Position numbers and translations under genes: made by a program. DNA of 64,000 nucleotides, taken from positions 1,164,127 through 1,228,126 of the forward strand of contig CAWBAT010000005.1 in the NCBI GenBank assembly GCA_963786955.1, in the 5' to 3' direction. The notes beneath the pieces are model-generated. The model worked only from the letters and a program-made list of their open reading frames with translations, did no database searches and was not told where the DNA came from. Origin of the DNA: an uncultured Acidimicrobiia bacterium (lineage in GTDB: Bacteria; Acidobacteriota; Terriglobia; Versatilivoradales; Versatilivoraceae). Shown piece by piece: positions 1 through 64,000 of this stretch (positions within the stretch are counted from its first letter, which is position 1; every line of letters starts with the position of its first letter).

Positions 1-3
1 CAG

Positions 4-549
4 TTGACCATCTTACGAATGGTTTTCATTCCAATCTTCGTTATTTTGCTGGTTTATGACTATTACGGATGGGCATTTGCAATTTACATTCTTGCAGGGG
101 TGACTGATGGCTTAGACGGTTTAATGGCGCGCTGGCTCAAACAGAAAACATCTTTGGGGGCCTACCTGGATCCGATTGCCGACAAGCTTCTCCTCACGAC
201 CTCGTTTGTAGTCCTTTCAATTAAAGGGATGGGCTTACCCAACTTGATCCCTCTCTGGCTTACTATCATTGTCATCAGTCGTGACGTGATCCTTGTGGCC
301 AGTGTCCTGATCATTGTCATTAGTACGGGTCACCGATCATTTCCCCCGTCAATTTATGGGAAGGCGACCACGTGCTTGCAAATTCTGACAATCTTGGGAG
401 TGCTTTATTTCAATTATCAAAGAACCATCTGGATTGGTATGAATGGGCTGTATCTGGCGACCGCGGCCATCACTGTTTTCTCGGGATTGGATTATGTCTA
501 CCGTGGTAAGAAGAAATTGGTGTCTGAAAGTTTTCAAGTGCACCATTGA
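4..549 (+). CDS. pgsA: CDP-diacylglycerol--glycerol-3-phosphate 3-phosphatidyltransferase (CDP-alcohol phosphatidyltransferase family); may lack a few N-terminal codons at the window edge
   Basis: Multi-pass hydrophobic protein with the CDP-alcohol phosphatidyltransferase signature DG(x)2AR(x)8G(x)3D(x)3D (DGLDGLMARWLKQKTSLGAYLDPIADK). Length of 181 aa is typical of PgsA. Confidence 0.8.
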   Translation: MTILRMVFIPIFVILLVYDYYGWAFAIYILAGVTDGLDGLMARWLKQKTSLGAYLDPIADKLLLTTSFVVLSIKGMGLPNLIPLWLTIIVISRDVILVASVLIIVISTGHRSFPPSIYGKATTCLQILTILGVLYFNYQRTIWIGMNGLYLATAAITVFSGLDYVYRGKKKLVSESFQVHH

Positions 550-558
550 GAAAGCCCG

Positions 559-1920
559 ATGAATCCTGAATCCCCCAACAAATTGGACCCACAGACAGCC
601 GGAGTTTTGATCCATGGAGTCGATGCGGACTCGATCGCAGAGGAAGTCGGGTTGGCTGCTGGAGATCGGCTTCTGGCCATCAATGACCGCTTGATCGAGG
701 ACGTTTTGGATTATCGCTACATTGCCTCGACGGTCGAATCTGAGCTGACCTTGAGAATCATGAAGGCCTTTGGAGAAGTTTGGGAAATCGAAATCGAGAA
801 GGATGAAGATGAAGACCTGGGCCTCGAACTCGAGGGAATACAGACCAGGATTTGCAAGAACAATTGCATTTTCTGTTTTGTTCACCAGCTCCCCCGAGGA
901 AAGCACATTCGCCGGACTCTTCGGGTGAAAGATGAGGACTTTCGACTCTCCTTTCTGTTTGGACATTATCTGACCCTGACCAATCTTTCGGAGGAGGACT
1001 TTCAGAGAATTTTCGAACAACGGCTTTCGCCTTTGTATGTCTCTGTGCATGCCACGGATCCCGCGCTGCGAAAATACCTATTGCAGTCCCAAATACCCGA
1101 CGACCTGCTGGGGAATATGCGTCGCTTAGTGGATGGCGGAATCCAGCTTCACACCCAGGTCGTCCTCATTCCGGGAATTAATGATGGGATGAATTTGGAG
1201 CGTTCACTTCATGATCTACGCCAATTTTACCCGTCCGTCATGAGTGTCTCGATTGTCCCTGTCGGATTGACCGACCATCGAAAGGGGCTCCCTCAGCTAA
1301 GGTCTGTCGATGGGGCCTACGCGACCGAAGCCATTGCCCATGTCGAGCAGATTCAGCAGAAGAATAGAAGCGAAATGGGAGTCCCCTTTTGTTTCCTGGG
1401 GGATGAGTTTTACATCAAGGCGGGACATCCGATCCCCCCCCGCTCCCATTATGGGGATTTTCCACTCGTCGAAAATGGTGTCGGGATGATTCGAAACTTC
1501 CTCGACGAATTTGCGGAAACGATGTCTCTCGATTGGACCCGACCTCGGGGTTTGCCAGTCCGCGCAACGGTCGTCACAGGAGTCCTCTTCTACCCGACTC
1601 TCAAGGAATGCGTCGATCGGATGAACACCAAATTCCAAATCGACCTGCGCTGCCTGCCGGTGGAGAATCGTTTCCTCGGCAAAGGGATCACAGTTGCCGG
1701 GCTGCTTAGCGGGAGTGATATCTATGCTTCAGTTCAGAATCAAATGTATGGAGACTTCCTGATTCTCCCGTCCGAATGTATGACTGGGGATAAAGGGCTA
1801 TTCCTGGATGACTGGGTTCAAACTGACCTGGAAACTCGCCTCCAGAAACCGGCCCTAGGGGGGGGTGATCACGTGGCTGATTTTTTCAAATTGATCTTCT
1901 CCGACAGGCAGACCCACTAA
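559..1920 (+). CDS. PDZ-domain radical SAM protein of the DUF512/TIGR03279 family (function unknown)
   Basis: N-terminal PDZ-like segment (GVLIHGVDADSIAEEVGLAAGDRLLAIND). CX3CX2C radical-SAM cluster motif (CKNNCIFC) followed by a DUF512-like C-terminus. Confidence 0.75.
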   Translation: MNPESPNKLDPQTAGVLIHGVDADSIAEEVGLAAGDRLLAINDRLIEDVLDYRYIASTVESELTLRIMKAFGEVWEIEIEKDEDEDLGLELEGIQTRICKNNCIFCFVHQLPRGKHIRRTLRVKDEDFRLSFLFGHYLTLTNLSEEDFQRIFEQRLSPLYVSVHATDPALRKYLLQSQIPDDLLGNMRRLVDGGIQLHTQVVLIPGINDGMNLERSLHDLRQFYPSVMSVSIVPVGLTDHRKGLPQLRSVDGAYATEAIAHVEQIQQKNRSEMGVPFCFLGDEFYIKAGHPIPPRSHYGDFPLVENGVGMIRNFLDEFAETMSLDWTRPRGLPVRATVVTGVLFYPTLKECVDRMNTKFQIDLRCLPVENRFLGKGITVAGLLSGSDIYASVQNQMYGDFLILPSECMTGDKGLFLDDWVQTDLETRLQKPALGGGDHVADFFKLIFSDRQTH

Positions 1921-1937
1921 CGTCGCTTCCTTACCAA

Positions 1938-2735
1938 TTACTCAATCCTCTCTAATTCAAACTCCTCCCGGCCACTGACTTTCAAAACGATGGCTGCTGA
2001 TCCGCAATGGACAGAGATTTCCAAATAACCCGAGCTCCCGAAGATCGTGAAGGGCGTTCTTGTTTCGGCTTCCGCATAGGAACTCAAATGCTGTCGAATC
2101 TCGTGCCCGGCAATGCGAAGCACAAACCTGCCCACCGGTTCCGGGAAGTCTTTTGTCGTTAGGTTCGTGATGAGGTTGCCGAACTTGTCTATCCGCAGAA
2201 TCGTACCCAGGACATGCTGGCCCATTCGTTTCGGCAGGGGTAATTTCAGGGTCAATAAATCTTGGATTCGGGGCCCGAATTCGGAGGGAGGTGTTCCTTG
2301 GGAGAGCCATCCAGCAACGGGCGCGAAGATGTCCCTTCCGTGAAAAGTGCGACTCAGTTGCTTCAGAAAGAAACGGTCTTGAATCAAATGATAGATCCGC
2401 ACGTCTTTTTCCTGTTCCAAAGCCGGAGAGAGGAGGCCATTATCGGGTCCGACGAAAAAATAATCCTCTGTCTGAACTAGTAAAGGTCGACGTGAACTTC
2501 CTACCCCGGGATCGACCACCCCAACATGGATGGTGCCTTTGGGAAAAAAGCGAAAACTGGAACTGAGAGCGAGAGCACCGGCGAGAATATCTTGTGAAGC
2601 GATTCCGTGAGTGATGTCAACAATTTGGCAATCCCGGTGAATGTTGAGAATAACCCCCTTCATAATGCCGACGTAGGGATCCTCTAGGCCATAGTCCGTG
2701 GTCAATGTAATCAATGGAATCCCAACGTTCTGCAC
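1938..2735 (-). CDS. SAM hydroxide adenosyltransferase family protein (DUF62; fluorinase/chlorinase-like SAM hydrolase)
   Basis: N-terminus LITLTTDYGLEDPYVGIMKGVIL and overall 265 aa length match the DUF62 family. Confidence 0.75.
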   Translation of the reverse strand: MQNVGIPLITLTTDYGLEDPYVGIMKGVILNIHRDCQIVDITHGIASQDILAGALALSSSFRFFPKGTIHVGVVDPGVGSSRRPLLVQTEDYFFVGPDNGLLSPALEQEKDVRIYHLIQDRFFLKQLSRTFHGRDIFAPVAGWLSQGTPPSEFGPRIQDLLTLKLPLPKRMGQHVLGTILRIDKFGNLITNLTTKDFPEPVGRFVLRIAGHEIRQHLSSYAEAETRTPFTIFGSSGYLEISVHCGSAAIVLKVSGREEFELERIE

Positions 2736-2805
2736 GAACCCACTCCCCGCACAACCGCCAGCATGAAGTTACTTCATGAGCCGGCATCAATCTATAGGAC
2801 TTCTG

Positions 2806-3792
2806 CTATCTTGTATCATTTGCCAACGAAAGGATTTTTTTTAGTTCCCCCTCATTGACTTTCAAAAGATCAATCCTGGTCAGCCGAGTTGTCAGCTCCA
2901 CCCAATTTCGGTCCGCCTCAAAAACTGTTCTGAAGATAGGGAGCGATTCAGCAAGATGTCCTGAATTCGCTAAGCCGATTGCGTGCCAGTATTTCATCTC
3001 GATATTTTCAGGATTCAGGGCCTCAGCCGCGCTGTATTCGCGGAGTGCTCCCGCAAGATCACTTTTTTCTACAGCCAGGTCACCGGAGTTCATGTGCTCA
3101 TAAGCCTGATGAATTCTCACCAGGCGCCGCAGTTCCTTAAGGGGTTCGGGGTGATCTTCGACCCGTAAATCTATTTTTCTGTCAAGCCACGGCTTGCCAC
3201 TCGATTTGCCGCTGACAACCAGGATTGCTGCGGACTGTTTTCCTCGAATATCCCCTCCAACTGCTTGTGCAGCTTCTAGCGCAGCTAGCATTCGATCTGA
3301 CAATTCACCTTGTGCCTGGCGATAGGCAGATGCCATGGCGGGCCAGATCTTGTCGTTTAACATAAGGTTTGCTTGCACGGAAAATTGCACTCCGCTTTCA
3401 TGGCCGGCTGCGGGGATACATCGGGATCCAGTGTGGACAGCGACAGTACCCAGGGCGTCGATCATTGCGACTTGGCGAACAGCACGACCGGAATCTACGG
3501 CCAGTAATGCTTCCAGCGCTTGCCTGGCTGTCTTGCCTCCACGCATCAGTTCCAAGCCCAGAAGGCCATAGGATTGATCGACAAAGGACTGTGTGGCAAC
3601 GGCTCCTACTCCGGCTTCTGCCCAGGGCACAAGGGATCCGACGGAAAACCAATGGGATTGGACGGCAACGCCAAGATCACCATTTATCGGGTTTCTGGCA
3701 ACAATGGAATAGGTATGTATGGGCCGGGTCTCGGCAAAGGCGCTAACGAAAGCCAGCAGCCAGCCGACCGTGAACAATGATTTGCGAAGCAT
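2806..3792 (-). CDS. Secreted DUF1028 (Ntn-hydrolase-like) protein with C-terminal TPR-like region
   Basis: Signal peptide MLRKSLFTVGWLLAFVSAFA. DUF1028-type N-terminus (TYSIVARNPINGDLGVAVQSHWFSVGS). An ATG with AGAGGAG Shine-Dalgarno is chosen over the upstream TTG at 3837. Confidence 0.65.
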   Translation of the reverse strand: MLRKSLFTVGWLLAFVSAFAETRPIHTYSIVARNPINGDLGVAVQSHWFSVGSLVPWAEAGVGAVATQSFVDQSYGLLGLELMRGGKTARQALEALLAVDSGRAVRQVAMIDALGTVAVHTGSRCIPAAGHESGVQFSVQANLMLNDKIWPAMASAYRQAQGELSDRMLAALEAAQAVGGDIRGKQSAAILVVSGKSSGKPWLDRKIDLRVEDHPEPLKELRRLVRIHQAYEHMNSGDLAVEKSDLAGALREYSAAEALNPENIEMKYWHAIGLANSGHLAESLPIFRTVFEADRNWVELTTRLTRIDLLKVNEGELKKILSLANDTR

Positions 3793-3890
3793 AGAGACTC
3801 CTCTTGCGGCGGCTCTGGTAATTCTAGTCTTCTTCAAGGGCGGATAATATTTGTGATCAAACTGATGAATTCAAGAACTATGCAGAAACC

Positions 3891-5543
3891 TTACCCCAAG
3901 TTCCCTTTTTTTAACTCTTCGGCCAAATAATCGGTGGCTCGCCAGGCCAAAGCCAAAATCGTCAGTGTGGGATTTTTTTCGGTAGCTGCGGGAAAGGCAC
4001 TTCCATCGACAACGAATAAGTTCTTCACATCGTGCATCTGGCAGAATCCATTGAGTGCCGATTGCTTGGGATCACTTCCCATGCGGCAAGTACCATGCTC
4101 GTGAATAGCCTTCCCTGGCTGATCCACAGTTCCTCGCTTGTAACCGATTAATTCTGCTTTGGCTGAATGCATCACCTGTTCGGCCGTGTCGTACATTTCT
4201 TCCAACATCTTTCGCTCATTGTCGCCAATCGAAAACACGATCTTGGGGAGCGGAACTCCATATGCATCGACGGGCGTCCCTTCCACGGTGATGTGGTTAT
4301 CGGCGCGGGGCAAGACTTCTCCGTAGGGGTGCATTGCGATCCAGGCCGGATAGCGCCGCTTGATCTCTTTCTTGAAGTCTGAACCAAAGCCCGGCAGCTC
4401 CGTTGCATAATGGCTGGCCCCAGGCTGACAACCAATCCCCCAGAATTGGGCGCCAAAACCGCGCAGATAGTCTCTGGGTTTGCCGCGATGGTTGAACCGC
4501 GGCATATAGAGATGCTCTCCTCCGATCCCGTCATCGTTGCTCGACGGAAAACCATAGAGGTCAGGAAGGAAACCGTGAACATGAAACCGTACCTGCTCGC
4601 AAAGGTATTTCCCGATAACTTCTGAGCTGTTTCCGATTCCGTTCGGATATTGACGGGATTTGGAATTTAAGAGGATTCGCGTGGAGTCGATGCACGACGC
4701 CCCCAGTACGACAACTTTGCCTTGTGCCCGGAATTCCTCTTTGGTATGGCGGTCAAAATACTGTACAGAACCGGCCCGGCCCCTTTCATTGGGAAGGATT
4801 CTTGCAACGACAGCGTTGGTTTGCAGGGTGAGATTTCCAGTCTCGAGGGCGTAGGGGATCAAATGATCAGCAGAACAAAAGAAGGAGGCTGTATCACAAC
4901 CCTTCCCACAGGCCCCACAATAGTGGCATGGTGGAAACCCACGATGGGGCTGGGTCAGCACTGCCCGTCGACCCGAAACCATCGGGATTCCGAGTTGATG
5001 AGCCGATCGCTTCAGGAGGAATTCTCCACAACGCATTCGCGGAGGAGGCATGTGGTAGCGGCTCCCAGGGAGGACATCGGAATCATCATTACCACCGCAC
5101 ACTCCGATGAGCTGATCAACCTTGTCATAGTAAGGTGCAATATCTTTATAGGAAATGGGCCAGGGAATTTCCCAGCCGTCGCGTTCGGCAGCCTGAAAGT
5201 CCAGGTCCCCATATCGGAGAGACACTCTCCCCCAGATGTTTGTTTTCCCTCCGAGTCCCCAGACTCGAGTTAAGTCAAACGGCTTACCCGGAGGCGTAAA
5301 ATAAGGTTGCTCTTGACGGCTCAAGAGGAAGTCGGGAGGATGCAGGCCGCGCTTCTCACGTTCACGGGCCTCATCCGGCCAAACATGCGTCCAGTATCCC
5401 TCACGCTTGAAACGCTCACCCGCGTCCAGCATCAGGACTTTGGCACCTTGGCGCGTCAAATTCCAGGCGGCTATCCCGCCAGAGGCGCCGGAACCGATGA
5501 CTACAACGTCATACATGACCTGGTTGGGAACTAAATCTTGCAT
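3891..5543 (-). CDS. GMC-family FAD-dependent oxidoreductase
   Basis: N-terminal Rossmann FAD motif [13 protein letters not shown]. 550 aa GMC architecture with conserved C-terminal HxxGTCRMG block (HEHGTCRMG). Confidence 0.85.
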
Positions 5544-6049
5544 GGGGATCTAAGTTAATATATAGAGACTGACACAATCTACAATCAGAAAAGAAACCTA
5601 CAAAGTGCGAACAATTCTAAGCTGTTGGAAAGGGAAGAACAAGCGGAAGTGAATGTGGTTTGAAAGATCGTGGCTGGCGCACTCGTGTGTTTTTTGCATG
5701 ACTGCGAAGAGTACACTGGTTGAAATTTTAAAGGCTTAAAGTTGATCCAGCTGGAAATTCTATCTTCTAAAAGTTAGGTGGTAATTTTGCTATGGACCCT
5801 CTGCCCTCCTATTGCGCCTTCCCGCAGACATGCACAAAACACATGGGTGCAACACTGGCCGTTTTCCATATTATGTTAAGGTATAATGTTTGATATTGGC
5901 ATCGGGCAAAACTGCCCGAAAACTCATGTTATCAGGGGAATCCTTCCTGTTAATCAATGGTTGGGCCATCCGAGTACTCTCGGGCTGAAGCCGAGCATAG
6001 CCGTAGGTTTCAATTGCCGCTGGCTTGCTCCTCGGTTACCATCGAAGGC

Positions 6050-6361
6050 ATGACGTTGATCCAAGCAATTCGCGCAAAGGTTTTATCGGGTGCTTTTGAA
6101 TTCTCGCAACACGCAGTTGACCAGACCATCCTACGACATATTAGCGTTCACGAGATCCGAGAAGCTATCAACGTGGGACAGGTGATCGAGGATTACCCGA
6201 ACGACAAGTATGGTCCCAGTTGCCTGATCTTGGGATTCACCCAGGCAGGACGGCCGATTCATGTCCAGTGCAGTTATGCCTCTCGCCTGTTGGTGAAAGT
6301 CATCACGACCTACCAACCCGATCCGAATGAGTGGGTCGAATACAAACAACGGAGAAAATAA
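6050..6361 (+). CDS. DUF4258-family toxin-like protein (putative toxin of a TA-like module)
   Basis: About 104 aa from an internal ATG. DUF4258-like core (FSQHAVDQTILRHISVHEIREAINVGQVIEDYPNDKYGPSCLILGF). A partner gene begins 1 nt after its stop. Confidence 0.6.
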   Translation: MTLIQAIRAKVLSGAFEFSQHAVDQTILRHISVHEIREAINVGQVIEDYPNDKYGPSCLILGFTQAGRPIHVQCSYASRLLVKVITTYQPDPNEWVEYKQRRK

Positions 6362-6362
6362 C

Positions 6363-6599
6363 ATGCCTGTTGATACGTCGGAAGAGACTTTTGTAGAACA
6401 GAAAGTAACCTACACCCTGGAAGTGCAAGGGCGTTTTATTATCATTGAGCATGTGCCCGCGCGCGTTTCGCTTCGCACAAGTGAACGATTCTTTTCTCCC
6501 GAGACGGTGGAGTGTCTCCAGAGGATTGTTTGGGAGCAAGGACCGCCCAGCCGTGTTATTGAAACCCCGGTGTTTGAGTATCCAGGCGTCATGGCCTAA
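6363..6599 (+). CDS. MqsA/YgiT-type zinc-ribbon-like antitoxin candidate (Cys ligands lost, no HTH domain)
   Basis: Pattern TYTLEVQGRFIIIEHVPARVSLRTSERFFSPETVECLQRI matches the YgiT-type zinc finger (T.Y..G....IE.VPA..C..CGE.F...ET...L..I). The CxxC pairs are replaced by Ser/Thr. The gene is tightly coupled to the upstream one. Confidence 0.5.
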   Translation: MPVDTSEETFVEQKVTYTLEVQGRFIIIEHVPARVSLRTSERFFSPETVECLQRIVWEQGPPSRVIETPVFEYPGVMA

Positions 6600-6674
6600 C
6601 CACGGCATCACCCGACGCAAAACCGCGGCGGCGGGTGATGCCTCAGTCGTTCCGCCACAGAGGAGAGGATACTT

Positions 6675-7241
6675 TTGTTGGCAATTGTGAGTGACAACCT
6701 TGTCGTTGCCCAGCCGATCTCCGGCGGTTTTAGCTGGACACTCGCCTCGCGCATTTGCCAGATGATCACCAAGGCTGAGGCCCAGTTTGGCGCTCGGGAC
6801 CGGTCGTTCACCGTGTTGGGGGTTGAGTTCAGGAATGGAGTTCCGCAAGTTTGGTTCCCCGGTAACTGCGGACATGTCGTAGTCCAACTCGGTCTATCTG
6901 CGATGCAAGACCCGAACCGAGCGTTGTTTCAACTCGCTCACGAGTGTGTGCATCTTCTGGATCCCGCACCAGGAGCGACCAATAATCTCGAAGAAGGCGT
7001 CGCCACCCATTTTTCACTTGAGTTTATGCAAGCCGAACTTGGGTTAACTTATTCGACAGGCGACGCGAAGTATGACAGCGCGTGCAGTCTTGTGCGGTTG
7101 CTGATTTCGACGAAGAGTGATTCCGTCAGAGAACTTCGACGTTTACACGGCCCTCTACGTGGCATTACGACTCAACAGATTTCAGGGATTTGCCCAAGTT
7201 TGAACGCAGGAACTGCCAGCCAGCTAGCGAACCCCTTTTAG
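6675..7241 (+). CDS. HExxH zinc-metallopeptidase-like protein (ImmA/IrrE, COG2856-like)
   Basis: TTG start 6 nt after an AGGAGAGGA Shine-Dalgarno. The motif AHECVHLL resembles the HEXXH-LL of ImmA/IrrE-type peptidases. 188 aa. Confidence 0.45.
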   Translation: MLAIVSDNLVVAQPISGGFSWTLASRICQMITKAEAQFGARDRSFTVLGVEFRNGVPQVWFPGNCGHVVVQLGLSAMQDPNRALFQLAHECVHLLDPAPGATNNLEEGVATHFSLEFMQAELGLTYSTGDAKYDSACSLVRLLISTKSDSVRELRRLHGPLRGITTQQISGICPSLNAGTASQLANPF

Positions 7242-7359
7242 CGATGCCGGCCGAGCGAGGCGCTGCACCTGAACGGGGCCGCTATACTGGTTTCGCGCGA
7301 CATCAAGTTCTTGCTGCGGCCCCGGGAGCTTGGTCGTTAGAAAGATAAAAAAAGATCGT

Positions 7360-8085
7360 ATGGATAAAGAACACATCCTTTCTGAAATCAGACGTACGAC
7401 CGAGGAAAACAGAAACAGTCCACTAGGTATCGCCAGGTTTGAGAAGGAAACTGGAATAAAAGTGTGGGATTGGAGAGGAAAGTATTGGACTAGATGGGCT
7501 GATGCACTTGCAGAAGCTGGGTACAGCAACCCTAATGAGATGCAAACCGCTTACCCGGATGAATTCTTAATTGAGAAGCTCATAGAGCTAATCCAGGAAC
7601 TTGGTCACTTCCCTACAACAACCGAGCGCAGACTCAAGGGTCATCAAGACAAGAACTTCCCAACTCATAACACATTTTCAAGATTCGGGGGCAAAGCAGA
7701 CTTGATAGAGGCTGTTCTGAAGTATTGCGATACTCATGACAAAGATGCTGAAATCGTTGCAGCCTGCAAGGTAGCCGCTTCCACCGGAAAACTTCAGCTA
7801 CGAGATAGAGCAGGACCAGAACCAATCGAATTAGGTTTTGTTTATCTGATGAAATCAGGCAAATATTTCAAGATAGGCCGAACCAATTGCGCGGAAAGAC
7901 GCGAATTTGAGCTCCGAATCCTGCTACCTGAGAAACTTGAATTGGTTCATAAGATTAAAACTGATGATCCTTGTGGAATTGAAAAATATTGGCACGATCG
8001 CTTTAAAGACAGCCGCAAAAGTGGAGAGTGGTTTGACCTTTCGCCCAGTGACGTCAAAGCCTTCAAGCGACGGAAGACGATGTAG
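7360..8085 (+). CDS. T5orf172 (GIY-YIG-like) domain nuclease with two N-terminal homing-endonuclease-associated repeats
   Basis: C-terminus GFVYLMKSGKYFKIGRTNCAERREFELRIL...KYWHDRFKDSRKSGEWFDL fits T5orf172. Two N-terminal repeats end in the F(G)xW..AL.EAG motif. The gene is markedly more AT-rich than its surroundings. Confidence 0.65.
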   Translation: MDKEHILSEIRRTTEENRNSPLGIARFEKETGIKVWDWRGKYWTRWADALAEAGYSNPNEMQTAYPDEFLIEKLIELIQELGHFPTTTERRLKGHQDKNFPTHNTFSRFGGKADLIEAVLKYCDTHDKDAEIVAACKVAASTGKLQLRDRAGPEPIELGFVYLMKSGKYFKIGRTNCAERREFELRILLPEKLELVHKIKTDDPCGIEKYWHDRFKDSRKSGEWFDLSPSDVKAFKRRKTM

Positions 8086-8276
8086 AACTGCCTAACGCCA
8101 TAGGCTGCACACTACGTCCACCGACCCCTTGTCCTCCATCATTTAAGGGCTGCCCCCTCCCCCCCCGGCCCTCTTGCAAAATTGGGACTTTCAAGGGATC
8201 ATGTGCTTCCTTAGATAGAAATAGAAACAGATAGAAACATGGCCCACATTATTCCGGGCGGGAAGGAATTCACCGA

Positions 8277-9302
8277 ATGAGTGGAAGGAAAACCCTGGGA
8301 GTTGTCTTGTTCCAACTTGGAGGTCCGGATTCTCTGGACTCCATTGAACCTTTTCTTCTCAATCTATTTCGAGATCCCGACATCATTGATTTCCCCTTTG
8401 CCAAGATTGCCCGCGAACCGTTGGCGAGGTTAATCTCGTCCTCCCGAGCAAAAAGAGTGAGGAATCATTATGCCAAGATCGGTGGCAAGTCTCCGATCCT
8501 GGAATTTACGAAATTGCAGGCACGAGCCCTAGAGGCGGAACTGCAGACGGTTTGCGATGCAAAGGTGCATATTGCGATGCGATACTGGCACCCTCTTACG
8601 AAAGAGGCGGTTCGTTCTGTGGAGCAACAGTTGCCGGAGGAAGTTGTATTGTTACCCCTTTATCCACAGTATTCCAAGACGACCACGGGCAGTAGCTTAA
8701 ACGAATGGGAACGTCAGACCCAAGTTTCTCCTATTGGCCGGATCCCGACTCGAACGGTTCGTGAATTTTACTCCTACCCGGGCTACCTCAGAGCCATTAC
8801 GAGCAGGATCAATGAAAGCTTGACCCGCTTTCCGCTTACGGAAGAAGTCCATTTTGTTTTTAGTGCTCACAGTCTTCCAGTCAGCGTGATCGAAGGCGGA
8901 GATCCTTATCGGGACCAGATCGAAAAGACCGTAGATCTGGTTCTGGAATGCGGCGGGTGGAGCTTTTCCCACACACTTTGTTATCAAAGCAAGGTGGGGG
9001 CGAGCAAATGGCTGCAGCCCTCCTTGCACGACACCATTCATCAGCTTGGGATGAAAAAGGTCAGAAATGTTTTGGTCATACCGATTGCCTTTGTCTCCGA
9101 TCATGTCGAGACTCTTAGTGAAATCGAACATGAAGCCCGGGAAGAGGCGGCTCATCACGGAATCCTGCAATTTGAAATGATGCGAGGACTCAATGATTCT
9201 CCTGAGTTTATTCAGGCTCTTGCCAAACTCGTGCTCAGCGAGTCAATGGATGCAAGTGCAAGAGATTTGGATCGAAAGGCGGTCAGGAGTTTTACCGGCT
9301 GA
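8277..9302 (+). CDS. hemH: Ferrochelatase
   Basis: N-terminus GVVLFQLGGPDSLDSIEPFLLNLF and 341 aa length match ferrochelatase. GGAAGGA Shine-Dalgarno 10 nt upstream. Confidence 0.9.
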   Translation: MSGRKTLGVVLFQLGGPDSLDSIEPFLLNLFRDPDIIDFPFAKIAREPLARLISSSRAKRVRNHYAKIGGKSPILEFTKLQARALEAELQTVCDAKVHIAMRYWHPLTKEAVRSVEQQLPEEVVLLPLYPQYSKTTTGSSLNEWERQTQVSPIGRIPTRTVREFYSYPGYLRAITSRINESLTRFPLTEEVHFVFSAHSLPVSVIEGGDPYRDQIEKTVDLVLECGGWSFSHTLCYQSKVGASKWLQPSLHDTIHQLGMKKVRNVLVIPIAFVSDHVETLSEIEHEAREEAAHHGILQFEMMRGLNDSPEFIQALAKLVLSESMDASARDLDRKAVRSFTG

Positions 9303-9415
9303 GTTACAGACACGGGCAGTTTAGGGCTAAAAGAAAACCATATTCCTTCGACAACAGTACGCACTTTCCCTCTAATTGCTCAGGTTATTGCCTCAAAGCC
9401 TGGGGGCAATTGCAC

Positions 9416-9444
9416 CTTGACGTTCTGAATTCTGAATGATAGAT
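9416..9444 (+). promoter_or_regulatory. Candidate sigma70-type promoter for the act-cox operon, with a direct repeat in the spacer
   Basis: TTGACG, a 17-nt spacer and TAGATT about 70 nt upstream of actA. The spacer contains the tandem repeat TTCTGAATTCTGAA. Confidence 0.3.
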
Positions 9445-9512
9445 TCACGCCTCAACTTTAGTAGGCTCCGGTGAGTCAGCCCTTATTTATGAGCCGGATA
9501 GAATAGTCTCAC

Positions 9513-10163
9513 GTGTCACAGATCTTTCATCGCAGCACCAATACAATTTCACGAGTCACCATTTTTGGGGCGATCTTCATTATCGCTGCACTCTTGACTG
9601 TGGCGCTCATGATTAATCGTTCCGGATACGTTACACAAGCCGACGTCCCTCGCGAGCAACCTGTACCTTTCAGCCACCAGCACCACGTGGGAGGAATTGG
9701 GATCGATTGTCGTTATTGTCACACGACTGTTGAAATTTCCCATTCCGCTAATATTCCGTCTACAAAGATTTGCATGAACTGTCATTCCCAAATATGGACG
9801 ACAAGTCCAACTCTCGAGCCCGTTCGTGAAAGCTTTCGCAAAGACAAATCTATTCCCTGGATTCGCGTTCACGATTTGCCGGATTACGCCTATTTCAACC
9901 ATAGCATTCACGTGAACAAAGGCGTTGGATGTTCAACCTGCCATGGGCGCGTGGATCGCATGCCGCTGGTTTGGCAACATGCCTCACTCCAGATGGAATG
10001 GTGTCTGGATTGCCATCGTCAGCCGGAAAAATATGTGCGACCTCGTGAAGAGGTGTTTGATATGGAGTACCAGCCGCCTGCAGACCAAATTGAGTTGGGC
10101 AGGAGACTCGTGAAGGAATACAAAATCCAAAGCTTAACACACTGTTCCACTTGCCACCGATGA
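9513..10163 (+). CDS. actA: Alternative complex III pentaheme cytochrome c subunit ActA
   Basis: Five CxxCH motifs (CRYCH, CMNCH, CSTCH, CLDCH, CSTCH). N-terminal transmembrane anchor. First gene of the act operon. Confidence 0.85.
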   Translation: MSQIFHRSTNTISRVTIFGAIFIIAALLTVALMINRSGYVTQADVPREQPVPFSHQHHVGGIGIDCRYCHTTVEISHSANIPSTKICMNCHSQIWTTSPTLEPVRESFRKDKSIPWIRVHDLPDYAYFNHSIHVNKGVGCSTCHGRVDRMPLVWQHASLQMEWCLDCHRQPEKYVRPREEVFDMEYQPPADQIELGRRLVKEYKIQSLTHCSTCHR

Positions 10164-13100
10164 CAAGAAACCACAGTCTTATAGACCTGGCTTCCGTCCG
10201 GTCGAAATTGAATCAGACCCAAGGACAAGCGTATTGGCGAAGCCTGGAAGAATTGGCAGACACCCCTGGATTTCAGGAATACCTGTATCGAGAATTCCCG
10301 CAGAACGTCGATCAGTGGATCGATCCGGTTGGCCGCCGCCGTTTCCTTCAATTGATGGGTGCCTCCCTTGCCTTGGCAGGCTTGACAGGCTGCACCAAGC
10401 AACCCGCTGAACACATTATGCCCTATGTCAAGGCTCCCGAAGAAATCGTGCCCGGCAAACCGTTGTTCTTTGCCACCGCCCGGCCTCATATGGGGTTTAC
10501 TGAAGGGCTGCTCGTTGAAAGCCATATGGGACGCCCCACCAAGATCGAAGGCAATCCTGAACACCCTGCCAGTCTTGGATCCACAGACGTGCTCTCGCAG
10601 GCTTCTATTCTGACGCTTTACGATCCGGATCGCTCCCAAGCGGTCACACAATACGGAGAAATTCGCTCCTACCCATCCTTTCTTGGCGAAATGAGGAATA
10701 CGGTTTCACTCCTTAAGGGGAGCCAAGGGGCGGGCCTCCGAATTCTGACAGAATCCACTACCTCGCCTTCACTGGCGGCCCAAATCAAAGACCTATTGGC
10801 CCTTTATCCCCTAGCTAGATGGCACCAATATGACGCTGTGAGTCGTGATATGGCTCGCAAAGGGGCCCTCATGGCATTCGGGGAGCACCTCGATACACGT
10901 TATGATTTTTCCAAAGCGAATGTAGTGCTTTCTCTCGATGCAGACTTCCTGACAGATAATCCCGGACGTCTGCGGTATACGCGCGATTTTGTCTCTCGGC
11001 GACGTGTTCGCGAAGGCCAATTCGAGATGAATCGCCTCTACGTTGTTGAGCCCACGCCCACCAACACCGGATCGATGGCGGACCATCGTCTGCCTATGAG
11101 CGCTGGAGACGTTGAGAAATTTGCCTGGGCGCTTGTTCAGGAATTAGGCATCCCGGTTCAAAAGAAGAATTTAGAGGGAGCGCCCGGCGCTGCCTGGATC
11201 GCTCCGCTTGCAAAGGATTTGCGACTAAACTCGGGGAAATCGATTGTCATTCCAGGAGAACATCAGTCCCCGACAGTTCATCTCTTGACTCACGCCATGA
11301 ACCAGTTTCTCGGGAATATCGACAGTACTGTTTTTCATACCGATCCCGTGGAAGCCGATCCTACCGACCAATTCGCCTCGTTGCGCGATCTCGTGCGCTC
11401 GATGGAAGCAGGAAGTGTTGATACATTGCTCATTCTCGGGGGCAATCCCGTCTATACGACGCCCGCCGACTTAAATTTTGCGGACGCCCTAACCAAAGTA
11501 AAACTGCGAATTCATTTGGGCCTATACAACGATGAAACAGCATTCCTCTGCCATTGGCACATCCCAGAAGCCCATTTCCTTGAGTCCTGGAGCGACGGGC
11601 GGGCATACGATGGTACGCTTAGTATTTTACAGCCGTTGATTGCTCCTCTCTATGATGGCAAAACGTCACACGAATTGCTCGCTGCTTTCACGACCAGGCC
11701 CGACCGATCCAGTTATGAAATTCTGCGAGATTATTGGAGGAGAAATTGGCCAGGCGCCGCTGTTCCAAAAGACACAAGGCAATCCAAAGTGCCGTCCACT
11801 CAGGCGGAGGGGTTCGATCATTTTGAGCGGCAATGGCGGCAAGCGATCCACGACGGGTTTATTGCCGGAACGGCTTTGCCCGCGAAGAAGACTTCGATGG
11901 ACGCCGGCCTGGTAAATCAACTGCAGCCGACCGCAATTTCCAGCAATCAAGCCAACAGCCAACTTGAGATCATTTTCCGTCCAGATCCGCACATTTTCGA
12001 CGGTCATTTCGCCAATAATGGCTGGCTGCAAGAATTACCCAAACCTCATACCCGGCTCACTTGGGATAATGCGGCTCTCGTGAGCCCAGCTACCGCACAG
12101 AAGCTGCGACTGAATAATGAAGAGCTGGTTGAATTGAGTTACCAGGGACGTAAGGTTGAAGCGGCCGTATGGATTTTGCCCGGTCAGAGTCCGAATTCAG
12201 TCACCCTTCATTTGGGATATGGCCGGACGTGGACAGGGCGAGTAGGTAAAGGGGCCGGATTCAATGCCTACTTGCTCCGCACCACGGATACAGCGTCGTT
12301 TGGTTCTGGCTTAGAGATTCGGAAAACCGGCAAGCACTACCCATTGGCCTGTACACAGCATCATTCCAGCATGGAAGGGCGTAACCTTGTCCGTGCCGGA
12401 ACGCTTGAGGAGTTCAAGCAGAATCCTGATTTCGTTCAGGAGATGGGAGAGAATCGTCCCAACAGTCTTTCCGTGTACCCGGCATTCAAATACGAGGGAA
12501 ACGCCTGGGGGATGGTGATCGACTTAAATGCATGCACAGGCTGCAACGCCTGTACTATCGCCTGCCAGTCCGAAAATAACATTCCGGTTGTCGGGAAAGA
12601 ACAAGTCGTCATTGGTCGCGAGATGCACTGGATTCGGGTGGATCGTTACTTCAAAGGCGAACTGGACAACCCCGAAACCTATAACCAACCTGTTCCTTGC
12701 ATGCAGTGTGAAAATGCTCCGTGCGAAGTCGTTTGCCCTGTGGGTGCCACTTCGCATAGCCCGGAAGGGCTAAATGATATGACTTATAACCGTTGTGTGG
12801 GTACGCGTTATTGTCTCAATAATTGCCCTTACAAGGTGAGACGCTTCAATTTCCTGCTCTATTCGGATTTTGAAACGCCAAGCCTGAAGCTGGGTCGAAA
12901 TCCGGACGTCACCGTTCGATCGCGTGGAGTCATGGAGAAATGCACGTACTGCGTGCAAAGGATTAATGTGGCCAAAATCAATGCGGAAAAGGGAAATCGG
13001 CCCATTCGCGATGGAGAAATTGTGACCGCTTGCGAAGCCGTGTGTCCTGCTAAAGCCATTACCTTCGGGAATCTCAATGACCCGGCGAGTCGTGTGACTC

Positions 13101-13210
13101 GCCTCAAAGCTGAAAAACTGAATTATGGCCTGTTGGCCGATCTCAATACCCGGCCCAGAACGACGTATCTGGGACGATTGAGGAATCCGAATCCGGAGAT
13201 GATCCTCTAA
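10160..13210 (+). CDS. actB: Alternative complex III subunit ActB (molybdopterin-oxidoreductase-like B1 fused to 4Fe-4S ferredoxin-like B2)
   Basis: Twin-arginine signal RRRFLQLMGASLALAGLTG. About 1016 aa. C-terminal polyferredoxin Cys clusters (CTGCNACTIAC, CMQCENAPCEVVCP). ATGA start/stop overlap with actA. Confidence 0.9.
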   Translation: MTRNHSLIDLASVRSKLNQTQGQAYWRSLEELADTPGFQEYLYREFPQNVDQWIDPVGRRRFLQLMGASLALAGLTGCTKQPAEHIMPYVKAPEEIVPGKPLFFATARPHMGFTEGLLVESHMGRPTKIEGNPEHPASLGSTDVLSQASILTLYDPDRSQAVTQYGEIRSYPSFLGEMRNTVSLLKGSQGAGLRILTESTTSPSLAAQIKDLLALYPLARWHQYDAVSRDMARKGALMAFGEHLDTRYDFSKANVVLSLDADFLTDNPGRLRYTRDFVSRRRVREGQFEMNRLYVVEPTPTNTGSMADHRLPMSAGDVEKFAWALVQELGIPVQKKNLEGAPGAAWIAPLAKDLRLNSGKSIVIPGEHQSPTVHLLTHAMNQFLGNIDSTVFHTDPVEADPTDQFASLRDLVRSMEAGSVDTLLILGGNPVYTTPADLNFADALTKVKLRIHLGLYNDETAFLCHWHIPEAHFLESWSDGRAYDGTLSILQPLIAPLYDGKTSHELLAAFTTRPDRSSYEILRDYWRRNWPGAAVPKDTRQSKVPSTQAEGFDHFERQWRQAIHDGFIAGTALPAKKTSMDAGLVNQLQPTAISSNQANSQLEIIFRPDPHIFDGHFANNGWLQELPKPHTRLTWDNAALVSPATAQKLRLNNEELVELSYQGRKVEAAVWILPGQSPNSVTLHLGYGRTWTGRVGKGAGFNAYLLRTTDTASFGSGLEIRKTGKHYPLACTQHHSSMEGRNLVRAGTLEEFKQNPDFVQEMGENRPNSLSVYPAFKYEGNAWGMVIDLNACTGCNACTIACQSENNIPVVGKEQVVIGREMHWIRVDRYFKGELDNPETYNQPVPCMQCENAPCEVVCPVGATSHSPEGLNDMTYNRCVGTRYCLNNCPYKVRRFNFLLYSDFETPSLKLGRNPDVTVRSRGVMEKCTYCVQRINVAKINAEKGNRPIRDGEIVTACEAVCPAKAITFGNLNDPASRVTRLKAEKLNYGLLADLNTRPRTTYLGRLRNPNPEMIL

Positions 13211-13263
13211 AGAGGCTTCAAGTTCCTATGGGCAGAAGCGCCTGAATTATTTCACCTGAACTC

Positions 13264-14649
13264 ATGAATCAAGATCAATCCAGTCCGACAACCACCCATT
13301 TGACAGAGACGGCACCTATCATTGAGCCGGGCTATACTTTTGCCTCCGTGACGGACAAGATCAGCGCTGTTGTCTTGACTCATCGGACCCCGCGAGGCTG
13401 GTATTTTGGTTTCGGAATCGGCTTCATCCTGGTCATGCTGCTCCTCACGACGATCGGCCGGCTTCTGGTTGTCGGAACTGGCATTTGGGGCGTAACGAAT
13501 CCTGTTGGTTGGGGATTTGACATCATCAATTTTGTCTGGTGGATTGGCATCGGACATGCCGGCACTCTGATCTCGGCCATCCTCTTGCTTCTGCGTCAGG
13601 AATGGCGGACTTCGATTAATCGGTTTGCGGAGGCCATGACTCTCTTTGCAGTTGCCTGTGCGGCACTCTATCCCTTGTTGCACACCGGCAGACCTTGGTT
13701 GGCCATCTACTGGCTCTTCCCCTATCCCAACACCATGGGACTCTGGCCGCAATTCCGCAGTCCACTCATCTGGGACGTTTTCGCGGTTTCGACGTACGCA
13801 ACAGTCTCCTTGCTCTTTTGGTTTGTTGGATTGATCCCGGACCTGGCTACACTCCGAGATCGTTCCCCCAACCGTTTTGGACGAATCCTGTTTGGGATTT
13901 TGGCCATGGGATGGCGCGGGTCAGCCCGCCACTGGACTCGTTATGAAGCGGCCTATTTGCTTCTGGCGGGCTTATCTACCCCCCTTGTCCTATCGGTCCA
14001 CTCGATCGTTAGTTTTGACTTCGCGGTCTCCGTGATCCCGGGCTGGCATGCAACCATTTTCCCGCCCTACTTTGTTGCGGGCGCCGTTTTCGCGGGGTTT
14101 GCCATGGTGCTTATTTTGGCGATTCCCATTCGGAAATTCTACGGTTTGGAAGATTTCATTACCCTGCGGCATCTCGATAACATGGCCAAGATTCTTTTGG
14201 TGACGGGCCTGATCGTGTCTTACGGCTATATGATGGAAGCCTTTTTCGGCTGGTACAGTGCGAATCCTTACGAGAGTTATATGATCTTGAATCGGATGAA
14301 AGGTCCTTATGCCTTCTTTTACTGGGTATTGATTTTCTGCAATGTTGTGGCACCGCAAGTTTTTTGGTCGAAACGCATGCGGACAAACATTGCTGTGCTG
14401 TTTACCGTCTCCATTATTGTCAGCGTCGGAATGTGGCTGGAGCGCTTCATCATTGTCGTGACGAGCCTCAGTCGTGATTTCTTACCGTCGTCTTGGGGAA
14501 TGTACTATCCGACTCGCTGGGATTTTGGAATGTTCTTCGGAACCATCGGCCTGTTTGTCAGCCTTTTGTTTTTGTTCCTGCGCTTTCTACCGATGATCTC
14601 AATTTTTGAAATGCGCACGATTCTCCCGCAAGCAGAGGTCAAGGAATAG
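13264..14649 (+). CDS. actC: Alternative complex III NrfD/PsrC-like membrane subunit ActC
   Basis: 461 aa polytopic membrane protein with NrfD-like composition, in conserved act operon order. Confidence 0.9.
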
Positions 14650-14705
14650 AAAGGCAGGCCTTCGTTGAGTCATATGAAACGAGAACCACTGGAGTTCAAC
14701 GTTTG

Positions 14706-15245
14706 ATGCGGTCGAGATCTTCTCTTTACGGATTAATGGCGGAATTTGACAGTGCCACGTCATTGGTGGCTGCTGCAAAACGCACCCGTGACTATGGGTA
14801 TAAGAAAATGGATGCGTATTCGCCATTTCCCATTGAAGAGTTAAGTGAAGCCATTGGGTTTCACGATTGGCGCCTGCCGTTCATTGTTCTTTGCGGAGGC
14901 ATAATGGGCTGCCTTGCCGGCTTCTTTTTCCAATATTGGACGACTGTGGTGGATTATCCGGTGAATATTGGCGGTCGCCCTTTGTTTAGTTGGCCGTCGT
15001 TTATTCCGGTAACCTTTGAGACGACCGTGCTGGGAGCCTCCCTCGGGGCGGTCCTGGGGATGTTAGGTCTCAATGGTTTGCCGATGCCCTATCACCCGGT
15101 CTTCAACGTGTCCAGGTTCGCGCTTGCGAGCCGCGATCGTTTCTTCTTATGTATTGAGGCACGGGATCCAAAATTTGATCAGGAGGCCACTCGACGATTT
15201 CTCGAGTCGCTGGGACCACGCATTGTTCATGAAGTCCCCCATTGA
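14706..15245 (+). CDS. actD: Alternative complex III subunit ActD
   Basis: Small membrane-associated protein following actC. Position and size match ActD. Confidence 0.8.
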   Translation: MRSRSSLYGLMAEFDSATSLVAAAKRTRDYGYKKMDAYSPFPIEELSEAIGFHDWRLPFIVLCGGIMGCLAGFFFQYWTTVVDYPVNIGGRPLFSWPSFIPVTFETTVLGASLGAVLGMLGLNGLPMPYHPVFNVSRFALASRDRFFLCIEARDPKFDQEATRRFLESLGPRIVHEVPH

Positions 15246-15251
15246 TTTGTG

Positions 15252-15986
15252 ATGAAGAGCATCGTGCGTTTTATGAATTGCGCCAAACAATTCAAGAGCC
15301 GGTCTGGCCTATGGGCTAATGAGAACATGGGCCAGTTCTGCCTGAACTCTTTTTCTACTTCTCGAGCTCTGTCTCCGTTCTTGCTGGTCCTGGGATTGAC
15401 GATCCTGACCGGTTGTCGTCAGGACATGCAAAATCAACCCAAATACAAAGCGCTGGCTCCCAGCAGTTTTTTCTCAGACGGACGTTCTGCGCGACCACTG
15501 GTGTCTGGAACGGTGGCCAGAGGGGATCTCCGAGAAGATACGGATCTCTACCTGGGTAAAGTTGATGGAAAGCTGGTCGATGCATTCCCCTTTCCTGTGA
15601 CCAAGCAGATCCTGGAACGAGGGCAGGAACGTTACAATATTTATTGCGTTCCCTGCCACGACCGGGTTGGAAATGGGCAGGGGATGGTTGTGAAGCGGGG
15701 GTTTCGGCCCCCACCGTCCTACCATATTGAACGTTTGAGGCAAGCTCCGGCAGGATATTTTTATGATGTGATCACGAATGGGTTTGGCGCGATGCAGGAC
15801 TATTCCGTGCAGGTCCCAGTTCGAGACCGATGGGCGATCGTGGCGTATATTCGAGTGTTGCAGTTAAGCCAACATGCCAGCCTGAATGACGTGGCCGAAG
15901 CAGATCGCAATAAGTTGAATGGAGAAGCCGGTTCCCGGTCCACACCGCCGCATCCCCAGGAAAACCATGGGTCAATTGGTGAGTAG
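15252..15986 (+). CDS. actE: Alternative complex III monoheme cytochrome c subunit ActE (lipoprotein)
   Basis: Single CVPCH heme motif and lipobox LTGC. An alternative start at 15327 is possible. Confidence 0.8.
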   Translation: MKSIVRFMNCAKQFKSRSGLWANENMGQFCLNSFSTSRALSPFLLVLGLTILTGCRQDMQNQPKYKALAPSSFFSDGRSARPLVSGTVARGDLREDTDLYLGKVDGKLVDAFPFPVTKQILERGQERYNIYCVPCHDRVGNGQGMVVKRGFRPPPSYHIERLRQAPAGYFYDVITNGFGAMQDYSVQVPVRDRWAIVAYIRVLQLSQHASLNDVAEADRNKLNGEAGSRSTPPHPQENHGSIGE

Positions 15987-16013
15987 GTTAAAGACAGGGT
16001 CAAAGGGGTTCTA

Positions 16014-17198
16014 TTGATCGAGATTCAGGATGCAACTCTAAACTTACCCATTCTCCAAAGGGTGCAGAAGCGAAGCTTTGCCGCGGGCGGAATTTTTCTA
16101 GCCTTGTGCATTGGGGGTGCCATATCAAACCCCGACCAATTTTTTCGATCCTACTTATTTGCCTTCGTCTTTTGGAGCGGGATTCCACTGGGTTCCCTGG
16201 CGATCCTGATGCTTCAATACCTTACGGGGGGCGCATGGGGGATCATGATACGGCGGTTGCTTGAAGCCTCAACGCGCACATTGCCGATCTTGGCTGCACT
16301 GTTCGTCCCAATCTTTTTCGGGATGCAGCACCTCTATGAGTGGGCCCAGCCTGAAAAGGTGAAAGCCGACAAGATCTTGCAGCATAAGGCCCCTTATTTG
16401 AATATCCCTTTTTTTGCCTTGAGAACCGTCGTGTACTTTCTGGCGTGGTACAGCCTGATTTACTTTTTCAATAAGTGGTCGCAGCAACAGGATGACAACA
16501 AGGCGGCCCGGACAAAATTCAACGCGGAGAGTCTGAGCGGCCCTGGGCTTGTTATTTTTGGGGCTACCGCAACTTTTGCTTCTTTCGACTGGGTGATGTC
16601 TCTTGAGCCGCACTGGTATTCCACCATATTTGGCATGTATTACATGATCGGGCAAACCTTAACCACATTTTCTTTTACGATTTTGGTTTTGATCCTGCTG
16701 GCGGAGAGGAAGCCCTTGTCGGAAGTACTCTCACCCGAACACCTCCATGACCTGGGAAAGTTGACCCTTGCCTTCGTAATGATTTGGGCCTACCTGTCCT
16801 TCTCCCAATTCTTGATTATCTGGTCTGGAAATTTGCCGGAAGAAACACCGTATTATTTAAAACGTTTAGCCAACGGCTGGTGGTGGCTGCAACTTGCATT
16901 GATCTTGTTCCACTTTGCACTCCCGTTTATTCTATTGCTCTCACGGAGCTTGAAGAGGGCTCCTCGGCAGCTGATTAAAGTGGCGTCTTTGATCCTCTTC
17001 ATGAGATTGATTGATTTGTTCCTCCTGATAGCCCCTACTGGACACGATGGGCATTTCCGCATCCATTGGATGGATCTGGCTGCGCTCTTGGGAATCGGTG
17101 GCGTCTGGTTGGGAGTATTCTGCAGGACCTTGATTGCCCGACCAGTGCTTCCAGTTCATGATCCTGCGTTTGAGGAGGCGCTGCAAGGTGGCCACTAA
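16014..17198 (+). CDS. actF: Alternative complex III NrfD-like membrane subunit ActF
   Basis: Polytopic membrane protein paralogous to ActC. TTG start after an AAAGGGG Shine-Dalgarno. Confidence 0.8.
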   Translation: MIEIQDATLNLPILQRVQKRSFAAGGIFLALCIGGAISNPDQFFRSYLFAFVFWSGIPLGSLAILMLQYLTGGAWGIMIRRLLEASTRTLPILAALFVPIFFGMQHLYEWAQPEKVKADKILQHKAPYLNIPFFALRTVVYFLAWYSLIYFFNKWSQQQDDNKAARTKFNAESLSGPGLVIFGATATFASFDWVMSLEPHWYSTIFGMYYMIGQTLTTFSFTILVLILLAERKPLSEVLSPEHLHDLGKLTLAFVMIWAYLSFSQFLIIWSGNLPEETPYYLKRLANGWWWLQLALILFHFALPFILLLSRSLKRAPRQLIKVASLILFMRLIDLFLLIAPTGHDGHFRIHWMDLAALLGIGGVWLGVFCRTLIARPVLPVHDPAFEEALQGGH

Positions 17199-17661
17199 GC
17201 ACGGAAATCTTGAGCAGATACCGCCTGAAAGCCAACATGAAGCTAGTGATGTCAGCGCTAGGCCTATCTTCTACTTTGCCATTGCTCTTGTCATTCTCAT
17301 CATTTTTACCGTGATCTCGATGAAGGGGCTCTTCAATTTTCTTGATCAAGAAGCCGATCGCTCTGACACGCAGCTTTCCGGTGTTGCCTTCGAGCGCCCC
17401 ACACTGCCCCCCTTACCTCGTTTGGAGTCGGATCCGGTTGCTGTTCGAAGACAATTTTTCCAAAATGAAAAGAAAATCATTGAGAGTTATGGCTGGGTAG
17501 ATCAGAAACAGGGTATTGTGCGAGTTCCAATCAATCGGGCTATGGAATTACTGGTTGAGCGGGGTTTGCCAGTGAGGGCTGAGGCCAAAGTGAACCCAAG
17601 CAGTGAGCAATCTCGAGAGCCGGGAAAGTTAGAAGCAGAGAAAAGCCCAGCTGGAAAGTAG
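17188..17661 (+). CDS. Hypothetical membrane-anchored protein in ACIII-cox cluster (possible ActG-like accessory subunit)
   Basis: GTG start 9 nt after GAGGAGG. One transmembrane helix (IFYFAIALVILIIFTVI). Sits between actF and SCO1. Confidence 0.4.
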   Translation: MATKHGNLEQIPPESQHEASDVSARPIFYFAIALVILIIFTVISMKGLFNFLDQEADRSDTQLSGVAFERPTLPPLPRLESDPVAVRRQFFQNEKKIIESYGWVDQKQGIVRVPINRAMELLVERGLPVRAEAKVNPSSEQSREPGKLEAEKSPAGK

Positions 17662-17673
17662 GTGAGAGGAAAC

Positions 17674-18654
17674 ATGTTACGAAGTCACTACGAGTACGAA
17701 TCGATAAGACAGGCATTCAGGCGATTTTCATCTCTGGTCCCGCCGGGGAGAGAGGCGCGTTGTCGCTCAGTTTCTTCGCCCCTTCAGCGATGGAGGAAAA
17801 TAGTGACTTTCTCGCTCCCCTCGAGTTTTCGAGTCCTCAAATTGTTTTTCATGGCTTGCCTTTTCATTTTCAGGGGAACGAGCCTAACGGCGTCGACCCT
17901 TCAGCCGGCCCCAAACCAGCTCCCCGAAGCTGTGCGCAACGTGGGCATTGATCAGCGGCTCAATGAACAGTTGCCGTTGGATTTGGTGTTTAGGGATGAA
18001 AATGGGAAGGCCGTCCAGCTCGGAGACTATTTTCGGGAAAAGCCCGTTATCTTGACCCTCGTTTATCACGAATGTCCGATGCTCTGCAGTGAAGTGCTGG
18101 ATGGATTACTTCGCACGCTGCGTGTCTTAAAATTCAATATCGGTAAGGATTTCGACGTCATCACCGTGAGTTTTAATCCCGAGGAGGATGCCACGATTGC
18201 CCGATCTGTCAAGGAAACCTACCTGAAGCGATACAGGCGGGAGGGTGCGGAAGCGGGATGGCATTTTCTGACTGGAGAACAACCTTCCATTGAGAAGTTA
18301 ACGAAAGCTGTGGGGTTCCGCTACGGCTATGATTCGGCCAAAAAACTGTATGTCCATGCGGCAGGGATTATGTTGGTGACTCCTCAAGGGCGGTTATCGC
18401 GTTACTTCTATGGAATTGAGTTTCCGGCCAAAGATCTCCGTTTAGGACTGGTTGAGGCCTCACAAAATAAGATCGGTTCAGTAGTAGACCAGGTTCTACT
18501 CTACTGTTACCACTATGATCCGGCCACCGGGACATACGGCCTGGTCATCATGACGATTGTCCGAATACTTGGAATTGCTTTTGTCCTTGGCATGGGGTTA
18601 TGCATCGCTCTCATGTTGCGCCGGGAGAAGGGCGCAAAGTATTTAGTTTCGTAA
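17674..18654 (+). CDS. SCO1/SenC family copper chaperone (thioredoxin-like) with N- and C-terminal hydrophobic extensions
   Basis: CxxxC motif in YHECPMLC and thioredoxin-like fold signatures. Located immediately upstream of coxB. Confidence 0.8.
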   Translation: MLRSHYEYESIRQAFRRFSSLVPPGREARCRSVSSPLQRWRKIVTFSLPSSFRVLKLFFMACLFIFRGTSLTASTLQPAPNQLPEAVRNVGIDQRLNEQLPLDLVFRDENGKAVQLGDYFREKPVILTLVYHECPMLCSEVLDGLLRTLRVLKFNIGKDFDVITVSFNPEEDATIARSVKETYLKRYRREGAEAGWHFLTGEQPSIEKLTKAVGFRYGYDSAKKLYVHAAGIMLVTPQGRLSRYFYGIEFPAKDLRLGLVEASQNKIGSVVDQVLLYCYHYDPATGTYGLVIMTIVRILGIAFVLGMGLCIALMLRREKGAKYLVS

Positions 18655-18697
18655 TCGCTTTTTCGCATTGAAGTAAGATTCCAAAATACCGATCACT

Positions 18698-19702
18698 ATG
18701 CATTCCGAATTCCCATTATTTCCGGATCAAGCCTCTACGCTGGCCGCTGAAGTGGATCATCTGTACTTCTTTTTGTGCCTGGTCACGCTATTTTTTTCAA
18801 CCCTGATTGCAGGGCTTCTTTTATTCTTCGCAATCCGATTCCGCCGCCGGTCGGAAGTTGAATTGCCTCAGCCGGTCACGGGTTCTTCGACTCTTGAGAT
18901 TCTATGGACTGTGATCCCGTCCATTATTCTCGTGGTGATTTTCTTTTGGAGTGCCAAGATCTACTTCTCTATCGCCCGCCCTCCATCCGATGCCATGCCC
19001 ATTTACGTCGTAGCGAAACAATGGATGTGGAAACTGCAACATCTGGAGGGACAGCGGGAAATCAATGAACTCCATATTCCCGTTAACCGCGCGGTTCGCC
19101 TGATCATGTCGTCTGAAGACGTGATCCACAGTTTTTATGTGCCGGCATTCCGAGTCAAACAGGATGTGCTGCCGGGGCGCTATTCAACCCTCTGGTTCAA
19201 AGGGACGCGACCCGGCGAATACCATCTGTTTTGTGCGGAATATTGCGGGACAAAGCACTCGGGTATGATTGGCAAGGTGGTGGTCATGGAACCGGCTGAT
19301 TTTCAAAATTGGCTGAGTGGAGGCTCTCGCGAGGAATCGATGCAGGTGAGAGGCGAGCGCCTCTTTCAGAACTTTTCTTGCGTCAATTGTCATCACTCGG
19401 ACGGGAAAGGCCGTGGGCCGGCACTCGAAGGGATCTTCGGAAAACCTGTCAGGCTGCAAACCGGCCAAACGATCATTGCCGACGAGAACTATTTGAGAGA
19501 ATCAATCTTGAATCCAAGCCTAAGAGTGGTTGAAGGATACCAACCGCTGATGCCGATGTTTCAAGGCTTAATTAATGAAGATGGACTGGCCCAGATTCTG
19601 GCATACATCAAATCGCTGACCCCTCAGGTTCCAGAGGCTGTCAGCGCCCATGCCACGAAAGATCTGGCCAGACCGAATGAAAGGCAGAATCAAAAACCAT
19701 GA
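18698..19702 (+). CDS. coxB: Cytochrome c oxidase subunit II, caa3-type (CuA domain fused to C-terminal cytochrome c)
   Basis: CuA site H...[12 protein letters not shown] plus a C-terminal CVNCH heme c motif. Confidence 0.9.
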
Positions 19703-21330
19703 GTACCTTAACGGCTCCTGTCACCCCGGTGGAAACTCGAGAACATTATCTCAATTCCAGTTACGGTATTAAGTCGTGGCTGCTTACTACCGATCACAAG
19801 AGGATTGCGCTCTTATATTTGATGTCCATCACCTTTTTCTTCTTCCTGGGTGGCCTGTTTGCCGTTTTGATTCGTTTGGAATTGCTGACCCCACAGGGGG
19901 ATTTTGTGCAGGCGGAGACGTACAACAAGCTGTTCACGATGCACGGGGTCATTATGATTTTTTTCTTTCTCATTCCTTCCATCCCAGCCTCTCTGGGAAA
20001 TTTTCTAGTGCCGATGATGGTCGGCGCAAAAGATTTGGCGTTCCCGAGAATCAACCTCTTGAGTTGGTACATTTACGTGATTGGAGGATTGTTTACTTTG
20101 GGTGCCGTGTTGGCTGGGGGAGTCGATACGGGGTGGACGTTCTACACTCCATACAGCACGACGTATTCAAACGGTTACGTGATTGCGACAGGAGTCGGCG
20201 CTTTCATTACCGGATTTTCCTCCATTCTGACCGGGCTGAATTTCATTGTCACGATTCACAAAATGAGAGCACCCGGGCTTACTTGGTTCCGTCTCCCCCT
20301 GTTTATCTGGGCTCATTATGCGGCGAGCTTGATCATGATGCTGGGGACACCGGTCATCGCGATAACGTTAGCCTTATTAGCTCTTGAGAGGGCCTTTCAC
20401 ATAGGTATTTTCGATCCAGCCTTAGGAGGAGATCCCATCCTCTTTCAGCATTTGTTCTGGTTTTACTCGCATCCGGCAGTCTATATCATGATCCTTCCAG
20501 CCATGGGCGTGATCAGCGAGTTAGTCTCGTGTTTTTCGCGAAAGTATATTTTCGGATACCAGTTCGTGGCCTATTCCAGCATTGGCATCGCAGTGCTCGG
20601 TTTTCTGGTCTGGGGGCATCACATGTTTGTGAGTGGCCAATCTGTCTATGCGGGATTGATTTTTTCGATGCTGAGTTTTCTGGTGGCAATCCCCTCCGCC
20701 ATCAAAGTGTTTAATTGGACAGCGACCCTATACAAAGGTTCCATATCCTTTCAGTCTCCCATGCTCTATGCCTTTGGATTCCTCGGGCTGTTTACCATCG
20801 GCGGTTTAACAGGCCTTTTTTTGGCGGCTGTGGGCCTGGATGTTCATGTCCACGACACCTATTTTGTAGTGGCCCATTTCCATTACATCATGGTGGGTGG
20901 TACGGTGATGGCTTACATGGGAGGGTTGCATTTTTGGTGGCCGAAAATTTCGGGTCGTCTTTATCCGGAAGGATGGGCAAAATTCTCCGCCCTCGTTGTC
21001 TTTCTGGGGTTTCATCTGACTTTTTTCCCTCAATTCATTCTGGGTTACATGGGAATGCCAAGACGCTACCATGCCTATCCGGAAGAGTTTCAGGTGCTCA
21101 ACGTCATGTCGTCAGCGGGGGCTTCAATCTTGGGAATTGGCTATCTGATTCCCATGATTTACTTGATCTGGTCGCTTCGTTACGGACCTCCTGCCTCGGC
21201 GAATCCTTGGGGGGCAACGGGACTGGAATGGCGAACACCGTCACCGCCCCCGACGGAAAATTTCACGGAAGTCCCCGTCGTCAATGAAGGGCCTTATGAA
21301 TATTCAATCAGGGAGATTAAAGTTGTCTGA
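19699..21330 (+). CDS. ctaD: Cytochrome c oxidase subunit I
   Basis: 543 aa, 12-transmembrane heme-copper oxidase signatures ([32 protein letters not shown]). ATGA overlap with coxB. Confidence 0.95.
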
Positions 21331-21979
21331 CGCTCAATCTGCGGCGCATCCAGCACTAGCCCATCACTTTGATACAGTCGAACAGCAGCGGGAGGCGTCT
21401 TCGCTGGGCATGTGGGTTTTCCTCGCCCAGGAAGTCATGTTTTTCGGTGGGCTCTTTCTAACCTACCTGGTTTATCGAAGTGCCTATCCGATTGCATTTG
21501 CCGAAGCCAGTCACCACTTGAATGTCCCCCTGGGTGGCACTAATACGGTGATTTTGATCACGAGCAGCCTGACGATGGCTCTGGCAGTCTTTGCTTCTGA
21601 AACGGGGAAGCAAAGAATGCTGATTGCTTTCCTTCTGTTGACCTTAATCCTGGGTTTGGGTTTCTTGGGGATCAAGACGGTTGAGTACCATGACAAGTAC
21701 GTTCATCATCTGATCCCCGGATTTGGATTCGCCTACCACGGTCCTCATGGTCTGCAGGCTCAGATTTTCTTTAGTTTGTATTTTGTAATGACCGGGATGC
21801 ACGCCTTGCACATGGTCATTGGAATGGGCCTGCTGATTTGGTTAATGGCTCTTGCGCGAAAGGGAAAATTCAGCCCTGAATATCATTCCCCAGTCGAGCT
21901 TTTTGGCCTGTACTGGCATTTTGTGGATATTGTGTGGATTTTCCTCTTCCCCTTACTTTATTTGATTGGGTTGCACTAG
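21323..21979 (+). CDS. coxC: Cytochrome c oxidase subunit III
   Basis: HHFD...QQ...GMWVFL N-terminus typical of subunit III. TTG start 7 nt after a GGGAG Shine-Dalgarno. An upstream ATG at 21284 is also in frame. Confidence 0.85.
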
Positions 21980-22031
21980 CAGGGATGACGATCCTTACCT
22001 TACAAAACCCAGAGGGAATCTTATTGATCTC

Positions 22032-22331
22032 ATGTCAGAGCATATAGTACCTATTCGTATTTATTTGATTGTCTTTGCCGCCTTGATGGGGCTGACGGCG
22101 GTCACGATATTTATTTCCTACCATGATTTGGGACCCCTCAACAATGTGGTGGCACTGACGATTGCCGTTACAAAGGCCACTCTCGTCATCCTTTATTTCA
22201 TGCACGTTCGCTATAGTCCGAGCCTTACGAAACTGGTTGCTGCGGGTTCCTTTCTCTGGCTGGTCATCCTGTTGTCATTGACGATGGCCGACTACATTTC
22301 ACGAGACTGGCTTTCGTTCGTTGTCAAATAA
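22032..22331 (+). CDS. coxD: Cytochrome c oxidase subunit IV (prokaryotic caa3-type small subunit)
   Basis: About 100 aa, three hydrophobic helices, positioned directly after subunit III. Confidence 0.6.
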   Translation: MSEHIVPIRIYLIVFAALMGLTAVTIFISYHDLGPLNNVVALTIAVTKATLVILYFMHVRYSPSLTKLVAAGSFLWLVILLSLTMADYISRDWLSFVVK

Positions 22332-22447
22332 TTGGCGGGAAAGACATTGTTTCCCCATTCTAATTTTTCGCAGCTTGAAGACGAATTGCCGCTGGGCACA
22401 CGGTTAGCCTGCTATCGAGCAAAATTCCTTAATCTGAAGGGGGAAGG

Positions 22448-23227
22448 ATGAAACACAAGGAGTTCAAGAACAACCCGTTGATTGAGGCCCAGGTGGAAAT
22501 CCGCTGGGGGCAGGCCGACCAGAGTGGATCCGGTATCAAAACGGATCCTTATTACAAAATGACATTAGGCCGCTTCTATGAGCGAGTCATGGAAACTTAT
22601 CCTGTCCATGAAATCCTTCCTGCTTCGAAATTCCCCGAAACCATGGTGTATCATACGGCTCAACACCTCTTTCGGGTTGGGAACGGCAAATGGCCTGCCA
22701 TCCAGATTGGACCCGGGATTCTTTCCGTTCATACGAGAGAAGAATACCTGTGGGAAGATTTGGCGACGAAGGCACAAGACGCCTTATCCCAATTATTGGA
22801 TGCGTATCCGAAAATGGTCGAAATGCGGATCGAGATGATTCGATTACATTATATTGATGCAGTCAATCTTGATTTCAACCGGGAGAACGTCCTGCAGTTT
22901 TTGCAGGAAAAATTTAAGACTAACATCGAACTTCCCCCTTCTCTCTTCTTAGATGGGCACGTTAGCTCCCGCCCCAAGAGCTTTTCCTGGGAAGCGACCT
23001 TTGAAGAAGATCAGCCCGAGGGGAGCATCACGATTCGTTTTTCAACCGGGGAGCGGGATGCACGTCCTGCCCTTCTCTGGGAAACTATTGTAGAGTCTTC
23101 CGGTCGCCAGTTGCCCCCCCTTCCGAGTGGGATGGGTCATTGGCTCAACCAGGCTCACGTCCTGGCTGAAGACTGGTTTTCTAAGTTTATCGAAGGGGAT
23201 TTAGAAAAAGATTTTGCCGGTGCCTAG
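22448..23227 (+). CDS. TIGR04255-family protein (uncharacterized)
   Basis: N-terminus NPLIEAQVEIRWG matches the conserved TIGR04255 start. 259 aa. Confidence 0.6.
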   Translation: MKHKEFKNNPLIEAQVEIRWGQADQSGSGIKTDPYYKMTLGRFYERVMETYPVHEILPASKFPETMVYHTAQHLFRVGNGKWPAIQIGPGILSVHTREEYLWEDLATKAQDALSQLLDAYPKMVEMRIEMIRLHYIDAVNLDFNRENVLQFLQEKFKTNIELPPSLFLDGHVSSRPKSFSWEATFEEDQPEGSITIRFSTGERDARPALLWETIVESSGRQLPPLPSGMGHWLNQAHVLAEDWFSKFIEGDLEKDFAGA

Positions 23228-23272
23228 GAGCATAATAGTAAGGGCGAATCTGTTGATGAACAAAAGCAATGA

Positions 23273-24037
23273 TTAAGTCAGCCCCCATTTCTTTCTCTTC
23301 TGGAAAAGTCTGAGGTACCCTCCGATCGTACGGAGGACTTTCATTTTGCTTTCCCCTTCCCGCCGCGAACCATCGAGTCCCATGGCGACTTCGGAGATGG
23401 TTGCTTCGACTTTGATTAATTTTGCGAGTAGTTCCACCATGCACTCAAATCCCGGGCTTTCAATAAGGCTCGGACCATAGCGTTTCTCCAGCCGCATCAG
23501 GACTTCGGCACTATAGAGCCGGAAAAACGAGCTCATCGTCAATATACCCCGAATTCCCAACAACTCTTTCACAAGAGTGTTGGCCACATGGCTGAGAAAG
23601 ATCCGCATCAACGAGGTCTGTGTAATTCCCCCTCCATAGGCATAAGGGCTTGCGAGAACGACCTCAAATCCTTCCAGGCGGCGAAGAAGCATCTGGCGCA
23701 GTGTTTGTAATCGCGAGGTGTTGTCACCTTCAAGGGTCACGACCCAATCCAGCAAAGTCAATTGAGGGACAATATGTCGAAAGCCAGTGGCAAATGCGGC
23801 GCCAGGTCCTTGGTTTGTCTTGTGCTGCAGCACTTCGACAGGCAATTGGTCGCGATGCCCTAAGATTTTGGTAGCTGTATGGTCGGTGCTTCCGTCATCA
23901 ATGAAGTAGACCTTGCAGGCGAACTCGCTCTGCAATTCGTGCGTCAGGCCTGCTAGATTTTCAAGTAGTCTGGGAACGTTGGCAGATTCATTGAACACAG
24001 GAATGATAAAATAAAGGTGAGAGAGTTTACTCAACAT
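23273..24037 (-). CDS. GT2 polyprenyl-phosphate glycosyltransferase (DPM1/ArnC/GtrB-like, soluble form)
   Basis: YFIIPVFNESANVPRLL...FIDDGSTDHT and a DxD-containing GT2 fold. No C-terminal transmembrane helices. Confidence 0.75.
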   Translation of the reverse strand: MLSKLSHLYFIIPVFNESANVPRLLENLAGLTHELQSEFACKVYFIDDGSTDHTATKILGHRDQLPVEVLQHKTNQGPGAAFATGFRHIVPQLTLLDWVVTLEGDNTSRLQTLRQMLLRRLEGFEVVLASPYAYGGGITQTSLMRIFLSHVANTLVKELLGIRGILTMSSFFRLYSAEVLMRLEKRYGPSLIESPGFECMVELLAKLIKVEATISEVAMGLDGSRREGESKMKVLRTIGGYLRLFQKRKKWGLT

Positions 24038-24048
24038 CGGAGACGAGG

Positions 24049-25056
24049 CTAAGTGTCTAAAGAGAAAGTTGGGTTAAATTCTCGAATTGTACCCAGGTGA
24101 GTCTGCATCCATTCCACCTGTAAACGCATTCCCTCTTCCAGGCTGATCTTAGGTGCATGTCCCAATAGATAACGGGCCTTTGATCCTTCGACCAGGCGGT
24201 GCTGCGGGTCCTCGTAAAGACGCGAAAAGTCAGAATAGGGGATAAAACGAAGGAGCGGCTTTCGGGTCATTCCTGTGACACGCCAGATCAAATACGCTAG
24301 ATTTACTACGCTGATGGTCGGTCCACCCCCGATGTTGAGGACTTCGCCGTCAGCGTAGGGTGTCTCAAGGACCTTGAGGGTTGCGTCCATCGCGTCTGAA
24401 ATATGAGTGAACGGTCTGGATTGGGTCCCGTCTCCGTGTATGGGGATCGGCTGGCCAGTCAGCGCGGCGTAGATAAAGACATCCTGGACGCCGCTCAGAC
24501 GGGACAATTGAAAGGTTGGACCATAAATTCCCGAATAGCGAAGGATTGAAATCGGAACATTGTATTTCTCCGCGTAGGCAAAGCAGAGCTGTTCTCCGTA
24601 AATTTTGGAAATGGCCAGACTCCAGCGTTCGACTCGGGACTCACCGAGAACCAAAGTGCTGCCTTCAGAGAAGCTCGCCTCAGGATTCTTTCCGTAGACT
24701 TCATCGGTTGAGGCGAAAATCACTCGTGAATTGTGCTTGCGAGCGCACTCCAAGACATGTTCTGTCCCACGAGCATTCACCTCTAGAGTTTTCAGATAGC
24801 CATCGTAGCGGGGGATCTTCAAAGCCGCCAAATGAAAAATCACTTCGACATCACGCGAGACAGCGTCAAGCCTTTCAACATTGAGGATAGTTTCTTCTAC
24901 AAAAGTAAAGTTAGGATGCGGAAGGAAGGGCGCAACGTTCAAAGAATGCCCCAGAGAAAAATCGTCCAAACCGATGACCTGATGTCCCCGGTCGAGTAAC
25001 TCTTTGAGCAAATTCGAGCCAAGAAGGCCCGCTACGCCGGTAATCAATATCTTCAT
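24049..25056 (-). CDS. NAD-dependent epimerase/dehydratase (UDP-glucuronate decarboxylase/UXS-like SDR)
   Basis: MKILITGVAGLLGSNL Rossmann motif and extended-SDR catalytic YxxxK. The ATG is 2 nt after the upstream gene's stop. Confidence 0.8.
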   Translation of the reverse strand: MKILITGVAGLLGSNLLKELLDRGHQVIGLDDFSLGHSLNVAPFLPHPNFTFVEETILNVERLDAVSRDVEVIFHLAALKIPRYDGYLKTLEVNARGTEHVLECARKHNSRVIFASTDEVYGKNPEASFSEGSTLVLGESRVERWSLAISKIYGEQLCFAYAEKYNVPISILRYSGIYGPTFQLSRLSGVQDVFIYAALTGQPIPIHGDGTQSRPFTHISDAMDATLKVLETPYADGEVLNIGGGPTISVVNLAYLIWRVTGMTRKPLLRFIPYSDFSRLYEDPQHRLVEGSKARYLLGHAPKISLEEGMRLQVEWMQTHLGTIREFNPTFSLDT

Positions 25057-25058
25057 AT

Positions 25059-26042
25059 TTATGGAACAGCCTCGTCGGTTACTTGCTTTTGCCAAGCAAT
25101 CGTTCTCAACAAACCTTCTTCCAGATCGGTCTTCGGTTCAAAGCCCAGCAACGTTCTAGCTTTTGTGATATCGGGGACCCGGTTCCGCACATCCTCGTAT
25201 TTTCCAAATGTTTGATACGAGATGAATTTTGATTTAGGTTCACCACGCCCGGCTAGTTTCCAAACCAGTCGCGCCAGATCCAAGATTGTCACTTCCTTGG
25301 TGTTTCCCAGATTGAAGACTTCTCCGGCGGCCTTTTCTGCAAACAGCGTGCGGATGATGCCATCGATGGTGTCATCAATGTAGGTAAAGCTCCTTGTCTG
25401 CAAGCCGTCTCCATGGATTTCCATGGGTTGGTCTGTGAGAGCGGCATGGATAAATACCGACTGGGGGCCTCCCCACCAAGTTGTATTTTGTCGCGGGCCA
25501 TAGCCTCCAAAAAAACGGAGGATCGTTACGGGGATGCCATATTCTTGCTGGTAGGCCAAGCAGTAGTGTTCATCGAGAATCTTTGAGACCGCGTAGGCCC
25601 ATCGCTTGACATTGCTTTCTCCCATGTAGAGATCGTGTGTCTCTGCGAATGGCAGGTGTGGGTTCTTCCCATACACATCGGAGGTGGAAGCCAAAACCAC
25701 TTTTGCTTTGTGCTTTACCGCTGCCTTCAAGACAGATTCTGTCCCGTGCACATTGATCGTGAGTGTATCGTAGGCGTCTCCATACCGGGGTATCTTAAAA
25801 GCAGCCAAGTGAACCAAGATCGTTGCATCCCTGGCCAATGATTCAATAGCCGGCCCATTCCGGACATCCTCTTGAAAAAACTCAAAATGAGGATGTCCGC
25901 GGAACTCTTTGACGTTGTGAAGAGTACCCTGAGACAGGTTATCCACGGCACAAACCGTGTGTCCCAAGGAAAGAAGCCGCTCGCATAAATTGGATCCAAT
26001 AAAACCCGCGGCTCCCGTTACCAAAATCTTTTCTGGTTTCAT
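25059..26042 (-). CDS. NAD-dependent epimerase/dehydratase (UXS/ArnA-C-terminal-like SDR)
   Basis: ILVTGAAGFIGSNL Rossmann motif. Paralog of the downstream SDR. Confidence 0.8.
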   Translation of the reverse strand: MKPEKILVTGAAGFIGSNLCERLLSLGHTVCAVDNLSQGTLHNVKEFRGHPHFEFFQEDVRNGPAIESLARDATILVHLAAFKIPRYGDAYDTLTINVHGTESVLKAAVKHKAKVVLASTSDVYGKNPHLPFAETHDLYMGESNVKRWAYAVSKILDEHYCLAYQQEYGIPVTILRFFGGYGPRQNTTWWGGPQSVFIHAALTDQPMEIHGDGLQTRSFTYIDDTIDGIIRTLFAEKAAGEVFNLGNTKEVTILDLARLVWKLAGRGEPKSKFISYQTFGKYEDVRNRVPDITKARTLLGFEPKTDLEEGLLRTIAWQKQVTDEAVP

Positions 26043-26084
26043 GGCTCTCTCAAAATGCCCAGAGGGCGGAAGCTAAACACCCCT

Positions 26085-27191
26085 TCAATCTGCTTTCAAG
26101 AATTCGTGAAGGGCTGATATCACAGCCTGGATTTCGGCTTCCTCCATTTCCGGGAAGATAGGCAATGAGATGATCTCCTTGCAAACGGCTTCTGCGACTG
26201 GAAGAGTCACACGCGGATCCGCCAACTGCCGAAAAGCGGGTTGGAGGTGCAGAGGCGTCGGATAATGAATCGCATGGCCTATCGCTCGAGCCTTCAAGAA
26301 TGTAGCCAAAGAGTCCCGCCGCCCAGTTCTGATGGAATACTGGTTATAAACGTGTCGAACGTCAGGACCACAACTGGGAGTGATAACGTTGAGCCCTTGC
26401 CAGGCCAAATTATATCTTTGTGCAATCCGTATCCTGGCATCAGTCCAAGATTCCAAGTGTCGTAGTTTTGTTCTCAAGATGGCCGCTTGAAGAGTGTCCA
26501 AGCGGCTGTTAACGCCTAGAATCTCATGTTGGTATTTCACTTTGGACCCATGGACAGAAATCATCCGGCAGCGTTGTGCCAATTGGGCGTCATTGGTGGC
26601 TAGTGCCCCGGCATCTCCATAGGCGCCTAAATTCTTGCTGGGGAAAAAACTGAAACAGCCAATGTGACCGATCGTTCCGGCGGCCTTCCCTTTGTAGCGC
26701 GCTCCAATAGCTTGAGCAGCGTCTTCAATGACGGACAATCCATGCGACTCGGCAATGGAAAGAATAGGATCCATATCTGCTGGTTGACCATAGAGGTGCA
26801 CAGGCATCAGAGCTTTTGTCTTCGGAGTGATGCGGTCTGCAATCTGGTTCACGTCTAGATTAAAAGTTCGGGGGTCAATATCTACATACACCGGCCTGGC
26901 GCCGAGAAGCACAATGGTTTCAACCGTGGCCACAAAGGTGAATGAAGTCGTGATGACTTCGTCCCCTGTCCCGATACCCAAGGCCATCAGTGCAATCTGC
27001 AGCGCATCCGTTCCGGATGCGCAACCAATGGTATGCTGCACCTTGAGGTAATTTGCCAGCTCGGATTCAAATTCTCTAACGGGTGCACCCAAAATGAAAT
27101 CGGTAGAGTCCACAACGGACTGAATCGCCGCGTCCATTTCGTGCTTGATCATTTGGTATTGTCGATTCAGATCCACCATCTTGATCTGCAT
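26085..27191 (-). CDS. DegT/DnrJ/EryC1/StrS family PLP-dependent sugar aminotransferase
   Basis: Family-typical N-terminus (L..QY......E...A...V..S..FILG..V..FE.E.A.Y) and 368 aa length. WbpE/ArnB-like. Confidence 0.9.
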   Translation of the reverse strand: MQIKMVDLNRQYQMIKHEMDAAIQSVVDSTDFILGAPVREFESELANYLKVQHTIGCASGTDALQIALMALGIGTGDEVITTSFTFVATVETIVLLGARPVYVDIDPRTFNLDVNQIADRITPKTKALMPVHLYGQPADMDPILSIAESHGLSVIEDAAQAIGARYKGKAAGTIGHIGCFSFFPSKNLGAYGDAGALATNDAQLAQRCRMISVHGSKVKYQHEILGVNSRLDTLQAAILRTKLRHLESWTDARIRIAQRYNLAWQGLNVITPSCGPDVRHVYNQYSIRTGRRDSLATFLKARAIGHAIHYPTPLHLQPAFRQLADPRVTLPVAEAVCKEIISLPIFPEMEEAEIQAVISALHEFLKAD

Positions 27192-27211
27192 AAGCGATTC
27201 CTTCCCGGATA

Positions 27212-28309
27212 TTAATTTTCCAGCATGACTTGAGTGATTCGTTCAGCCGTCTTCCCGTCCCACAGCGGAACGGGGCGCCCGCTTTTGTAACGATGATGGA
27301 TAATGGCCTCAACTTGCACCAGAATCCGCTCTGAGTCAAGGCCAACGAGAGAGTTCGTCCCAATCTCCACCGTTACGGGCTGTTCGGTACAATCCCTGAG
27401 AGTCAAACAGGGCACTCCGAGATAGCTTGTCTCAGCTTGAATCCCCCCTGAGTCTGAAAGCACAGCCAGCGAGTTCCGGACGAGGTGCAGGAAATCCAAA
27501 TATCTTTTGGGCTCCGTCAGGCGCACTCGAGGATTCTTCCGAAGCACATGATACAGGTCGAGATTCTTTAAATTCTTCCGGGTCCTTGGATGTACGGGAA
27601 AAATGACCGGCATCCGCACGGAGATAGCCTGAATCAGGTCGGCCAAATGCTGCAACTTCTCAGGATTATCCACTGTGCCGGCACGGTGCGTCGTCAACAA
27701 AAAATATGCTTTGGGGGACACATTAAGCTCTTGGAGAACAGGAGAGCGACTCGACTTTTCCAAAGACCGAATGAGTTCGTCGATCATGATGTTCCCTACC
27801 AGGTGGATGTTGCCGATTGGAACTCCTTCGCGGGAAAGGTTATCGACGCCGGCCTGCTCGGTCACAAAGAGTATGTCTGAAACCTGGTCAGTCAGTATGC
27901 GATTGACTTCTTCGGGCATACTCTTATCAAAACTTCGCAGCCCGGATTCAACATGGGCTAACGGAATTTTTTCCTTGGCGCACACGAGCGCACAGGCCAG
28001 CGTAGAATTAACATCTCCGAAAACGACCACTCCATCCACTCTTTCACTCCGGATAACCTTCTCAAAACTCCTCATAATCCGGGCTGTCTGGGTAGTATGT
28101 GTACCGGAACCGACTCCCAAGTGATAGTGCGGCTGTGGCAATTCCAAATCTTGAAAGAACGATTCAGACATGGAAAAGTCGTAATGCTGCCCGGTGTGGA
28201 CCAGGATGCTCTTGATCTGTTGGGGGACTTGGGCGAATTGTCTGTGCAAGGGCGCCATTTTGAGAAAATTGGGCCTTGCACCGACAACGCTGACAATGGT
28301 TTTGATCAT
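27212..28309 (-). CDS. wecB: UDP-N-acetylglucosamine 2-epimerase (non-hydrolysing)
   Basis: IVSVVGARPNFLKMAPL N-terminus and 365 aa length are typical of WecB/WbpI. Confidence 0.9.
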   Translation of the reverse strand: MIKTIVSVVGARPNFLKMAPLHRQFAQVPQQIKSILVHTGQHYDFSMSESFFQDLELPQPHYHLGVGSGTHTTQTARIMRSFEKVIRSERVDGVVVFGDVNSTLACALVCAKEKIPLAHVESGLRSFDKSMPEEVNRILTDQVSDILFVTEQAGVDNLSREGVPIGNIHLVGNIMIDELIRSLEKSSRSPVLQELNVSPKAYFLLTTHRAGTVDNPEKLQHLADLIQAISVRMPVIFPVHPRTRKNLKNLDLYHVLRKNPRVRLTEPKRYLDFLHLVRNSLAVLSDSGGIQAETSYLGVPCLTLRDCTEQPVTVEIGTNSLVGLDSERILVQVEAIIHHRYKSGRPVPLWDGKTAERITQVMLEN

Positions 28310-28329
28310 TCAAGCGGGCGACAATTTGA

Positions 28330-29910
28330 TTAATGAATTCTCAGGACCAGTTCGTCCTTCTTCCGGTAAGAAGCTTGGCAGCTGACACATTCAGCCTGAT
28401 CCGCCGGGGGATGAAATCGAATGCGTTCACCGCATTCACACATCCATCCTACCGGTCTGGCGGGATTGCCAATGACTAGAGCATAGTCGGGAACATCTTT
28501 AGTCACGACCGCTCCCGCCCCCACAAACGAATAACGCCCGATGGTGTGTCCACATAGAATCGTTGCGTTGGCGCCAATGGTGGCTCCCTTCGCAACCCTA
28601 GTTTTCTGATAGGCGTGGCGCCGGTTCACGTGACTTCTCGGAGTGCCGACGTTTGTGAACACCATTGATGGACCCAGAAACACGTTATCCTCACAAATGA
28701 CTCCTGTATAGACAGAAACATTATTCTGAACCTTTACATTTTCCCCCAAGATACAATGCGGTGAAATAACTACATTTTGCCCGATCGTACAGTTTCTTCC
28801 GATCTCGCAATCCCTCATGATGTGAGAGTAGTGCCAGATTTTTGTACCACTCCCTATCTTGCAAGGCGAATCCACCGTTGTCGTCGGATGAACAAAATAG
28901 TCTGGTTCTGCCTCCCCTGGTAATCCCATATTTGTTTCGATAGGCGTGCCATTTTGCTCCAGGGAATGCTGACAGGCCGTGAGAATGCGGAGAACTTTCA
29001 GCCCTTCTTCACCATCGGTTAATGGGGAACGGCGGGACTGAAGACACTCCAGGAAATGGAGACATTCCGCTTTCAAGGGTTCCTCGTTTACGTATTCAAC
29101 CGGTATCCCGAGAGCCTTTTCAGATACCGGTTGACGCTTCACCCAGTGGATGACGTGTGGATAGATCAGAAGCTTGTGGTCGGGGGAAAGATCGTCGAAT
29201 ACCGCCATCTGTCGCTCACCGACTACGACCAACTTCTGTTCCTTAAAAGGGTGGAGCCAGCTCACGAAAATGTGGGCATTCGTGCCGCTCTTGAATTGAA
29301 AGTAGCTGACTGTCACGTCCGCGATCGATTTGTGCAAAAAATTCCCGCCAGAGGATGAGACCCGCACGGGCAATTCATCCAATAATCCCAAGATTACCGA
29401 GATGTCATGAGGTGCAAAACTCCATAAGATGTTTTCTTCCGTTCGGATTTTTCCGAAATTCAGCCGGTTCGAATATACATAACTGATCTTGCCCAGTTCT
29501 CCTTGCTGGATGAGCTCCTTAAGCTTTCTTAGGGCGGGGTGATACTGAAGCAAATGTCCGACCATCAGTAAACGATTTTGCCGGGCGGCCAGAGCTACCA
29601 ACTGCTTCCCCTCATCTACATTCAGCGCCAAAGGTTTCTCCACGAACACATCTTTACCTGCCAGGAGGCACTCTTTGGCGAGCCGAAAATGCGTTTCCGC
29701 AGGTGTGGCGATCACAACTCCGCCAATCTCGGGATCCATTGTCAGTTCGTGGAGTAATGAAGTGAAAGAGATCTTTGGGTATTGTTGTTTGAGGTTTGTG
29801 AGGATGTCTTCCTGGACTTCACAGACCTTCCCCAATGCACCCAATTCTGACCAAACCCGCAAGTGGTGTTTGCCCCACGCTCCCGCTCCGATCAGACCAA
29901 TTTTCATCAT
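28330..29910 (-). CDS. Bifunctional Gfo/Idh/MocA NAD-dependent sugar dehydrogenase (WbpB-like) fused to left-handed beta-helix N-acetyltransferase (WbpD-like)
   Basis: N-terminus [15 protein letters not shown] (Gfo/Idh/MocA Rossmann). The C-terminal third carries hexapeptide repeats ([39 protein letters not shown]). Confidence 0.8.
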
Positions 29911-30154
29911 CCCTCACTAATGATTTTTTCTGCGTTCGATACCTGACTGGATAAATCTTTACAATTGCGGATCACATTAGCATATTCTTGAGCGGGCCTT
30001 CCGGCATAAGAAATTCGGGTCAAATTTATTTTGAAATCCGTTGTTGGTGTCGTCAATTTTTGCTAACGTGGCTTTCTGAGAATCACTGGACCGAGTGACA
30101 TGGAAAAAATTCTATTCTGCCAGGGTGAAGGGGTCAACTTTTTACTCCAAATAT

Positions 30155-30709
30155 ATGAAAAATCGAATGTTACTTAGCCTATGGCTGACTGCATGGATTC
30201 TCGGAGTGCTTCTTGCCTCGGGTTCTTTGCCGATCCTTCAGGCTCAAGACCAGCTTGAACCTAAACGTCAGGCCGAACCGTTCATTCTTCCGACTTGGGA
30301 TGGAAAAGTTCTCAAGTCGAGCCAGCTCAAAGGCCAAGTCATCATGCTTGAGTTTTTCCAAACCAGCTGCCCCGGCTGCCAGGAAGACGCCCCAGAGCTC
30401 GAACGACTCTACAAACAGTACAAGAAAAGGGGATTCATGGTTGTCGGCGTTTCGCATGATAGAGCAGGAGCTAAGGTAGTTGGGCCTTTCGTCACTAAAT
30501 ACAATCTCACCTACCCTGTTGTGATTGGAGATTTGTCGATTGCGGTCAGCTACATCGGGATTACGCCTTCCAATCCCAGTTTTCGCATCCCCTACATTGT
30601 GCTCATCGACCGAAAAGGCTTTATCGTCGGGCAGTTTGAGCAAGGAAAGGATAAGGAAGCTACGGATCCAAAACTTCTTGAAGCCCTCATCCAAAAACTC
30701 CTTGAATAA
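30155..30709 (+). CDS. TlpA/redoxin-family thiol-disulfide oxidoreductase (thioredoxin-like, secreted or anchored)
   Basis: N-terminal signal/anchor. CPGC active site within a redoxin fold (MLEFFQTSCPGCQEDAPEL). Confidence 0.8.
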   Translation: MKNRMLLSLWLTAWILGVLLASGSLPILQAQDQLEPKRQAEPFILPTWDGKVLKSSQLKGQVIMLEFFQTSCPGCQEDAPELERLYKQYKKRGFMVVGVSHDRAGAKVVGPFVTKYNLTYPVVIGDLSIAVSYIGITPSNPSFRIPYIVLIDRKGFIVGQFEQGKDKEATDPKLLEALIQKLLE

Positions 30710-30931
30710 ATCCCGGACTAAGGGTTAAGAGATCTCTCAATCAAGCATTCTTGGCTTATTCACGGGTTGCTTGAAGAGATGACGATGGACTTGCTTTAAA
30801 ACAATCTTTATGAATCTTGATATCGAGCCCTTTTTCTGCTTCATTCACCCAATACCGAGACATCTGGACTCTCGACGCGCCGTGGGTTACCCTGTCTGAT
30901 AGATCCAGCCTTGGCATTAGGAGGACTACTC

Positions 30932-31309
30932 ATGCGCGCGCGCTATTCGTTACCTTCATGTTTCTTCACACCGCTCGCCAAACGCATGTTACTCGCGGTT
31001 ACTTTGGGTTTGACGGTGATTGCAACATCCTCTTCCACTCCATCTCAGGATCATCAGCCTGTCCAAGACGATAAGGATCGTACCGTCACCTGTGTCTTCG
31101 TGAATCCGGGCTATTCCGGTTCCTGTACCGAGACAGCCCAAGCGCCTTCACGCCAACCCGCGCCAGAGGCTTGTGAGCCAATTCTTACTTGTCTCAACAA
31201 CCCTCAATGCATGAAAACATATTGCGGAGCGACCACAGTTCGTTCCGGTTGGACTCTCGAATCCGCTACCGATTCACAGTCCTCACGTTCATCCACGTTC
31301 AAGAGGTAG
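30932..31309 (+). CDS. Small secreted cysteine-rich protein (hypothetical)
   Basis: AGGAGG Shine-Dalgarno 7 nt upstream of ATG. Signal peptide. Mature region carries 8 Cys (VTCVFVNPGYSGSC...EACEPILTCLNNPQCMKTYCG). No recognisable family. Confidence 0.5.
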   Translation: MRARYSLPSCFFTPLAKRMLLAVTLGLTVIATSSSTPSQDHQPVQDDKDRTVTCVFVNPGYSGSCTETAQAPSRQPAPEACEPILTCLNNPQCMKTYCGATTVRSGWTLESATDSQSSRSSTFKR

Positions 31310-31456
31310 ATCCATAGAATGTAGAAAAGAACGCATGTTTCCTTGTCAAAGTGTGTGAAGATGCGAAATTGAAGGAAAGTCGGATCCTCTAAACCAAGGG
31401 GTTTTGTTGTTCACGGAGGGACAATTGGGCCTTCGTCGATGTTTTAGTCTCTCCAG

Positions 31457-31476
31457 CGAAGGGATTTGCATCCCTT
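31457..31476. repeat. Perfect 8-bp inverted repeat (GAAGGGAT-TTGC-ATCCCTTC)
   Basis: Seen directly. Lies 150 nt downstream of the Cys-rich ORF and just upstream of the candidate promoter. Could be a hairpin or operator. Confidence 0.4.
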
Positions 31477-31504
31477 CATTTCATCTCGCCACTCCGAGGG
31501 AGGT

Positions 31505-31534
31505 CTATTCTGCTTGACACTGATTTGACGCGGT
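31505..31534 (+). promoter_or_regulatory. Candidate sigma70-type promoter upstream of the TPR/YHS gene pair
   Basis: TTGACA, an 18-nt spacer and TAGACT about 60 nt upstream of the TPR ORF start. Confidence 0.25.
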
Positions 31535-31592
31535 TGCTAGACTTTTTCAGCCAATTGAGGCGAAATTCGACCGGCCAAAAGGCGGTTTTAAT

Positions 31593-32243
31593 TTGAGAAA
31601 AGATACAGCGTGGGTAGCCTCGATCTGCCTTATATTGGGTGGCCTGATTGGTTACCTCCTCGGTGTCCAGATCACTTCGCAGGAACTCCGCCGTTCACCC
31701 TCCACACAGGCTGTGAATCAGGCATCGGAAGCTCCTTCGGCAGCCCCAGCGGGGGGGGTACCGGAAGGACATCCCCCCATTGTCACGCAGTCTGACCTTG
31801 AGACGCTCAAGAAAGCAGTCGAAGCCACCCCTAAGAACGCAATTTTGCTCACAGAGCTTGCCAATAAGCTTTATGATGCGGGACGGTATCAAGAGGCTGT
31901 CGGGTACTACCAGCAAGCCGTAAAGCTCGATCCGAACAATGTGAATGTGATTACTGATTATGGGACGGCGCTCTACTACTCTGGAAAACCCGAAGAGGCG
32001 ATCGCCCAATACAGCCGTTCACTCGAAATCGACCCTCGCCACATCCAATCACTGCACAACCTGGTCATCGTCAATTTGCAGGGCAAGAAAGATATCGCAG
32101 CGGCGACGGCCGCATTGAATCGACTCAAGGGCATAGAGCCTAATAATCCTTCAATACCGGAATTGGAACGCATGATCAATTCGGGCAATTCCGCTGGACA
32201 GTCCCCTCCTGCCGGAAGCAACCCACGACAGCGAATCTTCTAA
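31593..32243 (+). CDS. Membrane-anchored TPR-repeat protein
   Basis: N-terminal transmembrane helix followed by 3-4 TPR units (YQEAVGYYQQAVKLDPNNVNVITDYGTALYYSGKPEEAIAQYSRSLEIDP). Confidence 0.7.
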   Translation: MRKDTAWVASICLILGGLIGYLLGVQITSQELRRSPSTQAVNQASEAPSAAPAGGVPEGHPPIVTQSDLETLKKAVEATPKNAILLTELANKLYDAGRYQEAVGYYQQAVKLDPNNVNVITDYGTALYYSGKPEEAIAQYSRSLEIDPRHIQSLHNLVIVNLQGKKDIAAATAALNRLKGIEPNNPSIPELERMINSGNSAGQSPPAGSNPRQRIF

Positions 32244-32246
32244 TCA

Positions 32247-32510
32247 ATGAGATTTCTATTCCCCCTTCTTTTTTTCTTGCTCATTTTTTATGTGATCCGG
32301 TCTATCCTTCAAGGATTCACCGAGGGGACTCGGGCTTCAACCTCGAAAAAAGAATCTGGCAAGCCTGGCGTCAAGATGGGAAGGATGGAAAAAGACCCTG
32401 TGTGTGGGATGTATGTCGATGTGGCTACATCAGTCGCAGCCACCTTTGAGGGGGCGACTAAGTACTTTTGTTCGACTGAGTGTCTGAACAAATACAAGAA
32501 AGCCGTTTGA
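32247..32510 (+). CDS. YHS/TRASH-domain metal-binding protein with N-terminal transmembrane helix
   Basis: DPVCGMYVD...YFCSTEC matches the YHS domain. Its start is 3 nt after the TPR gene's stop. Confidence 0.65.
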   Translation: MRFLFPLLFFLLIFYVIRSILQGFTEGTRASTSKKESGKPGVKMGRMEKDPVCGMYVDVATSVAATFEGATKYFCSTECLNKYKKAV

Positions 32511-32546
32511 ACTCGATTTTGATTCACAGTCTTTGGAGGATCCTTC

Positions 32547-33796
32547 GTGAAAGAAACTCAAAATCTGTACGAGATTGCGAAAATGCGATTTGAAATGGCA
32601 GCCGATGCCATGAAACTCCCTTCTGATTTAAGAGAGGTGATGCTCCATTCCAAACGCCAACTCATTGTTTCCCTGCCGGTGCGGATGGACAATGGAACGA
32701 TCCGAGTGTTTGAAGGTTACCGGGTCCAACACAATATTGCACGCGGTCCCGCTAAAGGTGGCATTCGCTACCACCCCAGCGTGACCCTCGACCAGATCAA
32801 AGCTCTCGCTCAACTGATGACGTGGAAATGCGCGACGGTCAATATCCCTTATGGGGGTGGAAAAGGCGGGGTCATCTGCGACCCGAAAACCATGTCTCAG
32901 GGCGAGTTGGAGCGGCTGACCCGAAGATATGCCTCGGAGATTCTGCTCTTGATTGGCCCTGACAGGGATATCCCGGCGCCTGATATCAACACCGATTCTC
33001 AGACCATGGCGTGGATTATGGATACCTATTCCATGACCGTGGGCCATTCGATGCTGGGAGTCGTCACCGGCAAGCCGGTCGCTCTGGGCGGTTCTAAGGG
33101 TCGCGAAGAAGCTACCGCCAGAGGATGCTGGTATGCCATCCGAGAAGCTTGCAAAGTTAAGAACATTCATCTCAATAACGCAATCGTGGCAATCCAGGGG
33201 TTTGGCAGTGTGGGAACGACGACGGCGCGACTACTCCATGAAGATGGAGCTAAGATCATTGCCTTGAGCGATTCCCGAGGAGGTGTGCTCAACTTAAAGG
33301 GAATCGACATGAAAGCCGCTCTGGAACATAAGCGGAAAACAGGCCGGCTTGAGAGCCTAAAAGGCACAACTGCAATCTCCAACGCGGAATTGTTGGAGTT
33401 GAAGTGCGACATCCTTGTTCCAGCCGCAATGGAGAACCAGATCACCTCAGAAAACGCTTCTAAGGTGAAAGCTACGATCCTGGCGGAGGCTGCCAATGCG
33501 ACGACTACTCCTGCGGCGGATGAGGTCTTGATCAGGAACGGCACTTACCTGATTCCTGACATTCTGTGTAATTCAGGCGGCGTCATCGTGTCCTATTTTG
33601 AGTGGGTGCAAGACCTGCAGGGGCTTTTCTGGTCTGAAGGAGAAGTCAACAACCAGTTGGAAAAAATCATGATTCGGAGCTTCCAGGAAGTCCACGACAT
33701 TTCCCAGAAAAGAAGAAGGACATGCGGGTGGCGGCTTATGTCCTGGCCGTAGGCCGAGTGGCTGATGCGACAAACGCGCGAGGGCTCTTTCCCTAA
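32547..33796 (+). CDS. gdhA: NAD(P)-specific glutamate dehydrogenase; the C-terminal 30 codons are out of frame (apparent 1-nt deletion near 33708)
   Basis: Glu/Leu/Phe/Val dehydrogenase signatures (GGIRYHP, KCATVNIPYGGGKGG). The annotated frame ends in non-conserved KRRRTCGWRLMSWP. The +1 frame encodes the expected conserved tail KKDMRVAAYVLAVGRVADATNARGLFP up to TAA at 33794-33796. Confidence 0.85.
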
Positions 33797-33906
33797 GAAT
33801 TGACACAATCCGTTCGATCTCTGGGACCCGGCCCCGACTTTATTCCCGCGAAATGGAAATTGGTTTTGCAGAACCCGCCAGCAGAGGCGGTCTTAATGAT
33901 ACCGCC

Positions 33907-35196
33907 CTACCTTACTGGCGGAGCCTGATACACGACTTTACCGGCCATGATGGTGGCTGTCACTCTTCCCTTGAGTTTTGTCCCATGAAAAGGTGAATTC
34001 CGGCTTTTTGACCGTGTCTGATTCACATCGTATACCCATTCGTGATCCAGCCCAAAAACCGTCACGTCTGCTTCGGCCCCTACTTTGAGAGTGCCAAGCG
34101 ACTTATTGATAATCTTTGCTGGATTGGTGGAGAAGAGTTCTACCAACCGTTTTAAGCTAATTTTTCCTGTGTGATAGAGTTGGGTAAGGGCAAGACTGAG
34201 TGCTGTCTCCAAGCCAATAATCCCGAACGGCGCGCAATCAAATTCCAGCATTTTTTCGTTCGGATTATGGGGGGCGTGGTCGGTTGCAAGACAGTCCACG
34301 GTTCCATCGGCAATCCCCTCCACAAGTGCTTCGATATCCTTCTCAGTTCGCAAGGGAGGATTCATTTTTGTATTCGTGTCGTAACCGCAACAGGCGGCAT
34401 CAGCCAGCGTGAAGTGATGGGGAGTGACCTCGCAGGTGACATCAATTCCTTTTTGTTTGGCGGCACGTACTAGCTCGAGTGCACCTTGGGTAGAAAGGTG
34501 AGCAATGTGGATATGCGCGCCCGTCAATTCTGCAAGCAAAATGTCACGGCTCGCCATCGCATCTTCGGCCGTGCGACTGATTCCTTTTAGGCCCAAGACG
34601 GTCGAGTAGTAGCCCTCATTCATGGAACCCTTTGCGGAAAGGTGCAAATCTTCACAGTGCTCAATGACCGGGATTTTAAAGGGTAAAGAATATTCCATCG
34701 CACGACGCATCAATTGTCCGTTCATGACCGGCTTTCCGTCGTCGCTGATGCCGACGGCCCCGGCACTCACCATCTCCCCAATCTCGGCCAGTCGCTCACC
34801 GGCACTTCCCATGCTGATGGCGCCGATCGGAAAGACGCGGGTTACGGCCCTTCGTTGTGCTTCTTCACAAATGTATTTGGTCACGGTGGGACTATCGTTG
34901 ATGGGGTTGGTATTTGGCATGCAACAGATGGTCGTAAATCCTCCTGCGGCAGCTGTCCGGGATCCGCTCTCTATGGTTTCTTCGTCTTCCCGTCCGGGCT
35001 CTCGCAAGTGCACGTGGAGATCAATAAAGCCAGGTGAGACGATGAGTCCCGTCGCGTCAATGATCTGATCGGCGGAGGCTTTGAGGTTTTGTCCAACCTT
35101 GCTGATTCTTCCGTCATCAATGAACAAGTCACTGACAGCGTCTAATCCCGAGGCGGGGTCCACTATTCTTCCATTTTTGATCAGTAGCGAATTCAA
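33907..35196 (-). CDS. pyrC: Dihydroorotase
   Basis: Amidohydrolase signatures (GFIDLHVHLREPG, metal-binding His/Asp pattern). 429 aa. Confidence 0.9.
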   Translation of the reverse strand: MNSLLIKNGRIVDPASGLDAVSDLFIDDGRISKVGQNLKASADQIIDATGLIVSPGFIDLHVHLREPGREDEETIESGSRTAAAGGFTTICCMPNTNPINDSPTVTKYICEEAQRRAVTRVFPIGAISMGSAGERLAEIGEMVSAGAVGISDDGKPVMNGQLMRRAMEYSLPFKIPVIEHCEDLHLSAKGSMNEGYYSTVLGLKGISRTAEDAMASRDILLAELTGAHIHIAHLSTQGALELVRAAKQKGIDVTCEVTPHHFTLADAACCGYDTNTKMNPPLRTEKDIEALVEGIADGTVDCLATDHAPHNPNEKMLEFDCAPFGIIGLETALSLALTQLYHTGKISLKRLVELFSTNPAKIINKSLGTLKVGAEADVTVFGLDHEWVYDVNQTRSKSRNSPFHGTKLKGRVTATIMAGKVVYQAPPVR

Positions 35197-35199
35197 AGC

Positions 35200-36186
35200 T
35201 TAAGAGTCCTCCTTTGTCTCCCCGGTTAAGAGGAACAAAACAGCCATTCTTACGGCGACGCCGCTAGTAACCTGGTTCATAATGACTGAATATTGCCCGT
35301 CGGCTACGTTTGAGTCAATTTCGACCCCCCGATTGATCGGGCCCGGGTGCATGATGATTGCGTCAGGCCTCGCCGCTTTCATGCGATTCGCACTTAAACC
35401 GTAATAACGGAAATACTCCCGAACAGAGGGAAAGAAAGCCTCCTGTTGCCGTTCTAATTGAATGCGCAGCATCATGACCACATCGGCATCCCGAAGGGCT
35501 TCATCCATATCGAGTGTCACTTTCAGACTCCCGAGGTTTTCAGTTTTCGCTCCAGAGAGGGATTCACGACCGATTTCATCCAGCATCCGTTCAAACTTAA
35601 GAGGGATCAGAGTCGGAGGCCCGCACACGGTAATGTGCGCACCCATTTTCCCTAACAAGAGGCAATTCGACCGGGCGACGCGACTATGGGTAATGTCTCC
35701 GATGATAGCCACCCGGAGATCTCGTAAGGATTTCTTATGATCGAGAATCGTGAGCGCATCCAGCAATGCCTGGGTGGGATGTTCATGGGAGCCATCCCCA
35801 GCATTCACAATCGAAGCACTGCAGACTTTGGCCAATTGATGGGGTGCCCCTGAAGAAGAGTGTCGGATCACAATGACGTCCGGTGCCATAGCCTGCAAGT
35901 TCTTGGCAGTATCGATCAGAGTTTCACCCTTCACCACACTGCTCGTCGAAACAGAGATATTGATGACATCAGCACTGAGTCGTTTTCCCGCAATTTCAAA
36001 GGATGTTCGAGTTCGGGTAGACGCCTCAAAGAAAAGATTGACGATGGTCTTTCCCCGCAAGGTGGGGACTTTCTTAATAGGCCGAGTCGAGATCTCCCGG
36101 AGAGACTGGGCTGTCTTGAGGATGAGCTCGATTTGCTCTGGAGAGACTCCCTGAATTCCAAGCAGATGTTTCAAGCCTAAAGCCAC
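35200..36186 (-). CDS. pyrB: Aspartate carbamoyltransferase catalytic subunit
   Basis: STRTR carbamoyl-phosphate-binding motif ([13 protein letters not shown]) and the conserved HPGP aspartate-binding motif. 328 aa. Confidence 0.95.
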
Positions 36187-36267
36187 ACAGGCACCTCGAT
36201 CTTGTTGCGACTTAAAGTGATTTGGAATGGCATGATTGAATGGCTCTGCAACGGACTGCGTTTAAGG

Positions 36268-36813
36268 TTAATTCTTTTCCACCAATAAGACCTGATCCAG
36301 TTGATCGATCTCACGAAGCCGAACTTCCACCATTTCGTCCTCTGTTGTCTGAATGCATTTGCCGATGAAATTAGCTTCAATTGGCAATTCACGCAGGCCA
36401 CGATCGATAAGGACGCAGAGCTGAATCCCCTTGGGCCGACCAAAATCCAGCAGGGCATCCATGGCGGCGCGAATGGTCCGGCCCGTATAGAGTACGTCGT
36501 CGACCAGAACGATCACGTTCTCGGAGATCGGAAAGTTGATTTCCGTCTTCTGGATGACCGGCTGATTTGCCACTGTAGAAAGGTCGTCTCGATAGAGATT
36601 GATGTCCAGATAACCGACCGGTACCTGAAATTTCTCACGCTCGGAGATACATTGAGCCAGGCGATCGGCCAATGGAACACCCCGCCGGCGAATGCCGACC
36701 AGAGCGAGATGACTTGTGCCCCGATTGCGCTCGATAAGTTCATATGCCAGCCGATTGACGGCCCGCTCGATGTCGGTGGCATTCATGACTTGAGCTTTCT
36801 CACGGATACTCAT
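36268..36813 (-). CDS. pyrR: Bifunctional pyrimidine operon regulator/uracil phosphoribosyltransferase PyrR
   Basis: PRTase motif VLVDDVLYTGRTIRAA. 181 aa, heading the pyrR-pyrB-pyrC operon. Confidence 0.9.
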   Translation of the reverse strand: MSIREKAQVMNATDIERAVNRLAYELIERNRGTSHLALVGIRRRGVPLADRLAQCISEREKFQVPVGYLDINLYRDDLSTVANQPVIQKTEINFPISENVIVLVDDVLYTGRTIRAAMDALLDFGRPKGIQLCVLIDRGLRELPIEANFIGKCIQTTEDEMVEVRLREIDQLDQVLLVEKN

Positions 36814-37021
36814 GAGCTTTGCAGGGTGAGACGACTGAGTTGGTCCCCATCATTAAGGAGGGAACCAGAGTTGAGATGAGTAACTGACTGTTCTATCTTG
36901 CAGGAGGTGCAAGATAAGTGTCTAAAACCGGTTTCATAGTAGCACAATGCGTCTGCATGTCAAAGAGCCCTCAAAAATGGAAAAATGAGAAGTAAGGTAG
37001 AGAATTGTCGATGGGTTTCAT

Positions 37022-40000
37022 ATGAGCGAAGGACTCCTCTCTTGGGATAGTTGTTCCTCAGTTTTTGTGCGCGATATGGTATTTTATGATCGCATCGAAG
37101 AAAGGATACACATCAATCCCGTGGGTGAACGCAGAATGAAACCAGAGGATCTGCTTTTAGCGGCCGAACTGGATTCCGCAAAAGCTTCCCAGATTCTAAA
37201 GAAATACGGATTTAAAGATCCGGAATGGGGCAGACCGTAATCTGCAGTTGATGGCTGAGGACCTCTCAACCCGTCTCATTCTGGCCCGAATCATCGGAAT
37301 TTATTGGAAGCTGCCAAGAAATGTCCCGACCCTGACTCTGCCATCAATTACTTTGAAAGACTTTTGGCCAATGTAGCGCATTCGAGCAATTTCTTGGGAT
37401 TTCTGGGAGATACTCCTGAAGCGCTCGAGGCCCTGATCCTTCTGCTTGGAACCTCCCCGTTCAGCGCCGAGATTCTGATCCGAAACCCCGAATACTTCTA
37501 CTGGATCCTGGATGAGTTGGGGACTCCGTGGATCAAGCCGTCATCGGCTTATCTTCAAGAAGCGCTGCAGGCGAAGGAGCCCTTTGAAGATGGAGAGCAG
37601 CAGTTGCGGGCACTCGGCCGATCTCAAACGGCGGGAAATCCTACGAATCGGCGCCAGAGACATTTTGAGAGCTGCAAACGTACTGGGGACAATTACCGAG
37701 CTTTCAAATTTAGCCGATGCTGTTTTGCAATCTATTTACTCCATATGCTTTCAGAACCTGGCTGGGAAACATGGCATCCCTTGCTTTCTGGATGCGTCAG
37801 GTAAATTGAGAAGGGCCCGGTTTACAATTCTAGCAATGGGAAAACTAGGCGGGTGCGAACTCAACTACAGTTCAGACATTGATCTGATTTTTATCTACGA
37901 TGGGGAAAACGGGAATACGACATCCGCTGAAAGCCTGCTGGAATCCAATCAACCGGGAGATCCAGAACGGACGCCCGCTATTTCTACAATCCCCCGGCCT
38001 CCAATTCTGGAAGATCTAAAATCCATTTCAAACACCGAATTCTTTACCAAGCTTGCCCAAACCATTACGCACGAACTCTCGAGTATGACTGAGGAGGGAT
38101 ATTTCTACCGAGTGGATCTCCGACTCCGCCCCGAGGGGAGTGCCGGTCCGGTGGCGAGTTCATTCACGGCCTGCAAAAACTATTACTCCAGCTGGGGGGA
38201 AACTTTTGAGCGAATGGCGCTGATCAAAGCCCGACCGGCAGCAGGTTCCACGGAGCTTGGAGACGAGTTCTGCAAAGCCTTCAACTCTTTCGTTTACCGG
38301 AAGTTCTTGGATTTTGCCGCTTTAGAAGAGATCCAGGAGATTAAGACTCGGATTGAATCAAAACTGACTGCCAGGAAAAAAAATGTCCGGCACGTTAAAC
38401 TCGGAGCGGGCGGGATCCGTGAAATTGAATTCTTCGTCCAGGCGCTCCAGTTAATCTATGGAGGTCGAAATCCGCAAATACAGGACCGCAGCACGGTCAA
38501 GACGCTCAGCCTTCTGCAGGGGAACCAATTTATTTCTACCGACGAGAGTGCAGGACTGCTGGATGCCTACTGTTTCCTGCGCGACTTGGAGCACAAGCTA
38601 CAGATGGTTAATGAGCTCCAGGCCCATGAACTTCCCGAAGACGAGGAGGAACTCTACAAATGTGCCCGGCGAATGGGCTTTCTGGAAAAGTCTCGTGCCG
38701 AGACGATCAAAACATTTTCTGAAAAAATATGAATCACACACAACCTATGTTCGGGATCGCTTTCAAAAGCTTATTTCTCTGAAGAGAGACGAGTGGTCCG
38801 GCGGCCAGATGCGAGAGGCCTCTCTGATTCTCAGCAAGAACCTCTCAAAACAGGAAGCCTTGGAAATCCTTGACAGACCGGGGTTCGAAGACCTCCAGAC
38901 AGCTTATAATCAAATCTGCTTGCTCCGCGATGCTCCTTCGTTTGCCCACTCGCCCTCAAAGATGCGCAATTTGCTGGCGAACCTCATGCCATCCCTTCTT
39001 GAGACCCTCAGGGTTAGTCCTGATCCGGATACAGGCTTGAACTTCTTCGAGCAGTTTGCCAGTGCATTAGGAGCCCGCGATTCTCTATACACTCTCCTGA
39101 ACGAATCCCCCAATGCTCTTCACAGTCTCATTCGAGTTCTCTCCAGCAGCCAGTTTCTCGCGGATTTTCTTTGCCGAAACCCCGAATTCCTGGATGCCAT
39201 TATCAAACTAGAATATTTAGAAGAGGCAAAACAACTTGAAGAATACAAATGGCAGATCAGAGAGATCCTTTCGGAGGAAAACAGCTTTGAGAATCGTGTT
39301 CAGGCCCTCAGAAAGCTTACACGAGGAAGAACTATTCCGCATTCAGGTAAGGGATGTCTTGGATCAATGTGATCGTCCATTGGTCGGTAAACAATTGGCT
39401 GCCTTGGCGGAAGCATGTTTAGAAGGGGCATTTTTGCTTGCCTGCCAAAGACTGGAAGAGCATGAAATGAGTTCCTTTCAGTCATGGGCGCAAGATCACT
39501 TTGTCATCCTTGCCCTTGGAAAATTGGGGGGAAATGATCTGAGCTACCAATCGGATTTGGATCTTGTCTATTTCTATTCGGTTGATTCAGAGACGAATTC
39601 GATCGGACGCAACGCCGCCTCACTCGTTTGGTAGAACAAATCGACCAGATACTAAGCGTCTCGACAGGAAAGGGCGCGATCTACAAGATCGACACCCGCC
39701 TCCGTCCTGAAGGAAAGAAAGGTGGATTAGTCACCCCTTACTGAAATACCAGCAATATCTCGAACATCGAGCCCAGCCTTGGGAACGGTTGGCGATGGTT
39801 CGCCACCGCTTATGATGGGGAGCTCAAGAAATCGTGCCATGCATTCTGAAATGGTGAGGGGCTTTGTCTTTCAGTCGGAATTTCCGTCCATCCGTGGTCA
39901 AGGAGATTGCCCATATCCGTCACCGAATGGAAATAGAATTGGCGAAAGAGGCTGAAGAAAATAGTTTTCATATCAAGGCAGGGGCTGGCGGGTTAGTGGA

Positions 40001-40275
40001 TATTGAGTTTGCCGTACAAATGATGCAGTTGAAACATGGGTGCCGGCATCCTGCTTTACAGATTTCCAATACTCTTCATCGCCCTGACGGAAATCAGAGA
40101 ATTGGGGCTTATTTCGCTTTCTGATTTCCAGGTTCTCTATCTCGGGTACGAGTTCCTCCGTTTCCTGGAAAATCGATTGAGGATTGCCTCTCCTTTTGGC
40201 TCAGGAACCTTTCATCGTCAATTACAAAGTCTAGGGAAAACGTCACGCCTACTTGGGATATTCAAGCACGAATGA
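37022..40275 (+). pseudogene. glnE: Glutamine synthetase adenylyltransferase GlnE, fragmented across at least six reading frames
   Basis: Successive overlapping open frames carry both GlnE nucleotidyltransferase cores (GKLGGCELNYSSDIDLIFIY and GKLGGNDLSYQSDLDLVYFY) plus the conserved inter-domain helices. Each frame ends where the next begins. Confidence 0.8.
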
Positions 40276-41050
40276 TCCTAGGGCCGCCAAGGATTTCGAA
40301 GGTGCGTACCTCGACATCACGAGTTCCGTAAGAAATGTGTACCAGAGAATCATGAATCAGTTGGCCTTATCATGAGCTTTCTTCGATCCCGATAACACTC
40401 ATCATTCTCCCAGTTTTTCCTTTTTCTGCACGGTGGGAAAAAAAGAGTTCGGTCCGGCAAGCTCGTACAAGCCTCACTACTGAAAATATTGTGTGGCAGG
40501 ATCCCAGATTCGAGTAATTGGTGTTTGCCAGGCAGCTACAAATCGAGGGACATCGTTGTCGGCGCAGTCAAGTCTTTATGGTTGAAGCTGCGGAAAAAAG
40601 AATCCCTCCAGCGAATTCTTTCGCGAATGCCTGGACCATTTCCTCTCCGACTTCGTAGCAGCAGGGGCCAATTCCAGGTCCGATTACCGCCAGGCAATCG
40701 GCAGGGACAGTCCAGAAATTCTTTTGCATCTGTTCAGTCGGCTTTCATGGTGATTCTTTTGAGAAGGCCTCGCCAGCCAGCATGAATGGCAGCAATCGAC
40801 TTTTCGACGAGGATCGACCGCTAAGACGGGCAGGCAGTCGGCGGTTTGGATGGCCAGCAGAATTCCAGTCTGGGCGGTAATCATGGCGTCTGCTTCTGGA
40901 GCCGTTGCCAAATGGTTTCTTGTTCCTAATCGCAAAGATTCTGTCGGAGTGAGTTTGGCGCAAGGTGACCAGAGGGATTTCCCTGCCGGAGACTGCACCG
41001 GGCCAATCTCTTTCGATTTTCCAGCACGATTTCTGCCGGTTGATAATCAT
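40270..41050 (-). pseudogene. pgeF: YfiH/PgeF (DUF152) purine-nucleoside-phosphorylase/laccase-domain protein, frameshifted
   Basis: Fragments in two minus-strand frames carry TLRQTHSDRI and ILLAIQTADCLPVL motifs. The downstream conserved His/Trp block is out of frame. Confidence 0.55.
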
Positions 41051-41207
41051 TCAATCCAAGGTTAAGGTCTCTTTTGGGTTCAGGGTCAAAACGCAAGCTA
41101 AAACCGTGCAGCATCCACTTGAAGGAAGCTAGCGGTTGGTGATATAAGAAATTTCGCGACCGTTGAGATTAGAAACTGGTTATCCGTCATAAAGAGAGAG
41201 AATTGAA

Positions 41208-41585
41208 ATGATTGTGGGCATGGGAGTCGATATTGTCGAAATTGAAAAACTCAGACTCGCCATGATGAGACGAGGTGAGCGACTGCGCAATCGGGCGTTT
41301 ACTCCGGGCGAGATTCAATATTGTGAACAACGCGCTCACCAGTATCAGCATTATGCCGCCCGATTTGCAGCTAAGGAAGCTGTATTCAAGGCGATCGGCT
41401 CGGGATGGAGAAATGGAGTGACCTGGCTCGACGTGGAGGTTTTCAACGAGCTCAGCGGGAAGCCCATACTCCGACTAAATGGAAAAACCCTTGAATTTGC
41501 GAACGCATTAGGGGCCCGGAATTATTGGTTAAGTTTGACTCATACCGACCACTATGCGGTAGCCCAGGTGGTACTCGAATCTTAA
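41208..41585 (+). CDS. acpS: Holo-[acyl-carrier-protein] synthase
   Basis: MIVGMGVDIVEIEK...FAAKEAVFKA matches AcpS. 125 aa. Confidence 0.9.
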   Translation: MIVGMGVDIVEIEKLRLAMMRRGERLRNRAFTPGEIQYCEQRAHQYQHYAARFAAKEAVFKAIGSGWRNGVTWLDVEVFNELSGKPILRLNGKTLEFANALGARNYWLSLTHTDHYAVAQVVLES

Positions 41586-43009
41586 GGGGCGACGATTCCA
41601 CTCGCCCTCTCCATGCAAATTTTTCAGAATGTCGACGTTTCGAAGACTAAGAAACGACCCGTGCCAGATAGCCCTTCCGAGGTGATTCCAGTCACAATGA
41701 CTTCCCGCAATTGATTCGATTGAATACTCGGGGGCATCGATCGAAATTTTCAAGTAGTTGCTACTCAGTGCGTCCGCGGATCTCTCCGGCTCATGCCAAC
41801 GCAAGGTCATGACTCCGATTCTCTTGCCGATGAACTTTTCCCTAAATTCCCGATTCTTACGGGCAGCCAATCTCCCTCAATTCATTACCTTGCGCTGACC
41901 GGTGACTTCACTTCGGCCCAGTCGGTCGCATCAAGGCGGCTGCTGTGCCGGGTCGTTGGGAATAGGGGAATACATGGAGATAAGTCATCGGCGCCAGGCT
42001 CAAGAGCGATTTTTGTTTCGATGAAGTCTTCTTCCGTCTCGGTAGGGAAACCCACCATGACATCGGCGCCGATGGCCGCATCTGGAACACGTTGTCGCAT
42101 TTTCTCGACTAGTCGGCGATAGAACTCCGCGGTATAGGGTCGACGCATGAGGCGCAGTATCCGGTCGGATCCGCTTTGTAATGGAACATGAAAATGCTTC
42201 GCCATCTTGGGCGACTGTGCGATAAGGTCAATGAGATCATCGGTATATTCCAAAGGTTCAATGGAACTTAGCCTGAGACGTCTCAATCGATCTTCTCGAA
42301 GAAGCCTTTAACCAACAGAGCAAGGTTTTCCTTTTCCCCAAGGTCTCTTCCGAATCCGCCCAGGTGGATTCCTGTTAAGGTGATTTCCTTATACCCCTGG
42401 TTTAAAAGTTTCCTGGTTTGGCGAAGGACTTCATCGATGGACAAGCTGCGGGAATTTCCTCGAACTGAAGGAATCACGCAAAAAGAACAACGATAACTGC
42501 ACCCATCCTGAACCTTCAAAACGGGGCGCGTTCTGTCTGCCCCTCCTGGATCTCCGATCGTCCGAAGCTCGCGGGACTCGAAGATGCTGCTGCAATAGAC
42601 TGTCGCCCCTGAAGCTCGAAAATGGTTTATTGTCTGGGGATCCCGCAGCATCGCTTAGTTGCCTCTCCCTTTGCGTCACAATCGAGACCAACTGATCTTT
42701 GTGCGAGTTCCCGACTACGCAAGACACCCCACTGATGGCAGCCACCTCGCCCGGCACACGCTGCGCATAACAGCCTGTGACAACCACACGGGCAGTAGGA
42801 TTTTCTCGATGAACTCGGCGAATCATGGTGCGGGCTTCAGCGTCAGCGGCGTGGGTTACCGTGCAGGTATTGATGACAACAATATCAGAGCGGTTCCACT
42901 CCTCGGATTTCTGAAAGCGATTATTCAAGAAAGCCTGTTCCAAAGCGGCGCCATCGGCTTGAGTCGCTCGGCACCCGAAATTAATAATTTTGAAAGTCTT
43001 TGACTGCAT
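41530..43009 (-). pseudogene. mtaB: Radical-SAM methylthiotransferase (MtaB/MiaB family) split into at least four frames
   Basis: N-terminal MTTase domain (INFGCRATQADGA...INTCTVT). Radical SAM core (CSYRCSFC). Central HFHVPLQSGSDRIL and LTYLHVFPYSQRPGT. TRAM-like C-terminus. All lie in different frames. Confidence 0.7.
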
Positions 43010-43013
43010 GGCC

Positions 43014-44040
43014 CTATTTTGTCCCTGGTCTGCTGAGAACCCCTACATCGGACAAGACCTTCTGAGCCATGAGATTTTTAATGGGGGTCTCGTTTCTAAC
43101 AACGTCAAGATAGGCATTTTTCAAGAGCGATTCTTTGCGATTGAAAATAATCTGACGAATGTCTGCCTGAACCTTGGGGTCGCTGAGTTCGCGTTGCCCT
43201 CCGGCTTCTTTTTCGATGAGTTTGACAAGATGGTATCCATATTTCGTCATTACGGGATCCGGAACGTTTCCCCTACTTTCAGGCTTTGGACCGCTTGACG
43301 AAATCTGGGATCGATGGTTTCCAACTGCTGAGCGCTCAAGAGCCGGAGGTCTCCTCCGGACTGGGCTGACGTGCTGTCTTCCGAATAGTCTCTAGCCAAG
43401 ATGGCGAAATCCATGCCGCTCTGGAGCTGTTTCAAGAGAGAGATCACTTTCTGCCGGGCGGCCTCGTCCGTCTTCGCGTCGTCGCCCTTACCGTTACTGA
43501 TTTGAGGTTCGGCGAAGGGAGTCACTAGGATATGTTGAACATGCCAGCTCTCTGGCAAGTTGTAGTTGCCTTTATTTCGAACAAAGTACTCATTAATTTC
43601 CGCTTCCGTGACCGAAATCTTCGAGGTGATTTCTTTGTTATAGAGCTTCTCAATCGTTGCACTCTTTCCTAATTTCTTTCTTGATGCTCGTCAACCGTAA
43701 CGCCCTGGTCTTTGAGAAATTGTTGAAACTTTTCTTCCGTAAAATCTTTCTTGAAATCATTGAAGCGGACATTAACCTCCTCATCACTGGCAGTAAGTTT
43801 GTCAATCGCAGCCCGTTGCATCAGCATTTCATCACTGATCAGTTGCGACAAGATGGTCAAACGTAGGGTCAAGATTTCCTCTGGTGAGAGGGGCTGAGCT
43901 AGACTGTTTGAGCCGATTTTGATAAATCTTTTCAACGTCGTTATCTTTGATCGTTGTCTGATTCACAACGGCGACGGTATCGGGTGAAATCTTGGGGCCC
44001 GACTGGCAGCCCATACAGATTACGCAAAGCCACCCAAACC
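43014..44040 (-). pseudogene. Parvulin-type peptidyl-prolyl isomerase (SurA/PrsA-like) split into at least four frames
   Basis: Parvulin core (QHILV...GGDL...) and a GYHLVKLIEK C-terminal fragment, plus SurA-N-like chaperone segments, each in a different frame. Confidence 0.65.
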
Positions 44041-44310
44041 ATACCGAAAATCCATTGAAGTCTAATGTTCACGCCTGCCTCCTGTGCCTTTATGATGGCC
44101 ACTTATACTACCACCGCCCCATGTAGGGTACAACAGATTGAATGGGATGGAGTTCCCCAGCGTGGGATCATAAAAGGATCTTGAAACGGATCTCTTTTTG
44201 ACTTCTTAAAGCCCTAATTAGTGAAACCGAGAACTAAGTACTGCTCTTCATAAAGACGGTGACGGTAACGCCGGGGCGGTGACCGGGCCTACAACTTTGT
44301 AGGTCGCGTG

Positions 44311-44320
44311 CCCCCCCCCC
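44311..44320. repeat. C10 homopolymer tract in the intergenic region
   Basis: Ten consecutive C's seen directly, between the frameshifted PPIase and ubiE genes. Confidence 0.9.
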
Positions 44321-44350
44321 GACACAGCGCCTATCCTGAGATACGTCACC

Positions 44351-45098
44351 CTAATTACAAATAGCAATACTAAGGGGCAGATGGCTTCCGACCATAGTTG
44401 ATCGCGATGATTCCTCCTCCAAAAACAGATAGCCCGTATCCTCAAATCCGGCTTTGTCCATGAGTATTTGGACGCCGTGCTGCGCAGGATAAAGCTTCAG
44501 CGATTCCGAGATATAGCGGTAGACGTCAGGATCCCCGTGCATGACCCAACCCAATAGGGAGCCCATAACCGTAAGATAACCTAAATACGCACGGCAGTAA
44601 AAAGGATTGACAGGTTTCGCAAAATCCAAGGAGAGAAATCTTCCGCCCGGTTTGAGCATTCTGAAGACTTCTGACAACAAACAAGCGATATCGGGAACAT
44701 TGCGAACACCATAGCCAACGGTAATCCGGTCAAAGGTGTTGGCGTGAAACTCAAGCCGGGTGATATCACCGACTTCAAATTCAATGCCATTGATTCCCAA
44801 TTGTTGTTTTTTTCGGCTAGCAATCTCAATCATACCGGGAGTGATGTCTACACCCAGGACCCGTCCTGTTGAGACCATTTTCGCCAGCATGAAAGTGATA
44901 TCGCCCGTCCCGCAGGCCAAGTCCAGAATAAGTGATGCGGTTGAACATCAGTCCATCGAACCAGCTTCTTTTTTCCAACGTCGGTCTTGCCCATAGGAAA
45001 GCAGAGCGGTCACAAGGTCGTAGCGGGGGGCGATCTTGGAAAACATCTGGTTGACATACAGCTGTTTTTTTTCCTTTCGAGTTGATGAATTCCTTCAT
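44351..45098 (-). pseudogene. ubiE: Demethylmenaquinone/ubiquinone methyltransferase UbiE/MenG with at least three frameshifts in the 5' third
   Basis: N-terminus [11 protein letters not shown], then [29 protein letters not shown], then [10 protein letters not shown], then LILDLACGTGDITF... in successive frames. The first shift is at a T8/A8 run (45065-45072). The C-terminal 189 aa is an intact Class I SAM-MTase. Confidence 0.8.
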
Positions 45099-45303
45099 AT
45101 TCAGTCGGCTTGGATTAGCCATTGAGTCACATCTTTCTCGATCGGGTAATGATCGAATTGTGCCTGCACGGCGTGGTAGTATTGGTGAAACTCCCGAGGG
45201 CAGCCGTTTGGTCAGATACCCTGACCTCATTTTTTCTCAGCTTTTTCACGGATCCTGTTTCACTTTACTACGCCATTCTTTCAAACGCTCGCTCACCGTT
45301 GCT

Positions 45304-46602
45304 TCATAACCCTCTCCAGACGGTGTGAAGTAAGTTCTCCCGGCAAGAGAAGGTGGAAGACAATTCATATCCGTTACGCGTTCTGCAAAAGTGATGGGCG
45401 TATTTGTACCCCTTCCCATAACCCAGATCCTTCATGAGGCTGGTTGGCGCATTTCTTAAATGTAAGGGGACCGGATCCGCGAGAGTCATTTTGATGTCCT
45501 GGAGGGCAGAGTCATAGGCCTTATATATAGCGTTCGACTTTGGGGCAGTTGCCATATAGACTGCTGCTTCCGCGAGGGCAAAGTGCCTTCCGGAAGTCCA
45601 ATGAAATGGAACGCCTGCATGGCACTGACCGCCATGAGACAAAGCTGCAGGATCAGCCAATCCCACATCTTCGGACGCAAAGCGGACAATCCGCCGGGCA
45701 ATGTAAAGCGGATCCTCTCCGGACTCAAGCATCCGACCGAGCCAATATAAGGTAGCGTCAGGGTCGCTATTCCGCATGGACTTATGGAGAGCAGAAATCA
45801 GGTTGAAATGTTCCTCGCCGGACTTGTCGTAAAGCAGCATTTTCCGCTGGAAAGTATCTGCTAATAGTTGCGGGGTAATGATCTTCTTATTTGTTGTCTG
45901 ACAAAGGAGTTAGCTGAAATGCCAGCTCTAGCGTGTTATAGGCAGTTCGGGCGTCTCCGTTGGCAAAAACCGCGATTTGAGCCAATAAGTCATCCGTGAT
46001 TTCAATGGGTTCGGCACCGAGGCCTTTCTCTTGTTCAGATAAGGCTTTTTCAGAAGGAATAGGATGTCTTCAACCGTCAATGGCTCAAGTACGTATACTT
46101 TGGAGCGCGACAACAATGCCGCATTGATTTCAAACGAAGGGTTTTCAGTGGTGGCACCGATCAAGATAATATTTCCTGTCTCGACATGCGGGAGGAATGC
46201 GTCCTGTTGGGATTTGTTGAACCGGTGGATTTCATCAATAAACAGAATTGTTTTCCGGCCGTAAGCACGAACTCTCTCGGCCTCCGACATCACGGCTTTG
46301 ATTTCCTTTATTCCTGCAAGAACCGCACTGAAAGGAATGAAATCAGAGTGTGTCAAATTGGCAATAACGTGGGCAAGGGAAGTTTTCCCGGTGCCCGGTG
46401 GGCCCCAAAGGATGATGGATCGAAGCTCATCTCTCTCAATACCGACTCTTAGGGGTTTCCCAGGCGCCAGCAAATGCCTTTGCCCGACAAGCTCCTCCAA
46501 CTTTTGGGGGCGCATTCGATCGGCAAGAGGCGTACTTCGATCAGTCGCCTTCTTTAATCCATTCTGGAGATTGGAAAACAAATCCATATTCATTCTGGCC
46601 AC
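45304..46602 (-). pseudogene. rarA: Replication-associated recombination protein A (RarA/MgsA AAA+ ATPase) with multiple frameshifts
   Basis: Intact N-terminal AAA+ core ([21 protein letters not shown]). C-terminal half conserved but split ([13 protein letters not shown] in one frame, [18 protein letters not shown] in another). Confidence 0.8.
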
Positions 46603-46636
46603 ACCCTCAAAAGGAAAGACCCCGACATCCGGAAAA

Positions 46637-47443
46637 TCATTGTCTTTGGCGTGTTTTTCGTTGCTCAGCGGCTTGACAAAGTATGATGGAAGAAGCGACC
46701 GCTACATTAAGCGACTCTACTGAAGAGGAAATCGGGATGGTTATCTGGCGCTCGACTTGATCGAGAATATTACTGTCCAGCCCCCTTGCTTCATTCCCTA
46801 AAATTAAGACGACCCGCCCGCGATAATCAATGTCACGAAAGCCATCCCTTTGCCTGGGCCAGTGGCGTATACTCGGTAGTTGTTTTCGCCAAACAGTGCC
46901 AAAGTCGCTTGAATGTCCCAACCAGGAAAACAGGGAACCCGGAACACCGAGCCCGCAGACGCCCGAATAGCCTTTGAATTATAAGGGTTGACAGAATTCT
47001 TGCTCAGAATAATGGCGTCTGCCCCAAAAGCTTCCGCGGAACGCAAAAGAGTTCCCAGGTTTCCAGGATCTTGAATGCAATGCGTCAAAGACAATGAGAG
47101 AATCTTTGGTAAGAATTCTTTTGAAGCTCCATTTTGGGAGGAATACCAAAGCGGATACGCCCTGAGGCGTTTCCGTACTGGAAATTTCACTGAAAACCTT
47201 TTCGGACAATTGGATGACCGTGGCTTGGTAGGTCTTAGAGCTTTTTAGCAGGTCCTCCAAGAGTTTCATTTTCCGAGTCTGTTCGCTCACATAAAAGGAG
47301 TCCACATCCAAGCGGCTTTTAAGCGCTTCCTCAATGAGCGTAATCCCTTCGACAAGAACACGACCCCGTGAATCCGGCCAACCTTCTCGAATCTGATCCC
47401 TGATTTTTTTGACTTGATTGTTGGCTGTTGAGCGGATGATCAA
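46637..47443 (-). pseudogene. TrmH/SpoU-family RNA 2'-O-methyltransferase split into three frames
   Basis: SpoU motifs ([27 protein letters not shown]) and an N-terminal substrate-binding region occur in three separate overlapping frames. Confidence 0.7.
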
Positions 47444-47510
47444 GTATTCACTCCCTGGCTATATCCATTCATTGACCGTACCCGAAAATTTATGTTAATT
47501 TGCTAACCGA

Positions 47511-48140
47511 ATGATTACACAACGAATTAGGATACAAGATAGCACGATTGATGATTCTGTTCTGCAGGTTGCTCTGGCATCGATTGAGAACGGGAACATC
47601 ATTTCTGTCCCCACTGAAACATTCTACGTCTTGTGCGCGGACCCGTTCAACCTAAGGGTTATTGAAGAGATCTTCCTCATTACTAAACGGAAGGAGTGGA
47701 AGCCTCTTCTCCTACTTGCAGACTCGATAGACCAGGTTGAAGTCATGACGTCAGGTCTGCAAAGAGCCTTTTTATGAAATCGCAGAAAATTTCTGGCCTG
47801 GGCCACTGACCCTTATTCTCCCGGCAGCAAATCACGTCCCATTGAAGATTACTGGAGGAACGGGTACCGTAGGAGTCCGGATTCCTGATTCAAAGGTACT
47901 CGAACGTTAATTCGGTCATTTGATAGCCCTGTTACTGGGACGAGTGCCAATCTTTCGACTCACCCGGTATGCTCGACCGCAGATGATGTCTTGATCCAGT
48001 TAGGGGGAAAAATTGACCTGATTCTTGACCAGGGGGATACCCGAGGGAGAGCACCGTCTACAATCCTAGATCTTACTCGAGACCCCATTCGCGTCGTACG
48101 CGAAGGCGCTATTCCCCTTGAGAGGTTTTCTTCTTACTTG
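47511..48140 (+). pseudogene. tsaC: L-threonylcarbamoyladenylate synthase (TsaC/YrdC/Sua5 family) with frameshifts
   Basis: YrdC motif GNIISVPTETFYVLCADPFN in frame 1. Continuation WPGPLTLILPAANHVPLKITGGTGTVGVRIPD and further C-terminal residues are in other frames. Confidence 0.65.
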
Positions 48141-48145
48141 TCTCC

Positions 48146-48784
48146 ATGAAAGAGCGTGGAAAGAGAGTCCTTTTCCAGATATTATTCGCCTATCTTCCAT
48201 CTTTACTCCTGGCCTACATTCTTGTTCTCTATGTCCTGATTCGACGTAGTGCGGCGCTTGATGAATCTCAGCCAGCCGACATCATTTTCGTCTTAGGGGC
48301 TGCCCAATATAACGGGAGGCCTTCCCCGGTATTTAAGTCCCGATTAGATCATGCAGCAGCTCTCTTTAAAGAGAAATTTGCCGGTAAGATCATGACTACG
48401 GGAGGATATGGTTTTGACCCGAGGTACTCTGAGGCGGGGGTGGGCAAGCTGTATCTGATGAAGCAGAGCATCCCGGAGGATTGCATCTACACTGAGCCCA
48501 GCGGTCTGACAACCGGTGAGAGTATTGAAAGGGCCATCGAATTTCTCAAACAGCATAATTTTACCCGGGTTATTGCTGTCAGTGATGGCTTTCATCTGTT
48601 CCGGATTAGAAGAATCTTTCGAGATCATGAAATCACGACCTTTGGTTCGCCGGCTCAACATAGTGTCATTGAATCCAATTTTCGCTCCCGCACGCTGGCT
48701 TCTTTACGTGAGGTATTCATCTTCACAGCCTACATGGCGCGACACCATCTCCATATATCTTTTCCATTCTCCGAGATGTCCTGA
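48146..48784 (+). CDS. DUF218/YdcF-like (ElyC/SanA family) membrane-anchored protein
   Basis: N-terminal transmembrane helix followed by a DUF218-like domain (DIIFVLGAAQYNGRPSPVFKSRLDHAA...GGYG). Confidence 0.7.
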   Translation: MKERGKRVLFQILFAYLPSLLLAYILVLYVLIRRSAALDESQPADIIFVLGAAQYNGRPSPVFKSRLDHAAALFKEKFAGKIMTTGGYGFDPRYSEAGVGKLYLMKQSIPEDCIYTEPSGLTTGESIERAIEFLKQHNFTRVIAVSDGFHLFRIRRIFRDHEITTFGSPAQHSVIESNFRSRTLASLREVFIFTAYMARHHLHISFPFSEMS

Positions 48785-48785
48785 G

Positions 48786-50360
48786 TCACTGATTCCTCTT
48801 AATTTTCAAGGTCTGGACAAAGTCAAAATTTCCAGCCGGAGACAACTCGATTTCCGAAAGGCGACGGTTGTACACGCAAACGGTGTCCATATACCAGAGG
48901 CTGATGTAGGGCAGATCATCAGCAAGAATCTTTTGAATTCTGGAATAAGCCGTACGTCTTTTCTCCAGGTTGGACTCTTGGCGGGCCTCATCAATCAGCA
49001 GGTCCACTTCAGGATTCTCGTATCGACCACGATTATACCCTTTAGGGGGAACTTCGCGGGAATGGAACGCTCTTTCAAAGAGGTCGGGGTCATTATTTCC
49101 TCCAATCCATCGCAGTGAGTAAATTTGAAAATTGCCTCTCACAATGTCTGCATAAAAAGTGCCGAATTCGTAGGAACGAAGGTCCACCGCAATGCCAACC
49201 TCCTTCAAGGCTTGTTGAATAATTGCAGCCACCTGTCGGGAAGACTCCTCTGTAGAGGTCCTGAACGTCAATCTAAAACGTGGCAGAGGCCCCTTGCCAT
49301 CGGGATCTTTCCAGCCAGCCATGTCGAGCAGATTACGGGCCTTTTCCGGATCATAGGAATAGCGCTCCAACTCGGGCTCATAAGCCCAGTGATTCGGAGG
49401 AAGCAAACTCGAGGCTGGGATAACCAGACCGCGCCAATAGTAGCGGATAATGTCCTCCCGTGGAATTGCATAGGCAATTGCTTTTCGTACTTTCTTATCC
49501 CGAAGAACGAGATCTTTGAGATTTAATCCGATGTACTGGTAATTGGTTCCTGGAACAGCTCGCCACTCGAAGATGGGGTTCGCGCTAAGAGCCATCACGA
49601 AATCAGGGGTCAACACGTTTTGAGCAATATCAATGGATCCCTTTCGTAATTCCAAAGCCCGGGTTGTGGAGTCCGGAATGACCATAAACCGGATGCGGCC
49701 TGCGGCGGGGGAGTCCTCCGAAATAGTCGAGATTTGCTTCGAGAAGAAGTTCTTCTTCGTGCGAGTAAGAGACAAAACGATAGGGGCCCGAGCCTACCGG
49801 GTTGCGTTGAAAGTCTTTGCCCGACCCATAGGGTACGATCCCAATCCCTCCGTTTGTCAAGTTCCAGAGAAATCCGGCAAAAGGTTCCTTCAACCGGAAA
49901 ACAATGGTGTGCTCATCCGGTGTTTCTATCGACTGGATAAGCTGGAAGGTGGAAGATTTCGGGGAAACGAGCGAGCCATTCAGGAGAGATTCAAAGGTAT
50001 ATTTCACATCCCTCGCCGTCAGTGGACCTTCCGTCATGAAACTTCACTCCAGACCGGAGGTAAAAGCAGTAGGTCAGTGGATCGAGGGATTCCCAGCGGG
50101 TCGCAAGGTCTGGTAGGATTTCAAATCTTCTTCCCCTACGGACCAGAGAACTAAAAATCAGTTGTTGAATTCGTTCCGATTCCGCACTTAATCCAATGCG
50201 AGGATCCAGACTGGTAGGTCCGGCTTCCAGCGCGATCGTAATGGCTGGGTCCATGGTGCGGGGATGACCCGCAGCCCTGATGAACACCAGCGAGTATCAA
50301 ACCTAATACGAGCCACATAGTTTTCCGGGAGCAAAAAATTTTGACTTGTAAGGATTTGAG
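48786..50360 (-). pseudogene. ABC transporter substrate-binding protein, family 5 (Opp/Dpp/Nik-like), split into four frames
   Basis: Signal peptide/lipobox fragment, then DPAITIALEAGPTSLDPRIG, GSGPYRFVSY and a long C-terminal fragment, in different frames. Confidence 0.75.
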
Positions 50361-50503
50361 CATGGTCCGTCAGGAGGACAAACAATTGAGATCCGTCAAT
50401 GGGTGACAAAGTATGCATTGGCCTCTTTGAATCTGCCATTAAGAACCCAGGGCCGGGAAGAGCGAACACTTCGAGGCCATTAATAAACAAAGTCAGCGCT
50501 TTG

Positions 50504-51702
50504 CTACGAGGCCGGATACGTTTGAAATTCTTTCCGATAAATGATCTTCCCCAAGACCGTCATATGGCGTGCGCCCGTGGCTGATGGTACATTCCCGGGA
50601 TGAAAATGCAGCGTCTCATTAGCGAGGATGGCAAAACCAATAGCCTCTTTAGCTATAGACGGGATTCCCAATTCATCCGATGCCAAAACATCCAGCTGGG
50701 ATAAGACTTTCTTGATCCTCTGCATCAGGTAGGAATTTCTGGAACCTCCGCCCGATACAATCAGCTGGCGAATTGAGGGTTTTCCGAGCGATAAAAGGAT
50801 CGATGGCCTTCGCAATAGTCTGTACGGTGAGCTCCGTTGCCGTGCATATCAAGTCCTCTAAACAGAAAGAATTTCCTAATCGAAGCAGTTCTTCGAGGAA
50901 AGCCATTCCAAATTGCTCTCGACCTGCCGTCTTCGGAGGGGGAAGAGAGAAGTAAGGTTGCCGAACTAGTTTCTTGAGAAGCGCCGGGATGATTTTTCCA
51001 CTTCGGGCGATTTCTCCGTCTCGATCGAATCCCATTTCATTGTGGGTCATCCGTCGGACCAACCCATCAATCACCATGTTACCGGGCCCAGTATCAAAAG
51101 CCACGATTTCTGCCAGCGTGAGTGGCTGCTGGAAGAACTGTCACATTGGCGATACCCCCAATATTTAAGAGGATACGACCGTGCCGTGGATGTCGAAAAA
51201 GCAAATAGTCCACATAGGGGTATGAGGGGAGCACCTTTGCCACCCGCGGCCATATCCCGCGGTCTAAAATCACAGATCGTCGTTATCCCGGTTTGTTCCG
51301 CGATGATTGAAGCTTCCCCAATCTGTAGAGTCGATGCCAAAGTCCGACCGCAAAAGGCATCCGGCTCCGATTGATGGAAGATCGTTTGCCCATGGGAACC
51401 GACCAGGTCAATCTGGTTGATCTTAACGCGGGCCTCCTCACATAACTTAAGAATCGCCTCTGCATAGAGTGTTCCGATCAAAAAGTTCATCTGGCTGATC
51501 ACCTTGGGACGGAACAGGCGATCCTGAAGCGATCTGGAGAAGTTCTCGGTGGACCTCGAGAATCAAAGGGGATGGAGATAAAATGCCGCAACACAATTCG
51601 CGTCTGCCGACCTGCCCCAAAAATCTCCACCAGAGCAGCATCGACACCGTCTAGAGAGGTTCCCGACATTAATCCGATAACAAGTTTGGAGTTCTTGGGC
51701 AA
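50504..51702 (-). pseudogene. anmK: Anhydro-N-acetylmuramic acid kinase, frameshifted into at least four fragments
   Basis: AnmK N-terminus GLMSGTSLDGVDAALVEI plus middle and C-terminal conserved blocks (VGSHGQTIFH, AAGGKGAPL) in separate frames. Confidence 0.8.
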
Positions 51703-54327
51703 TTATTCTTCTACTTTCGATTTAAATTCATTCAATTTTTGCAAAGCCTGTAGAGGAGTAAGCTCGTCAGGATTTATTTGGCGGAGTTCTTCAAGCACTT
51801 CATGATCACTCAGGACAAACAAATTCAGTTGATTCTCCAAGGAGGTTTGCTTTCGTTTGAAACTTCGCGTCAGTTGATCGCTGATTTCGTGTTCCCCCTC
51901 TTCATGCTTTTTCAGAATGTCGCGAGCTCTTTCCAAGACGCTGGAGGGGAGGCCAGCAAGCCTGGCGACTTCAATCCCGTAACTCTTATCTGCTGCTCCC
52001 GGCTCCACCTTTCGAAGAAAAATAATTTCTTGACCCACTTCCTTGACGGAGACATGGTAGTTCTTCACTCCAGGCAAAAGATCTGCCAGCTCGGTCAGTT
52101 CATGGTAATGAGTCGCGAACAAGACTTTGGAACGCAAGTGACAATGGAGGAATTCGATGACTGCCCAGGCTATCGCCAATCCATCAAATGTGGCTGTTCC
52201 GCGTCCAATTTCATCCAAAATGACAAGGCTTCGGGAAGAAGCGGCATTGAGAATCACTGCCGTTTCGGTCATCTCAACCATAAAGGTGGAGCGGCCGCGT
52301 GCGAGATTATCGGTTGCGCCGATTCGAGTGAAAATACGATCAATCAGCGGCAATCGCGCATAGTCTGCCGGGACAAAAGAACCCATTTGCGCCATGATGG
52401 AAAAAAGAGCCGTCTGCCGGAGGTACGTCGATTTTCCTCCCATGTTTGGTCCGGTAATGATGAGGATTTGATCGGTGGAATCATTTAGATAGAGATCATT
52501 GGGAATGAACTTTCCAAGCGAAAGTTGATCGGTGAGCTGTTCGATGACCGGGTGGCGACCTCCTTTCACGATAAACTCGCCATCGGGTGCAATTTCTGGT
52601 CTGACATAAGAATGGGAATGCGCCACTTCAGTGAGAGAAATCAAGCAGTCTAATTGTGCCAGGGCCGATGCGCATCGCCTGATCCGTCACTGCTTCCAGC
52701 GCAACTTTGGAACGAAGTTCTGTAAAGAGCTCATATTCAATTTCTACCATCCGGTCTTCTGCCCCAAGAACTTTACGTTCATATTCCTTTAGTTCAGAAG
52801 TTGTAAACCGCTCAGCGCCGACCAGGGTTTGTTTCCTTTCGTAATGTGAAGGAACCAGGCCCAGATGGGACCTGGACACCTCGAGGTAATATCCAAAAAT
52901 GTTATTAAACCTTACCTTTAGATTACTAATCCCGGAAAGAGAACGTTCACGGGACTCCAATTCTGCGATAAATTGCTTCCCTGAGGTACTGATCTGACGA
53001 AGCTCATCGAGCTCACTATGGTAGCCCTCTCGAATCAATCCGCCCTCAGTGAGCAGGATAGGAGGGTTATCTTTTAGAGCTTTTCCGATGAGTTCGGCAA
53101 CGTCCTCCAATGGATCTGCCAAGTGGTTCAGTTCTTGGAGGCGCCGCGTGGCGAATGATCCCAAGCGGGTTTTGAGGAAAGGGATTTGTTCCAGGGATTG
53201 TCGGAGAGCGACAAGGTCCCGCCCGTTGGCTGTAGACAGCGTTACCTTGGAAAGCAATCGCTCGACATCGTAGACCTTCTGAAGAAGTTTCTTAATTTCT
53301 TCGCGCTCGATCAATTTCCCTTTTAGTTCAGTAATGACATCTAGCCGCAATTGGATCTCGTTCAAATCAATTTCAGGGCGCAGCAACCAGCTTCTGAGCA
53401 ATCGTGCGCCCATGCCCGTCGAAGTTCGATCCAGACAAGAAATCAAAGTCGCATGTCTGGTACCGTCGAAGAGAGATTCCACTAACTCAAGGTTACGGAC
53501 CGTCGAGGAATCCAGTACCAGTGCTCCGCTCAGATCGTAGTATTTCAAATGGTCGATATGGCTTAGCCGGGCTTTCTGGGTGTCCTTCACATAATGTAAA
53601 ACTGCTCCAGCCGCGGCCACAGCGAGCTTACGATCCTGGCAACCGAATCCTTCAAGGCTCATCACTCCAAAATGCTCGGTCAGCGTGCGTTCGGCGTAGT
53701 CTGTCGAAAAGATCCAATCTTCAATGATTGTTTGTGACGGGATAAACTGGACAATTTGGTGAAGCCTTTCGTGCGGCGGGAGAGAGGCATGAATCAGTTC
53801 TTTTGGTCTAAGGCGTTCTAGCTCGGTCTGAAACTGTTCAAAGCGTTTTCTCCCTTGAACTCCGTGGTCTGAAAGTCTCCCGTCGAAATATCGAGGGAAG
53901 CCAGGCCCACGCCGCTCCGATCTACCCACAGGGCACTCAAGAAATTGTTCTCCTGTGGTTCCAACAGGTTTCCGTCGGCAACCGTACCCGGAGTCAATAC
54001 TCGGCTGACTTCCCGTCGAACCAGTTTTTGTGAAGGTTTGGGTCGTTCAACTTGGTCGCAGACGGCAATTTTGTATCCTTTCCTGACGAGTTTTGCCATA
54101 TAACTGTCTGCGGCGTGATACGGGACTCCACACATGGGTACGGACAGCCCTTTTTCCTTGTTTCGGGAAGTGAGGGTGATCTCCAGTTCACGGGAGGCGA
54201 CTACAGCGTCCTCAAAGAAGAGTTCATAGAAATCCCCCAGACGAAAGAAGACGAGCGCATGCGGATATTCTTTCTTCACCCGATGGTACTGCGTCATCAT
54301 AGGGGTTGAGGGTTCCATGGAATCCAT
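51703..54327 (-). pseudogene. mutS: DNA mismatch repair protein MutS interrupted by at least two frameshifts (three fragments)
   Basis: N-terminal mismatch-binding fragment ([34 protein letters not shown]). Middle connector/clamp fragment. C-terminal ABC ATPase fragment (GPNMGGKSTYLRQ, DEIGRGT). All are consecutive but in different frames. Confidence 0.9.
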
Positions 54328-54529
54328 TCTCCCTTGGCAGGAGGGGTCATGCGGAGAAACGGTTGGTGCCAAAAATCCTGGAAGTATATAATTCCGGTGT
54401 TTACGAGTGTCAACGCGACCCGTTCCCGGTTGGCGGGCCTCGTGTACACAATACATTTAAACTCCGCATAGGGAGAAAAGAAAAAAGATCTTCTCGTGTT
54501 TTCGAATTCTCTGATGTGACCTCGGTCAA

Positions 54530-55214
54530 ATGAATATTCTCTGTATTGATACGTCCTCCAGTGCCGGAAGCGTCGTTCTCGTTTGTGGAGAAAGAGTTCT
54601 TGGAGAACTTCATGTGGATTCACTACAGACTCATTCTGCCCGCTTATTATCGGGGATCGACGCAGTTCTCAAGAGCGCCAATCAGACGATATCCAACGTG
54701 GATGGGTTTGCCGTGATCTCTGGGCCGGGGTCATTTACGGGGATTCGCATCGGGCTGACCACAGTGAAGGGATTGGCGGATTCAATGCGGAAACCCGCCA
54801 TCCCGATAACGTCATTTGAGGCATGGGTCGAGAAACATCACGATCTTCAAGGCATCCTGGTTCCGCTCATTCCGGCACGTCGTGGCGAGGTCTACGCATG
54901 TGTTTACGAACGTCGGGGATCAGAATTAAAGATGCTTTCGGACGGGATCGGAGGAGAAGTGGCAAGTGTCATTGCACAGATTTCGGAGGCAGAAGTCAGT
55001 TTCATTGGTTTTGGTGCCCACCAATATCGAGAAATCATCGAGGGAAGAGGAAGAGGGCAATGGAAGATTTTTGCGACGGATCTCTTTCTAGGACAACCTA
55101 TGGCTCGGATTGCATATCAGCGCGCCACCAAGAAAAGAATTTTGCTCTGCGCAAGACCTGGCTGCTTTCTACTTGCGACAGTCTGACGCGGAGATTCACT
55201 GGAAAGAAAGGTAA
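54530..55214 (+). CDS. tsaB: tRNA t6A biosynthesis protein TsaB (YeaZ) with frameshift in the last ~25 codons
   Basis: N-terminus MNILCIDTSSSAGSVVL...GPGSFTGIRIG. The conserved C-terminal end DLAAFYLRQSDAEIHWKER is in the +1 frame, shifted at an A4/T4 stretch near 55133-55143. TAATG overlap with rimI. Confidence 0.8.
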
Positions 55215-55726
55215 TGGTTTCCGTTCGACCCATGCAGGAAGAAGATATTCCAGGCATTATCGCCCTTGAAAATAGCTGGGATTATCTGAGCAAGTGGGGA
55301 GAGCAAGGATACCGTGCAGCACTGGCGAACCCAATCATCTATTATTGTTTTGTGGCTGAAGAGGAAGGGGTTGCGGTTCCAGAAGGGCCAGCGCACGAAT
55401 TGGCAGGCTTGGCCATCTTCGCACAGTTGTTTGATCATAGTGAAATCTGCAATATTGTAGTGGCCCGTCAGTACTTGTCCAAAGGTGTCGGACAAGAATT
55501 GATTCAGGCGTGTATTCGGCTCTCCGAAAAAATGGGTCTTTCGCCTATGCTTTTGGAAGTTAGGCAGTCCAATGAACGGGCCATTCGGTTTTATGAAAAA
55601 AATGGTTTCCACAAAATTGCCGAGCGTAAGGATTACTATATGGATCCAAGAGAAAACGCTTGGGTGATGGAGAGGACAATCCAAGCGGCAGGTACTGACG
55701 GACAACGCCAGGCTACTCAATTATGA
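55214..55726 (+). CDS. rimI: Ribosomal-protein-alanine N-acetyltransferase (GNAT)
   Basis: GNAT fold motifs (ICNIVVARQYLSKGVGQELIQ, FYEKNGF). Conserved tsaB-rimI linkage. Confidence 0.8.
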   Translation: MVSVRPMQEEDIPGIIALENSWDYLSKWGEQGYRAALANPIIYYCFVAEEEGVAVPEGPAHELAGLAIFAQLFDHSEICNIVVARQYLSKGVGQELIQACIRLSEKMGLSPMLLEVRQSNERAIRFYEKNGFHKIAERKDYYMDPRENAWVMERTIQAAGTDGQRQATQL

Positions 55727-55920
55727 ACGAACGAGGAACCCACACAGCAGGGTGGTGGGCCTCATCCAGAAGAACGGGCTTTCTTTCTTTGTCCAAGCTC
55801 TACCTCGGTAGGAGAAGAGTAGGAGGTGTGGAAGACTGCGGGCTCCGCCATGGATTCCCCCGTTGATAGAAAGTGTGCATTATGACTTGTTTTTGCAATC
55901 GAGCTGAGGAGGAAGCTACC

Positions 55921-56121
55921 ATGAGCGGGAAGCAGAAGCCATTGTCGATGATGCGGAGAAGAGGTAATGGGCTTCGGGGAGTGCCTTCTCACTGTCCTGA
56001 ATGGCGGGAACGCAGTCTCGAATCTCTTGCACCCATGAGCTCGCGCCCGATTCTCAAATTTTCCAAGGGTCGGGCACAGATCTTGGCGGTATCGGCACGA
56101 CAGTCGAGCCGTTCTTTGTGA
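55921..56121 (+). CDS. Candidate small basic ORF (66 aa) with strong Shine-Dalgarno; no recognisable family
   Basis: GAGGAGG 8 nt upstream of ATG in an otherwise unassigned ~400 bp gap. No homology recognised, and the region is frameshift-prone. Confidence 0.3.
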   Translation: MSGKQKPLSMMRRRGNGLRGVPSHCPEWRERSLESLAPMSSRPILKFSKGRAQILAVSARQSSRSL

Positions 56122-56125
56122 AATG

Positions 56126-56455
56126 TTATCTCTTGACTTGTGCAGGTTCGACCACGGCGGACATCGATCCCCGACAATGCGGGATTCTTTGATCAGGCCC
56201 GTAGGCATGAACCTGATCGCGGCCAAATTCCGCCTCTTTTAGGCTGCAGGTGACGAGGATCGTTCGCCCGGTTAAATCCACTTCCATAGCGTGGCTGAAG
56301 GCTTCCTGAGTTGAAAAATAGAATAGGAACTGCAACATCTCAATAACATAGTCGTAGCTGTGGTCATCGTCATTAAGGAGAACCACGTTGTAGAGAGGTT
56401 CTGCCGCGGGTTGCTTTTGGGTTCGAGTGTCTTTGTCGGCCTTGGTGGATGGCAT
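56126..56455 (-). CDS. clpS: ATP-dependent Clp protease adaptor ClpS
   Basis: YNVVLLNDDDHSYDYVIEMLQFLF core motif of ClpS. 109 aa. Confidence 0.8.
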   Translation of the reverse strand: MPSTKADKDTRTQKQPAAEPLYNVVLLNDDDHSYDYVIEMLQFLFYFSTQEAFSHAMEVDLTGRTILVTCSLKEAEFGRDQVHAYGPDQRIPHCRGSMSAVVEPAQVKR

Positions 56456-56713
56456 CGTTCAGGCTGGCAGGAAGAATCACTACTAAATTCATGCATCGAA
56501 ACACACTCACATCATAAAACAGCTTATCAGTCAGGTAAAGAACGGTGTCATCAGCAACAGGTTCTTTTTAAATGAACTCAAACTTGTTGCACGAAACTTT
56601 ACAATTCAACTACCGTGGCCTGGTAAAATGAAAGTACTTTTAGGTGTGAAATTCATTTCGTGATTCAATCGGTACTGTTCCATTTGCCGTTAGTCCCTAA
56701 AGGAGGACTTTCA

Positions 56714-57946
56714 ATGCTGGACAAAAAGATTGGCCGTCGAAAATTCGTCAAAAATGTTTCCATGGCCGGGGCTTCAGCAGTTATAGCCACTTCGCGTACA
56801 AGACCCGTTCTCGGCGCCAATGATCGTGTCGTGATGGGAATCATCGGTTCGGGCGGCATGGGCCGGAATCATCTGAATAAAACCAAGACTCTGGGAGTGG
56901 AATGGGTTGCTGTAGCCGACGTCTACGATGTCAATCTTCAAAAGGGGCTCGAGATTGCTGGTCCTGCCGCGAAGGGTTATACGGATTATCGACAATTACT
57001 AGACCGAAAAGATATCGATGCCGTGTTGATCGCTACCCCCGAACACTGGCATCATGATCATCTTCTTGCCGCTCTCAAGGCTGGTAAGGATGCGTATTCC
57101 GAAAAACCAATGTCCTGGTCGATCGAGCAAGGATTGGACATGGTCAATGCAGTTCGCAAGACCGATCGAATCGTTCAAATCGGGATGCAGCGGCGAAGTT
57201 CCCCCCTAGTCCGTGAAGCAAAGGCGATTATTGACGAAGGACTTATCGGGGAAATCAATCTGGTCCGAGCAGAGTGGTATTGGAATATTCCAATGCTTAG
57301 TCGAGATCCCACGCTGCCTGGCAAACTTGATTGGGATGCATTTCTGGGGCCTGCCCCGAAGATCCCTTTCGACGCCATTCGCTTCAGGAATTGGCGATTC
57401 TTTTGGGATTACTCGGGCGGAAACATGACGGATCAGGGTACCCATTTGCTCGATGTCATTCAATGGTTCAACAATGTTGAACAACCCATTGCAGCTCAAA
57501 CATACGGCACCGTTTACAAACTCCAGCCTTCTCAGACCCCAGACACATTTTGCGCGATATTCGAATTTCCCAAATTCATGTGTACCTGGACCCTAGCCTA
57601 CATGAACACATTCATGAAAGGTTGGGGGGTTGTCTTTCAAGGACAGAAAGGAACTCTGGAATTGTCCGAAGATGGATATCGCGTCTTTGCTGAACCCTGG
57701 AGCGAGAAAGGCTACGATCGATTTAAGACGCCGACTCCGATCCGGCAAAATCTCGCGGGTGGAGCGACCGATACCCTTCCCCATTGGGCAAACTTCCTGG
57801 AATGTGTCAAATCTCGAAAGCAGCCAAATGCGACGGTTGAAATTGGGTTCCGTGCGGTGAGGCCATTGCATCTGGCGAATATCGCCCAGCATAATTTGAA
57901 TCGAGCAGAGCTCGGGGCAGATGGTTATTCCGTAAGATTATCATAA
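56714..57946 (+). CDS. Twin-arginine-exported Gfo/Idh/MocA-family oxidoreductase
   Basis: AGGAGG Shine-Dalgarno then ATG. TAT signal GRRKFVKNVSMAGASAV. Rossmann MGIIGSGGMGRNH and Gfo/Idh/MocA C-terminal domain. Confidence 0.8.
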   Translation: MLDKKIGRRKFVKNVSMAGASAVIATSRTRPVLGANDRVVMGIIGSGGMGRNHLNKTKTLGVEWVAVADVYDVNLQKGLEIAGPAAKGYTDYRQLLDRKDIDAVLIATPEHWHHDHLLAALKAGKDAYSEKPMSWSIEQGLDMVNAVRKTDRIVQIGMQRRSSPLVREAKAIIDEGLIGEINLVRAEWYWNIPMLSRDPTLPGKLDWDAFLGPAPKIPFDAIRFRNWRFFWDYSGGNMTDQGTHLLDVIQWFNNVEQPIAAQTYGTVYKLQPSQTPDTFCAIFEFPKFMCTWTLAYMNTFMKGWGVVFQGQKGTLELSEDGYRVFAEPWSEKGYDRFKTPTPIRQNLAGGATDTLPHWANFLECVKSRKQPNATVEIGFRAVRPLHLANIAQHNLNRAELGADGYSVRLS

Positions 57947-58181
57947 TTGGGGCCTTGTACTACCTGGTCCACTGCAAATTCATAATTTGAGGGTAAGTCT
58001 AGAGGGTGTCGGGTTTCTACTCTTGCCTAGGATTAGTACCGTGGTCGGCAATTGCACGCGACGTTTTTTGTCTCCTGCGGATTGGGTGTGCTTGCAAATC
58101 TGGAAAATCCCGTTAAGATAATCTATCCCATTCAAGGATACGTTTGCCCCTGAAGACGAAACCTAAAGGAGAGTACTTAAA

Positions 58182-58615
58182 TTGCGATATCCTGAAGATT
58201 TTATTGGCCCAATGCGAAAAGAACTGACTCGCCTTGGGGTTATTGAAACAAAAACCCCTGAGGAAGTGGACAAGCTAATAGCTCCTGGAAGCGGTATAGT
58301 GATGATGATTGTTAATTCGATGTGTGGCTGTGCAGCCGGAGGCGCGCGCCCTGGGATCGCCTTGGCATTGCAACATTCGGTTTTGCCCGATAAGGTCGCG
58401 ACCGTTTTCGCGGGCGGCGATGTTGAAGCGACGGCCAGAGTTCGTGAACACCTGAAAGAATTACCCCCCCTCCTCCCCTTCTGTGGCACTGTTTCAAGAT
58501 GGGAAGCCGCTATTCATGTTGCACCGCCATCAGATTGAGGGTCGCGATCCGGTAGCGATTGCCAATTCTTTGACTCAGGCTTTCGATGAACTCTGCGTGA
58601 AAGAGCCAAAGTAAC
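58182..58615 (+). CDS. Bacilliredoxin-family (DUF1094, CGC-motif) thiol-disulfide protein; C-terminus out of frame after a C7 run
   Basis: SMCGCAAGGARP active-site region. After the C7 homopolymer at 58464-58470, the +1 frame encodes the expected PPSSPSVALFQDGKPLFMLHRHQIEGRD... tail ending at 58615. Confidence 0.7.
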
Positions 58616-58715
58616 GAAGTGGGACATTAATTCCTTTGATATTGGTCTGCAATTCCCATAGACTAAATTTGATGGATTAGGCTCCCCTGTTGGACTTTTG
58701 TTGTAGGAGGTTACC

Positions 58716-58889
58716 ATGCTAGGCGGAAAAATCGGTCTTCCTGAATTGATTATCATACTGGCAATTGTCTTTTTTCTGTTTGGTGCAAAGCGATTACCCG
58801 AAATTGGCAAAGGGATAGGGGAAGGGATCAAGAACTTCAAGGGTGCAATGAAAAAAGACGAGAAGGACCTCCAGGAGAACAAAGATTAG
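58716..58889 (+). CDS. tatA: Twin-arginine translocase subunit TatA/E (57 aa; below the ORF-track cutoff)
   Basis: AGGAGG 6 nt upstream of [52 protein letters not shown] is a canonical TatA sequence. Confidence 0.8.
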
Positions 58890-58967
58890 AATGGATTTTG
58901 AGAGTACCAGCCCTGGACCTTCCCTCCCATTGAGAAAACCTCAGTAGAATATCGCATCTGCCAGGTG

Positions 58968-60692
58968 TCAAGTCGCTTTCAGCGCGACAATCGTTTGATC
59001 ATCATATTTCCTGTTATCCAGCGAAAACTGCTCAATCTCCGAGAGGATTTTATCTACTAATCTCTTCACTGGAAGGGACGAGTAGCGCGCCACGGCTTCT
59101 TTTAGGCGATCCACTCCGAATTCCTCTGCCCGCAGATCCCTGGCTTCGAGCAAGCCATCAGTATAGAAAATCACACAATCGCCTGGATTTAGCGCGACCT
59201 TAATTTCTCGGTATTCCGCTTCATCGAAAAGACCCAAGGGAAACCCTTGAACGGAGAGAACCTCGGCCTTTCCTCCCCGGCATACAATGAGCGGAGGGGA
59301 TCCGGCGTTGGAGTACTTGAGGATCCGGGTATTCCCATTATAGATTGCATAAGAGAGGCTCATAAAGCGCCCCTCGATGGCGCGCTGTCGTAACGAGATG
59401 TTCATGAGCCGCAACATTTCTGCTGGCGAATACTTTCGCCCAGCTCGGGTTCGCAAAATGCCGCTGGCAACAGCACCATAGAGGGCTGCAGGTGCTCCCT
59501 TGCCGGATACGTCGCCAATGGCAATAGCGACTGTATCGTCGTCATAAGAGAAAAAGTCGTAAAGATCCCCCCCTAGAATCCGGGCAGGGCGGAATTCTGC
59601 AAAAAAGGTTGTATTAGGGATTTCGGGATACTTGTCGGGAATGAGGGAATATTGAATTTCGCGGGCAAATTTCAGCTCACGATCCAGCAAGGCTTCGGCT
59701 GCGACCACTCTCTCATATAGTCTGGCGTTTTCAATTGCGACCGCCACATGGCTTGCCAATGCCATGAGGGTCTCCTCATGAAAGGGTGTGAAGTAGTTCA
59801 GGAATGGACTTTGGAGATCGAAAACACCGATGGCTTTGTCTTTGTAGATCAGCGGGATGACAAGCTCTGAACGTGTTTCTGGAGTAACGCTGATATAGCG
59901 AGGATCTTTGGTCACGTCATTGATGAGAAGAGGACGCTTTTTCGTGACCGCGGTCCCGACGAGCCCTTTTCCCAATGGGATTCTCGATTTCTCCTTGGCA
60001 TCACGATTGTACTTCACGGAAAGCCAGGATCGAAGCACCTGCTCTTCTTCGTCCACGAGCAGGATAGAAAAGATGTGGTAGTGAAAGACCCGGCGGAGCT
60101 GCTCCGCGACTTTCTTCAGAAGTTGTTCGAGATCAAGAATCGAGGAGAGTTCTTTCCCGATCTCGTTGAGAGTTTCAAGCATCTCACTCTTTGATACAAG
60201 ACTCTCATAGAGGAGCGCATTGTCAATAGCGACAGCCAGTTGGGATGCTAACAGGGTTAAGACTCTCTGGTGATAGGGTTGGAAATAATTGGGCTGGGGA
60301 CTTTCGATGTCCAGAACTCCGACCAGGCGATTCCTCGAGAGCAAAGGAATCGCGAGCTCAGAGCGGACGCCTTCAATCAGATCAATGTAACGAGAATCTC
60401 GGGTTACGTCAGGGACCAAAATCGGTTCACGGCGTAACGCAGCGGTGCCTACCAAACCTTCTCCAATTTTGATGTGCGTCCCTTTAACATTGTCAGGGTA
60501 TCCCAAAGTAAATCGCCAATAGAGGTCCTTCCGGATTTCGTCGACCAGTAGAATAGCGAAAATCTGGTAGTCGATGAACCGGCGGGTAGTTTCGGCGATC
60601 TTCTCCATAAGTTCGTCGAGGGAAAGAATTGAATTGATTTCTCGACCCACTTCGAAAATCAGCTCAAACAGGTTCTCTTGGTTCGTGGTCAA
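58968..60692 (-). CDS. GAF-GAF-PP2C (SpoIIE/RsbU-like) serine phosphatase
   Basis: Two GAF domains (GEGLVGTAALRREP and GKGLVGTAVTKKRP) followed by a PP2C/SpoIIE domain (GGDLYDF...IGDVSGKG...FYTDGLLEA). Confidence 0.85.
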   Translation of the reverse strand: MTTNQENLFELIFEVGREINSILSLDELMEKIAETTRRFIDYQIFAILLVDEIRKDLYWRFTLGYPDNVKGTHIKIGEGLVGTAALRREPILVPDVTRDSRYIDLIEGVRSELAIPLLSRNRLVGVLDIESPQPNYFQPYHQRVLTLLASQLAVAIDNALLYESLVSKSEMLETLNEIGKELSSILDLEQLLKKVAEQLRRVFHYHIFSILLVDEEEQVLRSWLSVKYNRDAKEKSRIPLGKGLVGTAVTKKRPLLINDVTKDPRYISVTPETRSELVIPLIYKDKAIGVFDLQSPFLNYFTPFHEETLMALASHVAVAIENARLYERVVAAEALLDRELKFAREIQYSLIPDKYPEIPNTTFFAEFRPARILGGDLYDFFSYDDDTVAIAIGDVSGKGAPAALYGAVASGILRTRAGRKYSPAEMLRLMNISLRQRAIEGRFMSLSYAIYNGNTRILKYSNAGSPPLIVCRGGKAEVLSVQGFPLGLFDEAEYREIKVALNPGDCVIFYTDGLLEARDLRAEEFGVDRLKEAVARYSSLPVKRLVDKILSEIEQFSLDNRKYDDQTIVALKAT

Positions 60693-61073
60693 GGAGAGCT
60701 ATCCTTCTTGCCTCAACGGCATCATGGGTCTATCTGGCCTGGTATTCTTCTCAGACAAGCGTGGTTTTAAACCGTCCTTAGGAAAATACATCCCGCCAAC
60801 CCATTTGAAAAGAGGAGAATGGAAACACAGGGACGGGCGTGGACTCCTGAGGGTACTTGGCTACCATTCGCGGGGATGATCGATTCGGGATGCATAGAAA
60901 CGGTTTCTCTGCTTGTATTTGCCTTCTTCTAAGTTTCAGGAGTCCGTGCTGCAACTGGTCCCACTGGGGTCATCGTTCCCAGCTAGAGCCGTCCATCCCA
61001 ATGGGTACAACTTAGCTAGGCTACCCACGAACGAAATACCGGCTGAGAGCCAAGAAGTAAGGGACGGAACGCT

Positions 61074-61742
61074 CTAAAGAGCACAACTGCAGTCACCCGG
61101 AATGGCGACTAGGCTACTCCTCAATAATTGATTTTCCAACTCTTCGATTCTGGTGACTCGATACTGATAGCGATCTCCATCGAATGATGTGTTGAGCCAG
61201 GTTGAGAGGATTAATTTCATTTGGTCGATGGAATTGGCTTCAGGGCTTAAAGCCAGGAAATTGGCATCATCATATTTGCGGGAATTACTGGCGCTCAACC
61301 GGTCATAGCACAATGCGGCTCGAATTCCAGGCATCTTATTGGCCAGGATATAAGACCCGGTGCCGGCGCTCTCAATGGCTACCGCCCGATGTGCCTCTCC
61401 AATACTCACGGCAGTGGCAACTCTTAGCTCGGCTGAGGGGCAACGGCTGTTGTCCTGAAGGTCGTCACCACAATCCAGGACCACATACCCATCTCTTTCG
61501 AGAAACTCACCTAATTGCGATTTCAGCGCCCCACACTCCTTATCGCTACTCATGGCGATGCACTTGCTACGAGGTTTCAGATCCAAAATAGTTGCAAGGT
61601 TCTCACACTCAATAATTGTGCTTTGTCGTTGGACTGCTAATTCGCGGGCCAGCGCAGTCACAATAGTCCCTTTTATTACATAACAAGGACTTCCAGGTAA
61701 GAGGTTACTAATGTCATCCCCAGTGAGAACTTGATTTTTCAT
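61074..61742 (-). CDS. RpiB/LacA/LacB-family sugar-phosphate isomerase with ~60 aa N-terminal extension
   Basis: RpiB core ([33 protein letters not shown]...[21 protein letters not shown]). The N-terminal extension is unassigned. Confidence 0.7.
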
Positions 61743-62287
61743 TCTTCCTCAAAATGGAAATGGTCGTCAAATTTCGGAACTTCTGGGCATAATCCAGTCC
61801 ATACCCAACGACAAACTCATCAGGAATCTCAAAGCCCACATAGGTGGCTGCTACATCTTTGGTTCTTCGGGACCGCTTACTTAAAAGAGTGCAGATGTTC
61901 AGGGAATTCGGACCGCGTGTCCAGAGATAACGAGACAAATAAATCAAGTGTCAGGCCGGTGTCCAGAATGTCCTCCACGATCAAGACTTCTCTCCCTTGA
62001 ATCGTAGAATCCAGATCTTTGACGATTCTGACCTCGCCGGAGGAGCGCTGACTTTCCTTATAACTAGAAACCGCCATGAAATCCAAAGTAGTGTTTTTGG
62101 GCAAATATCGGATCAAGTCCGCCAGAAAAATACAAGCACCTTTAAGGATGCAGATCAGATGCAGCTGCTTCCCCGTATAGTCGTCCGTTATCCGGATTCC
62201 TAATTCTTTGACTTTGGCCTGGATTTGTTGCGCGTCGATTAGAACATCTAGTTGAGTTGACACCTCAAGGGTATCAGGCGTCATCAT
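61714..62287 (-). pseudogene. hpt: Hypoxanthine phosphoribosyltransferase split into two frames
   Basis: The N-terminal 136 aa includes PRTase motif [14 protein letters not shown]. The conserved C-terminus (ICTLLSK..RR...[18 protein letters not shown]) is in another frame. Confidence 0.8.
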
Positions 62288-62455
62288 TAAACCCCAGATA
62301 TATTTGATGCCCGAATTATTCTACTGTATCCTATCCGTAATCGTGGTGCAAGCCGGACGCGCAGGAAGGCAGCTTGACAATGATCAGGCGCTCTTCTTAT
62401 CATGCCATGGCGATTGAGTATTAAGAATAATTCCGCAGCGAAGGAGCAATCGGTA

Positions 62456-62826
62456 ATGATCAAGAAAGTGAGCTTAATAATCGGTTGTCTGTTCGTGGCG
62501 GTTTCCATGGCCGGAACATTGCCCAAGGGAAGAAAGTGACTTTTGCCGGTTACCTGCTGGATCAAATGTGTGGTGCAGAGGTGAAGGACACGGCCAAGGC
62601 TGCAGAACACTCAAAGGAATGCGCCCTCATGGATCACTGCGTTGCAGCGGGCTATGGGATCTTCGCCGAAGGGAAGTTTATCAAGTTCGATGCCCAGGGT
62701 AACAAGAAAGCCAAGGCATTCCTTGAGAGTAGTAAAAAGGAAAAAGGCATTCTGGTTATCTTGGAAGGAAATCTTAATGGTGACGTCTTGACGGTCTCGG
62801 CGATAAAGGAAAGGGGTGTTAAGTAG
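62456..62826 (+). CDS. Small secreted hypothetical protein; signal peptide and mature part are in different frames
   Basis: AAGGAG Shine-Dalgarno then ATG gives MIKKVSLIIGCLFVAVSMAG... which hits a stop after 27 codons. The mature region GKKVTFAGYLLDQMCGAEV...ILVILEGNLNGDVLTV continues in the +2 frame. Confidence 0.45.
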
Positions 62827-63085
62827 GGGTATCGTGCTGTGGCCTGGCTGAATGTTTATCTGTGGCTCCCTCTTGCTTTGAGTTTTGAAACATGAATTTG
62901 TTCTTGATCAGTAGCGGCCAGACTTAAATCCCGTGTGAAGTTGCCTTGGTTCGAGAATTTTCTTTCTCCTGTGAGAGCCAAGGGAAGTGTGTTAATCAAG
63001 GAAGAGTTGGTTTTTTCTTCGCCAAAACCTGAATGAAAGATTCTGTTAAGTAGCCTGATTTTAAGAAACGGAGGAGGTCTTTTTT

Positions 63086-63928
63086 ATGCCCTGGTTTAAG
63101 AAGAGCCAGACTCCCATCGTCCAGATTGGAGACAAAACCGTACGAACGGAAGGACTTTGGACGAAGTGCGATCAGTGCAAACAGATCATCTGGAAAAAAG
63201 ATTTGGAAGCCAACCAAAACGTCTGTCCAGGATGCAACTTTCACTTTAAAATCTCGGCACGAGAAAGGTTACGGCTGTTGTTAGATGGTGCAATTTACAA
63301 ACAGTTCGACGAACGCCTTGTGTCCAATGACCCTCTCCATTTTGTGGACAAGAAACCCTATAAAAGGCGCCTGGAAGAGATGGCCCGGGCAACCGGGCTC
63401 AAAGATGCTGTCATTTCAGCAGAAGGTAAATTAGGGGGGAAGCCGATTTTCGTTTGCGCGATGGAAGCCGCCTTTATCAGCGGATCGATGGGATCTGTCG
63501 TCGGGGAAGTCATCACTCGGGCGATCGAGCGATCCATCGAAAAAAAATATCCTCTGATCATTGTGGCTTGCTCTGGAGGCGCAAGGATGCAGGAAGGCGC
63601 ATTGAGCCTTATGCAAATGGCGAAAATTAGCTCAGCTTTGGCCCGCTTAGACGATGTCAAAGTGCCTTATATCTCGGTGCTTACGGATCCGACAACCGGA
63701 GGAGTCACGGCCAGTTTTGCTATGTTGGGGGATATCATTATCGCTGAACCTGGAGCGCTCATTGGATTTGCGGGACCTCGGGTGATTGAGCAGACCATCC
63801 GACAAAAACTACCGGAAGGTTTCCAGCGCAGCGAGTTCCTTCTAAATCACGGGATGATCGATGCTATTGTGAATCGAAAAGACCTGAAGGAGTATCTGAT
63901 AAAATCCCTTAGATTCTTCGGCCATTAA
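63086..63928 (+). CDS. accD: Acetyl-CoA carboxylase carboxyltransferase subunit beta
   Basis: N-terminal zinc ribbon (CDQCKQ...CPGCNFH) and carboxyltransferase domain (GGARMQEGALSLMQMAK). Confidence 0.9.
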   Translation: MPWFKKSQTPIVQIGDKTVRTEGLWTKCDQCKQIIWKKDLEANQNVCPGCNFHFKISARERLRLLLDGAIYKQFDERLVSNDPLHFVDKKPYKRRLEEMARATGLKDAVISAEGKLGGKPIFVCAMEAAFISGSMGSVVGEVITRAIERSIEKKYPLIIVACSGGARMQEGALSLMQMAKISSALARLDDVKVPYISVLTDPTTGGVTASFAMLGDIIIAEPGALIGFAGPRVIEQTIRQKLPEGFQRSEFLLNHGMIDAIVNRKDLKEYLIKSLRFFGH

Positions 63929-64000
63929 TTTTCTTGCTCTTCTTACCCACCCATTCTGCGGATGTATTCAAAGGAAGGAGTGGGTTTTTTCGTTTATGGA

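What the first reader, a model, noticed from the sequence alone, without database searches (positions are those of the whole stretch)
5544..8270. Low-GC islet with four genes: DUF4258 toxin, Cys-less Zn-ribbon partner, HExxH peptidase-like gene and T5orf172 nuclease
The islet lies between a GMC oxidoreductase and hemH and follows a ~400-bp AT-rich spacer. A DUF4258 gene is translationally coupled (1-nt gap) to a 78-aa MqsA/YgiT-like protein. A TTG-initiated 188-aa protein with an ImmA/IrrE-like HECVHLL motif follows. A visibly AT-rich gene then encodes two homing-endonuclease-associated repeats plus a T5orf172 (GIY-YIG-like) domain. Toxin-antitoxin pairs, COG2856 peptidases and T5orf172 nucleases each recur in phage-defence and abortive-infection loci. 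This particular four-gene combination is not a described system that I recognise.
Basis: partly seen in the sequence, partly recalled or inferred. Interest (0 to 1): 0.7.

Follow-up and report, generated by a model that had tools for sequence, protein, structure and literature searches.

The report
Three decayed integron cassettes, not one system
The four genes are real, but they are three unrelated mobile gene cassettes (a toxin-antitoxin pair, an uncharacterised zinc peptidase and a nuclease) that landed side by side in one strain, so there is no evidence of a new four-gene phage-defence system.

Summary
All four genes exist as described: DUF4258 toxin, Cys-less YgiT-like partner 1 nt downstream, TTG-started HExxH protein, and T5orf172 nuclease. 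The "low-GC islet" does not hold: the segment has 0.500 GC, equal to the window mean, and only the nuclease gene is AT-rich.

Close relatives of this genome have hemH and the GMC oxidoreductase adjacent. The islet is therefore a strain-specific 2.5-kb insertion (window 5653-8160) in a variable intergenic spot.

The genes are not a system. Among 102 loci with the HExxH family and 92 with the T5orf172 family, only this genome holds both. DNA similarity to relatives falls into three separate blocks.

The closest relatives of the nuclease and peptidase genes sit in integron cassette arrays, flanked by covarying attC sites. A covariance model trained only on those sites gives its two best hits in the 64-kb window right after the antitoxin stop (26.5 bits, E 0.003) and the peptidase stop (13.5 bits, decayed). 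The nuclease gene keeps GTTAGAA and GCCTAAC cassette boundary boxes.

Best reading: a small, decaying integrase-less cassette cluster.

The HExxH protein is a single-domain gluzincin, closest in fold to M1 aminopeptidase catalytic domains, not demonstrably ImmA/IrrE. It is the one moderately interesting part.

The parts
5653..8160 (.). Strain-specific insertion (the true islet), replacing about 84 nt of the hemH-GMC intergenic region of close relatives
   Evidence: blastn of the window against relative L202 finds about 90% identity over 2076-5651 and 8171-14000 and nothing between. hemH and GMC lie 292-353 nt apart in L202, L203 and L204. L206 carries different cargo at the same spot.
5679..5850 (+). 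Long imperfect inverted repeat (28-nt arms, 116-nt spacer) at the left edge of the insertion; function unknown
   Evidence: the repeat finder pair I1. RNA fold z-score -4.4, with 0 of 200 shuffles as stable. Single copy in the window. No similarity in any fetched locus.
5960..5966 (+). GTTGGGC, a core-site-like (GTTRRRY) box 84 nt upstream of the toxin start; candidate 5' boundary of the toxin-antitoxin cassette (weak)
   Evidence: Motif marking only. No covariance-model hit ends here.
6050..6361 (+). DUF4258 toxin gene (103 aa from ATG 6050; the ORF is open from 5957)
   Evidence: Pfam PF14076, E 3e-22. DNA similarity to relatives starts at 6032. Relatives are 101-115 aa.
6363..6599 (+). 78-aa Cys-less YgiT/MqsA-N-type partner (putative antitoxin), 1 nt after the toxin stop
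   Evidence: TIGR03831 at 20.2 bits, equal to its cut-off. At least 3572 homologues. Aligns with the CxxC..CxxC relative L097:6529-6762. DUF4258 lies directly upstream with a 1-nt gap in L197-L200.
6594..6655 (+). attC-like recombination site: R'' GCCTAAC (overlaps the stop codon), a 15-bp L''/L' stem with one mismatch, and a degenerate R' GTTCCGC
   Evidence: Best hit of covariance model R2 in the whole window on both strands: 26.5 bits, E 0.0028. Best hit of R1. PWM rank 1 of 127,952. ssDNA fold z -2.6.
6675..7241 (+). 188-aa single-domain gluzincin (HExxH-x13-EEG), TTG start; an uncharacterised family
7250..7342 (+). Decayed attC remnant between the peptidase and nuclease genes, ending in the core-site box GTTAGAA (7336-7342)
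   Evidence: Second-best hit of R2 in the window, but only 13.5 bits, E 1.1, with L pairs broken. PWM rank 3 of 127,952. Not a stable hairpin, z -0.1. Aligns with the canonical attC that follows the closest relative's gene in L085.
7360..8085 (+). 241-aa T5orf172/MUG113 (GIY-YIG superfamily) nuclease with an N-terminal helical DNA-binding region
8090..8160 (+). Truncated attC remnant: a perfect inverse core site GCCTAAC (8090-8096) 4 nt after the stop and an L''-like stretch; the 3' half is missing
   Evidence: Same box at the same offset as in relatives. Homology with the L088 cassette ends here. No covariance-model hit and no hairpin.

Best explanation
The islet is a strain-specific insertion of about 2.5 kb (window 5653-8160) in the divergent hemH/GMC-oxidoreductase intergenic region. 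It consists of three independent integron-type gene cassettes in one orientation, with no integrase gene nearby. It is a small, decaying cluster of the CALIN/SALIN kind.

The three cassettes:
1. A DUF4258 (BECR-fold, presumably RNase) toxin translationally coupled to a Cys-less YgiT/MqsA-N-type antitoxin, followed by a still recognisable attC site.
2. A stand-alone single-domain gluzincin peptidase, followed by a decayed attC.
3. A stand-alone T5orf172 (GIY-YIG) nuclease with helical DNA-binding repeats, bounded by GTTAGAA and GCCTAAC boxes, with a truncated attC.

Shown:
- the empty site in relatives;
- the three separate homology blocks;
- the absence of co-occurrence;
- canonical, covarying attC sites around the closest relatives of cassettes 2 and 3;
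- one significant attC in the window.

Inferred:
- The cassettes were delivered by an integron integrase acting at a non-att genomic site, or are what is left of an array. The sites have since decayed, so the cassettes are probably no longer mobile.
- Each cassette acts on its own. The toxin-antitoxin pair acts as an addiction or abortive-infection module. The nuclease and peptidase may be small stand-alone conflict genes.
For: EMPTY SITE
- GMC oxidoreductase orthologues (at least 90% aa identity) in L202, L203 and L204 sit 292-353 nt from hemH.
- blastn homology stops at 5651 and resumes at 8171.
- L206 has different cargo there.

INDEPENDENCE
- Only L001, this genome's own contig, holds both the HExxH and T5orf172 families, among 102 and 92 loci respectively.
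- No shared neighbour cluster around T5orf172.
- Its 142 flanking ORFs hit 93 Pfam families, none in more than 2 ORFs, and include gyrA/B, TGT, PheRS and S9.
- HExxH neighbours are equally diverse.
- The toxin-antitoxin pair occurs alone elsewhere.
- DNA similarity falls in three blocks: 6032-6597, 6676-7096 and 7335-8096.
- GC is heterogeneous, 0.448 to 0.538.

CASSETTE NATURE
- 12 of 83 T5orf172 genes have GTTRRRY upstream and RYYYAAC just after the stop, against about 0.14 expected. The boxes covary.
- attC-type hairpins of 59-94 nt follow the gene in L088, L097, L131, L141, L144 and L159.
- Model R1 finds 24 sites in related loci, 23 of them on the gene strand. They flank T5orf172 in L092, L095, L099, L146 and L147. 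They also flank the HExxH relatives in L085 and L086, and in L008.
- In the 32-site alignment 83% of cells are paired, against 25-40% when slid. 14 of 18 pairs have compensatory changes. One unpaired column sits in the L stem.
- Model R2, trained only on foreign loci, gives its two best window hits at 6594-6655 (26.5 bits, E 0.0028) and 7250-7334 (13.5 bits), each starting at or just after a stop codon on the + strand.
- The PWM of the 5' half ranks them 1 and 3 of 127,952.

LITERATURE
- CALINs are common and may arise by insertion at secondary sites (PMC4889954).
- IntI inserts cassettes at non-att genomic sites; the resulting isolated cassettes are called SALINs (10.1101/2022.09.11.507474).
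- Toxin-antitoxin modules are typical cassette cargo (PMC4889954).
Against: - Only one attC in the window is statistically significant. The second is sub-threshold (E 1.1) and does not fold (z -0.1). The third is only an R'' box. A strict CALIN call (at least 2 attC) is therefore not met.
- My covariance models are home-made from 12 to 32 sites, not IntegronFinder's attc_4 model, and their E-values are rough.
- No integrase was found, but the test was only a motif regex on the 64-kb window. The rest of the genome was not searched.
- Relatives of the toxin-antitoxin pair in L197-L200 show no clear attC, so that module is not always a cassette.
- The left boundary of the insertion carries an unexplained long inverted repeat, not an att-like site.
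- The same intergenic spot holds non-cassette cargo in L206. A generic recombination hotspot could explain the location.
Confidence: 0.7

Rival explanations
1. A generic accessory or defence islet was built by unrelated insertions into a recombination hotspot. Integron machinery played no role in this genome. The cassette-boundary boxes came along with the genes from earlier hosts.
For: - The hemH-GMC spacer is hypervariable. It is empty in L202-L204 and holds a 410-aa gene without any Pfam hit in L206.
- No attC hit in L206.
- Two of the three attC-like sites in the window are non-functional remnants.
- No integrase signature in the window.
- The left junction is not att-like.
Against: - The three modules are packed head-to-tail, each followed at its stop codon by an attC or attC remnant on the same strand, as in an array.
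- A significant attC remains (E 0.0028).
- This rival differs from the best explanation only in how the block arrived.
Confidence: 0.2
2. The four genes form one cooperative anti-phage or abortive-infection system. For example, the peptidase senses infection and releases the toxin or the nuclease.
For: - The genes are co-oriented with tight spacing.
- Each gene class recurs in conflict systems.
- HExxH relatives are sometimes embedded in type I R-M operons or next to TIR or Schlafen/AlbA_2 genes.
- An 85%-identical T5orf172 copy sits next to another DUF4258 pair in L089-L091.
Against: - No co-occurrence in about 190 loci.
- No PADLOC system match; the only hit is weak (PDC-S57, E 8e-4).
- The L089 pair is a different DUF4258 pair, in a different order, and is a separate cassette with its own attC.
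- The three DNA blocks have separate histories.
- A hairpin/attC separates the toxin-antitoxin pair from the peptidase gene.
Confidence: 0.04
3. The T5orf172 gene is a free-standing homing endonuclease that inserted itself next to pre-existing genes. Its flanking inverted boxes are its own recognition half-sites.
For: - T5orf172 genes are homing endonucleases in phages (PMC10448857).
- The gene is solitary, with unrelated neighbours that include essential genes.
- It is AT-rich.
- It is highly conserved across phyla.
- It occurs on 5 viral contigs.
Against: - The flanking boxes fit the integron GTTRRRY / RYYYAAC consensus.
- In relatives they are the ends of full 59-94-nt attC hairpins with covariation, shared with neighbouring unrelated cassettes.
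- No conserved target sequence lies outside the boxes.
Confidence: 0.06

Closest known systems
Integron gene cassettes without integrase: CALIN (Cury et al. 2016, PMC4889954) and SALIN / attG insertions (Loot et al., 10.1101/2022.09.11.507474)
   Same: - Co-oriented short ORFs, each ending at an RYYYAAC box followed by an imperfect palindrome and GTTRRRY.
- A toxin-antitoxin module and genes of unknown function as cargo.
- No integrase nearby.
- Located at a non-att chromosomal site.
- Closest homologues lie in real arrays.
   Different: - Only one attC passes significance; the others are decayed or truncated.
- The left end is a long unrelated inverted repeat.
- The attC model used was not the reference one.
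MqsR/MqsA-type type II toxin-antitoxin modules; DUF4258 with an MqsA-like partner (Gerdes 2025, PMC11980606)
   Same: - Toxin gene first, and a small YgiT/MqsA-N-type partner immediately downstream.
- DUF4258-MqsA fusions are reported, which supports the pairing.
- DUF4258 has a BECR (RelE/ParE or colicin-like) fold.
   Different: - The partner has lost all four zinc-binding Cys.
- At 78 aa it lacks the C-terminal HTH domain of MqsA.
- The toxin is DUF4258, not MqsR.
- The target and activity of DUF4258 are unknown (PMC11980606; 10.64898/2026.08.28.747851).
M1-family / thermolysin-like gluzincins (clan MA(E)); more distantly ImmA/IrrE/CapP (M78) and minigluzincins
   Same: - HExxH followed by a Glu in an 'EEG(V/L)A' segment, comparable to the M1 'NEGFA' segment.
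- Invariant Tyr and Arg downstream.
   Different: - A 188-aa stand-alone domain without the N- and C-terminal domains of M1 enzymes.
- HExxH-to-Glu spacing of 13 rather than 18.
- No sequence-profile match to any Pfam family or PDB chain.
T5orf172 / MUG113 GIY-YIG nucleases, including phage homing endonucleases (Barth et al. 2023, PMC10448857)
   Same: - Pfam domain match.
- Conserved VYL...KIG, Arg and Glu positions.
- Modular N-terminal DNA-binding repeats.
- Solitary and horizontally mobile.
   Different: Here, and in many relatives, the gene is carried as an integron cassette in bacterial chromosomes, not as a phage-borne homing gene. No target site is known.
BRiCs: integron cassettes that confer phage resistance (10.1101/2024.07.02.601719)
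   Same: Small single- or two-gene cassettes of unknown function. That paper also describes homologues with pseudo-attC sites in small chromosomal defence islands.
   Different: None of the three cassettes here matches a tested BRiC or a PADLOC model. A defence role is untested.

Membership tests
Integron cassette cluster (CALIN) | attC site with R''(RYYYAAC)/R'(GTTRRRY) boxes, an L''/L' stem and an extrahelical base, detected by a covariance model | tested here: met
   6594-6655 (+): R2 26.5 bits, E 0.0028, best hit in 128 kb searched. The model's structure is validated by covariation on 32 foreign sites.
Integron cassette cluster (CALIN) | At least two attC sites within 4 kb on the same strand | tested here: inconclusive
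   The second site, 7250-7334, is the second-best hit but reaches only 13.5 bits, E 1.1, with a broken L stem. The third site is only the R'' box at 8090-8096. IntegronFinder's own model was not available.
Integron cassette cluster (CALIN) | No integron integrase nearby | tested here: inconclusive
   No tyrosine-recombinase box II motif in any frame of at least 150 aa in the 64-kb window. This was a regex only, with no intI profile, and the rest of the genome was not searched.
Integron cassette cluster (CALIN) | Homologous genes occur as cassettes in real arrays | tested here: met
   attC sites flank T5orf172 in L088, L092, L095, L097, L099, L131, L146 and L147. They flank HExxH relatives in L085, L086 and L008. 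23 of 24 hits are on the gene strand.
Type II toxin-antitoxin module, DUF4258 / MqsA-like | Toxin of the DUF4258 family | tested here: met
   PF14076, E 3e-22, 79 bits against a cut-off of 25.
Type II toxin-antitoxin module, DUF4258 / MqsA-like | Conserved adjacent small partner gene | tested here: met
   1-nt gap in the window and in L197-L200. The partner family has at least 3572 members.
Type II toxin-antitoxin module, DUF4258 / MqsA-like | MqsA architecture: a zinc ribbon with four Cys plus a C-terminal HTH domain | tested here: not met
   None of the four zinc-ligand Cys is kept, in the window protein or in the 14 close homologues aligned; one relative keeps CxxC..CxxC. The protein is 78 aa with no HTH hit. 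Only the YgiT-type N-domain fold is retained.
Type II toxin-antitoxin module, DUF4258 / MqsA-like | Toxicity of the toxin and neutralisation by the partner | not testable with these tools
   Needs expression experiments. The activity of DUF4258 is listed as unknown in PMC11980606.
ImmA/IrrE (COG2856, Peptidase_M78) | Profile match to PF06114 or COG2856 | tested here: not met
   No Pfam hit even at E up to 10. No NCBIfam, PHROG or PADLOC hit.
ImmA/IrrE (COG2856, Peptidase_M78) | Fold closest to IrrE, ImmA or CapP | tested here: inconclusive
ImmA/IrrE (COG2856, Peptidase_M78) | Adjacent HTH (XRE) partner gene | tested here: not met
   No HTH gene in the islet. No HTH family among the most frequent neighbours in 80 loci.
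Gluzincin (clan MA(E), thermolysin/M1-like catalytic domain) | HExxH plus a downstream Glu ligand, conserved across the family | tested here: met
   H93, E106, E107 and G108 are invariant and H89 and E90 nearly so in 33 sequences.
Gluzincin (clan MA(E), thermolysin/M1-like catalytic domain) | Thermolysin-like catalytic fold | tested here: met
Gluzincin (clan MA(E), thermolysin/M1-like catalytic domain) | Membership of the M1 family proper (GxMEN motif, N- and C-terminal domains) | tested here: not met
   A single 188-aa domain. No Peptidase_M1 Pfam hit. No PDB sequence hit.
T5orf172 / GIY-YIG nuclease | Domain profile match | tested here: met
   MUG113 at 53 bits (cut-off 22.3) and T5orf172 at 31.9 bits (cut-off 20).
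T5orf172 / GIY-YIG nuclease | Conserved catalytic-core residues | tested here: met
   Invariant V161-Y162-L163, K171, G173, R181, E208, Y210 and W211 in 23 sequences. Assigning these to catalytic roles rests on general knowledge of GIY-YIG enzymes.
T5orf172 / GIY-YIG nuclease | GIY-YIG fold | tested here: inconclusive
Described anti-phage defence systems (PADLOC-DB v2) | Match of the component proteins to a system model | tested here: not met
   The only hit is T5orf172 to PDC-S57 at E 8.4e-4, 17 bits. The other three proteins have no hit.

The most novel reading that the evidence does not exclude
The 188-aa stand-alone gluzincin represents a large, undescribed family: at least 1571 clusters at 50% identity, with no Pfam or PDB relative by sequence. 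It may work as a single-gene conflict (defence or anti-defence) protease. It travels as an integron cassette. In some lineages it is embedded in type I R-M operons between hsdM and a Schlafen/AlbA_2-HATPase gene, or sits next to TIR genes. The T5orf172 cassette could likewise be a one-gene defence nuclease.
Probability: 0.2. Interest if true: 0.6.

Novelty: new member of a known kind. Interest (0 to 1): 0.3.

Why it matters
As a candidate new four-gene defence system, the finding does not hold up.

What remains is useful but modest.
- It is a worked example of how integron cassettes scatter into ordinary intergenic regions and decay. The result can look like a small operon and can mislead guilt-by-association reasoning.
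- It shows that a very widespread T5orf172 nuclease gene (at least 577 metagenomic loci) and an uncharacterised single-domain zinc peptidase family are cassette cargo.

Integron cassettes are now known to be a reservoir of small phage-defence genes. The peptidase and nuclease are therefore reasonable candidates for functional screens, each on its own.

Tried and rejected
1. Four-gene system: rejected by co-occurrence, neighbour clustering and Pfam censuses of neighbours.

2. A T5orf172 + DUF4258 association, suggested by L089-L091: rejected.
- The DUF4258 pair there is a different one (the 66-aa partner is unrelated), in the opposite order, and a separate cassette.
- At most 1 of 142 flanking ORFs is DUF4258.

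4. Sequence-profile search of the PDB with the HExxH family: nothing significant.

5. Domain fusions of the HExxH family as a functional clue: the few long proteins have no informative Pfam domain.

6. An internal repeat in the T5orf172 N-terminus: BLASTP and hhalign are negative.

7. Known RNA families in the islet: one match (snoR66, 5875-5939) at E 0.45, far below its gathering score and taken as chance. The promoter and terminator scans were not above shuffles.

8. A strict regex for canonical attC in the window: no hit in the islet, because the R' boxes are degenerate.

9. RNAalifold on the attC alignments gave only the R stem or nothing. I derived the L stem with a column-pair dynamic programme and checked it by covariation.

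10. attC after the toxin-antitoxin relatives in L197-L200: none evident.

11. The afdb50 fold library was unavailable.

12. A conserved target motif around T5orf172 anchored at the start or stop codon: none beyond the cassette boxes.


Full report
**1. What is in the sequence**

Between the GMC oxidoreductase (3891-5543, - strand) and ferrochelatase hemH (8277-9302, +) lie four + strand genes.

- **DUF4258 gene.** PF14076, E 3e-22. It probably starts at ATG 6050. Relatives are 101-115 aa, and DNA similarity starts at 6032.
- **78-aa partner gene.** It starts at 6363, 1 nt after the toxin stop.
  - It matches TIGR03831 (YgiT-type zinc finger) exactly at the cut-off.
  - It belongs to a family of at least 3572 proteins. 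The 14 close members I aligned all lack the four zinc-ligand Cys.
  - One more distant relative (L097:6529-6762) keeps CxxC...CxxC at the aligned positions.
- **188-aa TTG-started ORF (6675-7241).** It is a real gene.
  - It has 211 homologues with the same N-terminus, and an invariant HExxH...EEG block plus Y133 and R155.
  - The exhaustive search finds 1571 clusters at 50% identity.
- **T5orf172/MUG113 gene.**. Its true start is ATG 7360, giving 241 aa as in all 832 homologues.

The compositional part of the observation does not hold.
- The segment has 0.494-0.500 GC, the same as the window mean.
- The peptidase gene is above average (0.538).
- Only the nuclease gene (0.448, lowest 0.4% of same-size windows) and the native stub 5544-5652 (0.385) are low.

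**2. The islet is acquired DNA in a variable spot**

Cluster-mates of the window's GMC oxidoreductase (at least 90% identity) gave access to close relatives.
- In L202 and L203/L204, hemH and the oxidoreductase gene are neighbours, 292-353 nt apart.
- blastn of the window against L202 gives about 90% identity over 2076-5651 and 8171-14000, and nothing between.
- The true islet is therefore 5653-8160, replacing about 84 nt.
- A further relative, L206, carries different cargo at the same place: a 410-aa gene with no Pfam hit, plus a 71-aa ORF.

**3. The four genes are not a system**

I fetched 80 genomic loci with the HExxH family, 15 viral ones, and 80 metagenomic plus 5 viral loci with the T5orf172 family. 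I also fetched the contigs of the closest relatives.

- Profile searches of all ORFs find the HExxH family in 102 loci and the T5orf172 family in 92. Only L001, the window's own contig, has both.
- Clustering of neighbours gives no shared neighbour for T5orf172.
- A Pfam census of its 142 immediately flanking ORFs hits 93 families, none in more than 2 ORFs. These include gyrA, gyrB, tgt, pheT and rpsI.
- HExxH neighbours are also diverse.
  - The commonest is a Schlafen/AlbA_2 + HATPase_c_4 protein (6 of 149 flanking ORFs), then N6 methylases (3) and TIR (2).
  - In several Dehalococcoidia MAGs the gene is embedded in a type I R-M operon, in the order hsdM - HExxH - AlbA_2/HATPase - hsdS.
- The DUF4258/YgiT-like pair occurs with the same 1-nt spacing alone among housekeeping genes.
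- At the DNA level the islet resolves into three blocks with different relatives: 6032-6597, 6676-7096 and 7335-8096.

**4. What the blocks are: integron cassettes**

While checking whether the T5orf172 gene carries a conserved target site, I found that the copies closest to the window's are bracketed by two boxes.
- GTT[AG]GGC lies 19-27 nt before the ATG.
- GCC[TC]AAC lies 4-5 nt after the stop.
- The two boxes covary between loci.
- 12 of 83 genes have both generic boxes, against about 0.14 expected.

These are the integron core site (GTTRRRY) and inverse core site (RYYYAAC); that identification rests on established knowledge of attC sites.

In relatives the downstream box opens a 59-94-nt imperfect palindrome ending in GTTRRRY, that is an attC site. 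In L088 this is a classic 59-nt element, followed by a separate DUF4258 toxin-antitoxin cassette with its own site.

*Model R1.* I built it from 12 such sites.
- It finds 24 sites in related loci, 23 of them on the gene strand.
- New sites flank T5orf172 in L092, L095, L099, L146 and L147.
- New sites also flank the closest HExxH relatives in L085 (72% identity) and L086 (69%), and the one in L008.

*Structure check.* On the 32-site alignment a column-pair dynamic programme recovers the textbook architecture: a 7-bp R stem and an 11-bp L stem interrupted by one unpaired column.
- 83% of cells are paired, against 25-40% when partners are slid.
- 14 of 18 pairs show compensatory changes.
- 0 of 500 shuffles reach the observed values.

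*Model R2.* It contains no window sequence. I ran it with filters off over the whole window, both strands.
- Best hit: 6594-6655 (+), 26.5 bits, E 0.0028. Its R'' box overlaps the antitoxin's stop codon.
- Second-best hit: 7250-7334 (+), 13.5 bits, E 1.1, starting 9 nt after the peptidase stop.
- A PWM of the 5' half of attC ranks these two positions 1 and 3 of 127,952.

*State of the three sites in the window.*
- The first folds like an attC (z -2.6).
- The second does not (z -0.1) and has a degenerate R'' box. It aligns with the canonical site of L085.
- After the nuclease gene only the perfect R'' box GCCTAAC (8090-8096) and an L''-like stretch remain, and homology to the L088 cassette ends exactly there.
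- Upstream of the nuclease gene, GTTAGAA (7336-7342) sits at the usual offset, and homology to L092 begins at 7335.

No tyrosine-recombinase box II motif is present in the window (a weak test).

*Conclusion.* The islet is a three-cassette, integrase-less cluster with one good and two decayed attC sites. It resembles a CALIN but, strictly, has only one significant attC. Such elements are common. They can arise by integrase-mediated insertion at non-att genomic sites (PMC4889954; 10.1101/2022.09.11.507474).

**5. The individual cargo genes**

*Toxin-antitoxin pair.*
- DUF4258 is assigned to the BECR-fold RelE/ParE superfamily, or to its colicin-like branch. Its target is unknown.
- DUF4258-MqsA fusions are reported (PMC11980606; 10.64898/2026.08.28.747851). 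This fits a toxin-antitoxin pair.
- The partner here is only the zinc-less N-domain, without MqsA's HTH domain.

*Peptidase.*
- The AF2 model is very confident (pLDDT 96.7).
- Foldseek's IrrE top hit is marginal.
- The 'HECVH-x13-EEGVA' segment parallels the M1 'HExxH-x18-E / NEGFA' segment. This is an inference from the motifs; I did not inspect a residue-level superposition.
- It has no sequence relative in Pfam, NCBIfam, PHROGs, PADLOC or the PDB.
- It is almost always a stand-alone protein of about 190 aa.
- It is most likely an active zinc peptidase of unknown substrate.

*Nuclease.*
- The GIY-YIG-type residues are conserved.
- The model shows two N-terminal helical bundles with HTH-like matches and a core matching SLX1/HIGLE weakly.
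- T5orf172 proteins are homing endonucleases in phages (PMC10448857). In this gene family the vehicle is the cassette.

**6. Verdict**

The interpretation as one novel system is not supported. The best explanation is a known kind of element, integron cassettes stranded in a chromosome, with new cargo members. Because cassettes of unknown function are a documented source of small defence genes (10.1101/2024.07.02.601719), a defence role for the peptidase or the nuclease on its own remains open but untested.

**7. Limits**
- ORF calling in the loci was naive.
- The genomic loci were retrieved through one conserved peptide pattern.
- Single-sequence searches for DUF4258 are insensitive: the L089 copy was missed.
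- The covariance models are home-made with rough E-values.
- The genome outside the window was not searched for an integrase.

Noticed in passing
window 5679-5850: A long imperfect inverted repeat (28-nt arms, 86% complementary, 116-nt spacer) sits at the left edge of the insertion. Its RNA fold has a z-score of -4.4. It is single-copy in the window and has no similarity in any fetched locus. It is not attC-like. It could be a MITE remnant, a structured leader or the actual insertion junction.
   Followed up: partly
L206:2535-5000 (same hemH-GMC spacer in a related genome): A different insertion occupies the same intergenic spot: a 410-aa gene with no Pfam or PADLOC hit, plus a 71-aa ORF, and no attC hit. 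The spacer is a hotspot for strain-specific cargo.
   Followed up: partly
L054, L055, L057, L058 (about 4400-10000); also L048, L052, L060, L020: In Dehalococcoidia and other MAGs the HExxH gluzincin gene is embedded in a type I R-M operon: hsdM, then HExxH, then a 580-aa Schlafen/AlbA_2 + HATPase_c_4 protein, then hsdS. In L049, L070 and L077 a TIR-domain gene lies 7-78 nt upstream.
   Followed up: partly
P0391 (907 aa), P0439 (678 aa): A few proteins carry three or four tandem copies of the HExxH gluzincin domain and have no other Pfam domain.
   Followed up: no
T5orf172 family, loci L094-L178: This 241-aa nuclease is extremely widespread. It is more than 50% identical across Planctomycetota, Deltaproteobacteria, Nitrospinae, Actinobacteria and a MAG labelled Micrarchaeota. 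That is unusually high conservation for cassette cargo.
   Followed up: partly
L088-L091 (for example L089:898-2203): An 85%-identical copy of the T5orf172 cassette is followed by another, unrelated DUF4258 toxin cassette whose 66-aa partner is not YgiT-like. DUF4258 toxins therefore pair with more than one antitoxin type.
   Followed up: partly
window 8214-8240: A short tandem duplication (AGATAGAAAT/AGAAACAGATAGAAAC) lies in the hemH upstream region. Relative L202 lacks 16 of these bases.
   Followed up: no
window 9513-13210 and downstream: Alternative complex III-type genes (a multihaem cytochrome c, a 1019-aa Fe-S/molybdopterin-like subunit, and NrfD and ActD in relatives) follow hemH and are syntenic in all relatives. 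This is ordinary core genome.
   Followed up: no

Follow-up and report, generated by a model that had tools for sequence, protein, structure and literature searches.

The antitoxin MqsA of Escherichia coli is the textbook example of an antitoxin that needs zinc. Its zinc is structural and is held by Cys3, Cys6, Cys37 and Cys40, cysteines reported to be perfectly conserved, and the N-terminal domain alone (MqsA-N) neutralises the toxin MqsR, which it binds as a folded domain without structural change (PMC2791442). When MqsA lacks its zinc or is oxidised, the protein unfolds and a motif recognised by ClpX becomes accessible; ClpXP then degrades it, and the loss of zinc or the oxidation has been proposed to act as the switch that uncovers this degron (PMC8808172). 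The domain family DUF4258 has been listed, with 17 DUF4258-MqsA fusions and as undescribed in the literature, among the toxin families with a BECR fold in toxin-antitoxin (TA) systems (PMC11980606), and a 2026 preprint places it among the colicin-like BECR domains, overlapping Ntox49 (bioRxiv 10.64898/2026.08.28.747851). In the literature, no description of Cys-free MqsA-like antitoxins, no use of the term 'YgiT-type' and no published experimental test of any DUF4258 toxin or of the Cys-free antitoxin family was found.

Gene organization and translation signals

The window, i.e. the whole stretch of 64,000 nt of DNA that was analysed and to which all positions refer, contains a short gene directly downstream of a DUF4258 gene. 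The first-pass annotation had described its product as a YgiT-type zinc-ribbon antitoxin homologue that has lost all four cysteine ligands and the HTH domain. The gene pair and its translation signal are as follows:

6050-6361, plus strand: DUF4258 toxin gene, 103 aa; match to Pfam PF14076 with E=1.6e-22 over the whole model
6351-6355, plus strand: GGAGA, putative ribosome-binding site of the antitoxin as read from the sequence, 7 nt before the ATG and within the end of the toxin gene
6363-6599, plus strand: antitoxin gene, ATG at 6363, TAA at 6597-6599, 78 aa, coordinates including the stop codon

The toxin stop codon (6359-6361) and the antitoxin ATG are separated by a single base, a 1-nt gap that suggests coupled translation of the two genes. 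The toxin start was placed at the ATG at 6050, since the best homologues have for the most part a length of 101-107 aa and begin at the methionine equivalent to 6050. The list of open reading frames and public gene calls (P0270 and the locus L002) give a DUF4258 protein of 134 aa that starts from the ATG at 5957, and the 31 extra N-terminal residues (5957-6049) probably represent a mis-called start. The GC content of the TA genes showed no clear deviation from that of the flanks. Neither an operator-like inverted repeat nor a plus-strand sigma-70-like site was found within positions 5500-7400, a result that is uninformative.

Homology of the antitoxin to the YgiT/MqsA zinc ribbon

The direct profile alignment of the window antitoxin to the NCBIfam model TIGR03831 (YgiT_finger) resulted in E=5.4e-4 and 20.2 bits, exactly at the curated cutoff of 20.2, with residues 9-35 of the antitoxin aligned to positions 7-34 of the 46 profile positions. 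In Pfam nothing was found above noise, and the window protein itself remained below the match level of TIGR03830 and PF15731 in the profile searches. Profile comparisons indicated that the transitive link through its relatives is much stronger than this borderline direct match. Homologues of the antitoxin make up 3,572 clusters in a collection of 5.8 billion proteins, the best 120 of which are nearly all 74-80 aa long and 67-100% identical to the window protein. A search profile made from 32 Cys-free close homologues matched 882 of 1.84 billion cluster representatives at E<=1e-3, 303 of them at E<=1e-10, and it retrieved proteins of the same length with both CxxC pairs at E~1e-22 (P0151 with E=1.2e-22, and also P0154). 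The sequence of P0151 reads in outline MTCDLCG...VPASVCSQCGAKLFS...ETPVFDF. In a mixed alignment of 26 Cys-free and four-Cys members, TIGR03831 was matched by 25 proteins with a best E-value of 4.9e-15, TIGR03830 (the MqsA family) by 18 and the Pfam family MqsA_antitoxin (PF15731) by 11. The antitoxin profile produced only noise against the PDB sequences, e.g. MerR-like regulators at E about 0.2, and none of the toxin, the antitoxin and the HExxH protein encoded downstream was matched in PADLOC or PHROGs.

The AlphaFold model of the antitoxin, obtained with moderate confidence (pLDDT 70.5, pTM 0.47), consists of two strands at residues 10-21 and 24-36 forming a long hairpin, a strand at 42-44, a helix at 46-59 and a strand at 62-68, the latter belonging to the tail and modelled at lower confidence. 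When this model was compared by Foldseek with 350,542 PDB chains, the four top matches were all the N-domain of E. coli MqsA (3ga8, 3gn5_A, 3gn5_B and 3hi2_A), with probabilities of 0.99-1.00 and TM values of 0.48-0.54, although the E-values were weak (0.04-0.16) despite the first ranks. The predicted structure has the elements of the MqsA-N fold, i.e. a long twisted beta-hairpin, a short strand and one long helix, and is not unrelated to a zinc ribbon. The proposed YgiT-type homology was thus supported by the profile match at cutoff, the transitive link and the fold matches: the window protein is genuinely homologous to the YgiT/MqsA-N zinc ribbon, with all four Cys ligands replaced. With regard to its length of 78 aa and the missing DNA-binding domain the first-pass annotation was also correct, no match to an HTH domain being present in either Pfam or NCBIfam.

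Loss of the zinc ligands as a family trait

In the mixed alignment the four zinc-ligand columns are occupied in the window protein by V3, S6, S36 and T39, and neither of the CxxC pairs is present. The positions of the former knuckles and of the conserved tail in the gene are the following:

6369-6380, plus strand: position of the first CxxC knuckle, codons 3-6 (V-D-T-S), with V3 and S6 in place of Cys according to the alignment and the hmmalign table of ligand columns
6468-6485, plus strand: position of the second knuckle (CxxCGE), codons 36-41 (S-L-R-T-S-E), with S36 and T39 in place of Cys
6546-6584, plus strand: conserved C-terminal tail, codons 62-74 (PSRVIETPVFEYP), common to the Cys-free and the short four-Cys members

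All four ligands are therefore gone, as had been noticed before. The N-terminal Cys pair, previously called absent, indeed contains no cysteine; however, it was substituted in place and not deleted, since the ligand columns align to residues of the window protein throughout. The sole cysteine of the protein, C51, is located outside the site and is not conserved, with R, Q or S found at this position in the homologues.

The interpretation of this loss as a feature of a single gene had to be abandoned. Among the best 120 of the 3,572 clusters, 115 are devoid of Cys at all four ligand columns, and a single one is present in each of the remaining five. A further set of 149 new representatives at 50% identity, taken from the best 150 of the 882 profile matches, formed a graded series of proteins that all have the same length and the C-terminal ...ETPVFEF tail. 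Four cysteines at the ligand columns were present in 11 of the 149 representatives (both CxxC pairs, e.g. in P0151), two in a single one, and one in 53, where it was always the third ligand (VPARVC.ETGE). The remaining 84 had none and carried S, N or D in the third column; as Cys-free members were favored by the search profile, the proportions of these classes are not those of the whole YgiT family. The fourth ligand column was occupied by Thr in every one of the 149 representatives that lacked the full Cys set, and the second one often by Trp in the Cys-poor members.

The sequences without the zinc site are otherwise well conserved. An alignment of the 32 close homologues contained 19 invariant columns, including E8, T39 and E41 near the former knuckles; in the tail P62, R64 and V70 were invariant and T68 and P69 at least 90% conserved. 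The window protein deviates at S40, which replaces a Gly conserved in more than 90% of these 32 homologues. Comparison of the window gene with its homologues gave pN values of 0.14-0.22 and pS values of 0.66-0.80 (saturated), and the antitoxin gene is, on this measure, under strong purifying selection.

A rough neighbour-joining tree built from 96 full-length sequences placed the 11 with four Cys in a single clade apart from the Cys-poor members, while in the rest of the tree sequences with C, S, N or D in the third ligand column were intermingled. This topology, although the tree is crude, fits a single ancient loss of the site, after which the last cysteine disappeared repeatedly. A scan of genomes, with one genome per species, detected 152 loci of the antitoxin family, the best 80 of which belonged to Acidobacteriota, Binatia, Planctomycetota, Cyanobacteria (many of them Microcoleus), Chloroflexota, Latescibacterota, Poribacteria, Desulfobacterota and others. 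The Cys-free state is an old and selected state of the family, which comprises more than 3,500 protein clusters from at least eight phyla, and the window protein is best described as a member of a zinc-free branch of short, DUF4258-associated YgiT-type antitoxins.

The predicted DUF4258 toxin and its pairing with the antitoxin

The upstream gene encodes a DUF4258 protein, and no match to the MqsR family (PF15723) was found in it. Its homologues form 4,192 clusters, most of the best ones with 101-107 aa, a family size similar to that of the antitoxin. All 28 invariant columns in an alignment of 34 toxin sequences, including H21, R29, H71, R79 and K83, are kept in the window copy. The AlphaFold model of the toxin (pLDDT 88) had as its top Foldseek match 7vd7_A, the toxin of a Salmonella TA complex (TM 0.59/0.64), followed by BrnT, MqsR and HigB2, and a BECR/RelE-like fold of the RNase type is predicted from these matches. 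MqsR itself was only the 17th fold match, with a TM value of 0.44; because of this low rank and of the placement of DUF4258 as a colicin-like BECR domain, the interface of the toxin need not copy that of MqsR:MqsA. Matches of the toxin profile to Kelch repeats in a PDB sequence search were spurious.

In 57 of the best 80 of the 152 loci, covering at least eight phyla, the gene directly upstream on this strand encoded a DUF4258 protein, which corroborates the partnership proposed in the first reading of the sequence. The two genes are adjacent, co-oriented, tightly spaced and conserved as a pair, as is characteristic of type II TA modules. The four-Cys relatives are arranged in the same way: P0154 and P0198 are each encoded immediately downstream of a DUF4258 gene, which overlaps by 4 nt in the case of P0198, while P0151 is preceded by a truncated gene. 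Since P0154 and P0198 likewise follow DUF4258 genes, the combination of DUF4258 with a short YgiT-type protein that has no HTH is older than the loss of the cysteines. The four-Cys proteins nearest to the window antitoxin are 75-81 aa long and HTH-less as well as DUF4258-paired, which contradicts the claim that the HTH domain had been lost: as far as the sequences go, nothing shows that this lineage ever had one, and the window gene did not lose it.

No recognizable DUF4258 gene was present upstream in the other 23 of the best 80 loci (e.g. L011, L013, L039, L049, L060 and L064). These look like orphan antitoxins, which are full-length and conserved, and the domain can therefore persist without its partner. 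Several of the orphan loci in Microcoleus share a similar stop-rich stretch upstream. In the window toxin the family motif SYPSRPL reads SYASRLL (P77A and P80L; residues 77-80, window positions 6278-6290), the two positions being at least 90% conserved in the family. The antitoxin has S40 (6480-6482) where the family has G, and the loci L017 and L019 combine L80 in the toxin with G40 in the antitoxin, giving no clear co-variation.

Neighboring genes and fusion variants

The gene that follows the pair was considered in the first-pass annotation as a possible carrier of its transcriptional control:

6675-7241, plus strand: gene of an HExxH protein, 188 aa, motif AHECVH, 75 nt downstream of the antitoxin gene

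No match to this protein, including to DNA-binding families, was found in Pfam, NCBIfam, PHROGs or PADLOC. Its homologues form 211 clusters of about 190 aa, all of them unnamed, and three that were sampled had unrelated, partly mobile neighborhoods without DUF4258 or YgiT genes. The HExxH gene and the T5orf172/MUG113 gene that follows it were absent from all of the best 80 of the 152 loci; they accompany the pair only in L002, which has the same gene set as the window. The locus L001 encodes an identical antitoxin and has no HExxH gene. The HExxH gene is thus a neighbor of the TA pair and not its component.

Some further observations were made in these neighborhoods. Around the sampled members of the HExxH family, integrases, an HTH_3/Peptidase_M78 gene and a Gp49/HTH_37 TA pair were found. 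The gene at 7330-8085 (plus strand) encodes a protein of 251 aa with a C-terminal MUG113/T5orf172 (GIY-YIG-like) domain, a sub-threshold HNH_repeat match, a weak PADLOC match to PDC-S57 and several PHROG matches. This gene, the HExxH gene and the TA pair are flanked by the genes at 3891-5543 (minus strand) and from 8277 (plus strand), which by eye resemble a GMC-type oxidoreductase and a ferrochelatase, respectively. On another metagenomic contig, the identical antitoxin of L001 (194-430) is preceded by the 3' end of a toxin gene and followed, in this order, by genes for a 460-aa protein with a faint HTH_32 match, for DUF525 and for a prolyl isomerase, an arrangement indicative of either a second copy or another insertion site in a close relative.

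Fused forms of the Cys-free domain were also encountered. In three Candidatus Poribacteria loci (L056, 3920-5023; L072, 3908-5014; L080, 3911-4987) a protein of about 345 aa, encoded immediately downstream of a DUF4258 gene, begins with this domain, and its C-terminal extension of about 270 aa has a weak, sub-threshold match to HEPN_AbiU2 (E=0.006), so that these loci may represent a module of a toxin and an antitoxin-HEPN fusion. In Candidatus Latescibacterota (L079, 3755-4201) an in-frame fusion joins a HicB-like N-terminal domain (PF15919, E=1e-7) to a Cys-free domain that is missing its first approximately 12 residues. No DUF4258 gene is present upstream, and the fusion may be a recombinant antitoxin.

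Proposed mode of action and alternative explanations

The window protein is probably an antitoxin that is independent of zinc and redox state, does not bind DNA and neutralises a BECR-fold DUF4258 toxin by direct binding. The computed evidence comprises homology, ligand substitutions, fold similarity, synteny, purifying selection, family size and distribution; toxicity, RNase activity, the mode of binding, metal independence and the lack of autoregulation are deductions. The genes at 6050-6361 and 6363-6599 would constitute a two-gene, toxin-first type II TA module, whose antitoxin would be a stand-alone homologue of MqsA-N with the replacements C3 to V, C6 to S, C36 to S and C39 to T. It would fold without metal as a long twisted hairpin packed on one helix and, by analogy with MqsA-N, would bind the toxin 1:1 as a folded domain, blocking the access of RNA. 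Neutralisation through the retained fold, as suggested in the initial reading, is made plausible by the resemblance of the model to MqsA-N and by the ability of MqsA-N alone to neutralise MqsR (PMC2791442). The C-terminal PxRxIETPVFEF tail is a candidate contact element that probably helps toxin binding, perhaps by contributing a strand to the complex or by covering the active site. Having no DNA-binding domain, the antitoxin would not autoregulate its operon as MqsA does, and the balance of expression would most likely be kept by translational coupling (a 1-nt gap here and an overlap in relatives). Without a Cys4-Zn site, its stability would not be governed by zinc occupancy or thiol oxidation and might be either constitutive or under some other control. 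The presumed metal independence is deduced solely from the absent Cys ligands.

Several other explanations of the same data were considered. The protein might be a stable, long-lived immunity partner of a colicin-like nuclease of the Ntox49 type, with neither a proteolytic trigger nor regulation by the partner. The placement of DUF4258 in the colicin-like BECR branch, overlapping Ntox49 (preprint 10.64898/2026.08.28.747851), is in line with such a role, as are the prediction of a partner that is folded throughout and does not bind DNA, and the loss of the Zn/Cys switch, which removes the only known trigger of instability in MqsA (PMC8808172). However, the toxin of 103 aa has no delivery, secretion or pre-toxin domain, the compact two-gene cassette in variable mobile contexts of many phyla is typical of TA systems, orphan partner genes are common, and the domain family of the partner is that of a classical type II antitoxin, which makes an immunity function unlikely. 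Binding of some metal through non-Cys ligands (E7/E8, H30, S36, T39 and E41, or the lone Cys36 in the one-Cys members) would agree with the invariance of E8, T39 and E41 and the at least 90% conservation of E7 in the 32 homologues, and with the retention of exactly one cysteine, always the third ligand, in 53 of the 149 representatives. It is nevertheless quite improbable: Thr and Ser coordinate zinc poorly, H30 is variable among close homologues (H, N, Q, K or D), Cys36 is freely swapped for S, N or D in interspersed branches of the rough tree, and Trp at the second ligand column of many members suggests hydrophobic filling rather than coordination.

Three-component TA systems with a separate regulator exist. 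The window antitoxin could accordingly be limited to neutralisation, with the transcription of the operon controlled by the HExxH protein (6675-7241), whose gene is located 75 nt downstream on the same strand. The transfer of regulation to this protein, put forward in the first-pass annotation, was rejected on the lack of co-occurrence, its gene being found in none of the best 80 of the 152 loci and not even in L001 with the identical antitoxin; the unrelated neighborhoods, free of DUF4258 and YgiT, of the three homologues sampled from its 211 clusters, and the missing match to a DNA-binding or any other family in Pfam, NCBIfam, PHROGs and PADLOC further render such an arrangement highly improbable. 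That the gene is a decaying remnant, a zinc finger on its way to a pseudogene, might be read from the four missing ligands and from the replacement by S of G40, otherwise more than 90% conserved. This is refuted by the conservation of the family, i.e. thousands of full-length conserved homologues across phyla, with 67-95% identity among the best 120, by the strong purifying selection and by the intact partner toxin, and decay is extremely unlikely as an explanation.

The direct-binding, zinc-independent antitoxin favored here can be taken one speculative step further. The Cys-poor clade might conceivably represent an ancient re-engineering of the MqsA fold, in which a polar and hydrophobic network (E8/T9, T39/E41 and Trp) took the place of zinc, making the antitoxin insensitive to oxidative stress and to a shortage of zinc, with the tail as the real inhibitor and without any transcriptional feedback mediated by the antitoxin; this extension is doubtful as a whole. 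If it were true, the zinc/redox trigger of E. coli MqsRA would be a lineage-specific add-on and not a property of the fold.

Significance

Some pipelines label relatives of the window protein as 'YgiT-type zinc finger domain-containing protein', so the homology is already implicit in the databases. The name is an annotation trap, being given to proteins that are called a zinc finger yet are unable to bind zinc through cysteines. Thousands of clusters in soil, freshwater and marine phyla keep the fold, the partner and the gene order without the four-Cys set, and, judged by its sequences, the family indicates that the MqsA fold can be metal-independent. The four-Cys, one-Cys and zero-Cys forms, which share their length and toxin partner, represent a comparison set for the role of zinc, and DUF4258, a large family of predicted toxins, obtains a defined partner. 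The practical importance is modest, since the loss of Cys from zinc ribbons is a known evolutionary pattern.

Comparison with known systems

The window antitoxin has the domain family and the predicted fold in common with E. coli MqsA (PDB 3GA8, 3GN5 and 3HI2), and the numbers of the ligand residues are nearly equal (3, 6, 36 and 39 in the window protein and 3, 6, 37 and 40 in MqsA). Toxin-first gene order and a RelE-like/BECR partner are likewise common to E. coli MqsRA and the window pair. However, in contrast to MqsA, which needs zinc for its stability, the window antitoxin has no Cys4 zinc site, and it has no Xre-HTH domain, hence neither HTH dimerisation nor promoter binding. Its partner is DUF4258 instead of MqsR. 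It thus lacks two hallmarks of the MqsA family, the HTH domain and MqsR as partner, as well as the chemical hallmark of the YgiT zinc finger, the two CxxC pairs, although it falls into the domain superfamily of MqsA-N. It carries in addition the PxRxIETPVFEF tail, which is absent from MqsA and begins where the linker of MqsA to its HTH domain starts.

Other partners of DUF4258 have been proposed, namely the HicB-like protein of Synechocystis (ssr2377, PMC4963859) and Ncr1610-sORF1 (bioRxiv 10.64898/2025.12.20.695498), both of them small proposed antitoxins encoded adjacent to the DUF4258 gene. The Synechocystis pair slr1421/Ncr1610-sORF1 was considered as a published member of the present family and rejected, as its peptides (IIHEGDYMAEVQVELTYTDHDW... 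and VYHLTPVVVA) are by eye unlike the family; Ncr1610-sORF1 looks like a different antitoxin family. The four-Cys, DUF4258-paired YgiT-type proteins (e.g. P0151, P0154 and P0198) have the same length (75-81 aa), tail and HTH-less architecture and are 36-48% identical to the window protein, but keep both CxxC pairs and form a clade of their own in the rough tree.

Zinc ribbons with lost cysteines are also represented by the C-/C+ forms of ribosomal proteins. Another precedent for zinc ribbons losing their cysteines is Cren7/Sul7 (PMC5906684). In both cases, as presumed for the family described here, the knuckle was replaced while fold and function persisted, and whole lineages are metal-free. 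However, Cren7/Sul7 and the ribosomal proteins belong to other families with other functions, whereas here the ribbon is part of a putative toxin-neutralising module, in the model system of which the zinc site is a regulatory switch.

Follow-up and report, generated by a model that had tools for sequence, protein, structure and literature searches.

The UDP-GlcNAc 3-dehydrogenases GnnA of Acidithiobacillus ferrooxidans (7BVJ) and MMP0352 of Methanococcus maripaludis (EC 1.1.1.374), together with the beta-helix acetyltransferases WlbB of Bordetella and WbpD of Pseudomonas (EC 2.3.1.201; 3MQG), are the characterised enzymes nearest to the two halves of the protein described here. GnnA serves lipid A synthesis, a role that we do not propose for the present protein. 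In the Wbp/Wlb pathway of Pseudomonas and Bordetella the oxidation at C3 is performed by WbpB/WlbA (EC 1.1.1.335; 3Q2K), which belongs to the same superfamily as our dehydrogenase half and holds the pathway position proposed for it; the tightly bound NADH of WbpB/WlbA is recycled with 2-oxoglutarate, and WbpA is needed upstream. A literature search for a fusion of WbpB with WbpD, or of GnnA with an acetyltransferase, returned nothing relevant.

In the window, by which we mean the whole 64-kb stretch of DNA that was analysed, a dehydrogenase and an acetyltransferase are encoded as a single polypeptide of 526 amino acids. Its gene is the first of a six-gene operon with the order fusion, 2-epimerase, C3-aminotransferase, SDR1, SDR2 and GT2, in which the intergenic gaps are 2-42 nt. 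The features of the operon are the following:

28330-29910, minus strand: fusion ORF, 526 aa, made up of the N-domain, a linker, the C-domain and a four-Cys tail
28936..29910, minus strand: N-domain, Gfo/Idh/MocA dehydrogenase, residues 1 to ~325
28894..28935, minus strand: inter-domain linker, residues ~326-339
28447..28893, minus strand: left-handed beta-helix N-acetyltransferase domain of WlbB/WbpD type, residues 340-488
28333..28446, minus strand: C-terminal tail, putative zinc ribbon, residues 489-526
27212..28309, minus strand: non-hydrolysing UDP-HexNAc 2-epimerase (WecB/WbpI-like), PF02350 and TIGR00236
26085..27191, minus strand: PLP-dependent sugar C3-aminotransferase (DegT, WbpE-like), PF01041
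25059..26042, minus strand: SDR1, member of the UXS/ArnA clade of extended SDRs; active-site residues T-S-D and Y-x-x-x-K
24049..25056, minus strand: SDR2, paralogue of SDR1 without the catalytic Tyr, with L-A-I-S-K at the site
23273..24037, minus strand: small soluble GT2, 254 aa, PF00535

Pfam and NCBIfam searches placed the neighbouring genes (Epimerase_2, DegT, two extended SDRs and GT2) where an earlier, sequence-only reading of this DNA had put them. The fusion probably starts at the second ATG (29907) and not at 29910, as its homologues open with MKIGLIGAG; the start of SDR2 is most likely the ATG at 25056 (335 aa) and not the TTG at 25095. The same reading had found no 6-dehydrogenase in the window, and this was borne out by a six-frame tblastn search of the 64 kb with a UDP-sugar 6-dehydrogenase query. 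Neither a GT-C transferase nor a flippase was found within the 64-kb window, scanning the window for Rfam families and tRNAs gave no match and hence no taxonomic marker, and promoters and terminators were predicted in the operon no more often than in shuffled sequence. Elsewhere in the window some housekeeping genes (MutS, GlnE and a MiaB-like gene) are split by frameshifts.

The union of the two enzymes in one polypeptide is real. HMM searches delimited three Pfam domain regions, all above gathering scores: GFO_IDH_MocA (PF01408, 81 bits with a cutoff of 24, E 1e-22) at residues 2-119, GFO_IDH_MocA_C/C3 (PF22725, 51.7 bits; PF02894, 35.8 bits) at residues 128-324, and Hexapep (PF00132, 78 bits, E 2e-22) from residue 340. 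A frameshift merging two genes is ruled out, since the identical protein is encoded on a metagenome contig (L001) that was assembled independently; it is also contradicted by fused homologues in over 600 species genomes and by full-length fused proteins that number thousands. The rarity of the fusion that the sequence-only reading had implied was wrong: over 8000 protein clusters show this architecture, over 600 species genomes from many phyla contain it, and in most of 80 sampled genomes a DegT gene adjoins it. Its cultured carriers include Microvirga rosea and a Maridesulfovibrio species. A genuine pair of unfused, adjacent genes was seen in one relative, and the apparently split fusion of L164 lies on a contig with many fragmented genes. 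Longer variants also exist; the 694-aa forms contain a second beta-helix domain, the 657-aa form a partial DegT segment only. As the fusion is common in environmental bacteria, we consider it a probably ordinary variant of known sugar chemistry.

The N-domain has the Rossmann GxGxxG, the E-K-P motif and the C-terminal alpha/beta domain of the Gfo/Idh/MocA superfamily. In the family alignment GxGxxG at 8-13 (G8, G10, G13) and E91-K92-P93 show little or no variation, and the structural model (pLDDT ~90) agrees in fold with structures of the Gfo/Idh/MocA family. The domain had been described as WbpB-like, which by descent it is not. WlbA (3q2k) aligned with the Rossmann half only (residues 2-146, E 3.6e-12, rank 24), and no other PDB entry deposited as WlbA or WbpB was among the best 60 matches, whereas full-length phmmer alignments were obtained solely with 3c1a (6e-24) and with GnnA, 7bvj (1e-19, residues 2-309). 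Foldseek gave the same picture: 7bvj had the highest TMt listed (0.90-0.91, rmsd 2.7-3.1), and 3q2k ranked 50 with a TMt of 0.81. The best NCBIfam model was NF040723, archaeal UDP-GlcNAc 3-dehydrogenase, matched over positions 1-299 of 302 with 160.5 bits, a score that falls short of the equivalog cutoff of 450 bits; identity to GnnA was 27%. The identity of 7bvj as GnnA was confirmed, as was that MMP0352 is described as acting on UDP-GlcNAc. Thus in sequence, profile and structure the closest characterised relatives of the N-domain are the UDP-GlcNAc 3-dehydrogenases GnnA and MMP0352, with which it shares the EKP and H-D motifs and a compact size of ~300-320 aa; unlike these enzymes, the fusion family has Ser164 throughout in place of the Asp of D-x-x-x-H. 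An identity as inositol dehydrogenase was considered and rejected (TIGR04380, 104 bits vs. 160 for NF040723; lower PDB ranks). We predict that the N-domain is a UDP-GlcNAc(A) 3-dehydrogenase of GnnA/MMP0352 type that depends on NAD.

The other half is, as the sequence-only reading had it, a genuine 3-N-acetyltransferase of WlbB/WbpD type. It is 56% identical to WlbB (3mqg) over 158 residues (E 1.4e-59); the next PDB matches were FdtD/WxcM (4mzu, 2e-38) and QdtC (3fs8, 3e-19), and LpxA followed at about 1e-10, with weak NCBIfam matches to LpxA and LpxD. The motif P414-S-M-V-F-T-N420 is invariant, N420 being conserved in 16 of 16 family members. With a numbering offset that we infer, N420, which aligned with the Asn of FTN, would be the equivalent of Asn84 of WlbB, which we take to be the residue that positions the 3-amino group of the sugar. 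The C-domain thus has in common with WlbB and WbpD the beta-helix fold, the SMVFTN motif and the proposed place in the pathway, 3-N-acetylation, and differs from WlbB in being fused behind a dehydrogenase and in having a tail with four invariant cysteines. The linker between the domains varies in length and sequence, with gaps and no conservation in the family alignment, and pLDDT is below 50 at residues 329-346. C491, C493, C508 and C511 of the tail are invariant columns of the same alignment; at the first two of these positions WlbB has Ser and His. The tail was modelled as short beta-strands (pLDDT 73-81) and can be regarded as a putative zinc ribbon that may bind metal.

The assignments of the next two genes were supported. 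The 2-epimerase (PF02350, E 6e-100; TIGR00236, 327 bits with a cutoff of 210) is WecB/WbpI-like; its PDB matches include 4neq (1e-91) and the Thermus UDP-GlcNAc3NAcA 2-epimerase 8sxv (3e-89), to which it is as close as to any enzyme. The DegT protein (PF01041, E 2e-124) is a C3-aminotransferase close to WbpE (3nyu, 1.5e-105) and matched another C3-aminotransferase, QdtB (3frk, 3e-96); its top PDB match, 7b0d (1e-116), carries the deposited name glutamine--scyllo-inositol transaminase.

The two SDRs had been called UXS-like, which is true of their overall similarity but not of their active sites. For SDR1 the best PDB match was human UXS1 (4lk3, 6.6e-50, residues 4-318), and for SDR2, a paralogue 45% identical to SDR1, it was also a UDP-glucuronate decarboxylase. 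SDR1 has Y-x-x-x-K, but instead of the T-S-E of UXS it has T-S-D, which is present in all ten GT2-adjacent SDR1 homologues, whereas nine of ten homologues adjacent to a UDP-sugar 6-dehydrogenase (UGDH) gene have (T/S)-S-E. It is predicted to carry out some form of C4-centred redox chemistry. In SDR2 GxxGxxG is kept, but the column of the catalytic Tyr is occupied by Leu in the protein of the window and by Ser in its L002 orthologue, so SDR2 is probably a non-catalytic partner. The missing Tyr also led us to drop a scheme, based on the T-D-E motif of SDR2, in which SDR2 would be a 4,6-dehydratase and SDR1 a reductase.

GT2 (PF00535, 66.6 bits) has no predicted TM segment. Its sole PDB matches were DPMS (5mlz, 8e-8) and ArnC (9bhc, 2e-7), and its NCBIfam matches PgfS, ArnC and PpgS were weak (32-36 bits, far under the cutoffs). 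Together with the GT-C and four-TM neighbours in homologous loci, these sole PDB relatives lend support to the DPM1/ArnC-like character noticed before, and GT2 is predicted to be a polyprenyl-phosphate sugar synthase of the DPM1/ArnC/PpgS kind. Among the neighbours of GT2 homologues we found a PMT_2 protein (28.9 bits, cutoff 26.1) and DUF2304 in L094, a weak PMT_2 match in L093, a 120-aa EamA protein in L064, and large polytopic proteins in L086, L091, L165, L166 and L002. The occurrence of SDR1-GT2 beside GT-C (PMT_2) and small four-TM proteins elsewhere supports the predicted loading of the sugar onto polyprenyl phosphate.

We propose, as the probable explanation of these observations, that the fusion is bifunctional and catalyses the first and the third of the three steps by which a UDP-2-acetamido sugar becomes a UDP-2,3-diacetamido-2,3-dideoxy sugar. 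From the domain identities, the conservation, the operon structure and the comparative context we infer which reactions are catalysed, on what substrate and in which order. In step 1 the N-domain would oxidise the C3-OH with NAD+ to a 3-keto sugar, in step 2 the separately encoded DegT aminotransferase would turn the ketone into a 3-amine, and in step 3 the beta-helix domain would acetylate this amine with acetyl-CoA, a reaction expected to pull the oxidation forward. After that the 2-epimerase would yield the manno form. SDR1, possibly in partnership with the Tyr-less SDR2, would alter the sugar around C4, and GT2 would move the product to polyprenyl phosphate, to be used by a GT-C transferase encoded elsewhere.

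With regard to the substrate we lean, with modest confidence, towards UDP-GlcNAc itself, which would give UDP-GlcNAc3NAc. This is the most likely option because of the GnnA/MMP0352 lineage of the N-domain and because neither the window nor the cassette contains a 6-dehydrogenase; an N-domain of this type would in turn explain why that gene is absent from the window. UDP-GlcNAcA, the substrate in Pseudomonas and Bordetella, has a smaller though appreciable chance, and WbpA might be encoded beyond the window. It must be noted that some observations count against the proposed explanation: the score of the N-domain is 160 instead of 450 bits, it shares no more than 27% identity with GnnA, the window has neither a GT-C transferase nor a flippase, and the SDRs and the epimerase are near to uronate enzymes.

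These last similarities belong to a different reading, which we regard as possible but doubtful, namely that the locus encodes the classical Wbp/Wlb pathway with WbpB and WbpD fused. A WbpA-type 6-dehydrogenase located elsewhere would provide UDP-GlcNAcA, the fusion and DegT would convert it to UDP-GlcNAc3NAcA and the epimerase to UDP-ManNAc3NAcA, SDR1 as a decarboxylase would produce a 2,3-diacetamido pentose, and GT2 would load this sugar onto the carrier in an Ara4N-like manner. About one quarter of the related fusions (44-58% identical) have a UGDH gene within 10 kb, often directly adjacent (e.g. in L003, L008, L011, L066 and L165), so that the fusion family can serve uronate pathways; in L165 a formyltransferase, an SDR, a GT2 and UGDH occur together. 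The JGI family name is glucuronate N-acetyltransferase; WlbB, to which the C-domain is closest among proteins of solved structure, acts on a uronate, and so do the decarboxylases and the Thermus epimerase mentioned above. However, there is no UGDH in the window, within 10 kb in L002 or in L064, the N-domain is nearer to the UDP-GlcNAc enzymes, and SDR1 does not have the Glu of T-S-E, which the UGDH-linked homologues retain. A role of the N-domain and DegT as GnnA and GnnB in making the lipid A sugar GlcN3N, with the beta-helix domain as an acyltransferase, is very improbable. GnnA is the closest characterised relative of the N-domain and the beta-helix domain has the weak LpxA and LpxD matches, but the far greater similarity of the C-domain to the acetyltransferase WlbB than to LpxA led us to reject this role; moreover, no lpx genes adjoin the fusion, DegT is closest to WbpE and QdtB, and acetylation of N3 would block lipid A acylation.

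It is also conceivable, but unlikely, that the operon consists of two separate modules that are merely co-transcribed: fusion, DegT and epimerase would provide cytoplasmic glycosyltransferases, encoded at other loci, with a soluble UDP-diacetamido sugar, and SDR1, SDR2 and GT2 would make a different lipid-phosphate sugar. SDR1-GT2 is an independent conserved module, found in at least 10 metagenome loci without fusion or DegT, and because of this each half of the operon might provide a sugar of its own. Conversely, most genomes with the fusion lack SDR1-GT2, and in L165 the fusion set and the SDR1-GT2 set are parted by a gene on the opposite strand. The order of the six-gene cassette is kept in the Acidobacteriota MAG L002, in L084 and in L164, in line with the explanation proposed above. 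Against two separate modules stands that the window and L002, whose proteins are only 60-72% identical, still agree in gene order and in tight spacing. Similarly, the L064 cassette links fusion, DegT, WecB, SDR1 and GT2, with SDR2 absent, and WecB-like genes accompany both the loci with the fusion and those with SDR1-GT2. The suggestion of the sequence-only reading that an N-acetylated amino sugar is placed on polyprenyl phosphate is supported by the relatives and the context of GT2; as SDR1-GT2 is a separate module that also occurs without the fusion, the six genes may, but need not, all act in one linear pathway.

The fusion provides a Rosetta-stone link between a 3-dehydrogenase of GnnA/MMP0352 type and an acetyltransferase of WlbB type in thousands of uncultured bacteria. 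If UDP-GlcNAc is the starting compound, 2,3-diacetamido sugars would be made in these phyla by the archaeal/GnnA route and not by the uronate route of Pseudomonas and Bordetella, and the automatic name 'UDP-2-acetamido-3-amino-2,3-dideoxy-glucuronate N-acetyltransferase' would be in part incorrect, and this for a very large family. If both activities reside on one chain, the protein would be a handy reagent in the chemo-enzymatic synthesis of diacetamido sugars. The module of SDR1 (T-S-D), GT2 and GT-C offers a lead of its own, less well understood, to envelope glycosylation in Acidobacteriota, Nitrospirota, Myxococcota and Bdellovibrionota.

It is instructive to compare the operon with described systems of similar design. 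In ArnA (decarboxylase and formyltransferase) and FdtD/WxcM (ketoisomerase and N-acetyltransferase) the keto-forming and the N-acylating steps reside on one polypeptide, and the PLP aminotransferase (ArnB, FdtB) is separate. The fusion follows the same logic, and 4MZU, the FdtD/WxcM structure, is the second-best PDB match of its C-domain; the keto-forming domain is, however, an extended SDR or a cupin in ArnA and FdtD and a Gfo/Idh/MocA protein in the fusion, and the sugars differ. As a tentative extension, which we put forward as speculation, the cassette may represent an Ara4N-like carrier-lipid pathway for an undescribed sugar in Acidobacteriota-like bacteria. UDP-GlcNAc would be converted to UDP-(Glc/Man)NAc3NAc, a heteromer of the T-S-D SDR and the Tyr-less pseudo-SDR would act at C4 or C6, the soluble GT2 would load polyprenyl phosphate, and a periplasmic GT-C would transfer the sugar to lipid A, LPS core or protein; in the fusion a beta-helix trimer would be joined to Gfo/Idh/MocA dimers via the zinc-ribbon tail, in a higher-order assembly that recruits the aminotransferase. 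As to the carrier step, the window differs from the three-component systems ArnC/ArnE-F/ArnT, GtrA/GtrB/Gtr* and PpgS/Rv3632/Rv3779 in that its GT2 has neither a GT-C nor a flippase within the 64 kb, has no TM anchor and scores only ~32-36 bits with characterised members. As in these systems, the operon has a small GT2, here with DPMS and ArnC as its PDB relatives, the homologous loci combine GT2 with a PMT_2-type GT-C and four-TM proteins of DUF2304 or EamA type, and an SDR that would prepare the nucleotide sugar adjoins GT2.

The open reading frame at 28330-29910(-) encodes, as the sequence-only reading had stated, one polypeptide of 526 aa, in which a dehydrogenase (N-domain) is joined to an acetyltransferase (C-domain). 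Three Pfam matches to this fusion exceeded the gathering threshold:

Fusion residues 2-119, (-) strand: Gfo/Idh/MocA Rossmann domain
Fusion residues 128-324, (-) strand: Gfo/Idh/MocA family C-terminal alpha/beta domain
Fusion from residue 340, (-) strand: bacterial hexapeptide repeats

Because the homologues in the alignment start with MKIGLIGAG, translation of the fusion probably begins at the second of its ATG codons, at 29907. Profile matches bore out the genes that had been listed downstream: a 2-epimerase (Epimerase_2), a DegT aminotransferase, two extended SDRs (SDR1 and SDR2) and a GT2 glycosyltransferase. The gaps between the six genes are just 2-42 nt, which indicates a single operon, and its transcription diverges from that of a TlpA-like thiol-disulfide oxidoreductase gene at 30095. 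The sugar operon directly adjoins a stretch (9513-22331(+)) where an alternative complex III-like cluster, encoding a Fe-S subunit of 1019 aa and an NrfD-like subunit with 10 TM segments, precedes SCO1/SenC and subunits II, I, III and IV of cytochrome c oxidase; L164, the locus of a close relative, shares this neighbourhood. A 259-aa protein without a Pfam match, encoded at 22448-23227(+) convergently with the operon end, occupies the same position in L164 and in a further locus, L167.

Since the window holds several frameshift-split housekeeping genes, the fusion was checked for being an artefact. MutS is spread over three ORFs (51703-54456(-)) carrying domains I, II-IV and V, and GlnE (37304-39372(+)) and a UPF0004/radical-SAM (MiaB/RimO-like) gene (41885-43009(-)) are likewise in pieces, the pieces being adjacent or overlapping ORFs. 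This indicates either assembly indel errors or real pseudogenes. For the fusion, a frameshift artefact was ruled out by a metagenome contig of independent assembly (L001) that encodes the identical 526-aa protein. In a protein search with at least 8000 scored candidates, the listed fusion homologues, from several phyla, contained both domains over essentially their full length. Between 39.4 and 47 kb the window has short ORFs only.

The fusion had been described as WbpB-like plus WbpD-like. This holds for the C-domain, a WlbB-type acetyltransferase, and has to be revised for the N-domain, which is of the GnnA/MMP0352 and not of the WbpB/WlbA type. Among all PDB sequences only 3C1A (6e-24), an uncharacterised Magnetospirillum oxidoreductase, and 7BVJ (1e-19), which is GnnA, the UDP-GlcNAc 3-dehydrogenase of Acidithiobacillus ferrooxidans, gave full-length alignments with the N-domain. 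The top NCBIfam model was NF040723 (160 bits, positions 1-299 of 302), the archaeal UDP-N-acetylglucosamine 3-dehydrogenase of the MMP0352 type; NADH formation from UDP-GlcNAc is documented for MMP0352. In the AlphaFold model of the fusion, built on 16 family sequences, the N-domain was confident (pLDDT ~90) and had GnnA as its best structural fit (target-normalised TM-score 0.90-0.91, rmsd 2.7-3.1 Å). On the strength of the full-length GnnA alignment, the NF040723 score and the structural fit, the N-domain is predicted to belong to the GnnA/MMP0352 lineage and to act as a sugar-nucleotide 3-dehydrogenase. Orthology to WbpB/WlbA was rejected, because Bordetella pertussis WlbA (3Q2K) aligned to residues 2-146 only (3.6e-12, rank 24) and had a TM-score of 0.81 against 0.90-0.91 for GnnA; the best 60 PDB matches of the N-domain included no further entry deposited as WlbA or WbpB. 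An inositol dehydrogenase was discarded as well: these enzymes ranked even below WlbA among the PDB matches, and the inositol 2-dehydrogenase model scored 104 bits against 160 for NF040723, both well below the equivalog cutoffs. The N-domain is just 27% identical to GnnA, thus its sequence cannot tell the substrate specificity. The GnnA-type, not WbpB-type, origin bears on the substrate and on the names used in databases. The window encodes a second Gfo/Idh/MocA oxidoreductase (56660-57946(+), 428 aa), whose N-terminal RRKFV may be a Tat-type signal; its identity to the fusion is 32% over 85 residues, and the two are unrelated beyond the Rossmann region.

Residues 340-507 of the fusion matched WlbB of Bordetella petrii (3MQG) with an E-value of 1.4e-59 and 56% identity over 158 aligned residues, the next matches being the FdtD/WxcM N-acetyltransferase half (4MZU), an N-acetyltransferase from Helicobacter and QdtC, all of which we take to be sugar 3-N-acetyltransferases. 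The motif P-S-M-V-F-T-N (residues 414-420) is invariant in the alignment of the fusion family, and its Asn aligns with a WlbB Asn that in the WlbB structure is reported to hold the sugar 3-amino group in position. A C-domain without acetyl-CoA-binding features, which would have spoken against the sequence-only reading, is not what was found. In the loop adjoining the active-site motif (residues 423-433, 28612-28644(-)) the window protein has Ala433, where at least 90% of the family members have Glu, as well as His432 and Arg438; this is confined to its closest clade. In the last 38 residues (489-526, 28333-28446(-)), predicted to form short beta-strands, C491, C493, C508 and C511 are invariant across the family; in WlbB, which lacks these cysteines, the first two positions are Ser and His. 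It is reasonable to regard this tail as a putative zinc ribbon.

Among the partner enzymes, the DegT protein has the C3-aminotransferases WbpE (1.5e-105) and QdtB (3e-96) as its best-matching named enzymes; its top PDB match, 7b0d, was deposited as glutamine--scyllo-inositol transaminase. Most fusion loci in 80 sampled genomes had a DegT gene as the immediate neighbour. The 2-epimerase scored above the WecB equivalog cutoff and was about equally near to a UDP-GlcNAc 2-epimerase from an archaeon (4NEQ, 1e-91) and the Thermus UDP-GlcNAc3NAcA 2-epimerase (8SXV, 3e-89), both much nearer than ordinary bacterial WecB enzymes (PMC10622841). These homologies support a predicted pathway of 3-oxidation, 3-transamination, 3-N-acetylation and 2-epimerisation, and with the context conserved across phyla this general assignment is well supported.

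We are inclined to think that the cassette starts from UDP-GlcNAc, because of the affinity to GnnA/MMP0352 and because a UDP-sugar 6-dehydrogenase (UGDH) is missing at three loci: a six-frame search detected none in the window, in agreement with the sequence-only reading, and neither the orthologous cassette in L002 (Acidobacteriota MAG GCA_040753175.1) nor that in L064 (Nitrospiraceae MAG) has one within 10 kb. A start from UDP-GlcNAcA is possible and rather less probable. What speaks against UDP-GlcNAc is that in about one quarter of the sampled fusion loci (e.g. L003, L008, L011, L066 and L165) a 6-dehydrogenase is encoded no more than 10 kb away, often as the immediate neighbour. The family as a whole clearly also serves uronate pathways, in which this enzyme may act before or after the fusion. 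The L165 locus (Bacteriovoracaceae MAG GCA_046328975.1, 8106-18827) encodes a formyltransferase, SDR, GT2, 7-TM protein, WecB, UGDH, DegT, the fusion and an Asn-synthase-type amidotransferase, and may be a route to a diacetamido uronamide with an Arn-like branch.

The order fusion, epimerase, DegT, SDR1, SDR2, GT2 is kept in L002, with proteins 60-72% identical, and in the close relatives L084 and L164; L064 has fusion, DegT, WecB, SDR1 and GT2, without SDR2. That both SDRs are UXS-like was only partly upheld. SDR1 (25059-26042(-); 6.6e-50 to human UXS1) belongs to the UXS clade without being a canonical UXS, because it has T-S-D at the catalytic motif; T-S-D with Y-x-x-x-K was found in all ten GT2-adjacent SDRs and (T/S)-S-E in nine of ten UGDH-adjacent ones. 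More distant SDR1 homologues adjoin 6-dehydrogenases, as ordinary UXS do. SDR1 may catalyse epimerisation, decarboxylation or dehydration. SDR2 (24049-25056(-)), its tandem paralogue (45% identity), keeps the NAD-binding glycines and, where Y-x-x-x-K has its catalytic Tyr, carries Leu (Ser in L002); a role as non-catalytic partner subunit or pseudo-enzyme is probable. With the listed TTG at 25095 as its start, SDR2 would overlap SDR1 by 37 nt; translation more likely begins at the ATG at 25056.

GT2 (254 aa, no predicted TM segment) has archaeal dolichol-phosphate mannose synthase and ArnC as its only PDB relatives, and its family carries the JGI name dolichol-phosphate mannosyltransferase. 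SDR1 and GT2 (23273-26042(-) in the window) form a conserved two-gene module, seen also at L086-L095, L165 and L166, that occurs independently of the fusion: a metagenome scan with SDR1 found adjacent SDR1 (47-52% identical) and GT2 (36-41%) on many contigs without fusion or DegT. Their neighbours are usually large polytopic membrane proteins with ~7-12 predicted TM segments, one of which passed the PMT_2 (ArnT/PMT GT-C family) Pfam threshold and another matched weakly; small four-TM proteins lie nearby in L094 (DUF2304) and L064 (EamA). Arn-, Gtr- and PpgS-type systems are laid out in this way, with a lipid-phosphate sugar synthase, a flippase and a GT-C transferase, and by analogy the module resembles an Arn/Gtr-like system, so far uncharacterised, for lipid-carrier glycosylation; together with the pseudo-SDR2 it probably feeds a GT-C glycosylation system. 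This layout in homologous loci supports the proposed loading of the sugar onto polyprenyl phosphate. In the window itself no GT-C or flippase was found, and the sole polytopic proteins are those of cytochrome oxidase and of alternative complex III.

When each species was represented by one genome, a scan gave more than 600 matches to the fusion, a lower bound for its carriers. Those listed belong to Acidobacteriota, Nitrospirota, Planctomycetota, Verrucomicrobiota, Desulfobacterota, Chloroflexota, Bacteroidota, Alphaproteobacteria, Gammaproteobacteria and one Methanobacteriota MAG, and include the cultured species Microvirga rosea. One relative has unfused adjacent genes (dehydrogenase 337 aa, acetyltransferase 196 aa) overlapping by 4 nt, the obvious precursor state, and three ~694-aa proteins (P0020, P0022, P0024) carry two consecutive beta-helix acyltransferase domains after the dehydrogenase, which suggests further elaboration, e.g. 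a second N- or O-acylation. Given this abundance and the breadth of phyla, the fusion is a common, automatically annotated architecture with both domains from known families. The sources name it 'Gfo/Idh/MocA family oxidoreductase' or 'UDP-2-acetamido-3-amino-2,3-dideoxy-glucuronate N-acetyltransferase', and a literature search within the searchable library found no description of it.

In the proposed pathway a single chain would carry out the first step (oxidation) and the third (N-acetylation), leaving transamination to a separate PLP aminotransferase. A plausible gain from fusion would be coupling of the last acetylation with the oxidation that forms the keto group. Dimeric or tetrameric Gfo/Idh/MocA domains linked to a beta-helix trimer could also give a larger assembly. 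ArnA carries decarboxylase and formyltransferase on one chain, with ArnB separate, and FdtD/WxcM, which ranks second among the structural relatives of the C-domain, carries ketoisomerase and N-acetyltransferase, with FdtB separate. Like the fusion, both join a keto-forming and an N-acylating step and leave the aminotransferase apart.

Follow-up and report, generated by a model that had tools for sequence, protein, structure and literature searches.

Does the run of frameshifted conserved genes in this locus record gene decay in the organism, or errors in its assembled sequence? The window, the 64,000-nucleotide stretch analysed here, lies in a 1.76-Mb contig whose host is an uncultured soil or sediment Acidobacteriota. 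A sequence-only reading of it had proposed a poorly polished, low-support stretch or genuine decay and had chosen neither. The lesion spectrum, the selection on the affected genes and the intact state of relatives all favoured the first and not the second. We consider it highly probable that the frameshifts are not mutations but consensus errors, arising in a weakly supported part of a metagenome assembled from long reads.

Distribution of indels along the window

The fragmentation of open reading frames is real. Over most of 1–36 kb the mean longest stop-free stretch was ~1000–1400 nt per 2-kb bin, and in 40–52 kb it dropped to 340–800 nt. Small indels were polarised against the intact relatives L167, L168, L169, L171, L004 and L002/L003. 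By this measure the interval from 25.2 to 36.9 kb held nine (eight intergenic, one at the gdhA 3' end), 36.9–52.0 kb held 73 (4.8/kb, 62 in CDS) and 52.0–62.9 kb held 24 (2.2/kb, ~9 in CDS). From ~36,970 on there were thus ~72 CDS-disrupting events, compared to one in 25–37 kb. The abrupt onset of frameshifted genes that the sequence-only reading had placed at ~37 kb was borne out by the stop-free stretches and the polarised counts alike, and its estimate of at least 35 indels, real as far as it went, was too low by a factor of two. The per-gene counts below are events within the listed gene coordinates, some of them common to a second noisy contig, L001 (contig_73790 of ERZ25039488), or located at gene ends; gene identities are backed by Pfam matches.

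33700..33720, plus strand: gdhA, the single frameshift on the left side of the boundary; the purine tract CAGAAAAGAAGAAGG is 1 bp short
36000..37030, no strand: boundary zone, from sliding counts, per-gene counts and the indel list
36973..52000, no strand: dense error tract, from multi-way alignments with intact relatives, the per-gene table and frame-corrected dN/dS; affects glnE, pgeF, mtaB, a SurA-like PPIase, ubiE, rarA, a trmH-like gene, tsaC, an SBP_bac_5 gene and anmK
37130..40375, plus strand: glnE, 12 one-base indels, first frameshift at 37133; 1078 aa in relatives
40357..41185, minus strand: pgeF (Cu-oxidase_4 family), 8 one-base indels, 3 of them co-located with L001 indels
41208..41585, plus strand: acpS, indel-free within the dense tract; protein identical in L001, L002 and L003
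41630..47446, minus strand: mtaB (8 indels), PPIase (5), ubiE (5), rarA (7) and trmH-like (2), each one ORF in relatives
47511..48149, plus strand: tsaC, 2 indels, +1 at 47759 and –1 at 47898
48786..54400, minus strand: solute-binding protein (SBP; 6 indels), anmK (7) and mutS (3); single ORFs of 544, 400 and 897 aa in L004
52000..62900, no strand: sparser continuation of the error tract, from pairwise alignment with L004; CDS indels in mutS (52686, 53839, 54392), tsaB (1; 55128), bacilliredoxin (1; 58458), a small ~100-aa gene (2; 58621, 58682), hpt (1; 61940) and a small secreted protein (1; 62518)
58968..60692, minus strand: GAF-GAF-PP2C (SpoIIE) phosphatase, indel-free in the window

Indel density was highest in pgeF (9.7 per kb), and acpS, DUF218, rimI-like, clpS, Gfo/Idh, PP2C, RpiB-like and accD were clean. 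The sequence-only reading had listed PP2C, Gfo/Idh, accD and acpS as clean, correctly, and had taken the pattern to be gene-selective. The distribution instead followed the regional change in rate, with modest kb-scale patchiness (variance/mean 1.3–1.5), and not gene function; the clean genes are consistent with local fluctuation in density and not with selection. Separately, the single larger event near the affected genes removed 361 bp of a RidA-family gene between short direct repeats, a lesion that looks real.

Two contigs independently corroborate the clean left side: one from Logan matches it at 100.000% identity for 6,913 bp and one from MEGAHIT at 97.6% for 8 kb, the indel at the gdhA end being the only one in coding sequence. 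That frameshift, near the 3' end, replaces the conserved C-terminal 29 aa of gdhA. The conserved C-terminus, KKKKDMRVAAYVLAVGRVADATNARGLFP, was found in frame 2 of the window and also in L086, L167 and L171, and at the same purine tract L001 errs with the opposite sign.

Lesion spectrum and selection on the affected genes

The 72 CDS events comprised 53 +1, 18 –1 and one +2, a ratio of coding insertions to deletions of ~3:1. None of these lesions, spread over 16 affected genes, exceeded 2 bp, and no frame-corrected affected gene contained an in-frame stop. Among 57 private insertions, 36 (~63%) were of a base unlike both neighbours, which indicates that homopolymer slippage was not their source; two of the 57 fell in runs of 4 or more. 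Insertion context matched random placement, with 50% of background positions in runs of length 1, and no slippery or other motif common to the 80+ indel sites was found. The sequence-only reading had placed many indels at homopolymers, which was largely wrong: T8 at 45065, C7 at 58464 and A4 at 55133 have the same length in the relatives, with the true indels a few bases off. Of the sites it named, only the gdhA event sits in its tract.

The inserted bases also differed between the two parts of the tract: A+C outnumbered G+T by 13 to 3 in 36.9–42 kb, and G+T outnumbered A+C by 12 to 4 in 52–63 kb (Fisher p = 0.004). Such a flip is expected if reads of one orientation cover each block, and it suggests that very few reads of one orientation underlie the sequence. 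The classic error profile of a polished Nanopore consensus is homopolymer deletion. The window's spectrum, with insertions ~2–3 times as frequent as deletions and lying outside homopolymers, is unlike that profile, and this counts against reading the tract as artefact.

Selection on the affected genes was unrelaxed. In a frame-tolerant comparison with orthologues, the kind of check that the sequence-only reading had called for, the genes were whole after frame correction, with protein identities of 87–98% and dN/dS of 0.05–0.22 against the intact L004. Window-private substitutions fell 72/53/272 by codon position (69% third-position) with N/S of 0.48, and the intact L004 lineage had an equal N/S and third-position share. 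In glnE, window-private S/N was 137/78; the tsaC protein was 94% identical to that of L004 (dN/dS 0.07). We detected no relaxed selection on the window's own branch by dN/dS, by codon position or by N/S relative to the intact relative.

Every affected gene was whole in five other assemblies (L167/L004, L168, L169, L171 and L002/L003), which were essentially free of private coding indels; pgeF, for instance, was whole at 274–275 aa in L002, L003, L168 and L171. Orthologues in L004 across 52000–62900 were single ORFs except PP2C, which a 1-bp indel splits in that contig, so the relatives' assemblies have scattered errors of their own.

The exception among the relatives is L001. Its accession neighbours those of L004 and L168, both Microflora Danica contigs, and it appears to come from the same Nanopore-only project. 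Its noise was insertion-biased as well (27 insertions, 2 deletions) but for the most part fell at different positions and in different genes. The sequence-only reading had looked to sister strains for the same indels as a sign of decay; most window lesions proved private, and ~8 coding indels were co-located with L001. They include four in glnE (38714 +1, 39591 –1, 39808 –1 and 40079 +1), pgeF 40743 and 40908, and an identical G insertion at tsaC 47759; the second tsaC indel, at 47898, is private to the window. Between the glnE indels common to the two contigs, private substitutions fell 9/8/31 by codon position in the window and 1/1/10 in L001. Both lineages thus kept the original frame there, so the lesions cannot be ancestral, and on this codon-phase evidence the indels common to both contigs are best read as recurrent errors.

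The lesion spectrum, the unrelaxed selection, the intact orthologues and similar noise in one contig of a Nanopore-only project were all observed directly. Very few reads would support the consensus from ~36.97 kb onward, to 62.5 kb or further. Erroneous insertions and deletions present in single reads would then survive polishing, ~5 per kb as far as 52 kb and ~2 per kb beyond, and each would break a gene that is otherwise whole and under selection into overlapping ORFs. We infer low read support as the cause and a long-read technology as the source. The closest relatives, which are Microflora Danica Nanopore contigs, and the 1.76-Mb contig indicate that the source is probably a Nanopore MAG. 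The relatives' project was Nanopore-only, assembled with Flye --meta --nano-hq and polished in a single Medaka round; the authors report that MAGs of low coverage show a low coding density related to errors (PMC12313526). In the organism itself glnE, pgeF, mtaB, the PPIase gene, ubiE, rarA, the trmH-like gene, tsaC, the SBP gene, anmK, mutS, tsaB, bacilliredoxin and hpt are almost certainly whole.

The boundary near 36–37 kb and the competing readings

The first extra base lies at 36973. Window-private substitutions roughly doubled earlier, from ~36.0 kb, rising from ~13 per 400 bp on the left to ~29 over 36–40.8 kb; pyrR carried 42 in 546 bp. These extra substitutions are real, since they are mostly synonymous, and their doubling is not explained by plain indel error. 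L001, clean for 11 kb leftward, turned noisy at pyrR, a gene that is split in that contig, ~0.5 kb or less from where the window does. That two independent assemblies have almost the same onset is an unexplained coincidence, and the cause may be sequence- or population-specific (strain mixture, context-specific basecalling error) and not simple random loss of depth.

One possible, though doubtful, account is that at ~36 kb the assembly path passes to a rarer, more divergent co-occurring strain, or to a mixed-strain consensus. Such a switch is a sub-mechanism of the artefact explanation, not an alternative to it, and it would make error rate and divergence rise together at that point. The doubling of mostly synonymous private substitutions fits it, and no rise in divergence was seen across the boundary in the clean pair L167–L171. 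Also in its favour is the contrast between a left side matched at 100% and 97.6% and a right side for which no contig closer than 92% was found among the matches listed, although same-strain contigs for the right side were sought there by exact-match look-ups. A boundary at the same locus in L001 would fit a population-level breakpoint. However, the deeper shared branch was also ~1.6-fold faster right of the boundary, so that part of the rise reflects lower constraint on glnE and pgeF, and beyond 41 kb the excess of private substitutions was small.

Genuine recent pseudogenisation, a reductive decay of a 27-kb housekeeping block in this lineage, is very unlikely. In its favour, interruptions affect many conserved genes and lie close together, the related L001 is interrupted in the same genes (at a few of the same positions), and the nearby RidA-family deletion looks real. 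Yet the N/S of the window branch equals that of an intact relative, 72 CDS lesions occurred with neither a nonsense substitution nor an indel above 2 bp, and most lesions are insertions of random bases that do not arise by slippage. Selection still acts on the original frame 3' of the lesions common to L001, and five related assemblies are intact. Moreover, tsaB and tsaC, which function in t6A synthesis and are essential or near-essential in most bacteria, are hit while the adjacent 37 kb is pristine. Decay that removed ~15 housekeeping genes at once from a single tract, with the rest of the genome intact, would not be viable.

That a subset of the indels is real, namely those recurring in two separately assembled, 92%-identical contigs that both become noisy at the pyrR–glnE junction, is most unlikely as well. 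If it were so, it would point to a population-level phenomenon at the locus, such as a hyper-diverse, strain-mixed segment, or to frameshifts that are tolerated or recoded in this Acidobacteriota clade.

The sequence-only reading had taken the broken mutS as a pointer to biology, and its three ORFs might suggest a mismatch-repair-deficient mutator in which loss of mutS set off the burst of frameshifts. Only two or three 1-bp indels, no different in kind from those elsewhere, split the gene, which is otherwise 93% identical to the intact 897-aa orthologue. When mismatch repair is lost, indels accumulate in homopolymer runs across the genome and transitions are strongly in excess, but here the indels avoid runs and are confined to one tract, the first 37 kb being clean. 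The ts/tv of the window lineage (2.23) matches that of relatives (2.08, 2.23) and mutS itself is strongly constrained (dN/dS 0.095). We therefore regard the mutator reading as extremely unlikely.

Almost no credence attaches to real frameshifts that the cell bypasses by programmed recoding, whether by ribosomal frameshifting or by transcriptional slippage: purifying selection does persist in the downstream frames and the tsaC 47759 insertion is identical in two assemblies, but the 80+ sites have no motif in common, +1 and –1 events are both present, at densities reaching 10 per kb, orthologues at 83–92% identity are collinear and lack the sites, and we know of no precedent for such a recoding density in bacteria.

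Significance and comparison with known systems

The finding is a data-quality warning and not biology. Annotation of this MAG would wrongly call ~16 housekeeping genes, mutS, tsaB, tsaC and glnE among them, pseudogenes or fragments, and such calls could prompt false inferences of mutator status or genome reduction. An error tract can be told from decay without reads by the size spectrum of the lesions, their occurrence in slippage-prone context, the N/S and codon phase of lineage-private substitutions, and regional strand bias of the inserted bases. Error tracts can be sharply local in a megabase contig with perfect neighbouring sequence, and some error sites recur between assemblies.

Mycobacterium leprae and recent endosymbionts such as Sodalis resemble the window in that many housekeeping genes are frameshifted. 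Real decay brings relaxed selection, nonsense mutations, deletions of varied size, IS activity and genome-wide spread, and the window differs from those genomes in lacking all five. In chimeric or strain-switching metagenome contigs, divergence and consensus quality change abruptly, as they do here at ~36 kb; the window's divergence step is modest, and a strain switch is a candidate reading of it.

The false pseudogenes of low-depth Nanopore-only assemblies are a further comparison. The window departs from the textbook pattern of homopolymer deletions, as its errors are mostly non-homopolymer insertions, and from assembly-wide error in that its tract is sharply bounded, spanning 26 kb or more of a 1.76-Mb contig; unlike in those cases, too, the noise in a second contig begins at the same place. 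In common with them, single-base indels fragment conserved genes regardless of coding or non-coding status and of gene importance, some sites recur across assemblies (the gdhA purine tract, tsaC 47759), and the same genes are whole in short-read assemblies and in better-covered ones.

Distribution of small indels along the window

The window (50% GC, no N's, Acidobacteriota-like gene content) carries long ORFs from 1 to 37 kb and short, overlapping ORFs after that. The longest stop-free stretch averaged ~1000-1400 nt per 2-kb bin over most of the left part and 340-800 nt at 40-52 kb. Small indels were assigned to lineages through multi-way alignments with relatives (listed below). The sequence-only reading had reported genes split by at least 35 indels from 37 kb on; the split genes were borne out, with 72 frame-breaking events in coding sequence. 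We are highly confident that this tract is an artefact of the assembly and its consensus, and no real biological feature.

Assemblies compared with the window (identity; part of the window)
L001/L172: ENA ERZ25039488 contig_73790, 87 kb; 92% nucleotide identity; 31.2-51.7 kb
L004/L085/L167: ERZ25039487 contig_53265 = CAWEPG010000016.1, MFD02159.bin.1.95; 89-90%; 9.7-62.9 kb
L168: ERZ25039490 contig_50778; ~88-89%; spans the 37-kb boundary
L169: GCA_024642845.1; ~88-89%; spans the 37-kb boundary
L171: Logan SRR21359329; ~88-89%; spans the 37-kb boundary
L002/L003: JGI contigs; 83%; 39.2-48 kb
L084: Logan contig, run ERR10755939; 100.000% over 6,913 bp; 17,509-24,421 (cox operon)
L086: MEGAHIT contig, ERZ27248036; 97.6%; 27,027-35,090

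Small indels in the window (per-gene counts are events within gene coordinates, some of them common to L001 or at gene ends)
25.2-36.9 kb: 9, of which 8 intergenic and 1 at the gdhA 3' end
36.9-52.0 kb: 73 (4.8/kb), 62 in CDS
52.0-62.9 kb: 24 (2.2/kb), ~9 in CDS
Per gene: glnE 12, pgeF 8, mtaB 8, PPIase 5, ubiE 5, rarA 7, trmH-like 2, tsaC 2, SBP 6, anmK 7, mutS 3, tsaB 1, bacilliredoxin 1, ~100-aa gene 2, hpt 1, secreted protein 1
Indel-free: acpS, DUF218, GNAT/rimI-like, clpS, Gfo/Idh, GAF-PP2C, RpiB-like, accD

Gene identities are based on Pfam matches. Indel density did not track per-gene dS, PP2C having a high dS and no indels and anmK a lower dS and seven indels. At the kb scale the indels were patchy (variance/mean 1.3-1.5). 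Such patchiness, like the drop in density from 4.8 to 2.2 indels/kb, fits a changing read depth and also explains the 'clean' genes without selection.

All window genes at 9.7-37 kb had lengths equal to those of their orthologues in L085, L167 and L171. A large respiratory cluster at ~9.5-22.3 kb is intact in the window and in relatives; named by the Pfam families of the orthologous L085 genes, it holds a multihaem cytochrome c, a 1019-aa Fe-S protein, NrfD-like and ActD (alternative complex III-like) genes, then SCO1 and coxBACD. Run ERR10755939 probably holds the very strain of the window and may be where the source data come from. Comparison with independent assemblies of the same strain covered the clean left side only (L084, L086). 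Exact-protein look-ups with the right-hand genes accD, DUF218, RpiB-like, clpS and pyrR recorded no same-strain short-read contig. When the 433-aa mutS fragment was searched at the protein level, the matches were all distant (≤73% identity) and did not include even the 89% orthologue in L004; a metagenome-contig scan with the rarA fragment, swamped by generic AAA+ motifs, gave none above 71% among the matches listed.

Coding constraint in the split genes

The genes broken in the window were full-length in relatives. GlnE (1078 aa), PgeF (~275 aa), MtaB (451-456 aa), PPIase (341-369 aa), UbiE (250 aa) and RarA (454-457 aa) were complete in L167, L168, L169, L171, L002 and L003, and TrmH-like, TsaC, SBP, AnmK, MutS, TsaB, bacilliredoxin and Hpt were each a single ORF in L004. 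Private small indels were nearly absent from the contigs of these intact relatives. At 39.2-51.7 kb the window had 52 (37 insertions, 15 deletions), L001 29 (27 insertions, 2 deletions) and L004 8. The L001 indels fell mainly at positions other than those of the window; pyrR is broken in L001 and intact in the window, and trmH and SBP are intact in L001 and broken in the window. The background error rate of the MAGs is low but not zero: PP2C is split in L004 where the window is intact, and the L004 rarA N-terminus is shifted. The L004/L085/L167 contig also has DegT and an epimerase in two calls each and scattered 1-bp errors of its own (for example at window-equivalent 59,574, 46,411 and about 25-27 kb).

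Genuine gene decay, the other explanation considered for the split genes, should leave its mark on the substitutions. Frame-corrected window proteins were 87-98% identical to those of L004, with dN/dS of 0.05-0.22, a range equal to that of the un-hit tract genes. When window-private substitutions were isolated with L001 and L004, they fell 72/53/272 by codon position (69% third position; S/N 267/129), and those of the intact L004 lineage fell 82/46/249 (S/N 253/121). For glnE, with L167-clade outgroups, S/N was 137/78 for window-private and 28/11 for L001-private changes. Neutral decay would be expected to yield about three non-synonymous changes per synonymous one and ~20 nonsense changes among 480 substitutions, and no such pattern, nonsense changes included, was seen among the window substitutions. 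Window genes put back in frame against L004 contained no internal stop codons; three 'stops' from frame correction all fell in codons 1-14 of reference ORFs delimited from stop to stop, a stretch that probably precedes the real start codons. These comparisons thus gave no sign of relaxed selection on the split genes.

A mutator lineage was rejected. The window ts/tv of 2.23 is in line with L001 (2.23) and L004 (2.08) and so carries no mismatch-repair-deficiency signature, and the window mutS is constrained (93% identical to the intact 897-aa orthologue, dN/dS 0.095). Programmed recoding was rejected as well, with no motif seen at the indel sites and with collinear orthologues in the relatives.

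Sequence setting and recurrence of the indels

The 72 CDS events were +1 in 53 cases, -1 in 18 and +2 in one, with nothing larger. In 36 of the 57 private 1-bp insertions the inserted base was unlike both neighbours, and only 2/57 lay in runs of 4 or more, a distribution equal to the background of positions. Homopolymer content was alike in both window halves. The homopolymer sites first proposed for several indels (T8 at 45065, C7 at 58464, A4 at 55133) proved wrong; the indels lie a few bases off and insert unrelated bases. Spontaneous frameshifts of biological origin cluster in runs and short repeats, and the window indels are unlike them because they show no such concentration. No shared sequence or methylation-like motif was found around the indels. 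The lesion spectrum of the tract is technical. Inserted bases were A+C versus G+T in 13 versus 3 cases at 36.9-42 kb and 4 versus 12 at 52-63 kb (Fisher p=0.004). This flip would be expected if each block were covered by reads in one orientation, and it hints at very low read support; since the test was picked after data inspection and the numbers are small, we take it as supportive only.

About 13 events were co-located in the window and L001. Those at 44088, 44377, 45250 and 46411 are either real differences in spacers or at gene ends, or changes confined to the L004 clade, and at 45638 the two contigs plainly carry different insertions. Eight were derived and frame-breaking.

Derived frame-breaking indels co-located in the window and L001
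glnE: +1 38714, -1 39591, -1 39808, +1 40079
pgeF/glnE-end: 40384, 40743, 40908
tsaC: +1 47759, an identical G insertion in both

If the window and L001 had both received these indels from one ancestor, the stretches they enclose would have been read out of frame for the whole of the 8% divergence between the two lineages. In glnE 38,714-39,591, private substitutions by original-frame codon position were 9/8/31 in the window and 1/1/10 in L001, and past 47759 the two TsaC sequences share 90-98% identity. Substitutions in phase with the original frame and a conserved TsaC indicate that the original frames are still the translated ones, so the co-located sites are recurrent errors. The purine tract CAGAAAAGAAGAAGG at the gdhA 3' end (33,700-33,720) is an error hot-spot and a direct case of such recurrence; the window is 1 bp short there and L001 1 bp long, and the conserved C-terminus, encoded by L086, L167 and L171, is readable in the window's other frame. 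By our own estimate, about 1-3 chance co-locations within alignment resolution are expected at the densities seen. The noise in L001 and the co-located indels point either to errors that recur in particular sequence contexts or to a cause at the population level.

Three larger differences were seen. A 361-bp stretch of L004 is missing from the window at 55,918-55,940 (junction 55,928, between short direct repeats GAAGCGGGAA / GAAGCAGAAG); with it goes almost all of a gene of the RidA/YjgF family (Pfam Ribonuc_L-PSP), of which the first ~5 and last ~14 codons are left. This is the only tract lesion that looks like a genuine deletion, and it could also be a read-level dropout. A 136-bp segment at 44,233-44,368 (PPIase-ubiE spacer), flanked by ACTAAG direct repeats and with a C10 run inside, is present in the window only (absent from L001, L002, L004/L167, L168 and L171); it may be a short insertion in the genome or one made in assembly. 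A 76-bp segment at 62,873-62,948, in the spacer upstream of accD, is in the window and not in L004. Neither an Rfam scan nor a tRNA scan gave any match in the window, the 136-bp segment included.

The boundary near pyrR

L001 is clean for 11 kb leftward of pyrR, with carB (at least 1071 aa), an aminotransferase, pyrB, pyrC and gdhA all intact, and noisy from pyrR on (window-equivalent 36.3-51.7 kb), its boundary lying within ~0.5 kb of that of the window. From ~36.0 kb, 1 kb ahead of the first indel, window-private substitutions become about twice as frequent (pyrR 42 in 546 bp versus pyrB 22 in 987 bp); these are real changes, the greater part of them synonymous. Of the 42 window-private changes in pyrR (36,268-36,813), 25 are synonymous and 17 non-synonymous; L001 has 1 private change there. 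The clean pair L167-L171 shows no divergence step across the boundary. The nearby boundary in L001 and the rise in window-private substitutions suggest that the assembly path, or the polishing read set, may have switched here to a rarer, more divergent strain, rather than meeting a random dip in depth; we hold this only tentatively and think it rather unlikely. With either a strain switch or a depth dip, the tract is an artefact.

The rise at 36,000-37,000 could reflect a recombination breakpoint or an assembly strain switch. At the 300-bp scale, L001 is not a mosaic in which window-like stretches alternate with L004-like ones. Leftward, synteny with the window stops near 30.7 kb in L168 and L172, at transposases (Transposase_mut/MULE in L168, HTH_Tnp_1 in L172) past which the genes (aminotransferase, carB) are unlike those of the window. 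This site, which lies ~6 kb away from the error boundary, has the look of a hot-spot for rearrangement.

The window mutS found its best match in the genome collection, at 89% amino-acid identity, on a long-read MAG contig from Microflora Danica; 'Acidobacteria gp11' MAGs came next. L001, L004 and L168 have neighbouring ENA analysis accessions and Flye-style contig names, and the name of L004 places it among the Microflora Danica MAGs; L001 appears to come from that project too. The Microflora Danica catalogue was built from Nanopore reads only, using Flye --meta --nano-hq for assembly and a single Medaka round for polishing, and its authors put the reduced coding density of its lower-coverage MAGs down to Nanopore errors (PMC12313526).
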